Shown here: positions 1 to 64,000 of the stretch, in pieces | Layout of the letters: each line of letters begins with the position of its first letter | How positions within the stretch are numbered: the stretch's first letter is position 1 | Origin: Eledone cirrhosa | Lineage: Eukaryota | DNA length: 64,000 nucleotides | Direction of reading: 5' to 3' | Assembly: GCA_964016885.1 (NCBI GenBank) | Contig: OZ024743.1 | Coordinates: 293,880,001-293,944,000, forward strand | Notes under the pieces: model-generated | The model's database searches: none | The model's input: only the letters and a program-made list of their open reading frames with translations | What the model was told of the DNA's origin: nothing | Program-made: the position numbers and the translations under genes

Positions 1-253
1 TCGGTGAATCCATACGTACATATATATATGTGTGCATATATGTATATATATATACATACTACTGTACGTCTGTATACACATATGTATGTACGTGTAGATA
101 CTTATATTTAAGTAACCGCCGTACTAAGAGTGGGAAATGAAATTTCGTTTCATTTTTTCCGTATAATATATGTATATATATATAATCAAGGTTTAGCAAA
201 TAAGAAAAAGTTTCAAAATAAATTTCAAAATATTCACTGTACTCACTATGGTT

Positions 254-341
254 ACCTTTACCGAATCGGTTTCGAGTCTCAAAAAAAAAATGGACAGTCC
301 TTGCGGCCTTCCATTGAAAAGATAAACTCTCGTCAGAAGAT
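254..341 (-). ncRNA. Type I hammerhead ribozyme with extended stem II (copy 1)
   Basis: Minus strand reads AUCUU-CUGACGA-GAGUUU..long stem II..GAGACUC-GAAA-CCG AUU CGG-UA/AAGGU. All core nucleotides and stems I-III are present. Confidence 0.85.
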
Positions 342-740
342 TCTTTTCACTCGGAGAATATAAAATTCCCGAGTTCAAATTACGAACTGGCGCTATTCAA
401 AATTGTTCCCGATGTGAGAATGAATGATGTGGAAGAAATTCTGTCCAGTGCCGTGTGTAAAGATAGAAGCAGAGGTAGGGAGGTCAGTCTACTACCACTA
501 TAAATAGCAGCAGTCAAAACGACCAACTTTTATTTCGACCAAGAGGAGAATAATAATAATAAAGTATATATCCCTACACACAAAAAGCGTCCAGGGACAC
601 ATGTATCGTCCAACCATATGCCAATGTGGTTCAATGGCAGGTTAATAAATTAACGAGCCAGAACATATATAATCAAGGTTTAGCAAATAAGAAAAAGTTT
701 CAAAATAAATTTCAAAAAATTCACTGTACTCACTATGGTT

Positions 741-827
741 ACCTTTACCGAATCGGTTTCGAGTCTCAAAAATAAATGGACAGTCCTTGCGGCCTTCCAT
801 TGAAAAGATAAACTCTCGTCAGAAGGT
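741..827 (-). ncRNA. Type I hammerhead ribozyme with extended stem II (copy 2)
   Basis: Minus strand reads ACCUU-CUGACGA-GAGUUU...GAGACUC-GAAACCGAUUCGGUA/AAGGU, with perfect stem I ACCUU/AAGGU. Confidence 0.88.
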
Positions 828-837
828 TCTTTTCACT

Positions 838-1108
<271 letters not shown>

Positions 1109-2234
1109 AACAATAACAATTGCAGATACTCGGCTATGACAGCATTAATATGGTTCCTCCTCTGAGGTATTACTGTGCATATGTAACAGACGTGTCAGAA
1201 TCACTGACGTCAGAAGATTAAGGTAAAGGTTAACGAAATGAACCTCTGGCACGTGAGGTTTACGATTTCTAATAATATATTCTATATTTTTTCTTTCTCG
1301 CTCTTAAATGCACACGGACACGCCCACACATAATCATATAATGTTTATTTATGAATTACAGCTGACGATGGAAACTCCTTTCTTTCTTTCTCCTCCTGTT
1401 CCGTCCTAACCACCATCCTAAACCTTTTTTTTAGTAACCATACAGCTCCTTTCGTTTCATATCATTTTGTAATTACCGCTGTGACCCTACCTGCTTTCGT
1501 CAATCTGTGTTCCCTCCACACTTTCGCATCGACCCTCTCTTCTCTCTTCCCTTCTCCTCCTCACTCACGTTTTTTTCTCTCCCTCTCCCTCTCCCTCTAT
1601 CCATCCGTTCAGTTTTGATTGTTGACATGTTTACACGTGCCGTGGTAGCCTCTCTGTCCGCAATCTTTGCGACACGTTTTTACCACTGTCGTAAAAAACC
1701 CTTCTGGATTATCTCCCTTTCCCTTCTCCTCCTCACATTTGGTTGCCCGTGTCTCTCTCTCACTTTCTCCTGTCTATGTGAGAGGCAGCACAATTATACC
1801 AGCTCTGAGTCGTAGTTGACCACCAGGCTAAAGTCTCTCAGGTTGGTGACAACCGACTTTCCCTATTTTTCCACGATTACTTTTTGCATGTTTCTTTCAC
1901 CTGTGTCTTTCCACGATGGGACCTGTACACCTTCTTTTTCTCCTATTCCTTTCCTATTTTTCCCCTTTTCCCTTCCCCCTTTCTTCCTCTCTCCTCATCC
2001 CCCTCCCCGTTCTTCCTCCCTCCCACCACCTTCACCTTCTTAAACCTTGTTTTTAGTAACCACACAGTTCCTTTCGTTTCCGCTATGTACTGTACTCAAA
2101 TCTATTCATAAGGCACCTATTGTCATCTGTCGTAATGTCAATTTTTCTTAGAATAAAAGATTTTAAGAGGTATTTAAATAATGCATAACATAATTTTAAG
2201 AATTTATTAAGAATATCTAAATACAGTCACAACT

Positions 2235-2566
2235 ATAAGCGTCTCATTGCGCAACATTGGCTGATCCAGGTTTCAGAGAAGCATGGTGAATGTGTTCTTC
2301 AATTCAAGTTTGTGAGGCAGCGTACCGGACAGTTTCAGATTGTTGAGAAATTCAACGGGATAATGAACAGCCTCATCTTTGTCGACAACTTTGTCCATAG
2401 ATTTATAGGTCTTGCTACCTCCAGGAATCATTTGTGAGAGATTTTGTTGATGGCATTCATTGTGATGTTTTTTTTTCGTATGTGTCTGGGGGTTGGGTGG
2501 GGCAATGATTGCTCTTTGACACAGCCACTCCTCATTGGAATGGTGGACTTCGATATTGAGGAACAC
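2235..2566 (-). mobile_element. Helitron Rep/helicase (PIF1-type) fragment, frameshifted
   Basis: Translation WLCQRAIIAPPN...YKSMDKVVDKDEAVHYPVEFLNNLKLSGTLPHKLELK..MLL, then shifted RNLDQPMLRNETRL. This matches the PIF1 helicase motifs YPxEFLNxLxxxGxPxHxLxLK and LRNLxxxxLCNGTRL. Confidence 0.8.
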
Positions 2567-4559
2567 TTAATTAATCAAGCTTACAGCGCTTTCCACAACA
2601 GTACAAAACGACGAAGGATCGAAACACCCTTTAGTATCAAGGGATTGTTTTTTTCATACATTTAAACGGCTGAGAGGTGCTTCTGAGTCCCCCTACGTTC
2701 CCGTCTCTGTTATTCGCAATGAAGAACATTTTCGAGTCCGTTTTTGGAAAAGAAGGCAATTGCAAGCATGTCAGAGATCAGATTATTTGAAAACACAATA
2801 AAAAAAAAATCACAGGAAAAATAAAATTCACGACGATCCCCAGCCGGTACTTTACTAAAGATTTAAACGACTGATCGTTAACTCCGAGAGCTACCATCAC
2901 TCCCTGCTTCCGTTTTCTGGAAAGGGAGCAGTTTGGGAGTGAGTCAAATGTCAGATCGTTTGAAAACAAAGGGAAAACCTAGAAAAGAAAAGAAATTCCG
3001 ATAGATGAAATCTCCGAGCCTGGAAAAATTTCAGACGAGAGCACAACGTTGGTTTTATTATGATGAACACGTTGTTGAAGATCGACTGAATCCAAGAAAG
3101 TAAAACTTTAGATCTACATAGCTACAGTCATAATCCACGTTGTAATTAGAGTTTACTAAGGGACCCTTAAGTAGTCACTCGGTCTTCTAGAAATCGGAAC
3201 CAAATCACCTTGAAACTCCAACGTACGATCTTCAAAATATACACACTGAATAATGTATTTTTAGATTTACTATGTTATAATAAAAACATAAACTGAATGA
3301 TCAGAGCTGCAATGTGTTTGAACATAGCTCTACCCTATGTGGACAGAGCTGGAGCGAAACATCCCATCTCTGATCCAGGAAACGAACGACGAAAGGCATT
3401 CCAGCCAGCCATGGATGGTTACTTTATCTGTTAGAAATAGCAGCTAAATCTCCTTCAAATTGCACATTACTATCTTAAAGTGAGGAGACGTTGAACAGCA
3501 AAAACCAAATACAGTGTGTGATAAGAATAAATGCTCGGAATGTCCCTACATACTGTAATTTGGAATTTTCATGCTCAACTGGTTGGATTAAACAATCTTA
3601 ATAGTCCTCCTTGAAATTCACTGGGGGGTCTGTGGAGATAGAATCACCTTTCGATGAAAAGTTCGTTGTTTCGATTCTCAGACTGGGTGAGCAAAGCAGT
3701 TCATCTAATGTTGTTCCAGGTAATTCAGTTGAAACTGAATACCAGCGGCGTTTGAGGGCTTGTCATACAACGGATTTTGTGTCTTGTCGAAGAGATATTT
3801 TGTAGTTTCATTCACTTAATGCCCACGAAAAGAAGATAAGGTCTGAACGTCGACTATCTCAAACAAGCACAGAGAAATGGATATAAAAATGGGATAGTTC
3901 CAACTTGAGTAATTGAGACCTCCCTTTTCCTCGTCCTCAGACAGCCATTGTTTTCCAAATCAGTATGATGTTAACACTCCTTAGCAATGTGTCTTGCGTG
4001 ATGGAATGACTGATTCCAAGATATCACTGGCCGTTCTCTTGTACAACGCCTTCATATTCTTCTTACGCCATACCACCAAGAATATAGAAGTTACCCCTTC
4101 CCACCTTTTTTCTTGAATTTTCTCATTTTTCTGTCTTTCTTTTTCTTTTTTCCAATATGACATTGTATGAGGGTCGACTGAAAAGTTCATAGGCTCACTA
4201 AGATACTCTGATGGAATTACCAAATGAGGTTCATTTTTTCCCCCACAGTCTCTGGAAAGAAACAATACATCTATTAGTAAGACTTGACATTAATGCATGC
4301 AAAATTTCACAGCTCTAGCATCACTTCTTCATAGTCATTCTATGAACTTTTCAGCCGACCTTCATATATGCAGTTTAACCATTAGCTCTTTGCTGACTCT
4401 CAGTTTCTCGTATATTTTGGATTGGGCGTTTATATTTGTATTATTGAACAGATTGGATCATGTTCTTCTTCATCTTTTCTTTTTTTCTGTTTTTCTCTTT
4501 CTTTTTCTTTTTTTCTTCTTTTTCTTTTTTTATGTTTTTATTTTTATTTTTTATTTTGT

Positions 4560-5012
4560 ATTCTTTGCCCACTTATTCATGAGAAGGTCGTGGGGGAAGA
4601 GTCCTCAAACACTCCTTCCAGTTTGTCCTGTCAGGAGCAACCGGCTGGATCCCCTAGTAAGACCAGAGGAGCTCATAGATGTTATCCAACCATCTTGCTC
4701 GGGTCTCCTCTTGGGTCTCCTGGCAGTTGTGTTTGCCCGTAAAATCTGTCCAGCGATTCTTTCCTGAGACATTATAACAACATGCTTATAGTATCGGAGC
4801 TGAGATCTCTCAATTCGGAAAAGTAGCGGCCCTACCTGGAGTGACTCTCTGATCTCCGAGCTATACACTCTATCAAGTAACGTTACTGCAATGACCTTTC
4901 GGAGGAATCCTATTCTTTTGGTCATTACCCAAGATTCATGATTACAGATAAGGGTTGGCACGAATACCGAATTTAAGTCAGTTTGGCTTTTACATTTACC
5001 CCCTTCTTCCAA
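4560..5012 (-). mobile_element. RTE-clade LINE 3' end fragment
   Basis: ORF 4605-5012 reads SVFVPTLICNHESW...FLRKV..VTLLDRVYSSEIRESL..IERSQLRYYKHV..M..ERI, the typical RTE C-terminus. It is followed by a T-rich (minus-strand A-rich) tail. Confidence 0.75.
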
Positions 5013-6049
5013 TTACCAAATGCTTTGTCTATTTTTTCGAACACAGGCAAATGTATATTATTGTACTTTCGTCTTTGTCATATGTTTATTTCAAACATTT
5101 TCATCAATAAATTATGTTATTCTGTATGTAAAAGCTGGTGGAGTGTCAGAAACTGTAGAATATCGTCTCTAGCTGCTACTGTCGTTCATCTATCAACTGT
5201 TGATAACATGAGTAGAAGGTACGTACTGGTATTGATTTAATTGATAATACATGCATTTTATTTATTAATTATTATTACTTATTTATTAATTATTATTATT
5301 GGTTTCTCATGTAGTCGCCACGCATACATATGCTCCGTAAGTTTTATTGATTTTCACTTGGTAAAATTATAGTTATAATTGTAAAAAGGCAGCTATATAC
5401 ATTGCTCTTAAAACATTTATAAACATTACAATTGTTGTTGTAGGTTCGAATCACGTGTGTGATAATACCCATTATTTTCCATTCCGCGGGTCTATACGCC
5501 ATGTCATTAGACTGTTTTATTTAGTTAAAATTTACGGTGAAGTCCTTTATTTCAATTTTCAAACACTACTCGCTGTGTTCTAAACATACCTCCTTTGTTT
5601 ACTTAAAGCTATTATGTTATAGCTCCTAAAAATAACGGAAAGAGTTTGGTGGGCTCATTGCTTGTTTCTCCGGCAATGAGGTGTAGGTTCGACTCATATG
5701 GGTGCTGACACCCATCTTTCTCCGTTCAATTGGTTTATACCCCACTTATCGAGTAAAAATGTTACGGCGAAGCCAACTCTTTCAATATATATATATATGT
5801 GTGTGTGTAAAATAAAATATTCACACACACACACGCCCATATAAACTTTGATAACTTTTGGCCAGTATTGGCTCAGGCCATGTCTAACTTAATAGCAACA
5901 TATGGCGAAGTATTTTAAGTTTTGATTTTAACACCATGGTCCACTCAAATAGAGTTATTGTTTACAGTGACATATCAGGAATTACTTGGAGGAATTTGTC
6001 CAAAAACGTTTTGAATTTTATGCGATCTGTCTCTGTTTTTATGTGTTAA

Positions 6050-6370
6050 AAAGCTAGTGTTTTCAGTAAAATGTTGTGATCAACCTCATCAAGAGCATTG
6101 TTGAAATTAAGGTATATGACATCAGTTTTGGAGCCATCCCCCAAAGCTATTAAAATGTGATACAGGAGCTGCGTTAGGCATTCCCTTCAATTATGGAACC
6201 GATGTTGTTTGGAGTTCAGCAGACTGTTAGTTTTAAGAAAGTGAGTTATTGGTGATCTAAACCACCCTCATACCTTATCATACCTTAATGATATGAGATG
6301 TGAGTGAGATCGGACGGTAATTCACTGCACGGGACTTGTTTTCGTTTTTGAAAACTGGGACTTGACGAAA
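6050..6370 (-). mobile_element. CR1/L2-like reverse transcriptase fragment (degenerate)
   Basis: Minus-strand translation contains NYRPISLTSHI and KTDVIYLNFNNALDEVDH, matching RT motifs NYRPISL and D.IYLDF.KAFD.V.H. Confidence 0.7.
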
Positions 6371-6573
6371 TCACAAACATTTTTATACCTCATCAGATCT
6401 TAGGCTGAATGTGGTTTAATGCTCTAGCGCTCCAATTTGATATTCGAGATAACTTTGTCTATATTTTCTATCACAGCTGTAGTAGCTTTCTGTCGTTTGA
6501 AATAAATTTTACCCGACGCTATCATTGACGGCATTCTGGTGTTTTAAGATCTTTCTTGCTTTGAGTTCGTCTC

Positions 6574-6640
<67 letters not shown>

Positions 6641-6644
<4 letters not shown>

Positions 6645-6736
6645 AAAAAGATGAGTATTGACGTCAAAAAATACGGTGAAAGGTATTCTACTTTCTAATT
6701 TCAAACCTGCTCACTGTTTCAAAACATACTTACTTG

Positions 6737-6788
<52 letters not shown>

Positions 6789-6859
6789 CAAGTAAGTATG
6801 TTTTGAAAGTAGAATACCTTTCACCGTATTTTTTGACGTCAATACTCATCTTTTTCCAT
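6641..6859. repeat. Inverted repeat (arms 6641-6740 and 6785-6859) centred on (AT)n
   Basis: ATGGAAAAAGATGAGTATTGACG...CTTACTTGTCAT is mirrored by ATGACAAGTAAG...CTCATCTTTTTCCAT; the right arm has an internal deletion. Confidence 0.85.
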
Positions 6860-6922
6860 TTATCTGAGGGTTCTAAACCTCATTATCAGACTAAAATTAC
6901 TTTAATAAAAAAATACGGTGAA

Positions 6923-6950
<28 letters not shown>

Positions 6951-6953
<3 letters not shown>

Positions 6954-7389
6954 GAGAGTAAAACAAAGAATCCTTTAATACATCAAAAGTTTTTATTAGC
7001 CGACAACGTTTCGTCCTATTAAGGACTCATCAGGGCAATCAAAACAACAACAAGTAATATCGGCAGATACAAGCCGGAAACTCTGAAGAATATGGAGTGT
7101 GCATACACTAAAGTCTTACAAAAATATATAATAATAAAAATGAAAATAAAAATAAAAATAATAAAAATATATAATAATAAGAATAACTAAGGATGTAGAT
7201 AACATTAAGAACCATATTACAAATATAGTCCAAAGCAACTAACCTAAATCTAAACAAATTTGGTTATATAGAGCAGGAATTATATATAACACAATGCAAT
7301 AAACATAATACATTATAATAATATACCTATACCAACATTAAAATTACAAATTAAAAATCAAAAGGTACAATATATACATGTATATATGT

Positions 7390-7428
<39 letters not shown>

Positions 7429-7618
7429 ACAATACACCCAATACACCTTAATAGGACGAAACATTGTCGGCTAATAAAAACTTTTGATGTATTAAAGGAT
7501 TCTTTGTTTTACTCTCTTAATTTTTTGGCTCTGTTTAACTGCATTGAGCTATACCTTTTACTGTCATTTCTATAATACGAAGAGGGTGTTTAACTCCAAC
7601 ACGCTCCAGTATTCTGAT

Positions 7619-7621
<3 letters not shown>
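6951..7621. mobile_element. Penelope-like inverted pLTR pair (minus copy 6951-7375; 5'-truncated plus copy from 7446)
   Basis: 6951-7024 is the reverse complement of 7446-7520. The minus copy holds a full hammerhead; the plus copy starts inside it. Confidence 0.75.
6995..7039 (-). ncRNA. Minimal type I hammerhead ribozyme (Penelope-associated)
   Basis: Minus strand reads AUUGCC-CUGAUGA-GUCC UUAAUA GGAC-GAAAC GUU GUC/GGCUAAU. Confidence 0.88.
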
Positions 7622-7671
<50 letters not shown>

Positions 7672-7675
<4 letters not shown>

Positions 7676-9815
7676 CACAATACTCCAACCTCAATAAATG
7701 ACGATATATCACACTTCTGTAGAAAATTACGTCTCACAGAGGAAGTTTTTGGTAAGGAGAATAACGACCAAGCAATTTTACGGAATAAAAGCAGCTACAA
7801 CCCAACAAAAGGTAGAAACAGAGTTCTGGACACATTTTGTGACCACATAGCAACTTTCCCACGAACTACGGCAACCTAAACCCAAACCCAACACGAGTCG
7901 AAGGGAATGAGAGATTATCCATGAACTAAAAAACAATACGTACATTATAATTAAGGAAGCGGACAAAGGAAGTATTGTTGTCATTATGGATGCTGAACAA
8001 TATAAACATTCTATGTTCTCTCTCTTACAAAATACTAACTACTATGAAAGAGTAAAAAACGACCAGCAATCAAAAACGATGACCAGATTAAACACATTCA
8101 TTTGTCGATACCAGGAAGACATAACTAAAAAGGAACGCGATTATTTAACACATTTTGAATACAAAACCAGCAACCTTTACGGATTTCCGAAGATCCACAA
8201 GTGTAAAATAATTAACGATGCCTGTAAACAATCCACCCCAGCCTGCGTGAACACACAATACCCCACATACCTTATATTAAGACCAATTGTAGCGGGCCCA
8301 CAACGTGAAACACAGAGACTAAGCAACTTTATAGACATACTACTAAAACCAATTCTCAAACACGTACCAAGCCTTGTAAGAGACGATCTGGACCTCTTAA
8401 ACCACCTCCCCAAACATATCAACAACGACACTATTATTGTGTCTTTCGATGTCGTGAATCTCTACACAACGATCCCACACCAATACGGACTGGAAGCAAT
8501 AGGATTCTGGCTACAGAAATATCCCAATGAGATACCTGACAGAATATAATAAAAGCTTCATCACCGAGGGATTAAAATTTATTTTACAGAACAACTATTT
8601 TGATTTCGATGGCAGTAATTACAAGCAAATATCGGGGACTGCGATGGGTACAAAAGCCGCTCCAACTATGCCAACTTAGTCATGGCATACTTGGAAGTCT
8701 AGATATATGAACACTCCAAATCAAAATACGGATTGAACTTCCACAAATATTTATCAGAGAATTGGAAACGCTACTTGGATTATTGTCTCATTCTTTGGTC
8801 TCACACACTCGAACAACTAAATTATTTCAAAAATGTAATTAACGGCACCAATATCCACACCCAATTCACAATGGAATACAGTCAAGATCAACTCCCATTT
8901 CTGGACATCTTAATCTTAAAAAAAGACACAAACATTGAAACTGACATCCACTACAAACAAACAGATTCCAAACAATACCTGCTATTCACCTCCAACCATC
9001 CAAAGCACACGAAGACGAACATCCCTTTTAACCTAGCAAGAAGAATTTGCACAATTGTCTCCAATTATGAAACGCGAAATAAAAGACTTCAAGAATTAAA
9101 GGAAATTCTACCCGAAAGAGAGTACCCACCATTACTAATAAATAATGGAATAGAAAGGGCTAAAGCAATAGGCATTGATGAATTACGAATACAGAAACAA
9201 ATTCAAGGTACGTCCAATATTCTATCATATATCTCAACACACAACCCACGAAATGCGGAAGCTTACAACACTATTCACAAGAACACCCCACTATTGAAAC
9301 AAGACCCAAGAATGAAAAAAGCCCTTGAAACATAGAAAATAATCAAAAGCAAAAGACAACCGAAATCATTAATAACATTACTCACCAATGCCAAATTACC
9401 TACCACAGCCCAAAATCAACTGTCAAAAAATGTGGTCGCTATAATTGTGGAACCTGCATTCACCTCATTGAAGGCAATACGTATACATTTCAATCAGGAC
9501 AACATTTTTCTGTAAAAAATCACTTCCCTTGCTCATAAAAAAATCATTAAATGTAAAGGATGCAATGCAGATTATATAGGACAAACTAAACTCACACTCA
9601 GAAACAGAATGATAATTCATCGCCAACAATTACGAGATCCAACCACGAGACAGATACCACTAAGTGCACATCTACACATATGCGCAAGTAATAAGACACC
9701 CAAATTCCAAGTCTTCCCATTTTATCTTTGCGCTGACAATACAACAGAACACATACGAATAAAGAAGGAAAATATGTTTATTCAAAAATATAGACCAGCG
9801 TTAAATATAGTTTAA
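7672..9815 (+). pseudogene. Penelope-like element (Neptune-type) RT plus GIY-YIG endonuclease, with stops and frameshifts
   Basis: RT motifs FCRKLRL, IIKEADKG, LYGFPKIHK, LRPIVAG, SFDVVNLYTTIPH, GTAMGTKAAP, WKRYLDY and LPFLD. A Cys-rich linker CGRYNCGTC precedes the GIY-YIG-type CKGCNADYIGQT..RNRMIIHR. Confidence 0.9.
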
Positions 9816-9924
9816 TATACACTATGTCAACACTATAACATGCTAACCATCCAAACAGACACATACATACACACACACACACACATGACACCTACTTTAG
9901 AAAATAAAAACCAGAAGTAAATAA

Positions 9925-10345
9925 ACCTTAACATGCTCTAACACCTTAATACTCTAACACCTTAACATGCTAACCACACTCCCCCACACACACATAACAC
10001 CCTCCCCCTTTCTACTAACGGAATCATTTTCCTACACACACACACACACAATATATATATATATATTCTCTCCATCTTAACATGCTAACCATACTCCCAC
10101 ACACATACACACACACATAACACCCATACATACACACATAACACCCATACAACTCCCTCCCCCATTTCTACTAATAGAATCATTTTCCTACACACACACA
10201 CGCACAAAATATATATATTCTCTCCATCTTAACATGCTAACCATACTCCCACACACACATGCACACACACATAACACCCATACACACACACACAACTCCC
10301 TCTCCCATTTCTACTAATAGAATCATCTTCCTACACACACACAAA
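9925..10345 (+). repeat. Imperfect ~115-150-bp tandem repeats in the Penelope 3' region
   Basis: CTTAACATGCTAACCA..CTCCC...TTTCTACTAA.AGAATCAT.TTCCTACACAC recurs near 9961, 10077 and 10229. Confidence 0.8.
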
Positions 10346-11114
10346 CAAGCACACAAATAAACATACATATCTCTACTTTCTTTATTTCAATAGAAAGTCT
10401 GAATTCTGAAACCCCAGCGCACCAGCCATATTCACTGAACCAGAACAATTCTCTCTCCATCCCTTTTTTCTTGACCATTATCTTTTGTTTGGCACAAAAT
10501 TCTCTAAATGGCTATAAAAAATTCCGAAATACGGGCGTGAAATTTAATGTACTTGTTCACGTGAGAGTATTAATTTCATTTATAACCAATCAAATTACAT
10601 TCATTTAAAGAAAGCCTTCGTAAGCCACCCTTTTTTTAAGTAAAAAGAAATTCAAACACAAACTGGCGCGAAAGCTGATGTGCTTATTCACGTGACTGCC
10701 TCAACCAACCAAACTTCACCATACATGAAAAACAATCTGAGCCCCCCCCCCCCTTGTTTGAAGAACTTTGTAACACGAACTGGCCGCGAAATTTAATATA
10801 CTTATTCACCAACCAAATTACTTCTCTAAAAACTTGGCATTTCGAGCCACTTTTTTCCATATAAAACAAGTAATATTCAAAGACCAACCAGATATGAGAA
10901 AAACCACAGACCCTCCATCTCAATTCTACTTTTGAAAAGCAGAAGAAGTGCGAAACCGGTAAAGGAACCAAATAAATAATATATTTTCACAAAAAAGACT
11001 CCAGTTGCATTTTCGATTTCATCTTCTTTCCTTATACTTTCACTCGTATAGGACATTTCGGTTATTTTTCATTTTGTAAAAAAACCCTCACTTTCTAATA
11101 TATATATATATATA

Positions 11115-13228
11115 TACGATATTAAATAAATGGAAACTATATTTATAAAACCATATTTATTTCATTATATATATTTCAGGGATATCATATTAACAATATG
11201 TTATGCCTTCTTCAGACAAAATACAATATAGACAGTTTTATAGATAAATAGATTTGACATACCGTTCAACATCGACTTGTATTTGAAAAAGTTGATTTGG
11301 CAGTGAAAAATTGTAAACAGAAAGAAAGAAAGAAAGAAAGAAGGAAAGAAAGAAAGAAAACGAAGAAAAAGAAGAAAAAGAAGAAATGCATGCAACAAAA
11401 TAGAGAGATGGAAAGATAGATAAAGAGAAGAACTTCATGTAAAGAAACAGAGAGAGATATATAGAGAGAGGAAATAGACAGAGATAGAGAAAAGTAGGTA
11501 GTTGAACGACGTATCAATGATACATTTATTTATTTATTTATTTATTTATTTAGCTCTAGTATTAATGTAAGGGAGATATATGTGGTTAGGAAAGAAACCA
11601 GACGTTATATAGAGAGAAAAATGAAAAGTAACCAGACATAGGCGAGGCAGAATTTAAAAACCCTATGTTTTAATGTAGAAATATTAGTTCGTATAAAAAC
11701 CAGGCACTATACTGTAAATATCAGTATTCCTGAATGAGACACGTATCTATAATGTGTGAAAAGTAATGATCTTATGTCTAGTTTTAAAAATTCATATGTT
11801 TATATGATAACTACAAACATCGATGTGAATTTACGTGATCAACTCTGCAAATCCCTATTTCACACGGAGAACATTCTCATTGTGCTATAAAAATTTAAGT
11901 ATACATATATGTGTATATATACACACATATATATAGAGTCTATATTAATTTTAACAATACTATTCTTGTCTTTACTCTACATGATTATCTATCAAGCAGA
12001 AATAGAGATGATCTTTGTGGTCGATTTCCAAAATGATCTTTGTGGTCGATTTGCGTGGCATATTATGTTTTTATTTTTATTATTTTAATATTTTTTAATA
12101 TTTTTAAAATTTCCATTTTTAATATGTAATATTTTTTAGTTTTCTATTTTATTTATTTGTTTATTATTATTATTATTATTATTATTTTTTATTTTTTGTT
12201 TTTGTTTCTGATATTTTTATTAATATATTGAAATCTGTTCTCTATTTCTGCTTGATAGATAATCATGTAGAGTAAAGACAAGAATAGTATTGTTAAAATT
12301 AATATAGACTCTATATATATGTGTGTATATATACACATATATGTATACTTAAATTTTTATAGCACAATGAGAATGTTCTCCGTGTGAAATAGGGGTTTGC
12401 AGAGTTGATCACGTAAATTCACATCGATGTTTGTAGTTATCATATAAACATATGCATTTTTAAAACTAGACATAAGATCATTACTTTTCACACATTATAG
12501 ATACGTGTCTCATTCAGGAATACTGATATTTACAGTATAGTGCCTGGTTTTTATACGAACTAATATTTCTACATTAAAACATAGGGTTTTTAAATTCTGC
12601 CTCGCCTATGTCTGGTTACTTTTCATTTTTCTCTCTATATAACGGCTGGTTTCTTTCCTAACCACATATATCTCCCTTACATTAATACTAGAGCTAAATA
12701 AATAAATAAATAAATAAATGTATCATTGATACGTCGTTCAACTACCTACTTTTCTCTATATATATCTATCTCTATCTATTTCCTCTCTCTATATATCTCT
12801 CTCTGTTTCTTTACATGAAGTTCTTCTCTTTATCTATCTTTCCATCTCTCTATTTTGTTGCATGCATTTCTTCTTTTTCTTCTTTTTCTTCGTTTTCTTT
12901 CTTTCTTTCCTTCTTTCTTTCTTTCTTTCTTTCTGTTTACAATTTTTCACTGCCAAATCAACTTTTTCAAATACAAGTCGATGTTGAACGGTATGTCAAA
13001 TCTATTTATCTATAAAACTGTCTATATTGTATTTTGTCTGAAGAAGGCATAACATATTGTTAATATGATATCCCTGAAATATATATAATGAAATAAATAT
13101 GGTTTTATAAATATAGTTTCCATTTATTTAATATCGTAAATATACTCCAAATACTTGTTGAGTGCTTTTATATCAGTTATAAATATTTACTAGTTGTAAC
13201 CCAACAATTTAAATATAACTTTCCATGT
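11115..13228. mobile_element. Foldback non-autonomous element: ~895-bp inverted arms (11115-12008 and 12239-13138), ~230-bp spacer, plus ~90-bp unpaired right extension
   Basis: The arms are near-perfect reverse complements (identical ORF translations on both strands in the track). The element is flanked by (TA)n. Confidence 0.85.
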
Positions 13229-13251
13229 ATATATATATATATATATATACA

Positions 13252-13452
13252 CAAATACATTACACAAAGAGAAGTGTGTTACACAGTGAGATGTGTGTAA
13301 AGAATTATTACGAGATTTTGACGTAGTTTTTTTCTATTTAATTGCTAAACCTGAAGATATTGTTCTCTATACAGTAACGGTAAAACTCACTTGTAATAAT
13401 TCTTTACACACATCTCGCTTTGTAACACACTTCCCTTTGTGTAATATATTTG
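13252..13452. mobile_element. MITE-like element with ~60-bp terminal inverted repeats
   Basis: CAAATACATTACACAAAGAGAAGTGTGTTAC...GAATTATTAC is mirrored at 13393-13452. Confidence 0.75.
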
Positions 13453-13547
13453 CATTTGAGCTCAGAAGAAAATTCTCTATTCTTCTTTGAGCTAATATTA
13501 TTATTAGTACTGTGAACTGCGGAATACTCTTAATTCCGATCCTTGTA

Positions 13548-13597
<50 letters not shown>

Positions 13598-14133
13598 CCA
13601 TATAATAATTGTTAATACTTTTATTAGATTGCAATATTTGTTTTTTACTGTATGACATACAATCATTTGTCACTGATTCCAGTTATCATTTTCCCGCAGC
13701 TACACATGTCATATACCCGATCTTTCACACTAGCTATCTAAAGTGCTGCTATCTTGATATTACAATGTCATTTTTGCTTTTCAGTATGAGATTTCTATTA
13801 TTCTCGTCTTCTTTTACTTGTTTACATTCATTTGAATGTGGCCATGCTAGAGAGTTTAGTCTATGATATCGAGCGTAGTACGTATTTTTACAACTCTGGT
13901 TAATATTGTACTGACTGACGTTCGTCGAACTGTTATGCCATGTGACATATACATTAAACGTATCACCCACATATTCCGATATCTGGAAACTATGGTGTTC
14001 AATTACTCATAGCTGCCGATGGCAACTTGGTTTTAATTTTTAAGGGTCTTCACTCTATTTTATGAGGTATTTGTATAGCATTTCTGCACTTGAGCATATA
14101 TATATATATATATAATGTATGAAGCTGAATGTT

Positions 14134-14183
<50 letters not shown>

Positions 14184-14186
<3 letters not shown>

Positions 14187-14480
14187 GATATTAAACAAAT
14201 GGAAACTATATTTATAAAACCATATTTATTTCATTATACATATTTCAGGGATACCATATTAAAAATATGGCATGCCTTCTTCAGATAAAATACAATATAT
14301 AAGCAGTTTTATAAATAAATTTGACGTACCATAAATATTGATCAACTTCCATTTAAAGAAGTTGGTTTGGTAGTTTAATATTTGGTAGTTTAATATCGTA
14401 TATCTACTCCAAAACTTGTTATATCAGTTATAAAATATTTACTCGTTGTAACCCAACAATTTTAAATAAAACTTTTGCAT
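14184..14480 (+). mobile_element. Short member of the 11115-13228 element family
   Basis: Same TACGATATTAAA..ATGGAAACTATATTTATAAAACC start, a 10-bp inverted TAATATCGTA, and the same TATCAGTTATAAA..GTTGTAACCCAACAA end; inserted in (TA)n. Confidence 0.8.
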
Positions 14481-14538
14481 ATATATATATATATATTTGT
14501 GTGTGTGTGTGTGCGTGTGTGTGGTTGTGTGTGTGTGG

Positions 14539-14581
<43 letters not shown>

Positions 14582-14599
14582 TTTGCCAAACTTCATGAA

Positions 14600-14712
14600 C
14601 AAAGCCACTGGAGGTTATAGTATCACACTTGCCCAAGGTGCCATGCAGTGTGAGTGAACCAGGAACAATATGTTTATGTAAAGAAGTCCTTATGCACATA
14701 AGACAAACAACC
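14600..14712 (-). mobile_element. Degenerate tRNA-derived SINE fragment (second family)
   Basis: Minus strand has a B-box-like GGTTCACTC followed by GGCACCTTGGGCAAGTGT, next to (TG)n. Confidence 0.5.
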
Positions 14713-15254
14713 ACATAAACAAAACAAAAGAAGAACTATAACCAATACAATTGGAAACACACAATCTCTCCAAATGCAGAAAAAGTTAAAAAACTATTTT
14801 ACGACAATAAAAGCACAACTTAGACAGTTCGTGTTTTAACAACATTCCTATTAACATTTATTCATAGATGCACGGTTTGTTATACGAAATTATATCAAAC
14901 TCAACAATCCAATTCATACAAGCAAGAGAAAATTAGACATAAAATATTTTGATAAAATGTTTGATGTATATTGGCATTATGTTTACAAAGCTAAACCTTT
15001 TTTCTAGATTTCATAAACGAGAGAAAAGGATGAAAGAATGTCTCATAACTCTTCTACACACGAAGGAACAGTTGGTCAATAGTCTTGCGAATAAATATAA
15101 TATAAAAACTCTCAGAACGTGAGGGCGAGGATATGGGACGGTGTGTGGCTTTTTCAAAGCTAAGAACGGCCTCAAAGCACAAAACCAGACAGTACAGGAC
15201 ATTCTAGCCATAGAGTTATCTCTTTCCCTAAGGTTTGGCTATGGTTTGGTTTAT

Positions 15255-15846
15255 GAAAAAATGTATGACCGTGGTAACAACACTCGCCCACATATCAATA
15301 AAAGTTACGTCAACAAGGACACCTGCATATTACAGCACGAAATTGTTTGCCAGCCAGGAGTGAGATCGTCCTCGATGTCCCTGGTATTGAACCTTGTGTT
15401 TCCGTGTCACAGATAATTGTTTCTACTTTGGTACAATGCCAGCAATTACCCAGTGCATTACTGGTACTTTATTTTGTCGACTCCGTATGGATGAAAGTCA
15501 AATTTAACCTCGGTGGGATTTGAACTCAGTACGGCCCTTGCCATTCTGAGTTCAAATCCCTCCGAGATTAACTTTAACTTTCATCCTTACGGAATAAAAT
15601 AAAGTACCAGTAAAGCATTGGGGCAATTTAATCGAGTTTTCCCTCTTCTTCAAATTGCTGGCCTTGTGCCTAAATTAGAAACAATTATATGTGACACGGA
15701 AACACAAGGTTCAATACCAGGGACATCAAGGACGATCTCACTCCTGGCTGGCAAACAATTTCGTGCTACAATATGCGGGTGTCCTTGTTGACGTAACTTT
15801 TATTGCTACGTGGGCGAGTGTTGTTACTACGGTCATACATTTTTTT
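15255..15846. repeat. ~590-bp palindrome: two head-to-head SINE 3' halves plus ~155 bp of inverted unique flank
   Basis: 15255-15529 mirrors 15545-15846. Confidence 0.85.
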
Positions 15847-16024
15847 CTGAAACCAGAGTAAAAAGACATTACTAGAAATGTACTCTGTAGGAAGTCCGAG
15901 AGAAATCCATCAAACTAACCATTTATAAATAAAAAGTCATTTAAAACAGTTAGATGGACTTTGCTTCACTTCTATCATTTTTGACCTTCTACCTAAAATA
16001 ACAATAATAATTATTACTATTACA

Positions 16025-16175
16025 AAACAATAAATGTCTTGCAAGGTATTAGGATTGATAATGCCCTCCCCAAAGATGGTTTTACAGGTACCTGGTTCAA
16101 ATAATTTTCAGTTCCCTTTTTGATCATTCCCAGTACACTGATTATCACTTGTATTGTACAGGATTTAAGATGCCA

Positions 16176-16178
<3 letters not shown>
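16025..16178 (-). mobile_element. R4/Dong-like retrotransposon 3' tip
   Basis: Minus-strand translation WHLKSCTIQVIISVLGMIKKGTENYL resembles the RLE C-terminus and is followed by a TAA-like tail. Confidence 0.45.
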
Positions 16179-16220
<42 letters not shown>

Positions 16221-16227
<7 letters not shown>

Positions 16228-17168
16228 GGAAATCAGTAAAATCGAATCTCTGGCGGTTTGCAAGTAAATTCGGCCTACTTATATGAAATGATGAGTTAGC
16301 AAAGCACTCGATAAGATAGGATCTTAGAGTAATAACATACGTTTAAATAGCTTGACAAATCGAACATTGTGGTAGGCGAAACCAACACACAATATATACC
16401 AAAGTAACGATAGAGCTAATCAGGTTGAGAAAAGTACACCTGGACAAATCAAACGAACAATCGTTTAAAGTGTTTCTTTGAATCCGAAATCAAATATCAG
16501 ACTTACGTGAATGGCAAGCTCATGGTATGGTGATCGAACGGAGGATTCAGTTTATCAACAGGTTTATCGTTCTGCCTAGGACCGGAGTGATAAATTATAT
16601 GTTGCTGTTACATGCTGCTTATCGTATCTATAGCTATCACGTGTTAATTCCGGCAAGGGAAATAACCCCCGGTTTTAGGCGGGTCATTCAAAATGTTAGC
16701 GAAAGGAAATATTTTAATTTCCGCTAATCATCATGATAAGCTCTCAACTAGATGTTATAAGACAAACACAAATAATTAACCAATCAACAGAATTGTCTAA
16801 TTAAATTAATTAGTTAATTATTAAATCTAGGAGAATAATATAATTGGAAATCAGTAAAATCGAATCTCTGGCGGTTTGCAAGTAAATTCGGCCTACTTAT
16901 ATGAAATGATGAGTTAGCAAAGCACTCGATAAGACCTTAGAGTAATAACATACGTTTAATTAGCTTGACAAATCGAACATTTTGGTAGGCGAAACCAACA
17001 CACAATATATACAAAAGTAACGATAGAACTAATCAGGTTGAGAAAAGTAAACCTGGACAAATCAAACGAACAATCGTTTAAAGTGTTTCTTTGAATCCGT
17101 AATCAAATATCAAACTTACGTGAATGGCAAGCTCATGGTTTGGTGATCGAACGGAGGATTCAGTTTAT
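16221..17168. mobile_element. LTR-like or partial tandem structure: ~330-bp direct repeats (16221-16555 and 16839-17168) around a ~283-bp unique core
   Basis: Near-identical repeats with (TA)n on both sides; no TG..CA ends and no ORF. Confidence 0.75.
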
Positions 17169-17226
17169 ATATATATATATATACTGCATTTTCAGTTACC
17201 TTAAATAGTAACTACACAGCCATTAC

Positions 17227-17656
<430 letters not shown>

Positions 17657-18157
17657 CTCAGTGTACGCGCATATGTGTCGGTTTACCTCCTGCTATTTCT
17701 TTTTTCTTTTTCTCTCTTTACACACACACACATACACACATATACACACATATATACATATATTATTGGAAAATGAAAAGAATGACTTATCTGATGGTTG
17801 TTATTTTTTAATGACGAATCTTGTAGTTCTAACTCTAGAGATCAGTGGTTTTGATCGAATTTCTCACGTTACATCGATCTTTACTCAAGTCCTTAGCTCT
17901 TTTGTCTGGGGATGCCAAAACTTGTTATATGCCATACATCATATGCCAAAACTATATTAACAGTAAGACCAAGGAGCTGAGGACAAGTTTAAAGATCGCT
18001 GTAATGCAAGAAGCTTGATCAAAATTCCTGATTACTAGATTTACAAGAACTACACGTTATGCAACATTTGAACAACCACAAGAAAAATCAATTTTATCAT
18101 TATCACATAATATTTTTATTCTATCTAGCATATTCTCCAACTTTCACCCTATCTCTC

Positions 18158-18344
<187 letters not shown>

Positions 18345-18581
18345 ATATACATGCATATGAAGATGATGATGATGGCTGCTATTCGATTTCCAGTAATGCC
18401 ATCGCTTAATAGTTAAACATGAGCATCATTGACATGGCTTTTTAGTCCTGCTAAGGACTTGCCTATGGCCAGCAATGCCATGCATCGCAAACAATGTAAA
18501 ATATCATGCGATGCCTATGCTTGAAGTATATTTTAAGTATATATGTATAATATGCATGATTGTATGTATGTAATTACTTAG

Positions 18582-18725
18582 TATTACTGGTGAGATCGAT
18601 GGGGAAAGTTATCCTCAAACAATAGACTTGACTCAAATTATTAGAACAAAACTGAGTCGGCTAAAAGCAACCAAAGGCCAGCTGGAGGCATTAAAACTTG
18701 TGATGGATCACATCTACTCAACAAC
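18582..18725 (+). CDS. Possible host-gene internal exon (ITGEIDGESYPQTIDLTQIIRTKLSRLKATKGQLEALKLVMDHIYSTT)
   Basis: 144-bp open frame bounded by TTAG| and |GTAAAT, with non-repetitive composition; no recognised homology. Confidence 0.3.
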
Positions 18726-18999
18726 GTAAATATATTATACAACGAGGGAGCCACGATGTAAATTTTGATTAACCATAAAGTTTCTATATATTATAGAAAT
18801 GTTAAATAGAAACTACGACATTGTTGTCTTTAGACGAGGGCTTTTAGCTCATACATTTTCACAAATGTATTTTGAGCAAGGATTTGAAACAAGGGTAGCA
18901 GTTCTTTTGACGGTACAGTTTATCGTCTGGTCTGCTTGTATTTTATGTGTCAAACAAACAAGTAACAGAATTGTTTTTAATTCAATTCTTTTATCATAG

Positions 19000-19044
19000 T
19001 AGAACATATCTATTACCATCTATCGAATATGTAGATCCCCTCAG
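19000..19044 (+). CDS. Possible 45-bp micro-exon (RTYLLPSIEYVDPL)
   Basis: Pyrimidine tract TTCTTTTATCATAG| and donor CAG|GTAAAA. Confidence 0.25.
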
Positions 19045-19154
19045 GTAAAAACTGTCCAGACTGTCTCTATAACCTAACCAGATTTACGATACAAAACTAA
19101 TATGTGTATGTATATATATATATATGTATATATATATATGTGTATATATATATG

Positions 19155-19229
<75 letters not shown>

Positions 19230-19267
19230 GCATATATATATACACACACACACACATATATATATAT

Positions 19268-19314
<47 letters not shown>

Positions 19315-19422
19315 TTTACATATGTTACATCTATTTCTTTCGCTCCACTATCTCGTTTTATGTATATATTTACCTATATAGACGAACACACATAAATGTA
19401 TTCATGGATACATACATATAAA

Positions 19423-19572
<150 letters not shown>

Positions 19573-19976
19573 CATTACAATTAAATATCATAGATACGAG
19601 ATATAATAGAAAAGTCTTAATCAAACAACAACAATATATTCTTCTATTTCCTGATGACGGAGTGCTACAGAGCGTGACTGATGAATTGGACAGTAAACAG
19701 AAAATATGATGTGATGCTTACACCATATCTCCCAGTGGATAACTGTTTTACAATACGAGGCACTGGTGCAGACAGATATGAGTGAAAGACCAAGGGATAA
19801 TAGTAAGAGATAGATATATAGATAGTGAAAGAGTGTCTGTGTGTGTGTATAAGAGAGTATGTAACGGAAAAGAGAGAGTGAGTAAGAAAAGACAACGAAA
19901 ATGAATATATTGGAAAGAGAAGAATAAGAGAGATGAATGGGAAGTGCATTTATGAATAACAGTATAGGCAGAATGG

Positions 19977-20059
<83 letters not shown>

Positions 20060-20201
20060 GTATGTATATATATATATATGTGTATATATATATGTTATGT
20101 TTATTGCTCTGGTCTTTTAGCCCAGGGAGCGCTTGCCAGCATGACTCGGCATTTGCGTTACGTTTCGCTTTTTCTACCCGCCGAAATGCGATTCTCGCTG
20201 A

Positions 20202-20234
<33 letters not shown>

Positions 20235-20237
<3 letters not shown>

Positions 20238-20290
20238 TCTTTTACCTGTTTCAGCCATCCGGCTGAGGCCATGCTGGGGCACCGCCCTTT
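20235..20290 (-). mobile_element. SINE 3' tail fragment (third family)
   Basis: Minus strand GGCGGTGCCCCAGCATGGCC...GCTGAAACAGGTAAAAGAGTA. Confidence 0.45.
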
Positions 20291-20296
20291 CATATA

Positions 20297-20552
20297 TACG
20301 ATATATTAACAAATGGAAACTATATTTATAAAACCATATTTATTTCATTACACATATTTCAAGGACACCAAGTCAAATTATGGTGCGCTTTCATCAGATA
20401 AAATATAATATAGATCAGTTTTATAAATAAATATTGACATACCCTTAAAGAATGCGACCATTTCTGTTGGAAGCTCCCGGATAGGGAGTGCTTTATATCA
20501 GTTATAAAAATATTTGCTTGTTGTATCCCAACAATTTAAATATAACTTCTAC
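20297..20552 (+). mobile_element. Third member of the 11115-13228 element family
   Basis: Same 5' TACGATAT..AAATGGAAACTATATTTATAAAACC and 3' TATCAGTTATAAA..TTGTTGTATCCCAACAATTTAAATATAACTT termini, ending in (TA)n. Confidence 0.75.
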
Positions 20553-20638
<86 letters not shown>

Positions 20639-21154
20639 ATAATATATATCATATATATATATATATATGTATAATATATATCATATATATACATGTATGA
20701 TATATATTATGTATATATACAAGTATAACGTATATTATATATATAAATGTATATTATATATTATATATATAATATATACCATATATATACATGTATAATA
20801 TATATTATAGAAATTACTTCTACAGGACTGGAACTGTTTCATTCGGAAAAAATCCTTAGGAATGTACTTTCTTCCAGGTGTCTATATTAAGTTTGATGAT
20901 TCTTTTCAGGTACTGTGCTAATCAAGGCCCTTGTGTGGAAGGTGGTGGGGTGAATATACCAATTCTCTACTAAGATATTGACTACTGTTTTGACATGTCT
21001 GTGTATATGTGTATGTGTGTATGAATGTATGTATCTATATGTACATATATTATATATGTCTATATATATCCATATATATATACCTATCTATGCGTATATG
21101 TATGTATACATATATATTTCTCTTTCAATTTCTCTCACTCTCACTCCCTCTCTC

Positions 21155-21253
<99 letters not shown>

Positions 21254-21479
21254 GTATATATATATATAGTTGAAAATTGCAAAATTAACTGTCACCACAG
21301 AATATGAACCTGAAGATTGCGAAAGCATGAAAGAACTTGTTCAATTAACACTTAACATTTAATATTCTACCATACGATTTCATTCTAATACCATTATCAA
21401 TTTTAAACGATTGTAAATAAAACGAGTAACTCAGACAAAGTTGGAATTCCTTCTATACACAATCATACACACCCGTGTA

Positions 21480-21600
<121 letters not shown>

Positions 21601-23573
21601 AACACACAAGTATATGTCGATTTATATACACGTATCTATACACACAGACACATATATACACATATTTATATATGTATATATATATATCCTTTCCTATATA
21701 TTCTACCTTGGTCTAGCTGGGTCAACTGAAAGAAAAAACGAATACTAGCAGCAGTTGATGGTTAACTTTGCAACGGCTTTGTTTTCCATACAGAGGTGAA
21801 TGTTGTACACTTAGTCACTTACCTTCTGCTGAAAGTAGGATAACCATTGGCATGGTGAGTCACTAGGCTTCAGGCAAATTTCAAAACATATCCCATAATA
21901 TCAGCCTCGAATTTTGATTGCTTTTATTCTTATGGTACATTATTTCCACCCCGCAACAAATGTAAATGCATCGCTTTTATTAAGTTTAAATAAAAAATAA
22001 AATAAATAAAATAAAATAACTAGGCTCTCTTCATGTCTCTTGAACGTGTATCTCCTGGCAACCCTCTCGAGATAAAAAAAAAATGATACAAATATGAAAC
22101 CCTGGTGTGTCTCCTGCAACGTTTATTCAGATTATTGCCGATATTGCAGATAGTATTTGGCCTGAAATATAAATAAGAACTATAGAGTTTTAAGTGTCTG
22201 ATTTGTTTTGTATTTGTTTTATATCCCTTGACATGTCCTCGTAATTTACTCCCACATTAAATATATTCTTAGGGCTAAAGGTTCATCTCGCCAGAGCCAA
22301 ACCTAGTTTCATATAGCACCAAGCGACAGAAGACACACAACTTACCCACTGAGAAACAAAATTACCTCCCTTGCTGCTATTGGTGCCAATCCCCTAGCTA
22401 CGTTGACTGGAGTATCATTAAACGGTATAGTGATCGAATACATCAGCTTTCGAGAGTGATATTACCTCGCAACCCAGCAGGACACGTGCCTTCTCTTTAG
22501 CTGACGCTTCTCAATCACTCTGTTTTGCGTGTGTTTCGTGAACACAAACGAAATAAAAGGCACCGTTTTCTGTAAAATTACATTGCCTCATTTTTCAAAC
22601 ATAAAGAAATGTGTAGGGTGAACAGGTCATGTTTTAATAATAAATCACTTCTCTATTTTACTGTCGTAATGTATATTAAAATAACTTTTATTACTAAAGA
22701 ATCGCACCTAATTAACAACCAGTCTCCACTCTGCTATGTAAACAGAGAAAAACAGTTTTAACTGTTGTTGTTGCTGTTTAGCCAAACGTCATTCACAATC
22801 GCAAAGAACTATGATCAAGAGCGTTCTCGCTATGAACACGCTACCTCATATTTTTTAGACAATGTATTTTAAACTGCTTATCACCATTCATGTGATTTGA
22901 TAAAGACTTTACTCTTATGCCGAGAAGGTCAAGCGAATGCATAGAAGCTTTCTTGTTTGTTCGAGTAGAAGTAGTATTATTTATAATAATAGATGTAATT
23001 ATTGTAGTATTACAACCAATAAAACTAGTACAAATATTTGTTGTCTCACCAGATATCAGCCATATCTGAACGTACAACAGGTTAATATCATTCCAGCCAG
23101 GGCCAAGTCATCTTTCGCTCAAGCATTACATAGAAATGATTGCATATTCATTGCGTTTCGATTTCTTGCCTGAGAGTTCACTCCTCTAATATTTACTAAG
23201 GATCAGACTGTATTATAAACCGAGTGGCGTATTAAGTCTACTATCCAAGTATGCCACAATGAGACTTTTACTCAGATCGGCGGAGTCAGAATAAATAGCG
23301 TAATTTTACCAATCCACGGCCCTTGGTCTGTACATGATCTTATCCACCCTAAAATTTGAAACGCAAAGTCGACTTCAGTGTTATTCCAATTCAGATTGAA
23401 TAGATACGGATCAAAAAATCGCAAACGACTCTGGTAATTTGCTGCGTTAATAATTTATGAAGTAGTAACAAGAATACATGAATATTGATCTCTAATTCAA
23501 TATTGATTTTTAATTCTCTAATTGTTCAAGCTGATTGTCTACTTGTGTACATTAGTAAATATTATTAATATAT

Positions 23574-23605
<32 letters not shown>

Positions 23606-23610
23606 TATTA

Positions 23611-23764
<154 letters not shown>

Positions 23765-23884
23765 GATAAAGAACTACTTACATACTTGTATACAAGAATG
23801 CAAGCAGAAACAGAGAAATCTAGAGATAGAGATTGATACATATTCAAAAGTATACACACAGACAGAACAAAAGTAAATTCAATT

Positions 23885-24090
23885 GAGGCACACGGCCACC
23901 AAATTTTGGGAAGAGTAAAGTTGATTAAATTAACCCCAGTAATTGATTGTACTATATTTTACCGAACTCGTCAAGATGAAAGGTAAAGTTGGCCTTCGCT
24001 GAATTTGAATTTAAAATGTAAACAGCCAGAACAAATACCACAAAGACTTTCTATCCGTCACTCTACAAATTCTGGCAATATACCACCCTA
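23885..24090 (-). mobile_element. Degenerate copy of the main tRNA-SINE
   Basis: GATGAAAGGTAAAGTTGGCCTTCGCTGAATTTGAA and ACCCCAGT..TACTATATTT motifs. Confidence 0.6.
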
Positions 24091-24871
24091 GAATGATCAA
24101 TGTTGCAAATGTTTGAATCGTCTTTGTACTATTTCTAAGAGCATCGAACGACGCGAGGTGGGTGAAAGAGAACTAGGTTGTCAATCTAAAGTGTTCTGCA
24201 TTCTTTATCTGTAAGTAACAAAAGCAATGTACAATTGTTGAGTGCTTCCCAAACCTGATATTAAGGCGGTAAATCGGCAGACGTGTTTGTGTGGCGGATT
24301 ATATGCCTTGCAGTATTTTTCCGGCCCTTAAAGTTCTGACTATAAATCCCGAGAGGGCAACCATGCCTTTTATTTTTCTCGGTTCGATTATTAATGCATC
24401 AATACCAATCCAGAGCGGTAGGTTAGGAGAATTCTTAGAGTGTCAGACAGGTTGGCTTGTGATAGCTATTCTGATTCTTTAAGTTCTGCAATTAAATCTC
24501 GCCTTCTGTCACCCGGAAAATGGTGGCATAATAGGATTTAGGTCCCAATCGTTAAAACATCAACATAACCTCCTTTAAGATACAGCCTCATAGATGGATG
24601 GCTAAACCCACGCAGGTGTGAACCGTAACGAAAACAAACAAACAAAATATAAATAAATATAAAAAAAGCCTGCTACGCTAAATTCAGTTATTGTGAAATA
24701 GGATAACGATTTAAATGTTCTTAGCAATTAACTTCATTTTTATAACTTTATGTATATTTTACAACATATTTCCATCTACCTCATTCAATATCCTCCATCT
24801 GCTTGGCTTCCGGTGACCTATTTCTTTCTAATTCTTCGCCCCCCTCCCCTTAACTCTCTCTCTCTCTCTCT

Positions 24872-24930
<59 letters not shown>

Positions 24931-25002
24931 GTATATATATATGTGTGTGTATATATATATATGCAATGTGTGTGTGTATATACACGCACTCTCTCCACAT
25001 AT

Positions 25003-25162
25003 ATAATTGTTTCTACTTTTGGCACAAGGCCAGCAATTACCCACTGAATTACTGGTACTTTATTTTATCGACCCCGTAAGGAAGAAAGGCAAAGTTAACT
25101 TCGGCTGGATTTGAACCCAGAACGTAAAGGGCCACAACTCTATGCTGTAAAGCTTGGCGTTT
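25003..25162 (-). mobile_element. Main tRNA-SINE (young subfamily)
   Basis: Reverse complement of ..GTTCAAATCC..AACTTTGCCTTTC..GGGGTCGATAAAATAAAGTACCAG..GGCCTTGTGCCAAAAGTAGAAACAATTAT. Confidence 0.85.
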
Positions 25163-25885
25163 GACGCTCTACCGATACTGATATATATAAAGTGTGTGTG
25201 TATAGAGTCACACTCATATATCAGCATACACATACACTCATGCACACTATCACACATGCACACAAGTGGATTCATGAACACAAACCTACTCAATACGTTG
25301 TATAGGGTAATTATATCTATTAAAGTAAGTTGATAAATATGGATACTTGTGTATGTGTGTATGTGGCGAAGCACTTTTCTTTTGAATATGTCATATTGAA
25401 AACATATGTACACCTAAGCTTTATCGTTACTTTATTAGTTTTGTATAAACTTCCTAGACTCTTCTACGTTTCTAATCTTCTGAATGGAGGGGTTGCTAGC
25501 GATATAGTTATTATTGTTGCTTTCATTTTGTTGTTGTTTAGTCCACCCCAGCCTTGATTGAGCACACTTACGATAAAAGAAGGTTCAGTTGTGATCATTC
25601 TTTCATTTTGTATATCAATGTAACCTTCTCTTATTTTAAAGGCTTTTGTGTGTAATACAAAGGATATTTGGGAATTGTTTATGGTGAATGCAAATGGCGT
25701 TGTTACTATATGGATGGATTTGTAATGTTCACCTTTATTTGCCTGTAAATCTTGTTCTAGGCATGAAAAAGACAGGATAATCACAGCTTGAATGCTTTCA
25801 ATATTCACACATGTTAAATAAGGTAGATAAGAGTGCGGTTGTCGTTATTATTTCTCATCATTTCTCATATTTATATGAAGGTAGA

Positions 25886-26102
25886 GGGCGGTGGAATGGC
25901 AATATCGGTACAGCGTCGGACAACATGCTTTGCTGGATAAAGTTACAGCCCTTTACTTTCTGAGGTCAAATCCCGCCGATGTTAGCTTAGCTATTCACCC
26001 TTACGGGTCGATAACATAAAGAAACAATAACGCACTGAGGTCGGTTTAATCGACTTTCCCTTTCCCCCAAATTGTTGGCCTTGTGCTTAAATCATAAATC
26101 AT
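25886..26102 (+). mobile_element. Main tRNA-SINE (older variant)
   Basis: A box TGGCAATATCGG, B box GAGGTCAAATCC, central GGGTCGATAA domain and GGCCTTGTGC tail. Confidence 0.8.
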
Positions 26103-26113
26103 ATTGATATGAA

Positions 26114-26400
26114 TGTGTGGCCGAGTGGTTAGAGACCGTAACATTGTAAATTCGATTCCCGTTCATGCGTTGTGTCCATGAGCAAGACACTTTATTTCAA
26201 GTTGATCCTCTCAATTCAGCTGCAAAAAAGTAGTTGTACTACCAATTTAAAACGCCAGTTTTATCACACTGTTTCATGTTGAATTCCCTTCTTTACTACG
26301 TTAAGGGTGTGGAAGGCTCATGCATTTGCGCGTTAAATTCACGGGCAGAATGTTCTGTTGTTAACATCAGCGGTACGACGCATCGTTGGAACCGACGGTA
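26114..26400 (+). mobile_element. tRNA-derived SINE of a different (CORE-like) family
   Basis: GTGGCCGAGTGGTTAG A box, TTCGATTCCC B box and TTGTGTCCATGAGCAAGACACTT core. Confidence 0.6.
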
Positions 26401-26924
26401 ATCTCTACTCCCCGCATACATGCTGATATTTTTATTGTTGTATTTGAGCACCAACTCGTCTCTGATCAAGGAGACCTATGAAAAAGGGCATTTCAACAAC
26501 GGTCATTTCCGTCCCAGCTTTTAAGTGGGTATTTTATAGAACTATATAATTTGACGTACTCCCTTTCCTTCCCCTATTCATTAATAGTCACTATTGTGTT
26601 ATTTGATTTCATGATGATTCAGCTGATACCTTTAGCAGGTTAGACTATGCAGAAGCTTCTTCATCGGCCTATTGTACTTGGATTTGTTTTCCTGGAGAAA
26701 TGCCAGCGAGATCACAACGATATGATATGCTTGATATTGCTAGCATGTTTCAGTGTAAAGTCCCACAACAAAATTGGGTGAACAAAAGTAAATTACCAAA
26801 CAAAAGTTGTGTCGAGGTCTCGCCGTTGGCGCCTTTAACAGTGGCGTTGCGATTGATGATGTTGCAAATGATGACATCCAACACCAAAATTAGTTTACTG
26901 CAGATAAAACATTATCTCCACATA

Positions 26925-27869
26925 GCGGTGAATTGGCAGTATCGGTAGAGGGTCGGATGCCATGTTAGGGCGGTGAATTGGCAGTATCGGTAGAGGGTCG
27001 GATGCCATGTTAGGGCAGTGAATTGGCAGTATCGGTAGAGGGTCGGACGCCATGTTAGGGCGGTGAATTGGCAGTATCGGCAGAGAGTCGGATGCCATGT
27101 TAGGGCGGTGAATTGGCAGTATCGGTAGAGGGTCGGACGCCATGTTAGGGTGGTGAATTGGCAGTATCGGTAGAGGGTCGGACGCCATGTTAGGGCGGTG
27201 AATTGGCAGTATCGGTAGAGGGTCGGACGCCATGTTAGGGCGGTGAATTGGCAGTATCGGTAGAGGGTCGGACACCATGTTAGGGCGGTGAATTGGCAGG
27301 ATCGGTAGAGGGTCGGACGCCATGTTAGGGCGGTGAATTGGCAGTATCGGTAGAGGGTCGGACGCCATGTTAGGGCGGTGAATTGGCAGTATCGGTAGAG
27401 GATCGGACGCCATGTTAGGGCGGTGAATTGGCAGTATCGGTAGAGGGTCGGACGCCATGTTAGGGCGGTGAATTGGCAGTATCGGTAGAGGGTCGGACGC
27501 CATGTTAGGGCGGTGAATTGGTAGTATCGGTAGAGGGTCGGACGCCATGTTAGGGCGGTGAATTGGCAGTATCGGTAGAGGGTCGGACGCCATGTTAGGG
27601 CGGTGAATTGGTAGTATCGGTAGAGGGTCGGGCACCATGTTAGGGCTGTGAATTGGCAGGATTGGTAGAGGGTCGGACGCCATTTTAGGGCGGTGAATTG
27701 GCAGTATCGGTAGAGGGTCGGACGCCATGTTAGGGCGGTGAATTGGCAGTATCGGTAGAGGGTCGGACGCCATGTTAGGGCGGTGAATTGGCAGTATCGG
27801 TAGAGGGTGGGACGGCATGTCAGGGCGGTGAATTGGCAGTATCAGTAGAGGGTCGGACGCCATGTTAGA
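26925..27869 (+). repeat. Minisatellite of 21 x 45-bp units derived from the SINE 5' head
   Basis: Unit GCGGTGAATTGGCAGTATCGGTAGAGGGTCGGACGCCATGTTAGG with an exact 45-bp period. Confidence 0.95.
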
Positions 27870-28057
27870 GCGGTGAATTGCCAGTATCGGTAGAGGGTCG
27901 GATGCCATGCTTTGACGCATAGTTACGGCCCTTGCCATTCTGAGTTCAAATCCCGCCGAGGTTAACTTTGCCTTTCATCGTTACGGGGGTCGATAAAATA
28001 AAATACCAGTAATACACTGAGTAATTGCTGGCCTTGTGCCCAAAGTAGAAACAATTA
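27870..28057 (+). mobile_element. Full main tRNA-SINE ending the minisatellite; TSD ATTATCTCCACATAGC at 26911-26926 and 28054-28069
   Basis: A box, B box GAGTTCAAATCC, central domain and GGCCTTGTGCC tail. Confidence 0.9.
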
Positions 28058-28099
28058 TCTCCACATAGCCATCATCAACAAGAGCAGAAACAATCATCG

Positions 28100-29340
28100 T
28101 TATTACTTCATCATGATAACAATCATCATAATATTGCTGCTTCTCCCCCTTCTCCCCTCCTCTTCCCCTCCTCTTCTTCTACTTCCTCTTCTACTTCCTC
28201 TTCATAATTATCGTCGTCGTTGCCAACGTCACCGTTATCGTTATTCTATTCAACATCAACTTTATCACCATCATCATCATCACCGTTATTGCTATCATCA
28301 CCATCATATTCACAAAATCGCGATCGACATTATCATCATCACCAACAATGCCACCATTATCATTGTCACCATCACCATCATCAGCATCATCACCATCATC
28401 ACTCGCACGTTCATCAAAACCATCATCACCCCTCCATGCCCCATCATCACCAGCGCCATTATCAAGAGCACTATAGTAACCAGCATCATCGTCATCATCA
28501 TCATCATCATCATCATCAACATCATCGTCATCATCAACATCATCATCACCAGCATTGTCACCATCATCTGCATCAAAACCATTACCATCATCACTATCAC
28601 TGACATCACCATCACCTTCATCAAAACCATTACCAGCATCATCATCATCACCAGCACCACTATCATTAGCACTATAGTCACCAGCATCATCGTCACATCA
28701 TCATCACCATCATCACCAGCAGTGTCACCAGCATCATCATCACCAGCAGTGTCACCAGCATCATCATCACCAGCAGTGTCACCAGCATCATCGTCACATC
28801 ATCACCACCATCATCACCAGCAGTGTCACCAGCATCATCGTCACATCATCACCACCATCATCACCAGCCGTGTCACCAGCATCATCGTCACATGATCATC
28901 ACCATCATCACCAGCAGTGTCACCAGCATCATCGTCACATGATCATCACCATCATCACCAGCAGTGTCACCAGCATCATCGTCACATGATCATCATCATC
29001 ATCACCAGCAGTGTCACCAGCATCATCATCACATCATCATCACCATCATCACCAGCAGTGTCACCAGCATCATCGTCACCATCATCACCACCATCATCAC
29101 CAGCAGTGTCACCAGCATCATCGTCACATGATCATCACCATCATCACCAGCAGTGTCACCAGCATCATCATCGTCACATGATCATCACCATCATCACCAG
29201 CAGTGTCACCAGCATCATCGTCACATGATCATCACCATCATCACCAGCAGTGTCACCAGCATCATCATCACATCATCACCACCATCATCACCAGCAGTGT
29301 CACCAGCATCATCACCACTCAGCATCCACAACAGCAGTAA
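28100..29340. repeat. (CAT/CAC)n-derived low-complexity and higher-order minisatellite
   Basis: Recurring ATCATCACCAGCAGTGTCACCAGCATCATCGTCAC units. Confidence 0.9.
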
Positions 29341-29444
29341 TTAGTTGAGATATTGCAGCTACATCAACGGATCAGTAAATTAAGACAAGTTGAGCAGCTG
29401 CGATTGTGTCAATGCAAGTGGAAATAAATGGCTTGTTAACAGAT

Positions 29445-29530
29445 TAGTAGTAGTAGTAGTAGTGGTAGTGGTGATGTTATTGATGGTAGTAGTAGTAGTA
29501 GAAGTAGTGGTAGTGGTGATGTTATTGATG

Positions 29531-29579
<49 letters not shown>

Positions 29580-29668
29580 TAGTAGCAGTAGTAGTAGTAG
29601 TAGTAGTGGTACTGGTGATGTTATTGATGGTAGTAGTAGTTGTGGTGTTGGTGGTGGTAGTAGTAGTG

Positions 29669-29702
<34 letters not shown>

Positions 29703-30540
29703 AAGTAGTGGTAGTGGTAGTGGTGATGTTATTGATGGTAGTAGTAGTAGTGGTGTTGGTGGTGGTAGTAGTAGTGGTAGTGGTGATGTTATTGATGGTA
29801 GTAGTAGTGTTGGCGGTAGTAGTAGTAGTAGTAGTAGTAAAAGTAGTGGTAGTGGTAGTGGTGATGTTATTGATGGTAGTAGTAGTAGGTTGGTGGTGGT
29901 AGTAGTAGTGGTAGTGGTGATGTTATTGATGGTAGTAGTAGTGTTGGCGATAGTAGTAGTAGTAGTAGTAGAAGTAGTGGTGATGTTATTGATTCTGGTG
30001 GTTGTGGTAGTAGTAGTAGTGTTGGTGGCAGTAGTGGTAGTGGTGATGTTATTGATGGTAGTAGTAGTAGTGTTGGTGGTAGTTGTAGTAGTAGGGGTGT
30101 TGTTGTTGTTGATGGCAGTAGTAGTAGTAGTGTTGGTGGCGTTATTATTGATGGTAGTAGTAGTAGTATTAGTAATAGTAGTAGTGGTGGTGGTAATAGT
30201 GTTGTTATTGTTGTTTGTGAAAGAGATGGTGGCGTCTGTGGTGATAGTACTAGTGATGGCGGTGATGGTGTTTGTGATTGTGGTAGTGTTATGCCCTAGG
30301 GTTCGTTGTGTTGTTAATGGTTGTAGTAGTGGTGGTGGTTGTAATAGCGGTGGTATTAATAGTAGTTGAGGTGGTAGTACAAGAATTGGTGGTAGTGATG
30401 TTAGTAATTGTGATGATGTTGGTTGTACTAGGGTGTTGTTAGTGCTGTTGTGATGTGGTGGTAGCAGTAGTAGTGGTAATGATAGTGGTAGAAGTAGTAG
30501 ATGTGTAAATGGGGTGGGATAGTGTTTGTAATAGCATTGA

Positions 30541-30609
<69 letters not shown>

Positions 30610-30646
30610 CAGCAGCAGCAGCGGCAGCAGTAGTAGCAGTAGTATC

Positions 30647-30693
<47 letters not shown>

Positions 30694-30695
30694 AC
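29445..30695. repeat. (GTA/GTG)n-derived low-complexity tract
   Basis: (GTA)n with recurring GTGGTGATGTTATTGATG. Confidence 0.9.
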
Positions 30696-30809
30696 ACAGT
30701 GGTACACGGATAGTGACATGAGTTGTGGTAGTGTTGAGTGCGGCGGTAGTAATATTGTCGATAGTGGTGGTATTGCTGGAGAAAAGCATCAACATTTTCT
30801 TTTTCTTTT

Positions 30810-30985
30810 CCTTCTTCTTCGCCCACTTATTCCTAGGAGGGTCATGGGAGGAGTCTCATCAAACACGCCTTCCAGCGAGTTTTGTCAGAATCAACTTTTC
30901 CGGGCTGGATCGCCAAGCAGGACCAGCTGAGCACATGGATGTTTTCAACCATTTTCTCGGGTCTACTTTTGGGTTCCCTGCCGAT
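30810..30985 (-). mobile_element. RTE LINE 3' tip, related to 4560-4760
   Basis: GCCCACTTATTC..GGGTCATGGGAGGAGTCTC..AAACAC is shared with 4567-4615. Confidence 0.6.
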
Positions 30986-31444
30986 GTATCAATAGTTTCC
31001 TTTCTTAAATAATATAATTAAGTGCACATTGGTACACAAGTATTAAAACCTTCAAGTTTAACAAATGCTGAAATCTTAATTGTATTGCTTGTTTTCATTG
31101 AAAAACGATCGAGCGCAGTTCTGTGTACCTAGGGTACATACAATGAATTTCTTTCCCGTCTATCCGTCGTTGATATACTGAAGGATGTAGCTTTAGCAAG
31201 TATCTTGATTTTAGAACTACTTGTCCGCTCTGAATAATTGTGTGTTGCACAGGATGCAGAATATGAATTCAGAACGCATAGAGCTATGAAGCTTTACACC
31301 AAAGCATGACACCTGAGGCTCTTCACAATTCTGCCTATTGAAAACTAGTACTTAATTTGTCGAAAAGAGGAATGGCTACGTAGGCCTTGAGTGCAGAGTG
31401 TGAGGAACAACCAGCTACTGTGCGATGTGATGCTGTTATTGTTA

Positions 31445-31660
31445 TTAATTGGTGGAATCGTATGAGCCTCGGACAAAATGCTTTGCAGGCATTAATTATG
31501 GCCTCTTATGTTCTGAGTTCAAATCCTCCCGAAGTCAACTTTACCTGTCATCCTCTCGGGGTGACTAAAATAAAGTACCAGTCACGTACTACTGTCGATA
31601 TAATGAACGATCCCTTCACATAAAAATTGTCGGCGTTGTTGTTAAATTAGAAACTATTAT
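31445..31660 (+). mobile_element. Degenerate main tRNA-SINE
   Basis: TTCTGAGTTCAAATCC..AACTTTACCTGTCATCC..AAAATAAAGTACCAGT..TTAGAAACTATTATT. Confidence 0.7.
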
Positions 31661-31859
31661 TTTCCGCTGAGGTTAACTTCGCGTTCCACCTATACAGGAT
31701 CGATAAACGATAATTACGTCTCTAAAATTCTAAAAAGAAACGGAGGCGACACACCTGCTCCTCCACATTCACAACTGAAAGCAAACAGAAAGTCTCCAAA
31801 GAGCAACATCACCGTCAATACCACTGCCAACACCACCACTACAGAAATAACCAGCTGAC

Positions 31860-32268
31860 TGATGACAGGCACTTACTTTTTCGGCCACGCCCTGATCAAT
31901 CTTTTCTAGTTGCACTTGGAAAGGAACATGAGGGTAGAACGGGAAGAGCTGACTTCTAGTACATTTGTTAAAAGGTGGGTGAATGCAATGAGAATGGCCT
32001 GAGAGGATGGGCTTACTCTTGCCATCCGCCTGCAGACTGAAGAGTTTAGCGAGGTGTGCGACACCTGTCGAGTATGCTCTTGGAACATTAGCGGGTTCTT
32101 AAGTTACCCCTAGGTAGGGCTATCCCATATTGAGGAATTATATTATTAATTTATTGTTACCTGTTTCCTGTTATTTTTATTCGCGTACTTTGTAAATCCC
32201 CACACTCCCTGTTTTGTGCTGTCCTATATGTTTTGGCTCAAGGGGATAATAAAGTAACATAATAATAG
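31860..32268 (+). mobile_element. Old 5'-truncated Tx1-like 3' fragment, opposite in orientation to the array
   Basis: Translation TYFFGHALINLF*LHLERNMRVEREEL..STFVKRWVNAMRMA matches the array ORF2 C-terminus; ends in AATAAA. Confidence 0.75.
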
Positions 32269-32269
32269 A

Positions 32270-32595
32270 TATGGTTTCTGATTTAGGCGCAAGGTCAGCA
32301 AAATGTTGGGAAAGGAAATCGATTAAATCGACCCCAGGGCATTATTTTATCGAACCCGTAAGGATGAAAGGCAAAGCTAACCTCGGCAGGATTTGAACTT
32401 AGAACGTAAAGGGACGCAACTATCTGTCACGAAGAAAGAGTATCCGACGACCAAATGATGCTGCCGATCCTAATAATAATAATAATAATAATAATTGTTT
32501 CTACTTTTGGCACAAGGCCAGCAATTACTCGATGCATTACGCGTACTTTATTCTATCCACCCGGAAGGAAGAAAGGTAAAGTTAACCTCGGCGGC
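32270..32595 (-). mobile_element. Two main-SINE fragments with ATT tails
   Basis: Reverse-complement SINE motifs; 32493-32595 follows (AAT)n. Confidence 0.7.
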
Positions 32596-32667
<72 letters not shown>

Positions 32668-32925
32668 CTTTCTTTATTAACCACAAGGGTTTACACAAAG
32701 TAAGACATTAAGGACAATACAGGACAATACAGGACGGTACAAATTGGCATTTCTGCGTGTAAAAAACCCCCCAAAACAGAGGATGTAACAAAAAAAGAAA
32801 CAATGGAAAATTCCCCAATAGGGAGGAGACTTCCGAGGGACATTCGTGGAGAAAGCCCATTAAAAAAGCCACGGTGATCCTGACCACCAGGGCAAGTGCC
32901 CTCTCCCAAGTTTTACACCTTCAAT

Positions 32926-35900
32926 TTACAGGCACATACTCACACGGGCCATTCTTGCCTCTCTCACCCATCTTTCAACAAAATGCTGGGAAGAGAGCAC
33001 TTCCCTCTCTACCCTGATTTTCCTTTTCAAATGAAATTTGAAATAGTTAATCAGGGCATCACCAAAGAGGTAAGTGCTCGTCTTCAGCCCTTTCAAACGC
33101 GTCCACCATATTACCTCTTTCGCCATGGCTACCAGACAGATAAAAACTGCCTGTCCTTCTCGGCTAAAGGGAGAGGGCGGGGAAATCCTCACGATGGACT
33201 CAGCTGATAGCCGGATCCGTACTACACGCGACAGCAGGTGTTCGACATAAACCCACAAGTCAGCAATCCTCGGCTTGCACGCATCTCGGAAATGCCCGGC
33301 TGACGGCACCTCCATGCCTGTAGAGTTTATCCCAAACTGGCAAAGCTCCGGAGTAGCACTGCTAAGCCAGGGATTTCTGGAAGTTGTCCATAGGCCCCGG
33401 CCCGAAGGTTCTTCCGAAGAGATTGACTAGTTGATTTTTGTCGACGCCTAGAGTTTCCCCAAGTACGTCGTCGCTCTTCCCCTCCACTAATCCTCTACAT
33501 AACGCCAAGGTGAAGTTTCCACCGATCACATTGCCCGACTGGTCGAGGGCAGTGAGCGCCTGAAGACGTTCCGGTCTCTAAGCGCACCCTCTCGGTCTTC
33601 GCTTGACCCAGGACTGCAGCTCCGTCAAGGAGACGAGCTGGGGAAAGACGCGTCTAGCAAACGGCGACCACACCTGATTACCGTCGAGGAAGAGGTGGAG
33701 ATGTCGTAGCCTGAGCGCGTGTCTGCGCATCATCAGCCACGGCATTCCCAGCCATCCACGTAGTTGGTGTTGACAGCAGATGGATCGCTTGAAAATCGGA
33801 GCACGTCCCTTCCACATTAAGAGAAAGAGCAAACGCTCCAGCGCAGTCAGGCGAGGCTTAGGACAAGGCATGACGGTCAGGCGGTAGTAGATGACGGATG
33901 CGATGTACGCATTCGCCACCTCCGCTCGACCTTTCAGGGATAGCTTCCTCTTTGGCCATTTCTGGGCGAGAGAAGCCATCCTGCTCGTCACCTCGTCCCA
34001 GTTTTGTCCGGACCAAACCAGACCCCTAGCAATTTAACCGGTCCGTCTGTCCAGCGCCCGACGACGCTGTTGGACGGCATGGACCTTCCTCTCCAGGTGC
34101 TGAGCTGCAGGCCCACCGACTTTTCCTGGTTGACCATTGCTCCTGTCACCGCTTCGTATTCTCTTAACCGATCGCCTAGATGTGTTTGGCGTTCGACACC
34201 ACTACGGTGACATCGTCCGTATATGCTGACACGTATCTTCCGCATCCTAGTTCGCGCAGGACTTCCCTCAACGTCTCCAGTTTTTGCAGTAATGGCTCGA
34301 GAGTCAATACGTACAAGAGGGACGAGAGGGACATCCTTGGCGGACCGAGCGCATGATGTTGAACGGTTTCGAAAGGTGACCGTTCACTCTCACCACAGAG
34401 CAGATGTCACTGTGCATGGCAACGATCCAGCCTCTGAAGACGGGCCCAAAGCCAGACGCCCTCAGGACTTCTGCCAGATAACGATGGTCGACTCTATCGA
34501 AAGCTTTTGACTGTTCTAATTTGATCAAGGACTCACTCGTGTCAAGTTCCCTAGCTACTCTCTCCACGATGTATCGCATGAGGTGGAGGTTATCGTGGAT
34601 GGATCTGTCGGGAATGGCGAAGGACTGCGCTTCTCCCACCAGACCACTAACGACAAGCGCCAACCTCTTTGCTAGCACCTTGAACTCTGTGTTTAGCAGA
34701 GTTATGGGCCTCAAATTATCTACGTTATCCCCCTTGTTCGGATCCTTTCTCAGCAGCGCCAAAGCTCCTCGGCTCACAGAGCTGGGAATTCTCCCGTTCT
34801 GTTGCCAGTTGCAGTAGACGTCCGCCAAGAGGCCTCCGAACAAGTCTGGCATCTGTACGGAAAGTTCATAGGGCAGATCATCCAAACCAGGCGATTTACA
34901 CCTTGTGCAGACAGTCATTGCCTCCCGTACTTCAGCGGCTGTTATCGGCTTTTCGCAACACTCCACCTCAGTGGCCGAGGGCCGCGGCAGTCCGTCGAGG
35001 TAGGCACTAAGGTCCATACCCTCTATCCGGCCCGCCTCTGCCCCTGAACAGCTGAGCGAAGTGTCGCTGAAAAGCTTCACACATTTGCCCGGAATCGAGT
35101 AGCATGCTCCCGTCGTGGTCCACCAAAGACCGGATCGTCGCTTCGTTGCCACGACGCGCCTCCGCCACTCGGGCCCATTGAACGGCTTTCGTCCCCTCGT
35201 GTCTGAGAGCACGCACTCTAGCTCCGACAACGCAGCCTTCGTGCTTTGCATTGAAGAATTTCGCCTTAAGTACGTCGGTCGCGATGCCTTTACTAAGCGC
35301 CTCGTCTACTTTTCTAACTAGTTCTCCCTCTGCTCTATTTTTCTCTATTGCTAAAGCCTTACTAAACCTAATGGACTCTATTCTAATCGTTCTTTTCAGA
35401 GAAAACCACGATTTGTTGTTGACAATGGCCTCCGTCAACGCCCTCTTAACTAGTTTGCTAATTCGGCCTCTGTAGGCCTTGCGCACTGTTAATGAAGCGT
35501 TTAGCTTCCAGTAGCCGGGTCCCTGTCTATGGAGCCTATCTGACTCAACCTCACAGATCACGAATTTGTGGTCCGTGTATTCGACTATTTTGAAATGTGG
35601 ACAGCCTATTCTAGACCTATCTATTTCCCTACAAAATACCCTATCTAGATATGATCTGATGACCCGATGCGGTTTGTCCATGTCCACATTGGCACATTCG
35701 GGATATCCAGACGGTACCTGTCAGACAGTTGAAACCGTCTGAGCAGGTTTGCGAGGCTTTGAAACCCTCCTCCCATATCCGCTAATCCCACACAGTCCCA
35801 GCGTGCATCTAAGATCCTGTTCCAGTCGCCCACTAACACTAAAGAGCGGGCGTTCCAAGAAAGGTCTACAGACGCCGGAAGAAATCAGGCCGCCCTGCTC

Positions 35901-36245
35901 CTGTCGGGGCATAGACGGCCCCTAGCCTGAAAGCTTGCCTGTCTCCCCTGGTCACGTCCAGCACCACCAACTTACCTTCTGAGTCCAGAAAGATGGCCCG
36001 TATGGCGAGATCCGGACCTCTCTGAAAAATCACAGCAACTCCCCCCTCGATTCAGGACGGCTGTGAGATGCGTACACATCGTAGCCGCCGAAGATCGGTG
36101 TGAAGGCTCGTGCTTCTGAGATTTTGGTGTCGTGGATGGCCACCACATCTATGTTTAGTGACCTGAGGTCGTTGAGCAGGTGGCCCTGCTTCCATGTCGA
36201 CCCCAGGCCACGCGCATATATGCTGCCTATTATGAGTACAGTCAT
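32926..36245 (-). pseudogene. E1 ORF2 (APE endonuclease, RT, CCHC), multiply frameshifted
   Basis: Fragments with GDWN, YLDR, TDH, KAFDRVDH and SVRQGCP, collinear with the intact ORF2s. Confidence 0.9.
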
Positions 36246-36249
36246 GTTG

Positions 36250-38468
36250 AAAAGGAGTGGAAAACGATGGGAAAGACCACTTCTCGTAGAGGAAGGATGG
36301 TTTCTCCATCTTTCTCACTGCTTGTGGCCTCCTCCGGAAGGATGTCCTTATAAATCCTCCTGGAGAGTGTTTGTCGGAAGTCCCCGATGTCCTTGGGGAA
36401 TTTTTGTTTTAGTGTCGTATACGTTTTCTGTGTGATGCGAGTGATTTGTATGTGTGGAGGTGATGTGAATGTTTGGGGTGGTGTGTAGTATTTTTCTGTG
36501 AAGCTGGTGTTGTGTTGGATGTAGTATAATAATTGGTTGTTGTTCAAATTTAATGCTGTGTAGTGTGTATCGTTTTGGTTGTGTTTGTTGTGGGTTTGTT
36601 TCTGTTTCGCTTTTTGGTGATTTTTGTGGTGTTGGTGATGGTGTTATTGCGGTTAATGATGGTGATGGTGTTGGTGTTTGTGGTGATGGGGTTGGTGATG
36701 CATAGCTGTGTTAACCTTTTTGTTTGTTTGCTTATTTGTTTCCACCTGCATTTTGTTTTTGGAGGGTGAAGGAAGAGATATTATTTCTTTTTTGGGCGGT
36801 GGATTGGCAGTATCGGTAGAGGGTCGGACGCCATGCTTTCCAGCATAGTTACGTCCCTTTACGATCTGAATCCAAATCCCGCCGAGGTTGACTTTGCCTT
36901 TCATCCTTACGAGGTCGAATAAAATAAAGTACCAGTAATGCACTGGGTAATTGCTGGTCTTGTGCCTAAAGTAGAAACAATTATTTCTTTTTTGGGTTCT
37001 TTTTTTGTTTTTCTTTTTTTCTGATACAGTTTCCCACTCCTCTCATCGTCACAATGTTTCCAGTTGTCATAGGTCGGGGAGTAGAAAATCCGCCACAGGC
37101 ATTGGTTTTGGTTGTGGCGAGGTGGATCGTGGAGACGCTGGAGCTAATTCTGGCGCGGTGGGTGGTATTGGTGTTGATTTTACTACAGTTGCTGGGATTG
37201 TTGCTGCTACATTTGCTTCTGTTGTTGCTGCTACAGTTGTTGCTACCATTTCTGCTGCTGGTGGTTTTGATGGTTGAATTTTTGGGGTGGGTAGGAAAAG
37301 TGGCCTCAACTTTTTAGCTTGTGGGCAGAGAGCCTTTAGGGGGGTTCCTTCGCCACAAACGACACATCTAGGCCTTCTACCCTCAACGATTACGATAAGG
37401 TGGCTACCGTCATTGAGGTCTATCACCTCAGGAATTTCCTCAATGTTTTTTTGTTCCGCTTGGATTAGGAGCTCTATCTAAGATCTGGACCAGTTCTCCT
37501 GCTTTTCTTTTGTTACCTTAATTATTTTCGTGTTGGCCTCGATGCCGGCGAGGACGGCAGCCATTAGCCAGAGAATTTCGATGGCAGGCGGAACCGGGTC
37601 ACCCTGAACTTCACAATAGCTTGGGACGAGTGTGAACTCGTTACTTTTTAATGGGGCCATGGATTGCTCTCTGGCTTCCTGTGGGGTTCCAAAGAACACG
37701 TCCACGGTTCCATATTTCTGCCCACGTCTGATGTGGGTTTTTTTCGCCCAGACGTCCCAAAGCTTTTTGTATTTGGGACTCGGATGCCCGTTCCACTCGG
37801 CGTGATTTTGTGTTTATCGTCCGATATGACACGGTGCATGCTCCATTTTATTAGATGGGGGGTGGGGTGGGGCTGACCCTGTAGCTATCTTTTTTTACCA
37901 TTCGCTTGGCTTCATTTAATTCATCCTAGCTTACCTCGATTGTTTAGCTCCTCTTGGCTGCGTTGGCAAACGACACATTTTGTTTTGCGCTGGTGTTGTT
38001 GTTGTTATTCTCATTGTTGTTATTGTTGTTGCTGTTGTTGTTAATGTTATTTTTAGTTTCAGTTGTGGTGCAGGTGGTGGTGGTGTCAGTGGTGTTCGGC
38101 GTGGAAGAGTCGATTCTGGGTGAATCCATTTCGATGTCACGAGATAATAATTTATTTTTGCGGGTTTCTGTTGTTGCTGTGGTGGTGGTGGTGGTGGTGG
38201 TGGTGGTGATGGTGGTGGTGGTATTAGTGGTGTTCGTTGTTCTTTTTGACATTGTGGTGGTGGGGGTAGCGGCTTTAACACCTGCAGTTATTGGTAATGG
38301 CGGGAAATCCATGTCTTTATGCGGCAAATCTAAATAATTGAGACTGCTATTAATTATATTTTCAGTGTTGGCAACCGTGGCAAGGCTTACAATGGTGTTG
38401 GTGGTGGTGGTGGTGGTGGTGGTAGAGAGTGATGTTGGTCTGTTAAAAACAGAAGATTTGTCGTCCAT
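36250..38468 (-). pseudogene. E1 ORF1, disrupted by frameshifts and a SINE insertion
   Basis: Fragments SYRTINTKSRRVERA..QIQKALG, VEGRRPRCVVCG and KQKFPKDIGDFR. Confidence 0.85.
36794..36985 (+). mobile_element. Main tRNA-SINE inserted in E1 ORF1; 17-bp TSD ATTATTTCTTTTTTGGG (36780-36796 and 36980-36996)
   Basis: Full SINE with an exact flanking duplication; the homologous site in E5 (~63935-63960) is empty. Confidence 0.92.
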
Positions 38469-38715
38469 GTTTTTTTCAAAGAAATATTTTGTTTGATAAA
38501 TAACAAGTGTAAATTTTTGTCTCAAAGCCCCAATATTTTTGAATGTCCTTTCCAGAAAGTAATATATGTGAACTTCTAAACAGTTAACAACAAAAACTTT
38601 CCATAAGTGGCAATTTGAAACAACTGAAAACAACAAATCTTTGCGGAGCTCACGGTAACACGATTTCCTACGTAGGTCACCAATAATAATAATAATATTA
38701 ATAATAATGATAATA

Positions 38716-39800
38716 TTAAAGAAATGGATAGGAAGACTAGGAAGCTATTGATATCTACAACATGTTCCACAAGAGGAGTGATGTCGATAGACTCTACTTA
38801 AAGAGATCTGAAGGTGGAAGAGGTCCTATCAGCATAGAGGACTGTGTTCAGATGGAGAAAAACAACCTGCACGAATATGTGACTGACAGTAGGGAGTCAA
38901 TGCTCAAAATTGTACTGAAGGAGAAGACAATAGACCAGGGGATGTCCAAGCAGGAAATAACAACAAGGAGGAAGAGCAAACTTCATGAAAAATTCCTTCA
39001 TAGCACCTTCTTTAAAAAAACGGAATTTAGAGATCCACAGACATGGAACTGATTAAAAAGAGGAGACCTTAAAAAAGCTACAGAAGGAATGCTACGCAAG
39101 AGCAAGCCCTCATAACGAAGTGGGTGAAACACCATATTTACAAGGAGGAGGCTAGCTCACTCTGTAGGATCTGTGGAGAGAGAAAGAGGAAACTGTGGCT
39201 CACATTGTATCCGAGTGTAAACACCTAGCCCATACTCACTATAAAGGCTGGGAACATGATGTGATAAGCAGGGTGTTCCACTGGCATCTATGCAAAGTAA
39301 GAAATTTACCACATTCTGAGAAGTGGCATGAGCACATCCAGAGTTAGTGATAGAAAACGATCAGGTGAAGGTGCTATGGGATTTTAGGATACAGACGGAT
39401 AAGAAACTGGTACACAATAGGCCTGACCTGGTGGTTTTGGACAAGGAAGAAAGATTGCGCCTGATTGTAGATATAGCCTGCTCATTTGACACGAGAGTGC
39501 AAGAAAAGAAGAGCGAGAAAATTACAGTGGGAGTTAAAAAGGATTTGGAACTGCCATGAAATCAAGGTTGTACCGATTGTCATAAGCGCACTAGGTACTA
39601 TCTCAAAGAGTTTCCAAGTATAGTTAAAGAAGATTAGTCCAGCCCAGCTCCGCTTTTTGGAACGCTTCAAAAGGCCTGCTTGCTGGGAACAGGAAGAACC
39701 CTCCGATATGTCCTGAATATCTGAGGCTGCAGGTAGTGGCTTGATATTCATTTCAATAAACTTTCCAGTTAAATAACATCAATGTCTGAGACTCAAAGAA
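38716..39800 (+). mobile_element. R4/Dong-clade (RLE) retrotransposon, 5'-truncated and decayed
   Basis: Motifs MDRKTRKLL, DVDRLYLKRSEGGRG, QEQAL, CRICGE..ETVAHIVSEC and LWDFRIQTDKKLVHNRPDLVVLDKE..IVDIA (PD..D RLE); (TAA)n on both sides. Confidence 0.85.
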
Positions 39801-39819
39801 CAATAATAATAATGATAAT

Positions 39820-40705
39820 AATAATTGTTTCTACTTTTGGCAAAAGGCCAGCAATTATCCAGTACATAACTGGTATTTTATTTTATCGACCCCATAAGGA
39901 TGAAAGCAAAGTTTTCCTCGGCGGGATTACAACTCAGTCCGTAAAGGGACGGAGCTGTGCTGCAAATCATGGCGTCCGACCCGCTACCAATACTGCAAAT
40001 CCATCGGGTAAGGCGGAAAGGCAAAGTTAAACTCGGCGGATTTGAACTCATAATAATGATTATTATTTTATACGGTGGATTGGCAGTATTGGTAGAGGGT
40101 CGGGCGCGATGCTTTGAAGCATAGAGTTACCTCCCTTTATGATTTGAGTTCAAATCCCGCCGAGGTTAACTTTGCCTTTCATCCTTACGGGATCGATAAA
40201 ATAAAGTACCAGTAATACACTGGGACAATTGCTGGCCTGGTGCCAAAAGTAGAAACAATTATTATTATAATTATAGGGCGGTGGATTGGTAGTATCGGTA
40301 GAGGGTCGGATGCCATGCATGCTTTAACGCATAGAGTTACGGCCCTGGGCCATTCTCAGTTCAAATCCCGCCGAGGTTAACTTTGCTTTTCATCCTTACG
40401 GGGTCGATAAAATAAAGTACCAGTAATGCACTGGGTAATTGCTGGCCTTGTGCCATAAGTAGAAACAATTATTATTATAATTATGTTCATGGATTGGCAG
40501 TATCGTTAGAGCGTCGGACAAAGTGTCATATGATATTTGCTTACAGCTTTTTACTTTCTTAGTCCAAATTCCACCGATGAGAACTTTATCTTTCATATTT
40601 ATGATATAAACAAAATTAAGTACTAGTCAAGCACTGGGGTCAATACAACCGAGTTACCACTATCCCCCAAATGTCTAGCTATGCGTAAATAGGAAACAGT
40701 TATAA
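39820..40705. mobile_element. Cluster of about five main-family SINEs (minus 39820-40050; plus 40072-40262, 40276-40475, 40490-40705)
   Basis: Repeated A box, B box, central domain and tail motifs joined by (ATT)n. Confidence 0.85.
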
Positions 40706-41699
40706 TTATTCATGTGCCTGAGCTGTACATTATCGCCTCTTTAGCCTTCACCCGTTTTTATCAAATATTCAAGAATTAGCGGTGTTATAAACCTTTTGCT
40801 ACTTTCTCTAATAAGGAAAGATGCAAGCGCTTCTCCCTCTCTCATCTGCTTTTTTTTAGCAGGCACCTATTATATACGTCAGCAGGAAAGGGAAGTACTC
40901 TCCCCTCAGTCATTATTGGTCACCATAGAAAGACCGAACTTGGATTTTCCTCACCAATGGCACAAACTTGGGCAGGGGAATTTGTGGAAGAGTAGCAATA
41001 ATCTGTGGATGCAAGTTACCCATGTTCACGATATTGATACTCTTCAATGGAAATGAAAAGGCTGATATAACTTGGCATCAGTCTTGGCGCAACTCATTTT
41101 TTCTTGGTGAGTAGACTGAAGCAACAAGAAATAAAATGTATTTTTTAAGGACAAAACGTTCTGCCCAATCTAAGAATCAAGCTAACGACAGTAAGACTAT
41201 GACGTCAGCAATATTATGAACCTTCACAGTTTTCAATTTTAAAAGGAGTGGAACAGTAAGCGACATCGTTGACTGAGATGTTAGCAAACTTGAGTAAACA
41301 ATGTGATTTTCTGTGAACATTTTTAGAAATATACATCATCATCACCAACAACAAAACAACTGGTAAATGTATTACAACATTGCATATACTTCTTGAAAAG
41401 TAATATTTTTCATTTAAAATATCAAGTTGATGTTCCTGTATTTTTCAGCTACGTTGCGATAACAACGTTGCTAAAAGTACTTAACTAAACACTAAGAAAA
41501 GAAAAACAACAACATTATAATAATGTAATATTTTTCATATAGAGACAGCAATTTGATTTCGCATTGAAAAATATTGCATAACCCTCCAGGAATTCTGTAA
41601 TTGTTTCTATATCCAATATCTCAACAATTGTTCCTGTAATATTTCTGAATAATTTAAAAGACGAAATTGAGTTAAAATAATAATCCTTATTTATTCAAT

Positions 41700-41749
<50 letters not shown>

Positions 41750-42048
41750 TCTAATAATGATTTCTTTATTAGCCACAAGGGCTGACATCAAGAAAAACAT
41801 CACAGACGGAACAGAACGGTACGATGTGGGTTTTGTGCGTGTAAATATTTTTATTATTTATATAAGAAAAGAAAAAAAGACATAAAACATATATATATAT
41901 AAACAATAAAATGAAAATTGAAACAATGAAAAATTCCCCAATAGGGGGGAAACCTCCGAGGGTTACTCGTGGCGAAAACCACACAAAAGACCACGGCCAC
42001 CCTGACTACCAGAGCAAGCGCCCTCTCTCAATTTTTCCATCTCTCAAA

Positions 42049-45000
42049 CTACAGACGTATATTCAGAGTGGTCCCGTTCACTCGGACCATTCTCGCTACA
42101 TTCACCCACCTTTCAACAAACTTGCTAGAAAGCAGCACTTTCCTCTCCACCCTGATTTTCCTCTTCAAGTGTAACTTGAAAAAGTTAATTAGGGATTCGC
42201 CGAAGAGGAAAGTGTTTGTCTTTAATCCTTTTAACCTTGTCCACCACACAATCTCTTTCGCCATGGCCACCAGGCAGATGAAAACCGCCTGCCCTTCCTC
42301 CTCAAAGGAAGACGGCGAGACCATCTGCACAATGGACTCAGTCGACAACCGGATCAGTCCCACACGTGACAGCAACTGTTCGACATTGCCCCACAAGTCA
42401 GCAATGCTGCTCGGGCACTGAACGAGTGCGTGCACAACGGTTTCGTCGCTCTACGCGCGTCTCGGACAGGCTCGGCTGACGGCACTTCCGTGCCTGTAGA
42501 GCTTATCTCGAACCGGCAGCGCTCCCCGGTAGCACTGCCAGGCCAGGGATTTTTGGAAGTTATCCATAGGCCCCGGGCTGAAAGTTCTCCGGAAGAGAGC
42601 AAACAGCTGATCTTCTTCGATGCCCAGGATCTCTCCGAGAATGTTGTCGCTCTTCATCTCCACTAGTCCTCTATAGAACGCCGAGGTGGATGTTCCACCG
42701 ATACTGGTGCCCAACTGGGAGGGGGCAGTGAGCGCCTGGAGACATTCCAGTTTCCAAGCGCTATCCCTCGGGCTTTTTCTGACCCAGGACTGCAGCTCCG
42801 TCAAGGAGACGAGCTGTGGGAAAATGTGCCTGGCGAAAGGCGACCACACCCGTTCACCATCAAGGCAGCACCAGAAATGTCGCAGCCTCAGCGCATGTTT
42901 GCGCATCATCAGCCATGGCATGCCCAGTCCTCCATGCAACGGGTGTTGACAGCAGATGGATCGTCTGACCATGGGAGCGCGTCCCTTCCACAAAAAGCGG
43001 AAGAGGAGGCGCTCCATTTTGGTGAGAGTTGGGCTGGAGCAAGGGACGACGGTGAGGCGGTAGCAGATGACGGATGCGATGTACGCAATCGCCACTTCCG
43101 CCCAGCCTTTCAGGACAGCTTCCTCTCAGCCCATTTCTGGGTGAGGGAGGCGACCCTGCTCGTCACGTCGTTCCAGTTTTTCTCCATCTAGAGGTCCGGT
43201 CCGAACCAGACCCCGAGCAATTTAACCGGTCCGTCCGTCCAACGCCCCACGACGCTGTCGGACGGCATGGACTTGCCTCTTTCAGATGCCTAGCTGCAAG
43301 CCCACCGACTTTTCCTGGTTTATCTTTGCTCCTGTCACCGCTTCGTATTCCTTGAGAGCGGTGCCGAGCATCTGGACGTGTCAGGTGCTCGACACCACCA
43401 CGGTGACGTCGTCAGCGTAAGCCGACTCGGATTTCCCGCATCCTAGTTCGCGTGGGACGCCCCTCATCTCCCCCAGTTTGTGCAGTAACGGCTCGAGAGC
43501 CAATACATACAAGAGGCACGAGAGGGGACAACCCTGGCGGACTGAGCGCATGATGCTGAACGGCTGCGACAGGTGACCGTTCACCCTCACAACTGAGCAG
43601 ATGTCGCTGTACATTGCAGCGATCGAACGCCTGAAAACGGGCCCGAAACCGGCTGCCTCGAGAACCACCGCCAGGTGCCGATGGTCGACCCTATCGAATG
43701 CTTTGGATTGATCCAAGTTGATCATGTCCCCACCCTTGCCAGGTTCCTTAACCAACCTCTCTATGATGTATCGCATGAGGCGGAGGTTGTCGTGTATGGA
43801 TCTGTCCGGAATGGCGCTTGTCTGCGCCTCTCCCACCAGACCCTTGACGACAAGCGCCAACCTCGTTGCTAACACCTTGGCCCAAATCTTGAACTCTGCG
43901 TTTAGCAGAGTTATGGGCCTGAAATTATCAATAACATTCCCCTTGTTCGGGTCTTTTCTCAGCAGCGCCACTGCTCCCCGGCTCACAAAGCTGGGAATGC
44001 TCCCGTTCTGCTGCCAGTTGCAGTAGACGTCTGCCAAGAAGTCACCGAACAAGTCTGGCATAAATGCATAAAGCTCGTAGGGCAGACGATCTAAACCTGG
44101 CGATTTACCTCTTGTGCAGTTAGCCATCGCTTCCCGTATTTCACCGGCTGTTATTGGATTTTCGCAACACTGTGCTGCGGTCGTCGAGAGCCGAGGCAGT
44201 CCGTCGAGGTATGCACTGAAGTCCATGCCCCGATCCGGGCCACCGCCGCTTCCGAACAGTTCAGCAAAGTGCTGCTGAAAAGCTTCACACATCCGCTCGG
44301 GTTCGAGCATCACGCACCCGTTTTAGTCAGACAAAGACCGAATTGTGGCTTTATTGCTACGTCGCGCCTCTGCCACCCGGGCCCATTGGACTGCTTTTGT
44401 CCCCTCGTGTTTCAGAGCACGCGCTCTAGCTATGACAACGCAGCCTTCGTGTTTTGCGTTGAAGAATTGGTCGAGTGCCAATCTCGCCGCAAGCACGTCG
44501 GTTGCGATGCCTGTCCTAAACGCCTCTTCTAGCTTTCAGACTAGCTCTCCCCTACTCTATTTTCCTCTATCACTACTCCTTTGCTAAACCTAATCGACTC
44601 TACTGTAATTGCCCTTTTCAGGGCGAACCACCACCTGTTGTTGACGACCGCTCCCGTCAACGCCCGCTTAACTAATACGCTAATCCGGTCTCTGTAGGCC
44701 TTGCGCGCCGGGAAAGACGCGTTCAGCTTCCAGTAACCAGGCCCTTGTCTATGAAGTCTGCCTATGTCGATCTCACAGATCACAAACTTGTGGTCTGTGT
44801 AGTCGCCTATTTTAAATTGTGGACAACTTATACTAGTCTTATCTAGTTCCCTGCAGAATACCCTATCTAGATACGATCTGGATGACCCGATGCGGTTTGT
44901 CAATGTCCAAATTGGCACATTCGGGTGATCTAGTCGATACCTGTCAGACAGTTCAAAACGTCTGAGCAGGTTGGTGAGGCTCTTGCACCCTCCCCCCTAT

Positions 45001-45468
45001 CCACTAGCCCCACACGATCCAAGCGTGCATCCAAGATACCGTTCCAGTCGCCCACTAACACTAAAGAGCGGGACGTTCCAAGAAAGGTCTCTAGACGTCT
45101 TAAGAAATCTTGACGTCCTGCCCATGCTGGGGCGTAGACGGCTACTAGCCTGAAAGCATTGCCTTCGCTGCCGGTCACGTCCAGCACCACCGACTTACCT
45201 TCTGGGTCCAGGAAGATGGCCCGTATCGCGAGATCCAAGCCTCTCCGAAAAAGGACGGCAACCCCTCCACCCGACCCTGGACGGCTGGGAGATGCGTATA
45301 CATCGTAGCCGCCGAAGATCGGTGCGAAGGCCCGTGCCTCGGAGATTCTGGTTTCACTGATGGCCACCACATCTATGTTTAGTGACCTGAGGTCATTGAG
45401 CAGGTGACCCTGCTTACAAGATGACCCAGGCCACGTGCATTTATACTGCGTATTCTGAGTACAGCCAT
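42049..45468 (-). pseudogene. E2 ORF2 (APE-RT-CCHC), frameshifted
   Basis: SETR, GDWN, TDH, QGCPLS, YADD and CPR..HALVQC across several ORF fragments. Confidence 0.9.
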
Positions 45469-45500
45469 GTTGGATGAGAAACGGGGCAAATGAGAAAGGG

Positions 45501-47533
45501 TCACTTACCTTGTTCGTGTGGTGAAGGGACAGTAGAACCGTCCCTTTCGCTGGTCATGGGTGTTTCCAAGAGGATGTCAGTGTATATCCTCTTGGTAACC
45601 GTCCCTCTGAAGTCTCCAACTGCGTTGGGGAATTTTTGTTTTAAAGGTTTGTATTGTTCTATTGAGAGTTCGATGATGCTTATGTTTGCGGGAGAGTTCT
45701 TGGTGTTGGTGGGGTGTAGTAGTTTTTTTCCTTGATGTCTGTGTGCTGCTTTATATATTTTATGAGTTCTTTTTTTGCTATGTTTATGGCTGTGTACTTT
45801 TTTGGGGGGGAGGGGTGATTTTGTTGCCGTTTTCTTCTTGTTGCTGTTTGGTGTGTGTGTCTTGATGTGTTTGCGTTGTTGGTGTTTGTGGTGGTGTTGC
45901 TGTAAGTTTCCTTGCTGCCTTTACCCCTCTTGTATGCCTTCGCTTTTGGAGGGTGAATCTAAGGGGTTTTTTTGTTTTTTGTTTTTTGTGGCAGACTGTT
46001 TGCCACATCACTCCCGCCTCAAACTCCATGTCGGATTCTGTGGCGTCTGGGAAGAGTATGTGCTTCACGGCTGTTGGTGGTGATAGTGGAGCCCTCTTCG
46101 GCAATGTTGTTGCTTGTGTAGCTATTTCAAATGTAGCTATTGGTGTTGCCGCTACTGATGATGCTGCTTTAGTTATCCGTTGCCTTGGTACGGGTGCTAC
46201 GGACGTTGCCCTCCTACTCACCGTAGAAGGGGCTTCTTCGTTTGTTGCCTGTCCTGCTTTTGGTAGCAGCGGACCAGATATTGGAAGGAGAGGGGCCTTC
46301 TTCGGTGTCTTCTGCGGGCAAAAGGCCCTGAGGTGACCTTTCGACCCACAGAGATAACATTTTGGCCGTCTTCCTTCTACACTTATAGGGAGTTGGAGTC
46401 CTTCATTGAAGTCTATGATATCAGGGATAGCCTCAATACATTCCTGGTCAGTTTGTATAAGCATTTGCATGCCTATACCTGACCAGTTCTCTCTCCCTAT
46501 TTTTTCTACTTGCAGCATGGTCGCCCTGTTCTCAATTCCAGCAAGGACAGACGCGGCCAGCCAAGATATGGGCACGTCGGGTGGGACCTGGGTCACTTTG
46601 ACCCTCACAATTTTGTGCCCGCAGTAGGAGGGCACCAAGACTAACTCCTCACTCTTTAGGGTTTCCAAAGAGCGAGACTTTGCTTCCTGGGGGGTGCCGA
46701 AAAGTACGTCTACTGTGGCGTACTTTCTGCCTCGGGTGATGTGGGTTTTGCGTTCCCAGACGCACCCCAAGGCCTTTTGGATTTGAGCCACCGTGGCTCT
46801 CTCCACTCGATGTGAGATTTTGCTTACGGTGCGGTAAGTCACAGTCCGTAGCTGCTGGTCATTTGAAAAAATCGGGTGGAGGTTTCAGGGAAACTCTATT
46901 TGCGCTTCTTGTCACCATGGCCCTTGCGACTGCCATCTCCTCCTCTGTGACTAACACTGTCTCGATATTTCGGGCGACACCTGCTAAAGAAGTGGTCCCT
47001 TTTTCAGCAGCACCACTATTGCTGCCGCTACTGGTCTTACTGGTGGTGCTGAGGTCGCTATTACAGGTATCGGTGTCATTGTTGTTCTTTTCGCTGGTAC
47101 AGTTGTTGGTGTTGTTTTCGTTGATACTGTTGCTGCTGTTACTGTTATTGTGGCTGTTTTTATTATTGTTGTTTTTGTTGATACTGTTCCTACTATTATT
47201 GTTGTTGTGGCTGTTGTTATTGTCGTTCTCGACCTTACCGCTGTTATTTTTGTTATTGTCGTTCTCGACTTTACCGCTGTTATTTTTGTTATTGTTGTTC
47301 TCGACTTTACCGCTGTTATTTTTGGTGATGTTGTTGGTGATGTTGTTGGTGTTATTGTTGGTGTTGTTTGTGTTAGAAATATTTGGTAATTTTAAATCTG
47401 TAACAATCTTTTTTTAGTTTGTAATATTTTCGTTTATATTTACCTCCGCTGGAACGTTGTCTTGTTGAAATGCTGATAAAGTCTCCCTCTCTCTGTGTTG
47501 TCTGACAGGGCTCTCTCTCCTTGTGTTATCCAT
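45501..47533 (-). pseudogene. E2 ORF1 (RRM-like plus zinc knuckle), disrupted
   Basis: CYLCGSKGHLRAFC knuckle; C-terminal KFPNAVGDFR lies in a shifted frame. Confidence 0.85.
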
Positions 47534-47745
47534 GTTGAAATTAAAAAAATATATATTTTGACACAAATGCGAATACGACACCCCATTAAGGGGTGCCGTA
47601 TTATTTACTAGTGAACCCCTGTATTAGGTGGGTCACTTCTTCTAAACTTTTATCAAATTTAAAACTTGAATAAAAGGTTTAGAACGGTTGAAAAAGAGGT
47701 AAAACGTCGAAAAAGACTGGAGGCGATAAGAAGCGTGGCTTCAAC

Positions 47746-47792
<47 letters not shown>

Positions 47793-48043
47793 TTTCATTT
47801 ATTGGCCACAAGGGCCGACATATAGGGGACAACACAATAGACAGGGACAGTGGGGGTTTACATAGAGATCGAGTAAGTATAAATAACAAAAAAACAAAAT
47901 AACAATAAAAATACAACAATGAAAGTTCCCCAATAAGAGGGATCACCACCCAGGGTTGACTCAAGCACCCCACCAGTCCTGAGCCACCCGACGCTCCTAG
48001 GGCACCCGGGAAGGGCACCCCTCTCCTTCTCGAATTCACCAGC

Positions 48044-51000
48044 CTACAGGCGCATGATCAGAGTAGGCCCACTCACGCGGGCCATTCTCGCCACATTCAC
48101 CCACCTTTCAGTAAATGTACTGGGGGGCAGCACTTCTCTCTCCACCCTCACCTTCCTTTCCAAGTGAAACTTGAAGAAGTTGATGAGGGATTGGCCGAAG
48201 AGAAAAGTGTCTGTCTTCAGTCCTTTCAACCTGGTCCACCATGCAACCTCTTTCGCTACTGCCACCAGGCAGAGGAAAATTGCCTGCCCTTCCTGACCAA
48301 AAGAAGGCGGCGGGTCAATCTTCACTATGGACTCGGACGATAGCCGGATCCGTTCTACACGCGACAATAGCTGTTCGACATAACCCCACAAGTCAGCAAT
48401 GCACGGACACTGGACGAGTGCGTGCAGAACGGTTTCGTCGCTCTGCGCGCATCTCGGGCAGGTTCGTCTGACAGCACTTCCGTGCCTGTAGAGTTTATCC
48501 CGAACCGGCAGCGCCCCCCGGTAGCACTGCCAAGCGAGGGATTTCTGGAAGTTATCCATCGTCCCCGGCTCGAAAGTCCTCCGGAACATACTGGTCAGTT
48601 CTACTTCGTTGACGCCCAGAGCCTCTCCTAGTACGTCATCGCACTTGCCCTCCACTAATCCTCTATAGAAATCTTGAGTGGAAGTTCCACTGACCGCATT
48701 GCCCACCTTGCAGAGTGCAGTGAGCGCCTGGCAACATTCCAGATGCCAGTCGCCCAGTCTCGGTCTCTTCTTGACCCAGGACTGCAGCTCAGTCAAAGAG
48801 ATGAGCTGCGGAAAGGCCCGTCTAACAAACGGCGACCACACCTGTTCACCGTTTAGGCAAAATATCTGGAGATGTCGCAGCCTCAGCGCATGTCTGCGCA
48901 TCATTAGCCACGGCATGCCCAGCCCTCCACGAAGAGGGTGCTGGCAGCAGATGGACCGCCTCACCAACGGGACCCGTCCCCTCCACAAAAATTTGAAAAG
49001 GAGCCGTTCCAAATTGGCGAGGCGTGGACGGGGGCAAGGCACGACGGTCAGGCGGTAGTAGATGACGGACGCGATGTACGCGTTCGCCACCTCCGCCCGC
49101 CCTTTCAGTGATAGCTTTCTCTCAGCCCAATTCTGGGTGAGGTTGGCTATCCTGCTCGTCACCTCGTCCCAATTCTTATCCACCTGGAGGTCTGGTCCGA
49201 ACCAAACCCCGAGCAACTTTACCGGTCCGTCTGTCCAGCGCCCAACGACGCTGTTGGACGGCATGGACTTGCCTCTCCAGGTGCCGAGCTGCAAGCCCAC
49301 CGACTTTTCCGGGTTAAGTTTTGCTCCCGTCAACCTTTCATATTCCTCCAAATGGGTGCGGATCACCTCGATTTCCGAGGTGTCCGACACCATCACGGTG
49401 ATGTCGTCTGCATAAGCGGACGCAGCCTTTCTACGTCCCGGTTCGAGCGGGATGCCCTGCAACAACTCCAGCTTCCGCAGTAGAGGCTCAAGAGTCAATA
49501 CGTACAGAAGTGAGGAGAGAGGGCACCCTTGACGGACCGATCGAGAGATCTGAAACGGTTCCGAGAGGTGGCCATTAACTTTGACCACCGAGCGGATGCC
49601 GCTGTACATTGCAGCGATCCAGCTTCTGAAGACGGGGCCGAAGCCAGCCGCCTCGAGGACAGCCTCCAAGTACCGATGGTCGACCCTATCGAATGCTTTC
49701 GATTGATCTAAATTGATCAGAGCCCCACCGAAGCCAGGTTTGCACCCAACCCTCTCTATGATGTATCGCATGAGGTGGAGGTTGTCGTGTATGGACCTGG
49801 TCGGGATTGCGCAAGTTTGCGCCTCCCCAACCAAATCTTTGACGACAAGCGCCAACCTTTTCGCTAACACCTTGGCCAAAATCTTAAACTCTGTGTTGAG
49901 CAGGGTTATGGGCCTGAAATTATCTAGTGTGTCCCTCTTGTTCTCGTCTTTCCTTATCAGCGTCACTACGCCACGGCTCACAGAACTGGGAATGCTCCCG
50001 TTCTGCTGCCAGTTGCAGTAGAGCGCTTCGAGGAGATCGGAGAACAAGTCTGGCATATTTACGTAAAGCTCGTAGGGCAGACCATCCAAACCGGGTGACT
50101 TGCGACTCGAGCAGCCGACAAGGGCGTCCTGAATTTCGGCTGATGTTATCGGCTCTTCGCAGCGCTCAGCGTCGGCCGTCGAGAGGCGTGGCAAGCCGTC
50201 GAGGTAGGGACTGAAGTCCGCCGCCATCTCCGACTCACCCATCCTCCCGAACAATCGAGCAAAGTGCTGGCGAAAGGCCTCACACATCTGCTTGGAATCG
50301 CTCAGTTCGTGTCCATCTCGATCCGTCAAAGACCGAATTGTGGTTTTATTTCCACGCTGCGTCTCTGCAAAGCGAGCCCATCGGGCAGCTTTGGTTCCCT
50401 CGTTCCTCAGAGCACGCGCCTTAGCTCTGACAATGCAACCTTCGTGTTTCGCATTGAAGAAATGGTCTAGTGCCATTCTCGCCGCTAGCACGTCTGTTGC
50501 AATGCCACTACAAATAGCCTCGTCTAACTTAGCTATCAGCCCCTCCTCTTTTCTATTTTTCTCTATTGCTACTTCTTTGCTAAATCCTATCGAGGTTGCT
50601 CTAATCTCTCTTTTGAGTGCCCCCCACCACCTGTTGTTGACAACCCCCCCTGTCAACTTTTGCTTAACTAAGTTGTTGACCCGGTCCCTGTAAGCTTTAC
50701 GTGCCGGAAACGACATGTTTAGCTTCCAGTAGCTAGGTCCTAACCTACGTGTCTTATCTAGGTCGACCATACAGATCACAAGCTTGTGATCTGAATAGGC
50801 AACCGTTTTAAAATGTGGACATCCTACACTATTTCTATCTCTTTTCCTAATGAAAATCCTATCTATGTACGATCTAGATGACCCTATGCGATTGGTCCAG
50901 GTCCATACTGGCGCATTAGGGAAATCTAGTCGGTACCTGTCAGACAGTTGAAACTGGCTGATCAGGTACTTGAGGCTTTTGCACCCCCCGCTCCTATCAG

Positions 51001-51463
51001 ATACTCCCACACAATCCCAGCGTGCTTCTAAGATGCCATTCCAATCCCCTATTAACAGTAAAGGGCGAGACGTAAGCAGAAAGTTTTCCAGGCGCCTAAA
51101 GAAGTCCGGCCGACCGGCCCCAGTAGGGGCGTAGACTGCCACCAGTCTAAAGGCACCACCTTCGCTATTGCTCACGTCCAGGACCACCAACTTTCCGTCA
51201 GGATCCCGGAAGATTGACCTTACCTCGAGATCCAGACATTTCCTAAACAGCACAGCCACTCCACCTCCCATTCCCGGCCGACTAACAGATGCAAAGATCT
51301 GATAATCGTCGAAAATCGGCGCCAGTGCGCGTGTGTCGGAAATTCTGGTCTCGCTGATGGCAATTACATCCATTCCTAGTGACCTGAGGTCGTTGAGCAA
51401 GTGACCTTGCTTCCAGGGCGACCCCAGGCCACGAACATTTAAACTTCCTACTCTTATGGCCAT
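48044..51463 (-). CDS. E3 ORF2, 1139 aa: APE endonuclease, reverse transcriptase and CCHC zinc finger
   Basis: SLNVRGL, SETR, GDWN, IDR, SDH; NFRPITLLN, DQSKAFDRVDH, SVRQGCPLS, YADD; CPRC..ETVLHALVQC. Confidence 0.96.
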   Translation of the reverse strand: MAIRVGSLNVRGLGSPWKQGHLLNDLRSLGMDVIAISETRISDTRALAPIFDDYQIFASVSRPGMGGGVAVLFRKCLDLEVRSIFRDPDGKLVVLDVSNSEGGAFRLVAVYAPTGAGRPDFFRRLENFLLTSRPLLLIGDWNGILEARWDCVGVSDRSGGCKSLKYLISQFQLSDRYRLDFPNAPVWTWTNRIGSSRSYIDRIFIRKRDRNSVGCPHFKTVAYSDHKLVICMVDLDKTRRLGPSYWKLNMSFPARKAYRDRVNNLVKQKLTGGVVNNRWWGALKREIRATSIGFSKEVAIEKNRKEEGLIAKLDEAICSGIATDVLAARMALDHFFNAKHEGCIVRAKARALRNEGTKAARWARFAETQRGNKTTIRSLTDRDGHELSDSKQMCEAFRQHFARLFGRMGESEMAADFSPYLDGLPRLSTADAERCEEPITSAEIQDALVGCSSRKSPGLDGLPYELYVNMPDLFSDLLEALYCNWQQNGSIPSSVSRGVVTLIRKDENKRDTLDNFRPITLLNTEFKILAKVLAKRLALVVKDLVGEAQTCAIPTRSIHDNLHLMRYIIERVGCKPGFGGALINLDQSKAFDRVDHRYLEAVLEAAGFGPVFRSWIAAMYSGIRSVVKVNGHLSEPFQISRSVRQGCPLSSLLYVLTLEPLLRKLELLQGIPLEPGRRKAASAYADDITVMVSDTSEIEVIRTHLEEYERLTGAKLNPEKSVGLQLGTWRGKSMPSNSVVGRWTDGPVKLLGVWFGPDLQVDKNWDEVTSRIANLTQNWAERKLSLKGRAEVANAYIASVIYYRLTVVPCPRPRLANLERLLFKFLWRGRVPLVRRSICCQHPLRGGLGMPWLMMRRHALRLRHLQIFCLNGEQVWSPFVRRAFPQLISLTELQSWVKKRPRLGDWHLECCQALTALCKVGNAVSGTSTQDFYRGLVEGKCDDVLGEALGVNEVELTSMFRRTFEPGTMDNFQKSLAWQCYRGALPVRDKLYRHGSAVRRTCPRCAQSDETVLHALVQCPCIADLWGYVEQLLSRVERIRLSSESIVKIDPPPSFGQEGQAIFLCLVAVAKEVAWWTRLKGLKTDTFLFGQSLINFFKFHLERKVRVEREVLPPSTFTERWVNVARMARVSGPTLIMRL

Positions 51464-51492
51464 GCTGGCAGGATGAATGGGAGAGGAAAGGT

Positions 51493-53403
51493 TTACTTAC
51501 CTTCCGGGGTCTTGTGAAGGTCGGGTGGTTCGACCTCCATGGTTTGTGGGGTTTCTTTTGGGAACCCCTTTAATAGTCTTGACGTGGGTTTTACGTTCGG
51601 GGTTCCCACATCCCGAGGAAAGCTCTTTCGAATTTCTTTGTATGAAGCGAGCGACATTCGCATCAGAAGCAAATTATCTGGTACGCGAAATGTGCTCGCT
51701 TCAAATGTTTCCCCGTCTTTTTCGATGTTTGTGCTTCGTGCTACATGGGCCATCAATTCCTTGTTGGCCCTTCTGGCAAGCACGAAGTTTTTAATGTTTT
51801 GTTGCTCGGGTTTTATTTGTTCGTGTGATTGTGGTGGTGATAGCTTTGTTAGTGTTGTTTCTATTGTGTCTGCGTTTGTTGTGGGTGGGGTGTCTGTAGT
51901 TTCTGATGTTTGTGTGTCTATTTGTTCTTGTGTCTGTTTAGCTTGTTTGCGTTTGGGGGATTTTGGTGGTTGTGTTGGTGATGCTGTGGGGAAAATGTTT
52001 GTGTGGGTGGTGTGTGTATTTTTTTTTGTGGGGGTGTTTGTGCTTTGTGGATTTCTTTTTTTTTTGTGTTTTGTTTTTTGTATTTTGGGGGACTTTGGTT
52101 TTCCCTCATCTTCACTGCTGGAGGATGAGGGGTCTGTGGCTGTGAGCGTGTTTGTGTCTGAGTGAGTGTTTATGTTCTTGTTCGTGTGTGTATTTTGGGG
52201 GGGAGGGGGAATGGGAGAGCTTTCCTCGTTTCCCCCCTGGGTGTGCAATTTTGGTGGTTCCATTGTTGACGGTGTTGCTGGTGGTCCTTGTCCCGGCGTC
52301 GCCAGCAGTGGAATCTTTCGACCCCTTGCGCTTTTCGGCAGTTGAGGGCAGAAGGCTCGCAAGTGTGTCGTTTCCCCACAAAGGAAACAATGCGGCCTTT
52401 TGCCCTCAGTCATTATATGCAACACCCTCCCGTTTTGGAGGCGGATGTGGTCCGGGATTGCTTTTACGTTTTCGGGTCTGATTTGGAGCAGTATCTCCAG
52501 ATCAACCCCGGACCAGTCGTCCCTGGCAGTTCTCGTTGCCTCTACCGGGACTGTATCCGTTCCTTCCACGATTACGCAACCCAGGAGCCACCACATATCA
52601 AGTCCTGGTGGAATCCTGGGAATGCGCACACGTGCTATTCGTTTTCCCATGTGGGAGGGGTACATTATGACCTTGCTGGTTTTGCAAGGGGTCATTGAAT
52701 GCTTCACAGCGAGGGCTTCAGACTTGAACAGCACCGAAACGGTGCCGTATTGCCTGCCCCTCTCTATGAAGTCTGTGTCTTCTCTGATGTATTTCAGTGC
52801 GGCTTCTATGTCAGCTTGGGCGATTATCGCTGCCCTCTTTGTCTCTACTGAGATGCATCTGAAATGCACCGTTCTTTTTTCCACTGCCTCAATGGCTTCT
52901 GCCGGGACAGTTAAGTTTGCCCAGGTCTGCTCTTGATTTATGATTTTCCAGGCCTGGGCCAACTTTTCCTCTCTGTTGGTTAAGTCGATGCTGTAGCATG
53001 GTCTCCTTTTAGCCGCTGCCACAGCAGCGAAGGTGTTCTTGTTGGTGTTGTCACTGTTGTTGTTCTTGTTGGTGTTGCTGCTGCTATTGCTGTTGTTGTT
53101 CTCCCCTGTGTCGTGGTTACCCTCTGTGCTGTTGGCCTTGTTGGTGCTGTTGCTGTCGCTACTATTACTCTCTGTGCTGTTCGTTTTGTTGGTGCTCTCG
53201 CTATTACCACCTTCTGCGCTGTTCGGCTTGTTGGTGTTGGTGTTGTCACTGTTACCACCTTCCGCGCCGCTCGGCCCGTTGGTGCTGGCACTGTCGCTGC
53301 TCATACACGTGCTGGTGGCGCTCCTCGCCTCACCTCTCCTCTCAACGCTCAAGTCGCCGTTGCACGACAGCAGACCCGCCTCTAGGGGGCGTGGCTCCGC
53401 CAT
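51493..53403 (-). CDS. E3 ORF1, 636 aa nucleic-acid-binding protein
   Basis: N/S/T-rich N-terminus, RRM-like core, CFLCGETTHLRAFC knuckle and P/T/K-rich linker. Confidence 0.9.
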   Translation of the reverse strand: MAEPRPLEAGLLSCNGDLSVERRGEARSATSTCMSSDSASTNGPSGAEGGNSDNTNTNKPNSAEGGNSESTNKTNSTESNSSDSNSTNKANSTEGNHDTGENNNSNSSSNTNKNNNSDNTNKNTFAAVAAAKRRPCYSIDLTNREEKLAQAWKIINQEQTWANLTVPAEAIEAVEKRTVHFRCISVETKRAAIIAQADIEAALKYIREDTDFIERGRQYGTVSVLFKSEALAVKHSMTPCKTSKVIMYPSHMGKRIARVRIPRIPPGLDMWWLLGCVIVEGTDTVPVEATRTARDDWSGVDLEILLQIRPENVKAIPDHIRLQNGRVLHIMTEGKRPHCFLCGETTHLRAFCPQLPKSARGRKIPLLATPGQGPPATPSTMEPPKLHTQGGNEESSPIPPPPQNTHTNKNINTHSDTNTLTATDPSSSSSEDEGKPKSPKIQKTKHKKKRNPQSTNTPTKKNTHTTHTNIFPTASPTQPPKSPKRKQAKQTQEQIDTQTSETTDTPPTTNADTIETTLTKLSPPQSHEQIKPEQQNIKNFVLARRANKELMAHVARSTNIEKDGETFEASTFRVPDNLLLMRMSLASYKEIRKSFPRDVGTPNVKPTSRLLKGFPKETPQTMEVEPPDLHKTPEGK

Positions 53404-53901
53404 GTTTTTTTGAGAAAAAAATTATGATTTTTCCAAAATAAAGTTCAAATATTTGGGCCAAAAGGCCCAAATATTATGAGTTATTCCTTCACAGGATACA
53501 AATTAATGTCTTATAATGCTTCAGCGGTACAAAAAATAAACAATTCTCTACAATTAATCCTCAAAAAATTGCTTACTCACGGAGCTTCAAAAAACGTACA
53601 TCCACTTTCGTCAATAATAATAATAATAATAATAATAATGATTTCTTTATTAACCACAAGGGTTTACATAAAGTAGACATTAAGGACAGTGCAGGACAAT
53701 GCAGGACGGTACAAATGGGCATTTCTGCGTGTAAAAAAACAAAAACAGAGGATGTAACAAAAATAACAATGAAAATAACAATGAAAAATTCCCCAATAGG
53801 GGGGAGACTTCGGAGGGACATTTGTGGAGAAAGCCCAGTAAAAAGCCACAATGACCCTGACCACCAAGGCAAGTGCCCTCTCCCAGTTTTCCACCTTTAG
53901 T

Positions 53902-56900
53902 TTACAGATATATACTCAGAGTCGGCCCATTCACTCGAACCATTCTTGCTTCTCTCACCCATCTTTCAACAAAATGCTGGGAAGAGAGCACTTCCTTCTC
54001 TACTCTGATTTTCCTTTTCAAATGAAATTTGAAAAAGTCAATCAGAGCATCACCGAAGAGGTAAGTGCTCGTCTTCAGCCCTTTCAAACGTGTCCACCAT
54101 ACTATCTCTTTCGCCATGGCCACCAGACAGATAAAAACTGCCTGCCCTTCCCGGCTAAAGGAGGAGGGCGGGGCAATCCTCACGATAGACTCAGATGATA
54201 GCTGGATCCGTCCTAAACGCGACAGCAGGTGTTCGACATAAACCCACAAGTCAGCAATTTTCGGACACTGGACGAGTGCGTGCAGGACGGTTTCGTCGCC
54301 CTGCGCGCATCTCGGACATGCCCGGCTGACGGCACCTCCATGCCTGTAGAGTTTATCCCGAACTGGCAAGGCTCCTCGGTAGCACTGCCAGGCCAGAGAT
54401 TTCTGGAAGTTGTCCATAGGCCCTGGCCCGAAAGTTCTTCCGAAGAGATTGGCTAGTTGATTTTCGTCGACGCCTAGAGTTTCCCCAAGTACGTCGTCGC
54501 TCTTCCCCTCCACTAATCCTCTATAGAACGCCGAGGTGGAGTTTCCACCGATCACATTGCCCGATTGGTCGAGGGCTGTGAGCGCCTGAAGACATTCCAG
54601 TCTCCAGGCGCTCCCTCTCGGTCTTCGCTTGACCCAGGACTGCAGCTCCGTCAAGGAAACGAGCTGGGGAAAAACGCGTCTAGCAAACGGCGACCACACC
54701 TGATCACCGTCGAGGAAGAGGTGGAGATGTCGTAGCCTGAGCGCGTGCCTGCGCATCATCAGCCACGGCATGCCCAGCCCTCCACGTAGCGGGTGTTGAC
54801 AACAGATGGACCGCCTGACCATCGGAGCACGTCCCTTCCACAAAAAGCGAAAGAGCAAACGCTCCAGCGCAGTCAGGCGAGGCTTTTGACAAGGTACGAC
54901 GGTTAGGCGGTAGCAGATGACAGACGCGATGTACGCGTTAGCCACCTCCGCTCGACCTTTCAGGGATAGCTTCCTCTCCGCCCATTTCTGGGTGAGAGAA
55001 GCCACCCTGCTCGTCACCTCGTCCCAGTTTTTGTCCGTCTGGAGGTCCGGACCGAACCAGACCCCTAGCAATTTAACCGGTCCGTCCGTCCAGCGACCGA
55101 CGACGCTGTTGGACGGCATGGACCTTCCTCTCCAGGTGCCGAGCTGCAGGCCCACTGACGTTTCCTGGTTGATCATTGCTCCTGTCACCGCTTCGTATTC
55201 TCTTAGTGTAGTGCCGATCGCCTCGATGTGTTTGGCGTTCGACACCACTACGGTGACATCGTCCGCATATGCTGACACGGATCTTCCGCATCCTAGTTCG
55301 CGCGGGACTCCCCTCAACGTCTCCAGTTTGTGCAGTAATGGCTCGAGAGTCAATACGTACAAGAGGGACGAGAGGGGACATCCTTGGCGGACCGAGCGCA
55401 TGATGTTGAACGGTTCCGACAGGTGACCGTTCACTCTCACTACAGAGCAGATGTCGCTGTGCATGGCAGCGATCCAGCCTCTGAAGACGGGCCCAAAGCC
55501 AGCCGCCCTCAGGACTGCCGCTAGGTAACGATGGTCGACCCTATCGAAAGCTTTCGACTGATCTAAATTGATCAAGGACCCACCCGTGCCAGGTTCCCTA
55601 GCTACCCTCTCTACGATGTATCGCATGAGGTGGAGGTTGTCGTGGATGGATCTGTCGGGAATGGCGCATGTCTGCGCCTCTCCCACCAGACCACCAACGA
55701 CAAGCGCCAACCTCTTTGCTAGCACCTTGGCCAAAATCTTAAACTCTGTGTTTAGCAGAGTTATGGGCCGGAAATTGTCTATGTTATCCCCCTTGTTCGG
55801 ATCCTTTCTCAGCAGTGCTACCGCTCCTCGGCTCACAGAACTGGGAATTCTCCCGTTCTGTTGCCAGTTGCAGTAGACGTCCGCCAAGAGGCCTCCGAAC
55901 AAGTCTGGCATCTGTACGTAAAGTTCATAGGGCAGACCATCCAAACCAGGCGATTTACCCCTTGTGCAGCCAGTCATTGCCTCCCGTACTTCAGCGGCTG
56001 TTATCGGCTTTTCGCAACACTTCGCCTCAGTGGCCAAGAGCCGCAGCAGTCCGTCGAGGTAGACACTAAAGTCCATCCCTCTACCCGGCCCCCCGCTGCC
56101 CCCGAACAGCTGAGCGAAGTGTCGCTGAAAAGCTTCACACATTTGCCCGGGATCGAGTAGCATGCGCCCGTCGTGGTCCACCAAAGACCGGATCGTGGCT
56201 TTGTTGCCACGACGCGCCTCCGTCACTCGGGCCCATTGAACGGCTTTCGTCCCCTCGTGTCTGAGAGCACGCACCCTAGCTCTGACAACGCAGCCTTCGT
56301 GCTTTGCATTGAAGAATTGGTCAAGGGCCAATTTCGCCGCAAGCACGTCGGTCGCAATGCCTTTGCTAAGCGCCTCGTCTAATTTTCTAACTAGTTCTCC
56401 CTCTGCTCTATTGTTCTCTATTGCTAAAGCCTTATTAAACCTAATCGATTCTATTCTAATCGCTCTTTTCAGAGCAAACCACCACTTGTTGTTGACGATG
56501 GTCCCCGTCAACGCCCGCTTAACTAGTTCGCTAATTCGGTCTCTGTAGGCCTTGCGCGCTGGTAAGGACGCGTTTAGCTTCCAGTAGCCGGGTCCTCGTC
56601 TATGAAGCCTATCTAAATCAAGCACACAAGTCACGAATTTGTGGTCCGTGTAGCTGACTATCTTGAATTGTGGACAGCCTATGCTAGACCTATCTATTTC
56701 CCTACAAAATACTCTATCTAGATATGATCTGGATGACCCTATGCGGTTTGTCCAAGTCCACATGGGCACATTCGGGAAATCCAATCGGTACCTGTCAGAC
56801 AGTTCAAAACGCCTGAGCAGGTTGGTGAGGCTCTTGCACCCTCCACCCCTATCCGCTAATCCCACACAGTCCCAGCGTGCATGTAAGATCCCGTTCCAGT

Positions 56901-57321
56901 CGCCCACTAACACTAAAGAGCGGGACGTTCCAAGAAAGGTCTCCAGACGCCGGAAGAAATCAGGCCGCCCTGCTCCTGTCGGGGCATAGACGGCCACTAG
57001 CCTGAAAGCTTGCCCGTCTCCGCTGGTCACGTCCAGCACCACCAGCTTACCCTCTGGGTCCAGGAAGATGGCCCGTATGGCGAGATCCAAACCTCTCCGA
57101 AAAAGCACAGCAACTCCTCCACCCGATCCAGGACGGCTGGGAGATGCGTACACATCGTAGCCGCCGAAGATCGGTGCGAAGGCCCGTGCTTCGGAGATTC
57201 TGGTCTCGCTGATGGCCACTAAATCTATGTTTAGTGACCTGAGGTCGTTGAGCAGGTGACCCTGCTTCCATGACGACCCCAAGCCACGCGCATTTATGCT
57301 GCCTATTCTGAGTGAGGTCAT
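53902..57321 (-). CDS. E4 ORF2, 1139 aa: APE, RT and CCHC
   Basis: Same catalytic motifs as E3 (GDWN, TDH, QGCPLS, YADD, CPRC..H..QC). Confidence 0.96.
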   Translation of the reverse strand: MTSLRIGSINARGLGSSWKQGHLLNDLRSLNIDLVAISETRISEARAFAPIFGGYDVYASPSRPGSGGGVAVLFRRGLDLAIRAIFLDPEGKLVVLDVTSGDGQAFRLVAVYAPTGAGRPDFFRRLETFLGTSRSLVLVGDWNGILHARWDCVGLADRGGGCKSLTNLLRRFELSDRYRLDFPNVPMWTWTNRIGSSRSYLDRVFCREIDRSSIGCPQFKIVSYTDHKFVTCVLDLDRLHRRGPGYWKLNASLPARKAYRDRISELVKRALTGTIVNNKWWFALKRAIRIESIRFNKALAIENNRAEGELVRKLDEALSKGIATDVLAAKLALDQFFNAKHEGCVVRARVRALRHEGTKAVQWARVTEARRGNKATIRSLVDHDGRMLLDPGQMCEAFQRHFAQLFGGSGGPGRGMDFSVYLDGLLRLLATEAKCCEKPITAAEVREAMTGCTRGKSPGLDGLPYELYVQMPDLFGGLLADVYCNWQQNGRIPSSVSRGAVALLRKDPNKGDNIDNFRPITLLNTEFKILAKVLAKRLALVVGGLVGEAQTCAIPDRSIHDNLHLMRYIVERVAREPGTGGSLINLDQSKAFDRVDHRYLAAVLRAAGFGPVFRGWIAAMHSDICSVVRVNGHLSEPFNIMRSVRQGCPLSSLLYVLTLEPLLHKLETLRGVPRELGCGRSVSAYADDVTVVVSNAKHIEAIGTTLREYEAVTGAMINQETSVGLQLGTWRGRSMPSNSVVGRWTDGPVKLLGVWFGPDLQTDKNWDEVTSRVASLTQKWAERKLSLKGRAEVANAYIASVICYRLTVVPCQKPRLTALERLLFRFLWKGRAPMVRRSICCQHPLRGGLGMPWLMMRRHALRLRHLHLFLDGDQVWSPFARRVFPQLVSLTELQSWVKRRPRGSAWRLECLQALTALDQSGNVIGGNSTSAFYRGLVEGKSDDVLGETLGVDENQLANLFGRTFGPGPMDNFQKSLAWQCYRGALPVRDKLYRHGGAVSRACPRCAQGDETVLHALVQCPKIADLWVYVEHLLSRLGRIQLSSESIVRIAPPSSFSREGQAVFICLVAMAKEIVWWTRLKGLKTSTYLFGDALIDFFKFHLKRKIRVEKEVLSSQHFVERWVREARMVRVNGPTLSIYL

Positions 57322-57356
57322 GTTTAAAATAGAGTGGAAAAGATGGGAAAGACCAC

Positions 57357-59453
57357 TTACCGTACTTTTGGTAGAGGAGGGATGGTTTTTACATCCCTTT
57401 TCACTTGATCGTCTGGTGAAGGGACCGTTGAATCGTCCCTTCGGCTGGTCGTCGGCTCTTCTAAGAGAATGTCTGAATATACTCTTCGATTAATGGTTCC
57501 TCCTAGGTCCCTGAAATCACCAACTGCGTTGGGGAATTTCGTTTTAATGTTTGTGTATTGTTTCTGTGCTATTTTTAGCAGTCTTATGTTAGTTGGCGTT
57601 TTGATTGGTGCTGGTATTATGTAGTCCTGTTGTGAAATGTCTGTGTGTTCAATTATGTAAGTCATTAGTTTCTTGTTGTGTGTGTTTATTGCCGTGCATT
57701 TGTTTTTCTGGGGGTGGGGTGTGGTTCTGCTATTTTCTTGTCGTTGTTGCTGGGTGTGTGTGTTTTGTTGTTGTGTTTGCGATGTTGGTGCTTGTGGTGG
57801 TGGTGTTGAAGGTGTTGTTGGCGGTGGGGTTGTCGCCGGTGGTGATGGTGGTGCTGGTGTGGGTGGTGATGGTGTTGGTGGTGTTGCTGCTGTGGGTCTC
57901 TTTGCAGTAGACTTTACCCTTTTCTCATTTCTTTCCTCCCTTTTCAAAGGCGACGATGCGCTGCTTCTCCGTTTGTGCCTTCTTGCGACCTTTTGCCATC
58001 CCTCTCCCACCTCACACTCCATGTCTGATTCTGTAAGGTCGGGGAGGGGTACCAGCTCCACTCTTTCACTTGTTGTTGTTGGTGATGTTTGCACTGGAGT
58101 CTCTGTTGCAGCTGCATTTGGTATTGCTGTTGTTGTTGTTAATATTTCCACTGCTGCTGCTGTCTTTGATTTCCGTGGAGTGGGTATGGGTACCATGGAC
58201 CTATCGTTCCTGGTTGCCGCTTGTCCTGTTGCTGGTAGCCGTGGAGCCGGATTCGGAAGGAGGGGGGTTTTCTCCTTTCTCAGGGTCTTCTCGTTGCAGA
58301 AGGCCCTGAGGTGAGTCTTCGATCCACAGCGAAAGCATTTCGGGCGTTTGCCCTCAACACTTATGGGCAGTTGAGTGCCGTTATCGAAGTCTATCACATC
58401 CGGGATAGCTTCGATGCACTCCTGGTTGGTTTGGATTAGCATCTCAATGGAGGAGCCGACCCAATCTTCTCTTACTTTTTTCTGTACTTGCAGTACAGTT
58501 GTTTTGTCCTCGATTCCGACGAGGACAGACGCGGCCAGCCAAGAAGGGGTCATTCCGGGTGGGACGTGGGTCAGTTTTACCCTCACAATTTTTTGCCCGC
58601 AGTAGGAGGGCACCAACACCATTTCCTCGCTCCTTAGGGTCACTACTGATTGGGCCTTTGCCTCCTGGGGTGTGGCAAAAAGTACGTCTACGGTGGCGTA
58701 TTTTTTGCCTCGGGTGATGTGCGTTTTCCTCTGCCACACAGACCCCAAGGCTTTTTGTATTTGGGCCTCTGTGGCTCTTTCCACCCTACGGGATTTTGTA
58801 CTTACTGTACGGTACGTGACCGTACAGTGCTCTTGGGTTTTGAAAAAATTTTTCGCTGCCTTGCAGATTGCTCGGTGTCCGTTCTTTGTCACCATCTTCT
58901 TCGCTTCCTCTAATTCCTCATTTGTTATGAGGATTGTTTCCAAGTTTTTCGCAATACCTGCAAATGAGATTGGTTTTTCTCTGCTGTTGTTGTTGTCGTC
59001 AGAGCTGCTGGTACTTTTGTTGTTGCTGCAGGTACTACGACTACTGCCTCCGCCGCTGTTGCTGTGGTTGTTGTTGGTGTTGCTGCTGCTAATGCTGTTG
59101 TTGTTTATGCTGCTGGTGATGCTGTTGCGGCTGCTACTGTTGTTTTCATTGTCACTGTTGCTGTTGTTATTACGGCTGCTACTGCTATTATTCCTGACGT
59201 CAGACGAATGAACTGGGTTTTCGTATTTCCCGCACACCTGTTTCGTCGCTGTCGTCGTCGTCGTGGAGAAACCTTGCACGCTTTGCACGAGACTTTTCTT
59301 TTCTTTCGTCGCTTGCGAAAGAGAAGGGAGGGAGAGAGACACATTTAAAGAAGGGAGGGAGAGAGACGATCTTCTCTCTGCTGTAGTGATGATTGAGGAA
59401 GAAGAAGACGGAATGAGTGGGAGTGACGTATGAAATTTCTTTTTCGTAGCCAT
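57357..59453 (-). CDS. E4 ORF1 (ATG at 59453, MATKKK...)
   Basis: AAAAAAACATG start context, poly-N/S tract and CFRCGSKTHLRAFC knuckle. Confidence 0.9.
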   Translation of the reverse strand: MATKKKFHTSLPLIPSSSSSIITTAERRSSLSLPSLNVSLSLPSLSQATKEKKSLVQSVQGFSTTTTTATKQVCGKYENPVHSSDVRNNSSSSRNNNSNSDNENNSSSRNSITSSINNNSISSSNTNNNHSNSGGGSSRSTCSNNKSTSSSDDNNNSREKPISFAGIAKNLETILITNEELEEAKKMVTKNGHRAICKAAKNFFKTQEHCTVTYRTVSTKSRRVERATEAQIQKALGSVWQRKTHITRGKKYATVDVLFATPQEAKAQSVVTLRSEEMVLVPSYCGQKIVRVKLTHVPPGMTPSWLAASVLVGIEDKTTVLQVQKKVREDWVGSSIEMLIQTNQECIEAIPDVIDFDNGTQLPISVEGKRPKCFRCGSKTHLRAFCNEKTLRKEKTPLLPNPAPRLPATGQAATRNDRSMVPIPTPRKSKTAAAVEILTTTTAIPNAAATETPVQTSPTTTSERVELVPLPDLTESDMECEVGEGWQKVARRHKRRSSASSPLKREERNEKRVKSTAKRPTAATPPTPSPPTPAPPSPPATTPPPTTPSTPPPQAPTSQTQQQNTHTQQQRQENSRTTPHPQKNKCTAINTHNKKLMTYIIEHTDISQQDYIIPAPIKTPTNIRLLKIAQKQYTNIKTKFPNAVGDFRDLGGTINRRVYSDILLEEPTTSRRDDSTVPSPDDQVKRDVKTIPPLPKVR

Positions 59454-59666
59454 GTTTTTTTGTTTAAAATGAAATTTTGGGTACAAAACCCCAATAACTG
59501 GTTATTTAACCCCGAAGGGCCAAATAACGGACAGAAAGACCCCTCTCACGAGGAGGAGGGTGTCTTTATCAACAATTTGGTTCAAGTTTTAAACAATTTA
59601 CAATTGTTTTAACGGTTAAAAATTACTATACCTTACAGAGCCGAGCCTCCGTCAACCATGGCATTC

Positions 59667-59709
<43 letters not shown>

Positions 59710-59952
59710 TTTTCTTTATTAACCACAAGGGTTTACATAAAGTAGACATTAAGGACAGTACATGACAATACAGGACGGTACAAATGGGCATTTCTGCGTG
59801 TAGAAAAACAGAGGATGAAATAAAATAACAAAGAAAGAATTCCCCAATAGGGGGGAGACTTCCGAGGGACATTTGTGGAGAAAGCCCATTAAAAAACCAC
59901 AGTGGCCCTGACCACCAGGGCAAGTGCCCTCTCCCAGTTTTCCACCTTTAAT

Positions 59953-62900
59953 TTACAGACACATACTCAGAGAAGGCCCATTCATTCGGGCCATACTTGC
60001 TTCTCTCACCCATCTTTCAACAAAATGCTGGGAAGAGAGCACTTCCCTCTCTACCCTGATTTTCCTTTTCAAATGAAATTTGAAAAAGTTAATCAGGGCA
60101 TCACCGAAGAGGTAAGTGCTCGTCTTCAGCCCTTTCAAACGTGTCCACCATACTATCTCTTTCGCCATGGCCACCAGACAGATAAAAACTGCCTGCCCTT
60201 CCAGGCTAAAGGAAGGGGGCGGGGCAATCCTCACGATGGACTCAGCTGATAGCTGGATCCGTCCTACACGTGACAGCAGGTGTTCGACATAAACCCACAA
60301 GTCAGCAATGCTCGGACACTGGACGAGTGCGTGCAGGACGGTTTCGTCGCCCTGCGCGCATCTCGGACATGTCCGGCTGACGGCACCTCCATGCCTGTAG
60401 AGTTTATCCCGAACTGGCAAAGCTCCTCGGTAGCACTGCCAGGCCAGGGATTTCTGGAAGTTGTCCATAGGCCCCGGCCCGAAAGTCCTTCCGAAGAGAT
60501 TGGCTAGTTGATTTTCGTCGACGCCTAGAGTTTCTCCAAGTACGTCGTCGCTCTTCCCCTCCACTAATCCCCTATAGAACGCCAAGGTGGAGTTTCCACC
60601 GATCACATTGCCCGATTGGTCGAGGGCTGTGAGCGCCTGAAGACATTCCAGTCTCCAAGCGCTCCCTCTCGGTCTTCGCTTGACCCAGGACTGCAGCTCC
60701 GTCAAGGAGACGAGCTGGGGAAAAACGTGTCTTGCAAACGGCGACCACACCTGATCACCGTCGAGGAAGTGGTGGAGATGTCGTAGCCTGAGCGCGTGTC
60801 TGCGCATCATCAGCCACGGCATGCCCAGCCCTCCACGTAGCGGGTGTTGACAGCAGATGGACCGCCTGACCATCGGAGCGCGTCCCTTCCACAAGAAGCG
60901 AAAGAGCAAACGCTCCAGCGCAGTCAGGCGGGGCTTAGGACAAGGTACGACGGTCAGGCGGTAGTAGATGACGGATGCGATGTACGCATTCGCCACCTCC
61001 GCTCGACCTTTCAGGGATAGCTTCCTCTCGGCCCATTTCTGGGTGAGAGAAGCCACCCTGCTCGTCACCTCGTCCCAGTTTTTGCCGTCTGGAGTTCTGG
61101 ACCGAACCAGACCCCTAGCAATTTAACCGGTCCGTCCGTCCAGCGCCCGACGACGCTGTTGGACGGCATGGACCTGCCTCTCCAGGTGCCGAGCTGCAGG
61201 CCCACTGACTTTTCCTGGTTGATCATTGCTCCTGTCACCGCTTCGTATTCTCTTAGTGTAGTGCCGATCGCCTCGATGTGTTTGGCGTTCGACACCACTA
61301 CGGTGACATCGTCGGCATATGCTGACACGGATCTTCCGCATCCTAGTTCGCGCGGGACCCCCCTCAACGTCTCCAGTTTGTGCAGTAATGGCTCGAGAGT
61401 CAATACGTACAATAGGGACGAGAGGGGACATCCTTGGCGGACCGAGCGCATGATGTTGAACGGTTCCGAAAGGTGACCGTTCACTCTCACTACAGAGCAG
61501 ATGTCGCTGTGCATGGCAGCGATCCAGCCTCTGAAGACGGGCCCAAAGCCAGCCGCCCTCAGGACTGCCGCTAGGTAACGATGGTCGACCCTATCGAAGG
61601 CTTTCGACTGATCTAAATTGATCAAAGACCCACCCGTGCCAGGTTCCCTAGCTACCCTCTCTACGATGTATCGCATGAGGTGGAGGTTGTCGTGGATGGA
61701 TCTGTCGGGAATGGCGCATGTCTGTGCCTCACCCACCAGACCACCAACGACAAGCGCCAACCTCTTTGCTAGCACCTTGGCCAAAATCTTGAACTCTGTG
61801 TTTAGCAGAGTTATGGGCCTAAAATTATCTATGTTATCCCCCTTGTTCGGATCCTTTCTCAGCAGCGCCACCGCTCCTCGTCTCACAGAGCTGGGAATTC
61901 TCCCATTCTGTTGCCAGTTGCAGTAGACGTCCGCCAAGAGGCCTCCGAACAAGTTTGGCATTTGTACGTAAAGTTCATAGGGCAGACCATCCAAACCAGG
62001 CGATTTACCCCTTGTGCAACTAGTCATTGCATCCCGTACTTCAGCGGTTGTTATCGGCTTTTCGCAACACTCCGCCTCAGTGGCCGAAAGCCGCGGCAGT
62101 CCGTCGAGGTAGACACTAAAGTCCATCCCTCGATCCGGCCCGCCACTGCCCCCGAACAGTTGAGCGAAGTGTTGCTGAAAAGCTTCACACATTTGCCCGG
62201 GATCGAGTAGCATGCGCCCGTCGTGGTCCACCAAAGACCGGATCGTGGCTTTGTTGCCACGACGCGCCTCCGCCACTCGGGCCCATTGAACGGCTTTCGT
62301 CCCCTCGTGTCTGAGAGCACGCACCCTAGCTCTGACAACGCAGCCTTCGTGCTTTGCATTGAAGAATTGGTCAAGGGCCAATTTCGCCGCAAGCACGTCG
62401 GTCGCGATGCCTTTGCTAAGCGCCTCATCTAATTTTCTAACTAATTCTCCCTCTGCTCTATTTTTCTCTATTGCTAAAGTCTTACTAAACCTAATGGACT
62501 CTATTCTAATTGCTCTTTTCAGAGCAAACCACCACTTTTTGTTGACGATGGCCCCCGTCAACGCCCGCTTAACTAGTTCGCTAATCCGGTCTCTGTAGGC
62601 CTTGCGCGCTGGTAAGGACGCGTTTAACTTCCAGTAGCCGGGTCCTCGTCTATGAAGCCTATCTAAGTCAAGCACACAGATCACGAATTTGTGGTCCGTG
62701 TAGCTGACTATCTTGAATTGTGGACAGCCTATGCTAGACCTATCTATTTCCCTACAAAATACTCTATCTAGATATGATCTGGATGACCCTATGCGATTTG
62801 TCCAAGTCCACATGGGTACATTCGGGAAATCCATTCGGTACCTGTCAGACAGTTCAAAACGTCTGAGCAGGTTGGTGAGACTCTTGCACGCTCCTTCCCT

Positions 62901-63371
62901 ATCCACTAATCCCACACAATCCCAGCGTGCATCTAAGATCCCGTTCCAGTCGCCCACTAACACTAAAGAGCGGGACGTTCCAAGAAAGGTCTCCAGACGC
63001 CGGAAGAAATCAGGCCGCCCTGCTCCTGTCGGGGCATAGACGGCCACTAACCTGAAAGCTTGCCCGTCTCCGCTGGTCACGTCCAGCACCACCAACTTAC
63101 CTTCTGGGTTCAGGAAGATGGCCCGTATGGCAAGATCCAAACCTCTCCGCAAAAGCACAGCAACTCCTCCCCCCGATCCCGAACGGCTGGGAGATGCGTA
63201 TACATCGTAGCCGCCGAAGATCGGTGCGAAAGCCTGTGCTTCGGAGATTCTGGTCTCGCTGATGGCCACTACATCTATGTTTAGTGACCTGAGGTCGTTG
63301 AGCAGGTGGCCCTGCTTCCATGACGACCCCAAGCCACGCGCATTTATGCTGCCCATTCTGAGTGAGGTCAT
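59953..63371 (-). pseudogene. E5 ORF2 with a single 1-bp frameshift near 61085 (mutation or sequencing error)
   Basis: ORFs 63371-61065 and 61068-59953 together are nearly identical to E4 ORF2. Confidence 0.9.
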
Positions 63372-63405
63372 GTTGAAAAGGAGTGGAAAAGATGGGAAAG
63401 ACCAC

Positions 63406-64000
63406 TTACCTTACTTCTCGTAGGGGAAGGACGGCTTTTCCATCCTTTTCACTGCTTGTGGCCTCCTCAGGAAGGATGTCCTTATAAATCCTCCTGGAGA
63501 GTGCTTGTCGGAAGTCTCCGATGTCTTTGGGGAATTTTTGTTTTAGTGTCATGTACGTTTTCTGTGTGATGCGAGTGATTTGTATGTGTGGAGGTGGTGT
63601 GAATTTTGGGGTTGTTGTGTAGTCTTTTTCTGTGATGCTGGTATTGTGTTGGATGTAGTGTAATAATTGCTTGTTGTTCAAATTTAATGCTGTGTAGTGT
63701 GTATCGTTTTGGTTGTTTTGTTTTGTTTGCGTTTGTTGTGGGTTTGTTTCTGTTTCGTATTTTGGTGACTTTTGTGGTGTAGGTGATAGTGGTGCTGGGG
63801 ATAATGATGGTGATGGTGTTGGTGTTTGGGTTGATGGGGTTGGTGATGCTGGTGTGGATGGTGGCATATCTGTCCTAACTTTTTTGTTTCTTAGTTTATT
63901 TGTTTCCCTCTGTATTTTGTTTTTGGAGGGGGAAGGAAGAGAATTTTTTCTTTTTTGGTTTCTTTTTTTTTTCCGGATATCGTTTCCCACTCCTCGTCGT
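63406..64000 (-). CDS. E5 ORF1 C-terminal part
   Basis: QLLHYIQHNTS..KQKFPKDIGDFR, nearly the same as the E1 ORF1 end. Confidence 0.8.
   Translation of the reverse strand, partial: RRGVGNDIRKKKRNQKRKNSLPSPSKNKIQRETNKLRNKKVRTDMPPSTPASPTPSTQTPTPSPSLSPAPLSPTPQKSPKYETETNPQQTQTKQNNQNDTHYTALNLNNKQLLHYIQHNTSITEKDYTTTPKFTPPPHIQITRITQKTYMTLKQKFPKDIGDFRQALSRRIYKDILPEEATSSEKDGKAVLPLREVR

Follow-up and report, generated by a model that had tools for sequence, protein, structure and literature searches.

A probable non-coding retrozyme family with tandem type I hammerhead ribozymes in Eledone cirrhosa

The beginning of the 64,000-nucleotide stretch of Eledone cirrhosa DNA analysed here (contig OZ024743.1; hereafter the window) probably carries an inserted member of a non-LTR retrozyme family that is non-coding and present in many copies, in other words a non-autonomous Penelope-like element (PLE) with a unit of about 485 nt and one type I hammerhead ribozyme per unit. 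The insertion spans 178..837 on the minus strand, with edges that fade into TA runs on both sides, and comprises two complete hammerheads but only 1.36 tandem copies of a 487-nt non-coding unit. Its 5' direct repeat (665..837, minus strand; hammerhead A plus 3' tail) aligns with the 3' direct repeat (178..351, minus strand; hammerhead B plus 3' tail) at 97.7% identity over 174 columns, the two starts being spaced by 487, which bears out the pair of direct repeats of about 170 bp proposed in an earlier, sequence-only reading of this DNA. The 487-nt spacing between predicted cleavage sites given in that reading was likewise recovered from cuts after 746 and 259, delimiting a predicted cut-to-cut monomer at 259..745 (minus strand) that has 37% GC, lacks a long open reading frame and is predicted to be self-paired.

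The window is TA-microsatellite-rich animal DNA, and the element itself lies between two TA microsatellites, at 166..184 (3' end) and 838..942 (5' end), so that a target duplication is unreadable. At its 3' end, the element passes into the TA run 74 nt past the cut; the 7-nt AT-alternating tract at this point recurs inside the unit, at the tandem junction (665..671, minus strand). In total, 81 nt of the copy lie past the 3' cut and 92 nt lie ahead of the 5' cut. As it spans both cuts, its template must have been a circle or an uncleaved multimer rather than a cleaved linear monomer. The element carries no poly(A) tail, and no second copy of the unit was detected within the 64-kb window. A weak likeness of the 3' tail to 13329-13366 (40 nt, 80%, E 0.12) was treated as chance; it falls within an inverted-repeat structure seen by eye at about 13250-13450.

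Both repeats display a complete type I hammerhead on the minus strand, as the sequence-only reading had it. Hammerhead A (741..827) has its core from 822 and its cut after 746, and hammerhead B (254..341) has its core from 336 and its cut after 259, positions that agree with the cleavage sites previously placed at 746/745 and 259/258. The CUGANGA, GAAA and NUH elements expected of a type I core are present in both copies, as CUGACGA (C3 at 822 and 336), GAAA and a GUA triplet, and so are a stem I of 5 bp, a stem II of 6 bp followed by an unbranched extension, and a stem III of 4 bp with a 3-nt loop; stem I of hammerhead B includes a private U-G pair (variant at 340). Stem III is indeed near-palindromic, with a self-duplex at -14.3 kcal/mol versus -2.0 kcal/mol for the hairpin. 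Stem II had been described as unusually long, at some 60 nt, and branched. The length holds, with 55-56 nt inserted between the core halves, whereas the branching is rejected, since the insert folds as a single unbranched, interrupted hairpin with a GCAA loop. Based on these models, A and B may self-cleave at the predicted sites.

A structure-aware scan of the 64 kb returned six hammerhead-like matches, namely A, B and four members of another family, while the same scan of block-shuffled sequence gave none in 30 of 30 shuffles. The Rfam hammerhead model, in contrast, had no match at its gathering score, and the seven weak Rfam matches up to E 10 include no hammerhead family and were set aside as TA-repeat artefacts. 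The long stem II is the likely reason for the miss, with the short hammerheads of the window also being missed, and such ribozymes may thus be undercounted in invertebrate genomes.

The unit belongs to a repeat family. Nine of the 12 sequencing-run rows hold part of the stretch, representing six studies and six organism labels, and four of the runs (X1, X4, X7 and X10) were surveyed against 100-664. In X1, which may be the window's own source and hence is not independent support for the sequence itself, 1,471 of 16.5 million contigs match, establishing the multi-copy nature expected of a retrozyme, with 304, 461, 464 and 242 contigs at 99% identity or more, 95-99%, 90-95% and below 90%, respectively. 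X10 contributed 2,299 matching reads, and X4 and X7 six contigs each. Depth covers 176-664 and is absent from 100-175 (the latter partly skipped as repeat), and the summed depth of 5,000-120,000, compared to 10-20 for single contigs, suggests as a rough estimate hundreds to thousands of family copies, although summed depth itself is no copy number. Pattern scans of metagenome contigs, viral contigs and prokaryote genomes yielded no match, as expected for an animal repeat.

Head-to-tail joints at the junction position of the window recur in X1, X4 and X10, with differing letters. A 513-nt X4 contig (organism B) passes place 204 at its positions 8 and 491, corresponding to a period of 483, even though its middle 160 letters are replaced by unlike ones of equal length. 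Since the junction recurs and the 483/487 length is kept, unit length and junction are family traits; arrays longer than this were not encountered. We did not accept this self-closing contig as a circular molecule, as collapsed genomic tandems give the same picture. Similarly, pile-ups of X10 read ends were rejected as cleavage sites, because X10 is a DNA RAD library in which four of the six listed ends lie on AATT sites of the window; the other two, inspected by hand, lie where common variants create AATT.

Variation among the copies was assessed on a partial count, with 40 of 143 substitution rows shown and the 20 at 226-384 examined. None of the 20 touches the hammerhead core or the 8-bp helix described below, and all four substitutions that fall in modelled pairs keep the pairing. 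Nearly all other copies have C-G in place of the stem I U-G pair of hammerhead B, and one-letter deletions in the loop of stem III are common. Three X1 contigs and one X7 contig have a stem III that is fully palindromic over 10 nt, the three X1 contigs also having a damaged core (loose end at 263, read by hand), and the 8-bp helix is altered at one position of its 3' strand in a 97-read X10 subfamily (by hand, from loose ends). A separate subfamily at 85% identity is represented by X4 record 11 (organism B), where a shifted pairing appears to keep the stem II hairpin, as judged by hand with about a third of the differences not shown.

How does this family compare with known elements? Non-LTR retrozymes of metazoans are tandem units of 150-450 bp with type I hammerheads and less than 50% GC that are expressed as circles (Cervera and de la Pena 2020, PMC7229834; PMC7761336), and PLEs have been proposed to mobilise them (PMC7229834; PMC7761336). 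The present element shares with them a non-coding unit of a few hundred bases, here in partial tandem, a single type I hammerhead per unit, a GC content below 50%, multiple copies, a monomer predicted to be strongly self-paired and the presence of PLEs in the genome. At 487 nt it exceeds the 150-450 bp range (PMC7229834), but it falls within the 51-972 bp of the retrozyme families that Li et al. 2026 tie to PLE pseudo-LTRs and regard as non-autonomous PLEs (bioRxiv 10.64898/2026.07.22.740005). Further differences are the 1.36 units, the stem II of 55-56 nt instead of a short one and a circular RNA that is, for the present element, a prediction. Plant LTR retrozymes similarly have two hammerhead-bearing direct repeats around a non-coding middle; however, they are distinguished by type III hammerheads, more than 55% GC and 4-bp target duplications, and were dismissed on account of the type I topology and 37% GC found here.

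The hammerheads of PLE pseudo-LTRs, with a large helix II, a short helix I and a palindromic helix III (PMC4209133), and in the Hydra clade a palindromic 4-bp stem III with a short loop (PMC8557442), offer a close parallel. Common to these and the present ribozymes are the type I topology, a stem I of 4-5 bp, a long helix II, a palindromic stem III with a 1-3-nt loop, the GUA cut, the (TA)n target and an end soon after the ribozyme (PMC4209133; Hydra-clade table of PMC8557442). In contrast, the present unit has no open reading frame, and its stem II insert greatly exceeds those of the Hydra rows; loops as long as 29-35 nt are given there only for two PLE-X1 families (PMC8557442). At this one insertion site, a partial-tandem layout, a (TA)n target and an end shortly 3' of the hammerhead occur together.

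Folding predictions were exploited to shed light on the unit RNA. The monomer is more stable than shuffled sequence, both linear (z -3.3, matched by 0 of 100 shuffles) and circular (z -4.4, 0 of 60 shuffles; opposite strand -1.4). For the ribozymes the outcome depends on the context. In excised hammerhead A the active fold is the predicted optimum, and in excised B it lies within 0.4 kcal/mol, but inclusion of seven further 5' nucleotides lets a competing hairpin win by about 3 kcal/mol. Within the 660-nt transcript, the pair probability of stems I and II is 0.01 or less. Folding constrained to the dimer gave -161.3 kcal/mol and to two monomers -159.0 kcal/mol, against -172.6 kcal/mol without constraint, so that the hammerhead fold costs 11-14 kcal/mol relative to the best structure predicted for the entire transcript.

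The competing hairpin stems from an 8-bp Watson-Crick complementarity of 349-342 with 322-315 (315..349, minus strand; same in repeat A), in which the 5' tail immediately preceding stem I meets the stem II internal loop; an equally good match would be offered by 87 of the 127,987 positions in the window. These pairs may represent either a pseudoknot or an inhibitory hairpin. As a pseudoknot, a type of structure the folding program cannot score, they would be compatible with stems I and II. Pseudoknot contacts are predicted in about 40% of hammerheads, across all three types (Perreault et al. 2011, PMC3088659), and those hammerheads equally show base-paired contact between the stem I and stem II regions. 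Here, however, the predicted contact amounts to 8 bp, and links the 5' tail with the internal loop of a long stem II, if it is not an inhibitory hairpin.

It is quite conceivable, though short of an even chance, that the family was once active and that the ribozyme of the present copy no longer cuts, leaving inert repeat DNA from which the 487-nt RNA is never released, a scenario compatible with a retrozyme origin. The energetic penalties listed above speak for such a loss, and eight of nine predicted retrozyme dimers from frog elements did not cleave when tested, a single one being active (10.64898/2026.07.22.740005). On the other hand, both cores are intact, the excised forms reach or nearly reach the active optimum, and the 8 pairs could stabilise the active fold as a pseudoknot instead of obstructing it.

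The sequence-only reading had further suggested that the unit is a non-autonomous ribozyme retroelement, possibly moved by a Penelope reverse transcriptase located at 7.7-9.8 kb. The element class agrees with our data, through the multi-copy family, the 483-487-nt junction recurring in two organisms, the (TA)n site and the 3' end near the cut, whereas the named partner does not. The reverse-transcriptase reading frame does exist, at 7694-9812, and aligns at 63-70% to P0001, which has reverse transcriptase and C-terminal GIY-YIG domains; among the 120 of 137 matches listed, the named relatives of the protein are from octopods and bivalves, which by themselves would suggest a mollusc, probably an octopod, as host. 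Its endonuclease is preceded by a CX4CxxC linker, a motif of the Neptune/Nematis type (PMC8557442). The frame is nevertheless broken by stops and frame changes, and the degraded element as a whole (6949-9812) has its own, different hammerhead, a short type I form at 7033 (minus strand) ending at (TA)n, and bears no sequence similarity to the unit, making mobilisation by this Penelope unlikely. Its presence demonstrates that such enzymes were active in the genome, not that its family moved the unit. The hammerhead at 7033 is accompanied by a 76-bp inverted partial copy at 7446-7521.

Additional hammerheads constitute a third family in the window, at 11109-13144, 14167-14382 and 20292-20449, with cores at 11215 (minus), 13038 (plus), 14284 (minus) and 20397 (minus). 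Two of the four copies are placed in a 910-bp inverted repeat of 97.9% identity, and in most copies a TA run some 49 nt past the cut marks the end; they are probably PLE terminal remnants. Taken over the window, six of the seven cut sites checked, among them that of the hammerhead next to the Penelope frame, are followed by a TA tract at a distance of 42-74 nt, and the end of the present element some 75-80 nt past the cut resembles that of these two other hammerhead families.

Such remnants raise the question of whether the unit is itself a plain pseudo-LTR remnant, that is, the 3' and 5' termini of an autonomous PLE joined together and left as a 5'-truncated partial tandem with a passenger hammerhead and with neither an independent short element nor a circle. 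PLEs do form partial tandems and most of their copies are truncated (PMC8557442; 10.64898/2026.07.22.740005), one PLE inserted in vitro without need for hammerhead cleavage (PMC11167929), the other short hammerhead remnants of the window end at (TA)n, and the middle of the unit, where other copies could hold a reading frame, has the lowest summed depth. Yet the junction recurs with differing letters, and the length is kept at 483 versus 487 in organism B despite the replaced middle. Moreover, the whole unit is covered by depth and the share of X1 contigs that run on into unlike sequence is zero, an argument weakened by the shortness of the contigs, and no PLE-coding remnant is apparent in 1-1200, where the best tblastn match among 120 PLE proteins has an E of 0.008. 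We therefore hold a pseudo-LTR origin to be unlikely.

The partner of the unit was also sought among named elements. No PLE sharing sequence with the unit was present in the 64-kb window, and six short words from the unit had no match in the published consensus files of Naiad, Chlamys and Hydra. The Hydra-1_Obim ribozyme differs from that of the unit, as compared by its published row only, and Naiad was discarded as partner because the published 3' ends of Octopus Naiad are unlike the unit by eye (PMC8557442). The 3' ends of both Octopus Naiad consensus sequences show, again by eye, a 6-bp stem around some 23 nt directly before GAAA, following an imperfect first core half, and may be decayed or variant long-loop hammerheads (PMC8557442). 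Naiad and Hydra PLEs, octopus families included, are listed with a (TA)n preference in the same source.

For the non-autonomous retrozyme, PLE-driven target-primed reverse transcription of a non-coding unit is the best reading of these data, with cleavage, circularisation and the partner enzyme being what we infer around it. A tandem copy would be transcribed from the minus strand, whereupon the hammerheads might cut, probably as a dimer via the palindromic stem III, releasing a monomer that could be closed by a host ligase. A TA microsatellite would then be nicked by a PLE protein from one of the clades that target (TA)n, of the Neptune, Hydra or Naiad type, and reverse transcription would begin at an internal position of the RNA, some 75-80 nt past the cut in the 3' direction, presumably at the 7-nt AT-alternating tract, which matches the (TA)n target. 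On a circular or an uncleaved multimeric template the enzyme would continue past a full unit (here to 1.36 units), generating two hammerhead-bearing direct repeats, able to seed the next round.

Such a start would have a counterpart in the purified Poseidon PLE of Anolis, where reverse transcription starts internally, 111-118 nt into the reading frame, with the hammerhead cut at 26, and which prefers AT-rich targets and uses unprocessed RNA (PMC11167929). The end 74-81 nt 3' of the cut in the present element compares with about 85-92 nt in Poseidon, the target is AT-rich in both, and a cleaved template is not required (PMC11167929). Conversely, the Poseidon reading frame starts within the hammerhead and its start site is without target homology (PMC11167929), whereas the present unit has no reading frame and its end coincides with the 7-nt tract matching the target.

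A bolder proposal goes beyond a known element type: the long-stem-II, pseudoknot-stabilised type I hammerheads would form a class overlooked by Rfam and standard descriptors, in which the 8-bp helix serves as a switch, forming an active pseudoknot while the dimer is being made and an inhibitory hairpin once the RNA is circular, with the PLE enzyme priming on the AT-alternating tract of the circle with nicked (TA)n. We consider this distinctly unlikely. Were it correct, PLE families reported without hammerheads (such as Naiad, with half-cores 35-50 nt apart) may carry ribozymes of this kind, and the mobility of animal retrozymes could be tested directly on the present family.

Finally, it is highly improbable that the repeat has nothing to do with PLEs and is instead a satellite or SINE-like sequence that multiplied through unequal crossover or with the help of a LINE enzyme, for despite the many LINE copies in the window, the naming of LINEs as possible mobilisers (PMC7229834) and the local satellite-style growth proposed for tandem units (10.64898/2026.07.22.740005), the copy is solitary in 64 kb, has no poly(A) tail and exhibits the same order of hammerhead, short tail and (TA)n as the PLE-linked hammerhead at 7033.

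The unit probably represents an added family of a known non-LTR retrozyme or non-autonomous PLE kind and involves no new mechanism, extending the animal retrozymes by a probable cephalopod family. For a specialist, only its long stem II and its 8-bp helix might merit testing. Of broader relevance, the ends of the copy leave a circle or an uncleaved multimer as the template and suggest a PLE that targets (TA)n, both of which touch on the as yet unproven route of mobilisation. Among the papers listed by searches of mainly open-access literature, none was devoted to an octopus hammerhead ribozyme and none showed the present family. The classes named by Li et al. 2026 include no mollusc, although the supplements of that preprint could list similar families (10.64898/2026.07.22.740005), and a repeat annotation of Octopus vulgaris reports recently active Penelope-like families, ribozymes and hammerheads being absent from its main text (PMC13282606).

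Several other features of the window were observed. Inside the unit, on the plus strand and hence opposite the ribozyme strand, TATAAATA at 499-506 may reflect chance or an antisense promoter. A short inverted-repeat structure is found at 6637-6863, and 26925-27909 consists of a 45-bp tandem array of about 95% identity that is open in two minus-strand frames. The region from about 33000 to 64000 is occupied by five or six LINE copies on the same strand, arranged head-to-tail with a period of about 6 kb and 77-95% identical, which encode endonuclease, reverse transcriptase and zf-RVT domains together with an upstream reading frame without Pfam match. Short trinucleotide repeats separate the copies, two of which retain intact reading frames of 1150-1195 amino acids, and the arrangement looks like repeated targeted insertion.

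What the first reader, a model, noticed from the sequence alone, without database searches (positions are those of the whole stretch)
25003..40475. The dominant SINE mimics the LINE 3' end: a candidate LINE-SINE partnership
SINE copies end in UGGC-CUUGU-GCC(A)...AGAAACAAUUAUU (e.g. 25006-25032 minus, 28029-28057, 40443-40475). The LINE end is stem-CUUGU-stem-AAUAAA-GAAAUC-AUUAUU, so loop, GAAA and ATT tail match while the stem sequence differs. Both clear SINE TSDs (16-17 bp: 26911/28054 and 36780/36980) start with ATTAT. Inference: the Tx1-like ORF2 mobilises this tRNA-SINE via structural mimicry. The SINE's ATT tails would in turn seed new targets for both elements.
Basis: partly seen in the sequence, partly recalled or inferred. 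Interest (0 to 1): 0.85.

Follow-up and report, generated by a model that had tools for sequence, protein, structure and literature searches.

The report
Octopod SINE carries Tx1 retrotransposon tail
The commonest short jumping element in this octopus-like genome ends in a worn copy of the last 25 letters of the neighbouring Tx1-type retrotransposons and lands at the same ATT repeats, so it is likely copied by their enzyme, a pairing rarely reported for this relative of human L1.

Summary
Observation confirmed: the SINE ends, the LINE ends and both TSDs (16 and 17 bp) are where stated. Five L1/Tx1-group elements in the window end in a 4-bp stem, a CTTGT loop, AATAAA-GAAA and (ATT)n. Of 18 element ends tested from this genome, only the six Tx1 ends match the SINE tail; an older, longer SINE form matches best (21 of 26 columns). 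This points to shared descent with drift, not mimicry. The ATT tail alone is not diagnostic, because a young CR1 also ends in ATT. That CR1 has a different hairpin and no long TSDs (0 of 36), whereas the SINE has about 18-bp TSDs starting ATTAT after a pyrimidine. Tx1 is the likely mobiliser (about 0.75). Against: the SINE hairpin is only 3-4 bp and weakly predicted, the young form's match is faint, Tx1 copies sit in longer ATT runs, and Tx1 TSDs are mostly unreadable. Target seeding comes mostly from TSD duplication; SINE ends are not enriched as Tx1 targets. No experiment was done. The scan noted this pairing before, in this genome and in another. I found no paper reporting it.

The parts
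25003..25180 (-). SINE, short (dominant) form
   Evidence: blastn 86.6% to the 36796 copy; tail read
25888..26110 (+). SINE, older long form (about 215-220 nt, extra C-rich segment before the tail)
26911..28069 (+). Composite SINE: TSD 26911-26926, 45-bp head repeated about 22 times (26925-27909), one body ending at 28053, TSD 28054-28069
28030..28053 (+). SINE tail: 3-bp stem, CTTGT loop at 28033-28037, spacer with GAAA, then ATT
   Evidence: sequence; match to Tx1 ends
32490..32597 (-). 5'-truncated SINE directly behind the ATT run of element E1
32667..38681 (-). Tx1-type element E1, reading frames broken, SINE inserted in the ORF1 region; 3' hairpin at 32679-32691
36780..36996 (+). Young short SINE (36794-36979) with 17-bp TSD, inside E1; A-box-like motif at 36805, B-box-like motif at 36868
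   Evidence: box consensus from own knowledge
39820..40006 (-). SINE, short form, tail to tail with a Dong/R4-like fragment at a shared AAT/ATT run
40073..40700 (+). Three SINEs head to tail (two short, one old long form), spaced by re-used ATTAT target copies
41759..47745 (-). Tx1-type element E2, frames broken; 3' hairpin at 41771-41783
47791..53612 (-). Tx1-type element E3, very young family; open ORF1 frame 51493-53421 and open ORF2 frame 48044-51496 (APE endonuclease, RT, zf-RVT); 3' hairpin at 47804-47816
53640..59666 (-). Tx1-type element E4; open ORF1 frame 57357-59501 and open ORF2 frame 53902-57489; 3' hairpin at 53652-53664
59709..64000 (-). Tx1-type element E5, ORF2 in two frames, runs off the window; 3' hairpin at 59721-59733

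Best explanation
The SINE's last 25 bases match the 3' end of the ATT-repeat-targeting Tx1-type LINEs of this genome, were likely inherited from them, and likely let the Tx1 ORF2 protein copy the SINE RNA in trans. Proposed steps. (1) An ancestral SINE picked up the last 25-40 nt of an E3-like Tx1 (inferred from alignments). (2) The SINE is transcribed by Pol III from A/B-box-like motifs (inferred). (3) Tx1 ORF2p binds the end motif: a small stem, a CUUGU loop, a 12-nt spacer with GAAA, then AUU repeats (predicted). (4) The endonuclease nicks the bottom strand at Y|ATTATT (the logo is shown; the enzyme is inferred); the freed AATAAT-3' end pairs with the RNA's AUU repeats and primes reverse transcription; a second nick about 18 bp away makes the TSD (TSD shown). 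(5) The tail then drifted: it lost one stem pair and the AATAAA signal that a Pol III RNA does not need, and kept the loop, closing pair, spacing and GAAA (sequence shown, reason inferred). (6) Every insertion duplicates its own target, and both copies are re-used, which builds the SINE and Tx1 pile-ups seen here.
For: Tail match, tail repeats excluded: six Tx1 ends scored 17-33 against four SINE tail types, 12 non-Tx1 ends -3 to 13; old long form against an E2-type end 33, reached by 0 of 1114 background and 0 of 2000 shuffles. An RNase H-bearing LINE ends in a different motif and (CAA)n. A model trained on 20 Tx1 ends only gave long-form SINE tails 10.8-22.7 bits; the top 21 of 40 hits in nine loci are, by eye, all Tx1-like ends or SINE tails (loci chosen for holding long forms). 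The Tx1 stem covaries: 87.5% of cells paired, 9 double changes, 7 of 500 shuffles as high. SINE TSDs of 12 bp or more in 18 of 33 random copies against 8 of 195 mismatched pairs; CR1 0 of 36. 24 of 28 intact-headed SINEs have TSDs, median 17.5 bp; 18 of 24 start ATTAT; the base before is T or C in 23 of 24. Three readable Tx1 TSDs are 15-20 bp and start ATT (by eye). Both are young: 20 of 33 best-hit SINEs lie within 0.6% of their majority sequence and 32 of 32 E3 copies are 98.6-99.9% identical to the window copy. Tx1 is the largest of four LINE groups measured, 7.0% of an 800-kb sample.
Against: In five full-length SINE RNAs the proposed hairpin has pair probability 0.10 or less (0.43-0.66 in the last 45 nt alone), against 0.6-0.97 for E2-E4 and about 0.1 for E1. 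The dominant short form scores only 10-13 bits with the Tx1 model (E 2-10), like CR1 ends (10.2), and only one of the window's SINE tails appears among 12 hits. Without anchoring at the 3' end, internal windows of CR1 and RTE-like elements score 25-29 against the short tail, as high as Tx1 ends. Tx1 copies sit in longer ATT runs (median 4 units after the end against 2 for the SINE; 27 of 28 full-length E3 copies have 4 or more units directly upstream, by eye). The Tx1 TSD test is uninformative: 17 of 31 against 89 of 179 in the control. CR1 is equally young, so age overlap does not discriminate. The LINE survey is a sample; a low-copy family with a better tail could be missed. Covariation rests on few lineages.
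Confidence: 0.75

Rival explanations
1. Tx1 mobilises the SINE, but recognition is relaxed: only the AUU repeats pairing with the nicked target matter, and the hairpin is an inherited relic.
For: Weak predicted folding of the SINE hairpin; the most successful, youngest form has the most eroded tail; older Tx1-like ends have other loops.
Against: Loop, closing pair, stem-to-tail spacing and GAAA are the same in long and short SINE forms while the bases between them changed; the Tx1 stems covary; the terminal 30 nt of both elements stand out in contig depth in another organism (weak).
Confidence: 0.3
2. The tail came from Tx1 long ago, but today's short SINE is copied by another, unsampled ATT-tailed LINE.
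For: SINE sites have shorter ATT runs than Tx1 sites; only 150 of 118,945 RT candidates were scored; the RTE loci were not read; O. vulgaris has 47 recently active LINE families (PMC13282606).
Against: No other repeated ATT-preceding end with this motif turned up in 800 kb of evenly spaced sample or in 1.5 Mb of loci; the one abundant ATT-tailed rival, CR1, lacks long TSDs.
Confidence: 0.12
3. The young CR1, which also ends in (ATT)n, mobilises the SINE.
For: Same tail repeat and orientation; copies about 99% identical; CR1 and L2 are the usual partners of mollusc SINEs (PMC4758252, PMC4824008).
Against: The CR1 end scores 4-13 against SINE tails, which is background level; 0 of 36 CR1 copies have a TSD of 12 bp or more.
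Confidence: 0.05
4. True convergent mimicry or chance: the SINE tail arose independently of Tx1.
For: The short-form match is only 16 of 25 bases and AT-rich; a similar hairpin also sits in Tx1 5' UTRs, so the motif can arise more than once.
Against: The older form is closer to Tx1 than the young one (21 of 26 columns), the opposite of what converging mimicry predicts, and weak likeness to E3-type ends extends 20 nt further upstream (mean score 10.9 against 2.5 +/- 4.3 shuffled; none for E2 or E1/E4 types).
Confidence: 0.08

Closest known systems
Stringent SINE-LINE pairs with a shared 3' tail (58 pairs, mostly CR1 and RTE clades; eel pair shown by experiment; Ohshima 2013, PMC3747384, passages and section 1.4 read)
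   Same: SINE ends in the LINE's 3' sequence and the same simple repeat; small stem-loop with variable stem and conserved loop.
   Different: The shared part is only 25-40 nt and eroded; the partner is of the L1/Tx1 group, which that review names as the exception (3 SINEs for over 800 LINEs); no experiment here.
Maize ZmSINE2/3 with LINE1-1_ZM, and Chlamydomonas SINEX-3_CR with L1-1_CR (Ohshima 2012, PMC3472496, passages read)
   Same: L1-group partner, conserved 3' hairpin with compensatory stem changes and conserved loop and flank.
   Different: Those are in plants and a green alga, and the algal pair ends in poly(A); here an animal, an (ATT)n tail and a microsatellite target.
Crocodilian SINEU with Tx1-Mar (Kojima 2015, PMC4494074, passages read)
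   Same: A SINE assigned to a Tx1-clade mobiliser through shared target preference and age.
   Different: SINEU has snRNA heads and poly(A) tails, and for SINEU-1 no LINE matched the 3' half; here the tail itself matches Tx1.
Kibi, Koshi and crocodilian (TTCC)n/(TTTC)n-targeting Tx1 families (as described in PMC4494074)
   Same: Tx1-type architecture with insertion into a microsatellite.
   Different: The target is (ATT)n; relationship by tree not tested.
Octopus CORE-SINEs OR1/OR2 (named in PMC4824008 and PMC4758252) and the 'tRNA-Core' repeats that dominate octopus SINEs (PMC8967140)
   Same: Probably the same family or a sister: about 190-220 nt, very abundant. This identification is recalled; no reference sequence was compared.
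   Different: No partner LINE is named for them in the passages I saw; the original papers and Repbase were not available.

Membership tests
SINE-LINE pair with shared 3' tail | SINE 3' end homologous to the LINE 3' end | tested here: met
   anchored alignment; Tx1-only model; strong for the old form, modest for the young form
SINE-LINE pair with shared 3' tail | Same terminal repeat in the same orientation | tested here: met
   (ATT)n in both; also in CR1, so not diagnostic
SINE-LINE pair with shared 3' tail | Same target site and TSD length | tested here: inconclusive
   SINE Y|ATTATT, about 18 bp; Tx1 in (ATT)n, TSD readable in three cases, bulk test at control level
SINE-LINE pair with shared 3' tail | Conserved stem-loop in the LINE | tested here: met
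   covariation; predicted in 3 of 4 window elements
SINE-LINE pair with shared 3' tail | Stem-loop formed by the SINE RNA | tested here: inconclusive
   3-4 bp possible; pair probability 0.10 or less in full RNA, 0.43-0.66 locally
SINE-LINE pair with shared 3' tail | Overlapping activity in time | tested here: met
   near-identical young copies of both; CR1 is as young
SINE-LINE pair with shared 3' tail | Tail-dependent trans-mobilisation | not testable with these tools
   needs a cell assay
L1/Tx1 group of non-LTR retrotransposons | ORF1 plus ORF2 with APE endonuclease, RT and C-terminal zf-RVT; closest solved relative L1 ORF2p | tested here: met
   Pfam; best PDB hit human L1 ORF2p, E 1e-56, against 5e-22 for R2; catalytic motifs present
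Tx1 clade proper | RT tree placement with named Tx1 families | not tested
   no named Tx1 reference among 84 homologues or their clusters; the label rests on architecture, target preference and recall
Tx1 clade proper | Target-sequence preference | tested here: met
   27 of 28 full-length E3 copies directly follow 4 or more ATT units (by eye)
tRNA-derived SINE | Head alignable to a tRNA, with A and B boxes | tested here: inconclusive
   box-like motifs present; no ARAGORN gene; no tRNA among 6 weak Rfam hits
CORE-SINE (octopus OR1/OR2) | CORE central domain | not tested
   resemblance recalled only; no reference sequence available in the tools

The most novel reading that the evidence does not exclude
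An animal L1/Tx1-group ORF2 protein picks its RNA by a 13-nt hairpin, a fixed 12-nt spacer and AUU repeats instead of poly(A), perhaps through a related hairpin at both ends of its own RNA, and this stringent route drives the roughly half-million-copy SINE that dominates octopod genomes.
Probability: 0.35. Interest if true: 0.7.

Novelty: new variant of a known kind. Interest (0 to 1): 0.5.

Why it matters
It would name the engine behind the main SINE of octopus-like genomes (about 2.5% of the sampled DNA). It would also give an animal case for the idea that L1-group elements first recognised a specific 3' RNA structure and only later relaxed to poly(A) (Ohshima 2012). Open ORF2 frames in a very young family, a minimal hairpin and natural stem variants make that idea directly testable. 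The Y|ATTATT target with about 18-bp TSDs may also be of use to people who engineer site-preferring retrotransposons.

Tried and rejected
CR1 as partner: rejected on tail and TSD. RTE-like ((GAT)n), Dong/R4-like ((AAT)n, opposite orientation), other RLE, BovB-like, Penelope-like and RNase H-bearing ((CAA)n) elements: tails do not match; these clade names are my reading of the protein motifs, not database calls. Bulk Tx1 TSD test: no better than control because the flanks are pure ATT. A hairpin 'element' found behind Tx1 tails, first taken for a better donor, proved to be the 5' UTR of the next Tx1. 3' transduction as the reason for shared E3 downstream flanks: no shared unique sequence; the flanks are other repeats. 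PF09004 search: nothing rang, also not in controls, so uninformative. DNA search with the E4 end: no match, the words being too common. PF20049 found RTE candidates but no loci were cut, so their ends are unread. tRNA search: nothing. Expression: no RNA holder listed. Run X7 held almost nothing of either element. The sequence-only Tx1 model found only the last 13 nt of long-form tails; its bit scores are not directly comparable with the structured model, so I do not count the difference as proof of structure. The first upstream comparison had two misfiled sequences and was redone. Homologue and Atlas searches gave no family name.
Full report
Setting. The window is G000:C4:293,880,001-293,944,000 of a 3.0-Gb genome. 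I take it for an octopod from recall of the SINE family; this was not tested. It holds five minus-strand LINEs separated by (ATT)n runs: E1 32667-38681, E2 41759-47745, E3 47791-53612, E4 53640-59666 and E5 from 59709 off the end. E3 and E4 have open ORF2 frames, 845 of 1137 residues identical, with APE endonuclease, RT and zf-RVT domains and the expected catalytic motifs. The closest solved relative is human L1 ORF2p (E 1e-56). 'Tx1' is my label from architecture and target preference; no named Tx1 reference came up among 84 homologues or nine clusters.

Observation. The SINE is about 186 nt (short form) or 215-220 nt (older long form). In 80 evenly spaced 10-kb stretches it gave 138 segments and 19.8 kb, 103 of them best matched by the short form; scaled up, about half a million segments (inference). 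A- and B-box-like motifs are present, but neither ARAGORN nor Rfam showed a tRNA.

The LINE end. Tx1 ends from across the genome carry different 4-bp stems around the same loop. On 20 Tx1 ends (18 distinct) 87.5% of stem cells pair, 9 by double change; 7 of 500 shuffles reach the covariation score and no slid register does. With five SINE ends added, 0 of 500. Related sequences inflate such counts, and only two or three independent changes lie behind them. The hairpin is predicted at 0.6-0.97 in E2-E4 and about 0.1 in E1.

Does another LINE fit better? I collected ends from RT, zf-RVT and RNase H searches and from the 800-kb sample. A very young CR1 also ends in (ATT)n, so the tail repeat is not diagnostic. 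With tails left out, four SINE tail types scored 17-33 against six Tx1 ends and -3 to 13 against 12 other ends; 0-13 of 1114 background 25-mers reached the Tx1 scores, and the best of those include leftover SINE or Tx1 ends. The old long form aligns to an E2-type end at 21 of 26 columns, the young form to E2 at 16 of 25. For the commonest long tail the best window in each of E1-E4 is the 3' terminus; for the short tails it is so in only some, and internal windows of CR1 and RTE-like elements score as high. The young match therefore rests on its position at the very end. The SINE stem equals the E3-type stem less one C-G pair, and a weak likeness to E3-type ends runs 20 nt further upstream (4.5% of shuffles as high; none for other types). 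A covariance model trained on Tx1 alone gave young Tx1 ends 54-60 bits, long-form SINE tails 11-23, short-form tails 10-13 and CR1 ends 10 (the nine loci were picked for long forms; script classes were corrected by eye for two hits). This gradient argues for descent with drift and against convergent mimicry. The survey is a sample: 150 of 118,945 RT candidates were scored, and the RTE loci were not read.

Insertion signature. Of 33 full-length short SINEs in the sample, 18 have TSDs of 12 bp or more (control 8 of 195) and 14 of the 18 start ATTAT. Of 28 intact-headed copies from all loci, 24 have TSDs of 10 bp or more, median 17.5, and the base before is a pyrimidine in 23 of 24. CR1 shows none in 36 copies; the RTE-like family shows 3 of 13, no more than its control of 11 of 74. 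Tx1 copies lie in ATT runs, so the same test is blind (17 of 31 against 89 of 179). Three copies with unique bases in the target show 15-20-bp TSDs; one of them also has about four extra ATT units at its 5' end, which suggests that part of the upstream run belongs to the element (by eye). The longer runs around Tx1 remain a real difference from the SINE. The AATAAA right after the stem could place Tx1 RNA cleavage a few ATT units into the run and explain this (inference).

Age. 20 of 33 best-hit SINEs lie within 0.6% of their majority sequence, while the bulk of the short form has a median of 6.5% (n = 49). At least 40 E3 ends are identical over 113 nt; 32 of 32 fetched E3 copies are 98.6-99.9% identical to the window copy and 28 are full length. 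CR1 is as young. Contigs of three other coded organisms hold both elements, and in one the last 30 or so bases of each stand out in depth over the sequence just upstream; contig depth is not copy number, so this is a hint only.

Seeding of targets. The SINE is followed by a median of 2 ATT units, and where a TSD is readable these units are its start. There are 15 head-to-tail pairs among 105 copies in the sample, about what the SINE-flanking share of 1284 ATTATT sites would give (my arithmetic). In 19 short-short pairs from all loci the upstream copy looks younger in 13 and the downstream in 4, so the upstream TSD is re-used at least as often as the tail. Of 34 young full-length Tx1 copies, 4 follow a SINE end and 11 a Tx1 end; among 63 runs of four or more ATT units in the sample, 9 follow a SINE and 7 a Tx1. 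SINE ends are used, but not beyond their share; Tx1 ends are enriched.

Structure in the SINE. The stem is 3 bp, or 4 in the commonest variant. Pair probability is 0.10 or less in five full-length copies and 0.43-0.66 in the last 45 nt of two. Whether ORF2p needs it is open.

Literature. Seven searches showed no paper that pairs an octopus SINE with Tx1. Seen: PMC13282606 (first third of the text and passages); passages of PMC4758252, PMC3472496, PMC4494074, PMC4824008, PMC3531059, PMC8967140 and PMC9115989; passages and section 1.4 of PMC3747384 ('octopus' does not occur in its held text). PMC7245038 was seen as a listing only. No supplements were opened; the pair tables and repeat libraries in them may bear on novelty. 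Ohshima and Okada 1994 and 2005, Kojima and Fujiwara 2004 and Repbase were not seen. Ohshima lists only three L1-clade SINE tails, from maize and a green alga; Kojima assigns SINEU to Tx1 by target alone. Two earlier notes of this scan reach the same pairing; they are not independent evidence, and my reading was set before I saw them.

Verdict. A real, probably stringent-type SINE-LINE pair with an unusual partner group. The kind of system is well known; the pairing seems unreported; the mechanism is inferred from sequence only. Interest 0.5.

Noticed in passing
window 53430-53470 (-), 59450-59480 (-), 38510-38540 (-); L038:2500-2540, L190: Tx1 5' UTRs carry a second hairpin shortly before the ORF1 start codon in three of four lineages (loops CTTG[AT], TTTT, TTTGT). 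In the E1 family it matches the short SINE tail (score 29) as well as the 3' ends do. It may be a second ORF2p site, a translation control or a captured SINE end.
   Followed up: partly
window 26925-27909: A 45-bp SINE head repeated about 22 times at 95% identity in front of one SINE body, all inside one 16-bp TSD.
   Followed up: no
L271-L302; G000:C1:423.37-423.41 Mb: The young E3 family is mostly full length (28 of 32), unusual for an L1-group element, and forms tandem arrays with a 5.8-kb period.
   Followed up: partly
L283 and L225: An E3 copy with a TSD of about 20 bp plus about four extra ATT units at its 5' junction, inserted in the upstream TSD of a SINE.
   Followed up: partly
window 38720-39810 (+): Broken Dong/R4-like fragment ending in (AAT)n; such elements often sit tail to tail with Tx1 or the SINE at one AAT/ATT run.
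   Followed up: partly
L061-L090, L191-L210: Very young CR1 family (945-aa frame, about 4.9 kb, about 99% identity) with an (ATT)n tail, its own hairpin and no long TSD.
   Followed up: yes
L126, L159, L114: Young RTE-like family with a cysteine-rich insert after the RT, (GAT)n tail, inserting in (TA)n; 3.5% of the sample.
   Followed up: partly
L311-L330: RNase H-bearing LINE family ending in (CAA)n.
   Followed up: partly
L215, L235: Two further Tx1 5'-end types lie behind E3 tails, so at least six lineages share the ATT target.
   Followed up: no
window 28370-30700: Long degenerate CAT and TAG trinucleotide arrays with a 47-bp higher-order unit.
   Followed up: no

Follow-up and report, generated by a model that had tools for sequence, protein, structure and literature searches.

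Poly(A)-less, microsatellite-targeting L1-group LINEs of Eledone cirrhosa and a SINE-like repeat with a matching predicted 3' hairpin

The window analyzed here, a stretch of 64,000 nucleotides of Eledone cirrhosa (contig OZ024743.1 of assembly GCA_964016885.1, positions 293,880,001 to 293,944,000), contains five LINE copies on the minus strand, named E1 to E5, and copies of a SINE-like repeat on both strands (Table 1). The reading frames of E3 and E4 are intact, while those of E1, E2, and E5 are broken. Together with a sixth LINE, which follows E5 beyond the window and reaches ~71,602, E2 to E5 form a head-to-tail array with spacers of (ATT)n only. An Rfam scan of 24.5-60.5 kb gave no meaningful match; its four weak ones fell on simple repeats.

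Table 1. Features of the window, in window coordinates.
Feature	Position	Strand	Description
E1	32667..38681	-	degenerate full-length LINE
SINE insert within E1 ORF1 region	36779-36985 (SINE copy at 36796-36985)	+	
E2	41759..47745	-	full-length LINE, degenerate
E3	47791..53612	-	LINE; ORF1 51493-53403 and ORF2 48044-51463 both open
E4	53640..59666	-	LINE; ORF1 57357-59453 and ORF2 53902-57321 both open
E5	59709..64000, continuing to ~65,599 beyond the window	-	LINE; ORF2 frameshifted
(ATT)15 between E3 and E2	47746..47790	-	target microsatellite
Further (ATT)n tracts	53613-53639, 59667-59708, 41702-41749, 32598-32666, 38682-38696		target microsatellite
E1 terminal hairpin	32679..32691	-	AACC-CUUGU-GGUU, then AAUAAA, GAAAGC, (ATT)23
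E2 terminal hairpin	41771..41783	-	AGCC-CUUGU-GGCU
E3 terminal hairpin	47804..47816	-	GGCC-CUUGU-GGCC
E4 terminal hairpin	53652..53664	-	AACC-CUUGU-GGUU
E5 terminal hairpin	59721..59733	-	AACC-CUUGU-GGUU
E4 helix H3	53790..53805	-	UCCCC-CCUAUU-GGGGA; second motif of the first-pass annotation
E4 helix H2	53815..53857	-	GGG...CCC with lineage-specific inner stems; additional to the first-pass annotation
E4 helix H1	53866..53879	-	first conserved hairpin past the ORF2 stop
SINE-like repeat, ~200 bp	40274..40472	+	tail UGGC-CUUGU-GCCA at 40443-40455, then GUAGAAACA, ATT
Other SINE copies	25003-25180(-), 27866-28058(+), 32491-32597(-), 39821-40006(-), 40073-40262(+)		

The ORF2 product carries an AP endonuclease (PF03372), an RT (PF00078), and a C-terminal zf-RVT domain (PF13966) in Pfam. 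Its best match among solved structures was human L1 ORF2p (E 4e-56), compared with E 5e-22 for R2. By this domain content and closeness to L1, the window LINEs belong to the L1 group (L1/Tx1), and they are likely members of the Tx1 clade. An ORF1 with a CCHC zinc knuckle is a feature of that clade; CX2CX4HX4C was visible in ORF1 of E2, which is a remnant, and of E3 and E4, and Pfam zf-CCHC matched the ORF1 of E2 only, weakly and below the cut-off (E 0.0036). Target-sequence specificity, a further mark of the clade, was observed: E3 lies in (ATT)n, and sister families are inserted into (TCTA)n, (TA)n, or a satellite. The closest named protein, from Argonauta hians, was 69% identical in the RT region. 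In a 38-sequence tree, built without named Tx1 references and with weak deep support, the family shared a broad grouping with Keno-like elements that adjoin U2, a placement compatible with a Tx1 affiliation. Eighteen loci were scanned for snRNA and rRNA neighbors, out of 80 fetched relatives at ~30% identity; five adjoined U2 snRNA and one adjoined 5S rRNA. The terminal hairpin motif described below was not seen among the listed matches of 80 distant metagenome relatives; those listed often end in A runs.

At least 150 copies of the E3 family are 100% identical across the last 200 aa, many of them spaced 5.84 kb apart, and the family is therefore young. In the 3.0-Gb genome, 14,955 RT motif matches were counted, and a stem-free pattern matched 44,619 3' ends (control 1,993). 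Among the full-length E3 copies fetched, (ATT)n was found at the 5' side in 20 of 20 and a CATT continuation at the 3' side in 19 of 20. Since the repeat lies on both sides of the element, it is the target, beyond a mere tail.

The poly(A)-ended insertions of relaxed-type elements were absent: none of 108 distinct LINE 3' ends in the fetched loci was followed by an A run. A genome search for the motif followed by A12 returned 440 overlapping rows, mostly of a rearranged composite repeat among the matches listed. An apparent poly(A)-tailed family was rejected, as all 13 fetched stretches turned out to consist of sister-family pieces scrambled into an inverted-repeat composite. At two other places among the motif + A12 matches listed, the sequence looks like a genuine LINE end in which an A run follows the target repeats. 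The LINE copies terminate 6-8 nt past AAUAAA, which is shorter than the usual distance from AAUAAA to the cleavage site, so the transcript likely continues into the flanking (AUU)n.

The first-pass annotation had placed a 13-nt hairpin directly before AATAAA in each of the five LINEs. All five lie at the positions given, on the minus strand, and AATAAA, GAAA-N-C, and (ATT)n follow each of them in this order. Their placement is beyond chance, because only 1 of 357 background AATAAA sites had three Watson-Crick pairs in the hairpin register, and a genome pattern with free inner-stem positions gave 18,131 matches against 20 for the reversed control. AAUAAA was invariant in 36 of 36 UTRs and abutted the stem. 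The terminal 23 columns were 81% identical among eight lineage representatives, compared with 53-70% in the other UTR blocks. For E4, folding predicts a lower stem as well, formed by AUAAAG and a CUUUAU that lies upstream.

The same annotation had called the stem changes fully compensatory and proposed to follow them in a larger alignment. One pair was indeed swapped on both sides (pair 2, G-C/A-U), but this counts as a single event, because the AACC/GGUU copies (E1, E4, E5, and their kin) formed one clade in a tree built from the final 1.5 kb of ORF2, which left out rows less than 60% identical to E3. Over 36 aligned UTRs, RNAalifold kept the three inner pairs, with one independent inner-stem change, but dropped the outer pair, which was unpaired in 13 of the 36 (A.C, U.U, C.A, C.U). 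A common ATT-group family has an AGCC/GGCC stem with an outer A.C mismatch, and a double-sided change never occurred among the LINEs at the two innermost pairs.

The CUUGU loop had been described as invariant, which did not hold. We took 75 ORF2-anchored copies from 84 entries (eight lacked a locatable end and one was a duplicate), at loci chosen for diversity, partly through a CTTGT-containing pattern; their loops were CTTGT in 42, CCTGT in 8, CTAGT in 7, CTCGT in 7, CTGGT in 6, and other in 5. The pairs were kept in 50, 70, 72, and 71 of these copies, from the outermost inward. CUUGU was constant in the ATT-targeting families, while sister families carried CUAGU, CUGGU, CUCGU, or CCUGU. The sister-family hairpins were UGCC-CUAGU/CUGGU/CUCGU/CUUGU-GGCA, UGCC-CCUGU/CUUGU-GGCU, and CGCC-CUUGU-GGCA/U. 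Loop invariance together with four-pair covariation was thus ruled out by the larger copy sets. What is conserved is a weak predicted stem of 3 bp that carries a CYNGU loop and lies 12-14 nt before the LINE end.

The predicted stability of the hairpin alone was -2.0 kcal/mol in E4, -4.2 in E2, and -6.6 in E3 (z -0.8 to -1.6). When whole UTRs were folded, pair 2 reached a probability of 0.6 or more in 11 of 16 folds and stayed below 0.2 in 4. In an old family, pair 2 showed a single change in 22 of 87 copies and a double change in 0 of 87. An active family with a broken pair 2 (GACC/GGCC, 11 of the 87 copies) was considered and rejected, as the three copies inspected were old and decayed; the single changes look like post-insertion decay and not like an active stem-broken family.

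A second hairpin-like motif, CCC..TATTGGGGAA, had been reported upstream in the 3'UTR, and RNAalifold predicted it unprompted. A C-G/U-A swap of this hairpin (H3), seen in 8 of the 36 UTRs, belongs to sister families. Two further conserved helices, H1 and H2, precede H3 in the 3'UTR. H1 had lineage-specific complementary stems, e.g., GCAC/GUGC, GUAC/GUAC, and ACAC/GUGU, and H2 was likewise lineage-specific; the H1/H2 alignment was out of register for E1, E2, E4, and E5, and single-sequence folding of this region gave z-scores of +0.7 to -2.2. In a four-helix model, drawn by eye and counted over the 36 UTRs, 88% of cells were paired and 64 cells carried a double change; 0 of 500 shuffles reached either value. 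By conservative measures the model was not significant: 11 pairs had a double change (93 of 500 shuffles), and there were 31 additional pair types (305 of 500).

The SINE-like repeat is non-coding and ends in UGGC-CUUGU-GCC(A/U)-AAAGUA-GAAACA followed by ATTA. Its tail pattern had 185,048 matches genome-wide (control 0), i.e., at least 185,000 copies, and the SINE core was present in 30 of 30 sampled tail matches. Neither ARAGORN nor Rfam found a tRNA in its head; GAGTTCAAATC was noted by eye as a B-box-like word. The loop is that of the ATT-group LINEs, and the stem lies 12 nt from the end of the SINE, compared with 12-14 nt in the LINEs. In 149 anchored matches the stem was UGGC/GCCU in 53 and UGGC/GCCA in 42, so that the outer pair was U.U or U-A, respectively, the same alternatives as in sister LINE families. 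Pair 3 is G-C in the SINE versus C-G in the LINEs, which is a swap of a further pair. AAUAAA and H1-H3 are absent from the SINE, and the stretch shared with the LINEs is ~30 nt.

When three SINE tails were aligned to 11 LINE ends, the fit was beaten by only 0-111 of 2000 shuffles, whereas comparison with CR1-, R4-, and RTE-like ends was at chance level (330-1771 of 2000). The fit was best for the TCTA-group element L038 and weakest for E1 and E4, and the TCTA-targeting sisters and E2 fitted better than E1 and E4. The 3' flanks of the SINE started with ATTA in 28 of 30 cases; duplications of 11-21 bp were found in 19 of 30, a few of them ambiguous inside ATT repeats, and LINE copies are flanked by duplications of similar length. 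No LINE with the exact GGC/GCC stem of the SINE and AATAAA was found among 163 matches, of which the 12 inspected were all SINE tails. RTE-like families were rejected as partners of the SINE, since the ends at 20 loci were unrelated, many of these loci being truncated or decayed. Another LINE, which we take to be CR1-like from its motifs, also ends in the target repeat (...TTTC(ATT)n), and its end carries a different hairpin.

We consider it moderately probable that these microsatellite-targeting L1-group LINEs, likely of the Tx1 clade and free of poly(A), encode an ORF2p that recognizes the predicted 3-bp/CYNGU 3' hairpin plus GAAA, a module that the SINE also carries and would use to borrow the enzyme. 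In such a cycle, a Pol II transcript would use AAUAAA and be cleaved slightly inside the flanking (AUU)n, and ORF2p would bind the candidate hairpin-GAAA module. At an ATTA site, the endonuclease would nick the AAT strand, whose nicked end would then anneal to the AUU repeats of the RNA, and reverse transcription would start 5' of the poly(A). The new copy would end at a C/ATT junction and offer a fresh target. As each insertion would recreate the target at its own 3' end, head-to-tail arrays would follow, as would the SINEs frequently found directly behind LINE ends. The SINE may have retained the hairpin, GAAA, and AUU, and dispensed with AAUAAA and the upstream helices. Several points speak against this explanation: the single compensatory change of the inner stem, the weakness of the stem, the free outer pair, the variable loop positions 2-3, the non-significant conservative covariation measures of the four-helix model, the lack of an exact SINE donor among the matches inspected, the better fit of the SINE tail to the TCTA-targeting sisters and E2 than to E1 and E4, and the (ATT)n end of the CR1-like LINE. 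The first-pass annotation had taken the family to be stringent from its hairpin. Likely recognition of the RNA by a 3' structure and not by poly(A) is still the best reading, but one independent change and a varying loop are insufficient as the argument for it; stringent recognition is better supported by the poly(A)-less insertions and by a SINE that shares hairpin, spacing, and target.

The position of the hairpin against an invariant AAUAAA fits a role in 3' processing. The hairpin and AAUAAA could together serve 3'-end processing or stability of the LINE mRNA, with the template chosen by cis preference and (AUU)n annealing and with no hairpin-specific binding of ORF2p. The predicted lower stem, which takes in part of AAUAAAG, agrees with this, and repeat annealing alone would explain the poly(A)-less copies. 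Moreover, a conserved 3' stem-loop is reported for human L1 and Alu in the available part of PMC5135761, and human L1 is relaxed despite the one in its 3'UTR, so a hairpin alone is not diagnostic of stringency. Yet the SINE, which lacks AAUAAA, still carries the hairpin, changed on both sides at pair 3; this is unexpected for a helper of the poly(A) signal, and we regard the processing explanation as unlikely. It is very improbable that the conserved feature is a primary motif, CCYNGUGG-AAUAAA-GAAA, read single-stranded or as DNA, with incidental pairing and a lucky double change. The two inner pairs that never covary among LINEs, the non-significant folding z-scores, and the free outer pair would suit such a motif, but both-sided changes occurred at pair 2 in the E1/E4/E5 clade and at pair 3 in the SINE, and the changes at pair 2 in the old family were all single ones, of the kind expected from decay after insertion.

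The SINE may also have been moved by another LINE, either the ATT-tailed CR1-like element or an unsampled one. Its tail would then be a relic or a convergence and silent on Tx1 stringency, and the hairpin of the LINEs could still matter. The missing exact LINE donor, the (ATT)n end of the CR1-like element, and the shortness of the common stretch point in this direction. However, the CR1-like end does not align to the SINE tail, no such end was present at any of the 20 RTE-like loci, many of them truncated or decayed, and the ATTA-starting duplications of the SINE match those of the window LINE group. We therefore hold a different driver to be decidedly unlikely.

Recognition of the hairpin by ORF2p, the reading preferred here, can be compared with known systems. 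Tx1-clade LINEs (Tx1L, Keno, Kibi, Koshi, and Tx1-Mar) likewise have two ORFs, an AP endonuclease, RT, and C-terminal zinc finger, and a microsatellite target, and Keno has U2 snRNA as its neighbor, as do some of the ~30%-identity relatives (available part of PMC4494074). The window group differs from the known Tx1 LINEs in its (ATT)n target and the sister targets given above. SINEU, linked to Tx1-Mar, has poly(A) tails and is tied to it by target, whereas the window SINE shares a LINE-like tail; the accessible sections of PMC4494074 name no LINE that shares the 3' end of SINEU-1. Mammalian L1 with Alu is a relaxed system to which the window LINEs are close in ORF2 structure, as seen above, and in its duplications of 11-24 bp, but copies of the window family lack poly(A), have a fixed end base, and are target-specific.

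A tail common to both partners is the classic hallmark of stringent LINE/SINE pairs (PMC3472496 and, as far as its available text goes, PMC4176376). Stringent L1-clade pairs have been proposed in maize (LINE1-1_ZM with ZmSINE2/3) and Chlamydomonas (L1-1_CR with SINEX-3_CR; PMC3472496, PMC3747384). As here, these pairs combine an L1-clade enzyme and a tail-sharing SINE with a conserved terminal hairpin, in which stem changes are compensatory and loop bases are conserved, and they were likewise deduced from sequence only. Unlike them, the present elements are animal, Tx1-like, microsatellite-targeted, and poly(A)-less, the stem is shorter (3-bp core), and the shared tail is ~30 nt compared with 50-80 nt. 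The L2 LINEs UnaL2, ZfL2-1, and ZfL2-2 also have a terminal stem-loop followed by short tandem repeats and a partner SINE with the same tail; they belong to a different clade, and binding and mutant data exist for them (PMC4176376, in the part available). Octopus repeats are described as including L1-Tx1, CR1, RTE, Dong-R4, and abundant SINEs, with no partner named in the accessible portions of PMC13282606 and PMC8967140, and the available parts of PMC4824008, PMC4758252, PMC10294476, and PMC5786205 contain no octopus Tx1/SINE pair. In the literature searched we found no report of the hairpin or of an animal tail-sharing Tx1/SINE pair; Repbase or subscription papers may describe the families.

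Stringent L1-clade elements have thus already been proposed in plants and a green alga, and the present case extends an established concept. On the question whether the L1 clade was stringent first and relaxed later, there are two examples to go on, from plants and algae (PMC3472496). This question becomes testable with an L1-type enzyme in an animal Tx1 family whose ORFs are open, which offers a candidate handle of 13 nt and natural variants of the loop, and which has a putative partner SINE. More tentatively, and at somewhat less than even confidence, we suggest that an octopod Tx1 radiation with ~40,000 3' ends reads a minimal CYNGU hairpin in place of poly(A), has switched between microsatellite targets without giving up that hairpin, and drives a SINE with over 185,000 copies, and that this stringent, tail-sharing animal L1/Tx1 pair drives part of the octopus SINE expansion. 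If this is true, it would name a likely driver for one of the SINE families dominating octopus repeats (SINE share according to the available parts of PMC8967140 and PMC13282606).

The five minus-strand LINEs of the window (E1-E5) were compared with one another. E4 and E5 are 95% alike across ORF2 and the 3'UTR, and this likeness ends at the ORF2 start, while the ORF1 of E2 is similar to that of E4. The sequence comparison thus suggests that ORF1/promoter modules may have been swapped among neighbouring LINEs. In the genome assembly (G000), one LINE-family sequence pattern gave 621 forward versus 194 reverse matches, a strand skew that may point to a large array, somewhere in it, in which copies of a single LINE family all face the same way.

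Features of the LINEs and associated repeats (bare coordinates, window; L numbers, individual genomic loci)
Feature	Position	Strand	Remarks
ORF1 and 5'UTR modules, E2-E5	45400-47745, 51493-53612, 57357-59666, 63406-64000		Differ between neighbouring elements
3' fragment of another LINE	about 38700-39801	+	Ends in (AAT)n; orientation opposite to E1
3' remnant of a related LINE, old and decayed	31857-32290	+	Terminal motif degenerate
LINE 3' end, presumably CR1-like	L065:4230-4883, also L039, L209	- (L065)	(ATT)n tail
45-bp tandem array	26925-27909		22 copies, 95%; derived from SINE 5' part
Dispersed composite repeat	L253-L265		Inverted, scrambled pieces
Sister family inserted in satellite	G000 C1:4.227-4.259 Mb (L032, L033); also L034, L036, L050		Arrays

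Other LINE ends also lie at ATT/AAT repeats. The fragment ending in (AAT)n, which by its motifs may be R4/Dong-like, shares its microsatellite with E1. The presumably CR1-like end, likewise labelled by its motifs, carries its own hairpin-like GTAGTGC-ACCTGA-GCAC in addition to the tail. At L064, the 3'UTR of a LINE contains a SINE with ATT repeats on its flanks, some 45 nt short of where the LINE ends.

The composite repeat is built of pieces from the ORF2 end and 3'UTR of a sister family, a related LINE family with a different insertion target, with A runs inside; its structure is foldback-like. The target of the satellite-inserted sister family is a satellite of about 60 bp and not a microsatellite, and its copies form arrays with duplications of at least 22 bp. 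Judged from these sequences, this is a case of target switching within one LINE radiation, with the predicted 3' hairpin retained.

Follow-up and report, generated by a model that had tools for sequence, protein, structure and literature searches.

A consensus 5' splice site motif, GGTAAGT, is situated at the ORF1 stop codon of LINEs from Eledone cirrhosa, and the motif and its position are retained in three registers relative to that stop and in two deeply diverged families of elements. We analyzed these elements in a 64,000-nucleotide stretch of contig OZ024743.1 (positions 293,880,001 to 293,944,000, hereafter the window), where all of the features described below lie on the minus strand. 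Sequence comparisons indicate that the motif is probably a selected U1-type site, because of data from outside of the window (a distant family, here called family B, and second donors located after ORF2), which are stronger than those from the window. As to its role, we favor, with slightly less than even confidence, an alternative donor that would be bound by U1 snRNP and would remove ORF2 to yield an ORF1-only mRNA.

The window elements and their ORF1-ORF2 junctions

The window carries LINEs of about 6 kb each (E1 to E5) in a head-to-tail stack, with AATAAA and an (ATT)n tail at the 3' end of each element. Both ORFs are intact in E3 and E4. ORF1 of E3 (51493..53403) specifies 636 aa, with a CCHC knuckle identified by alignment, and its ORF2 (48044..51463) specifies 1139 aa that include APE endonuclease, RT and zf-RVT domains. 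ORF1 of E4 (57357..59453) specifies 698 aa and has a chimeric end, which is E2-like to approximately 57405 and E5-like thereafter; ORF2 of E4 (53902..57321) again specifies 1139 aa. ORF1 of E2 (45501..46884) is frameshifted (46884-45784 plus 45920-45501), and the 3' part of E5 ORF1 (63406..63999) continues beyond the window edge. The AATAAA poly(A) signal is at 53646..53651 in E4, 47798-47803 in E3, 41765-41770 in E2, 32673-32678 in E1 and about 59715-59720 in E5. The (ATT)n tail of E4 (53613..53639) abuts the 5' end of E3, and the remaining tails are located at 59667-59708, 47746-47790, 41701-41758 and 32596-32666. At all 3 of the intact inter-element junctions (E5/E4, E4/E3 and E3/E2) a 5' end joins an (ATT)n tail, in this one window and with target duplications that are unreadable inside the microsatellite. 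ORF2 of E3 is about 75% identical in DNA sequence to those of the other elements, and those of E4 and E5 are 95% identical to each other.

By sequence, the window elements are Tx1-like LINEs of the L1 clade. Pfam Exo_endo_phos, RVT_1 and zf-RVT were found in ORF2 of E3 and E4, and the best PDB match of E4 ORF2 was human L1 ORF2p (E 5e-50, vs 3e-21 for R2). The layout is that of the L1 clade, with a separate upstream ORF1, a 3' poly(A) signal followed by a simple-repeat tail, and no LTRs. An ORF1 with a CCHC zinc knuckle is a feature of the Tx1 group. The zf-CCHC match in E2 ORF1 (E 0.0036) was under the curated cut-off and that in family B ORF1 was above it; the Cys and His columns of the knuckle were invariant in all 6 of the ORF1 cores. 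The Tx1 assignment is plausible; the RT tree contained no named Tx1 reference. The nearest named homologues of the window ORF1 came from Octopus sinensis and Argonauta hians, which makes an octopod the probable host. L1-Tx1 families have been described as recently active in Octopus vulgaris in the available text of a repeat study (PMC13282606). An Rfam scan of the window and of the loci of family B and a related family, C, returned no family and hence no RNA-gene target.

The sequence-only reading had placed GGTAAGT on the ORF1 stop of E2 through E5, and all 4 coordinates and codon contexts were borne out. In E2 the motif (AAG/GTAAGT, 45503..45509) and in E3 its counterpart (AAG/GTAAGTA, 51495..51501) are positioned such that the stop begins at intron position +6 (GGT AAG TGA and GGT AAG TAA, respectively). 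In E4 (ACG/GTAAGT, 57355..57361) and E5 (AAG/GTAAGT, 63404..63410) the stop occupies positions +2 to +4 (CGG TAA and AGG TAA, respectively). Decayed E1 retains a remnant at 36279..36282, where, as also reported, the motif has been deleted: a loss of 9 nt between 2 AAGT repeats took both the donor and the ORF1 stop. The spacer of about 30 nt said to separate the motif from the ORF2 ATG measured 34 nt in E2 (45469..45502), 31 nt in E3 (51464..51494), 33 nt in E4 (57322..57354) and 32 nt in E5 (63372..63403), with a pyrimidine content of 74-81%.

The window as a whole shows no excess of the heptamer (13 occurrences vs 8.1 +/- 2.7 expected, with 7 of 100 shuffles reaching 13), so that only its position can be meaningful. 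The 6-kb E4 has a single sense-strand GGTRAGT, the one at the ORF1 stop. In the 120 nt upstream of the junction E3 is 48-50% identical to the other elements, against a shuffled baseline of 45%, and AAGGTAAGT is the sole 9-mer common to E2, E3 and E5 within approximately 195 nt around the junction. Positions -1 to +6 are complementary to the 5' end of U1, and the donor-like motif forms 7-9 consecutive pairs with the U1 gene found in L089. Position +7 varies (G, C or T in family B; G or A in the window elements), which is the edge to be expected if U1 pairing sets the limit of the motif.

From these sequences, motif position and conservation within the window go beyond chance. The window evidence taken alone is nonetheless weaker than had been claimed. 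The sequence-only reading took retention in 2 codon frames as a sign of an RNA-level signal, but the frame difference between E2/E3 and E4/E5 traces to one inserted base just 5' of the motif, a single event common to E4 and E5. Also, Gly-Lys codons give the same heptamer: a control occurrence about 270 nt into ORF2, at Pro-Glu-Gly-Lys codons, is present in E5 (63095..63101), E2 (45193-45199) and E1 (35970-35976), and is altered freely in E3 and E4.

Family B and other relatives

What restores weight to an RNA-level signal is family B, in which the motif is non-coding and in a third register. A profile search detected tandem arrays of this related LINE in eukaryote-derived contigs of bacterial bin G001. 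Its ORF2 is 41% identical to that of E4, and its ORF1 has the core, knuckle and C-terminal motif in common with the window ORF1 at about 20% identity. A quick ML tree, which left out L010 and L028 as too short, united the window family with B and C (SH-aLRT 100) at distances of about 1 substitution per site. Head-to-tail arrays are found for the window family and for B/C alike. ORF1 of family B ends in GAG TAA, and G/GTAAGT follows directly, 7 nt before the ORF2 ATG, with no pyrimidine tract. The upstream 120 nt of family B are at chance level relative to the window elements (47-49% identity vs the 45% baseline), and GGTAAGT is the sole 7-mer common to E2-E5 and B around the junction.

Conservation across copies was seen in family B, where GGTAAGT was present at all 65 of the ORF2 starts found in G001, and did not extend to every relative. 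The 65 copies are close relatives (the fetched loci comprised 17 junction haplotypes) and are therefore counted as one independent test. We calculate that an exact heptamer would fall within 40 nt of a given stop by chance in about 0.2% of cases, and GGTRAGT in 0.4-0.6%; for 2 families tested at about 0.5% each, the probability of one match is about 1%. The ORF1-end donor is absent in family C, also from bin G001, although in the quick tree C is a nearer relative of B than are the window elements. Among 4 assessable decayed B-like copies in G002, one had an intact donor, 2 were mutated and one was deleted. Farther out, 13 L1-like families in which both ORFs could be seen were compared, and 12 of them had no donor at the ORF1 stop; the thirteenth, L008, has G/GTGAGT on its ORF1 stop, which is near chance for 13 tries.

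In the family B unit, GGTRAGT occurs at only 2 places, one after each of the 2 ORF stops. The second of these, 15 nt 3' of the ORF2 stop, had the strict pattern in 47 of 54 anchored copies, 7 of the 47 being without the G at -1, and all 13 haplotypes of the fetched loci had GTRAGT there, alternating between GTAAGT and GTGAGT. Family C has CAG/GTAAGT about 40 nt after its ORF2 stop, and one G002 copy has the same at the homologous place. A strong donor after the ORF2 stop was looked for in the window family and none was seen. Stop-codon donors are thus distributed by family as ORF1 only (window), both ORFs (B) and ORF2 only (C), and, because they are present in all 3 families, sequence comparison identifies them as a recurring trait of the clade.

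From 148 ORF1 matches in protein searches, 32 passed a completeness filter and 3 were complete window-type ORF1s, 29-30% identical to E3. As a protein-level proxy only, their C-termini read GK (P0163), GKS (P0161) and neither (P0116); the extra C-terminal tail of P0116 matched no element frame better than shuffles did. The ORF1 core found no relative among 709 entries of a word-indexed protein set. Relatives of the window ORF2 numbered 0 of 71 and 0 of 81 among viral contigs, 0 of 40 among genome contigs and 0 of 56 among metagenome contigs, and a further search gave only G001 again among the best 80 of 137 matches.

Proposed splicing and alternative explanations

The sequence-only reading had offered 3 roles for the motif, the first being removal of ORF2 by splicing, which fits best of the three. 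Four contig sets (library type not on record) were compared with E3 and E4, giving 831 letter differences, 19 indels, 1188 joints and 3442 loose ends; of these, 40 letter differences, 12 indels, 15 joints and 24 loose ends were listed. The junctions starting at this GT that had been suggested as a check did not appear: among the 15 joints listed of 1188, none starts at 51500 or 57360 and none has minus-strand GT-AG ends. Contigs in sets X4, X5 and X6 run unspliced across the donors. Likewise, the ORF1 ends inspected in family B and in G002 included no spliced retrocopy.

Candidate acceptors vary by subfamily, and none is common to the entire window family. E4 has a pyrimidine tract and CAG in its 3' UTR (53725..53750, ending at 53725), with counterparts in E5 (59794) and E1 (32753) and none in E2 or E3. 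A late-ORF2 candidate in E4 (54155..54180, TAG ending at 54155), which falls on Pro/Ser/Phe codons, recurs in E5 (60206) and E1 (33164), and E3 has sites at 48293 and 48259. The family B 3' UTR holds a conserved candidate acceptor. Splicing is thus inferred, these comparisons having turned up neither a junction nor a spliced retrocopy, nor any acceptor common to the family.

Several further observations were set aside. In X4 (type not on record), the contigs covering the 3' 1.15 kb of E3 ORF1 had a depth of 191-197, vs 21 for the contig that enters ORF2; the break, at 51514, lies 13 nt above the donor and falls on a wobble position, and the drop was not counted because parts of one gene cannot be ranked by the depth of contigs. 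For X1, those ORF1 contigs that were listed had an even depth of about 1800-2000. E2, E3 and one B copy each have a predicted hairpin that would mask the donor, which was rejected as a common feature because only E3 exceeds shuffles (z -2.3) and variants in family B break the pairing. In-frame joins of ORF1 to late-ORF2 acceptors (E3, E4 and E5) were not counted either, about one-third being in frame by chance.

Among the alternatives, the best survivor, although improbable at perhaps half the weight of splicing, is that U1 binds and, with no splicing involved, governs how 3' ends form or what becomes of the RNA. U1 would suppress early cleavage of the full-length RNA, and the post-ORF2 donor would block the element's own poly(A) site, with read-through in the tandem arrays in which the window family and B/C are both found. 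Such a role requires no acceptor, fits the lack of a conserved acceptor and of spliced retrocopies, and is one that U1 performs in the plant element EVD, according to the available text of that report (PMC5580714). The location of poly(A) signals weakens the protection from premature polyadenylation that had been the second suggested role, AATAAA and ATTAAA being scarce downstream of the donor. No canonical signal lies between the donor and the terminal one in E4 and 3 B copies, and E2 and E3 have their first downstream signal some 1150 nt after the donor; the A-rich ORF1, on the upstream side, contains several, for which a downstream U1 site is badly placed.

A little less probable still is that the motif is functionless, kept in the window by descent, stop-codon constraint and Gly-Lys codons, with the family B match a coincidence. 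The single indel behind the frame change and the identical heptamer from codons within ORF2 are as this explanation would have them, as are the recurrence of C-terminal GK at the protein level and the missing donor in family C, only 2 families with DNA and close ORF2s having been tested. Against it stand a family B motif that is non-coding with flanks at chance identity, the roughly 1% expectation for one match in 2 families, and a second donor in B that varies within the splice consensus only and recurs in C and the G002 copy.

The third suggested role, a translation signal for termination-reinitiation at ORF2 whose resemblance to a donor is accidental, we regard as quite unlikely. In its favor are the constant placement of the motif between the stop of ORF1 and the ATG of ORF2, and the proposal of reinitiation for human L1 in the accessible portion of a spacer survey (PMC5381506). 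The fit is poor because register, spacer length and pyrimidine tract are not conserved: the stop is placed in 3 ways relative to the motif, the spacer is 7 nt in B vs 31-34 nt in the window, and B lacks the tract; moreover, a similar motif follows ORF2, where there is no ORF downstream. Finally, a very short intron that removes the ORF1 stop and ORF2 start and so fuses the ORFs is most improbable, for although donor, pyrimidine tract and AG occur in close succession and the join is in frame in E4 and E5, the intron would be merely 36-54 nt (36 nt if closed by the terminal CAG of the E3 spacer), E2 would have this join out of frame, E3 would meet an early stop if its nearest CAG were used, and fusion is impossible in family B, where the stop is upstream of the donor.

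Known systems and significance

The closest parallels to the proposed splicing come from LTR elements. According to the portions consulted of 2 reports (10.1101/2023.05.27.542554; PMC5580714), Drosophila copia has a donor close to where its structural ORF ends, and use of this donor removes an enzyme-holding intron of about 3 kb to yield a 2.1-kb gag RNA; the spliced RNA gives structural protein in excess and the unspliced RNA is the preferred template. The window elements likewise have a donor at the end of the structural ORF, such that the enzyme-coding part would be the intron, although copia, an LTR element, has a single long ORF and its splicing is proven, whereas the window LINEs have 2 ORFs, each with its own stop, and splicing that is inferred. 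In the Arabidopsis Ty1/copia element EVD, from the available account (PMC5580714), the shGAG RNA involves a U1-type 5' splice site that is conserved where GAG meets POL; U1 acts there in splicing and also prevents premature termination. The boundary of structural and enzyme ORFs is thus similarly marked in EVD and the window elements. By the same account, the EVD intron is short and is linked with an internal poly(A) site, and the stop is created by splicing; in the window elements, by contrast, the stop exists in unspliced RNA and the donor has no early poly(A) signal after it. The window LINEs are not members of the copia or EVD families, and would work alike by analogy.

LINEs offer partial parallels. 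Human L1, an L1-clade LINE, has functional donors and acceptors, as described in the text available for SpIREs (PMC5860796); there the donors are in the 5' UTR, the copies are dead ends and splicing is read as harmful, in contrast to a window donor that is on the ORF1 stop and is kept over deep divergence. The Tx1-clade elements Kibi and Koshi, in the part of their description available (PMC4494074), have 2 ORFs with APE endonuclease and RT, target microsatellites and insert beside a simple repeat; the window elements resemble them in ORFs and enzymes and in adjoining a simple repeat, here (ATT)n. That part of the Kibi/Koshi account mentions no splice signal, and 'splic' is absent from the main text, as available, of the vertebrate L1 spacer survey (PMC5381506) and of the O. 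vulgaris repeat paper (PMC13282606). Our literature search, which lay outside most subscription journals, Repbase reports and supplements, came upon no LINE described as having a donor at its ORF1 stop. Making a separate ORF1 message by splicing is a strategy demonstrated for copia-type elements and, within the reach of this search, unreported for LINEs.

The proposed splicing would proceed as follows. U1 snRNP would bind the donor consensus at the stop of ORF1 and, in part of the transcripts, the donor would be joined to an acceptor near the 3' end of the element, with removal of 3.2-3.7 kb. Exon-junction nonsense-mediated decay follows a 50-55 nt rule. With the junction on the stop codon, ORF1p would therefore be complete or carry a short added tail, and the spliced mRNA would escape decay. 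Intron-retained RNA would remain the template for ORF2p and for retrotransposition, and the outcome would be more ORF1p than ORF2p. Extended to the clade, and held more tentatively again, the proposal is that L1/Tx1-like elements may use the host spliceosome on purpose, through donors pegged to stop codons (that of ORF1, and also that of ORF2 in sister families) that would give decay-proof mRNAs of ORF1-only and 3'-trimmed kinds.

The excess of ORF1p over ORF2p from one LINE RNA is usually ascribed to translation, with splicing taken to be damaging. The persistence of a donor on the stop of ORF1 over an RT divergence of about 1 substitution per site suggests a second route to this excess. If the proposal is correct, the ORF1p:ORF2p ratio would be under programmed control of a copia-like kind in elements that are usually thought to need to avoid splicing, and such very abundant elements could also be predicted to serve as strong donors after landing in host introns.

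Donor-like motifs and U1 copies

Families B and C, which are related LINEs in the bacterial bin G001, carry a second consensus donor immediately 3' of the ORF2 stop, as does one copy from G002, a set with decayed B-like copies (loci L056 8484-8492, L094 9571-9580 and L093 ~7920); in all of these, a pyrimidine-rich run comes next. At the ORF1 stop of a more distant L1-type element, whose ORF1 combines a zinc knuckle with a GDSL-esterase-like domain, we observed the sequence G|GTGAGT (L008 1927-1935). Another distant L1-type element, in the locus L089, is flanked by U1 snRNA copies (L089 3036-3199 and 9961-10137): a complete gene lies just upstream of the element, and a second, 5'-disrupted copy lies 1.5 kb past it.

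Among the window LINEs with GGTAAGT on the ORF1 stop, the 3' half of E3 ORF1 (window 51515-52671) was covered by contigs of X4, a run with no recorded library type, at ~9x the flanking depth.

LINE sequences in other assemblies

The G001 contigs C3-C19 (L050-L092) contain long, eukaryote-type arrays of near-identical LINE copies, mostly intact, with a period of 6.4-6.8 kb. No simple-repeat tail was found on the LINE copies of these arrays, and in contig C9 the 5'-truncated LINE units are likewise repeated in tandem. In Octopus sinensis, the initial stretch of a gene model named tectonic-3-like (P0028) is 62% identical to the endonuclease of the window LINE family; either the model is mis-joined or this stretch is an exonised fragment.

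Repeats, apparent mosaicism and stacking in the window

At 26925-27909, 36797-36985 and 39809-40518, the window also contains a dispersed ~190-nt repeat, an inverted pair of this repeat and a 45-nt tandem array that has part of its sequence in common with it. One copy breaks ORF1 of E1. Broken open frames of 127-212 aa at window 7496-9335 (+), which are unrelated to E1-E5, are possibly another decayed retroelement; a Pfam scan of two of them gave no match in either.

E4 looks like a chimera, with an E2-like ORF1 followed by an E5-like end. The switch point (window 57395-57410) lies ~45 nt above the donor, and the switch leaves a ~42-nt duplication and a single donor. From window 41701 to 63999, four divergent LINE subfamilies are stacked and directly abut one another's (ATT)n tails; this arrangement suggests insertion into the microsatellite created by the preceding copy.
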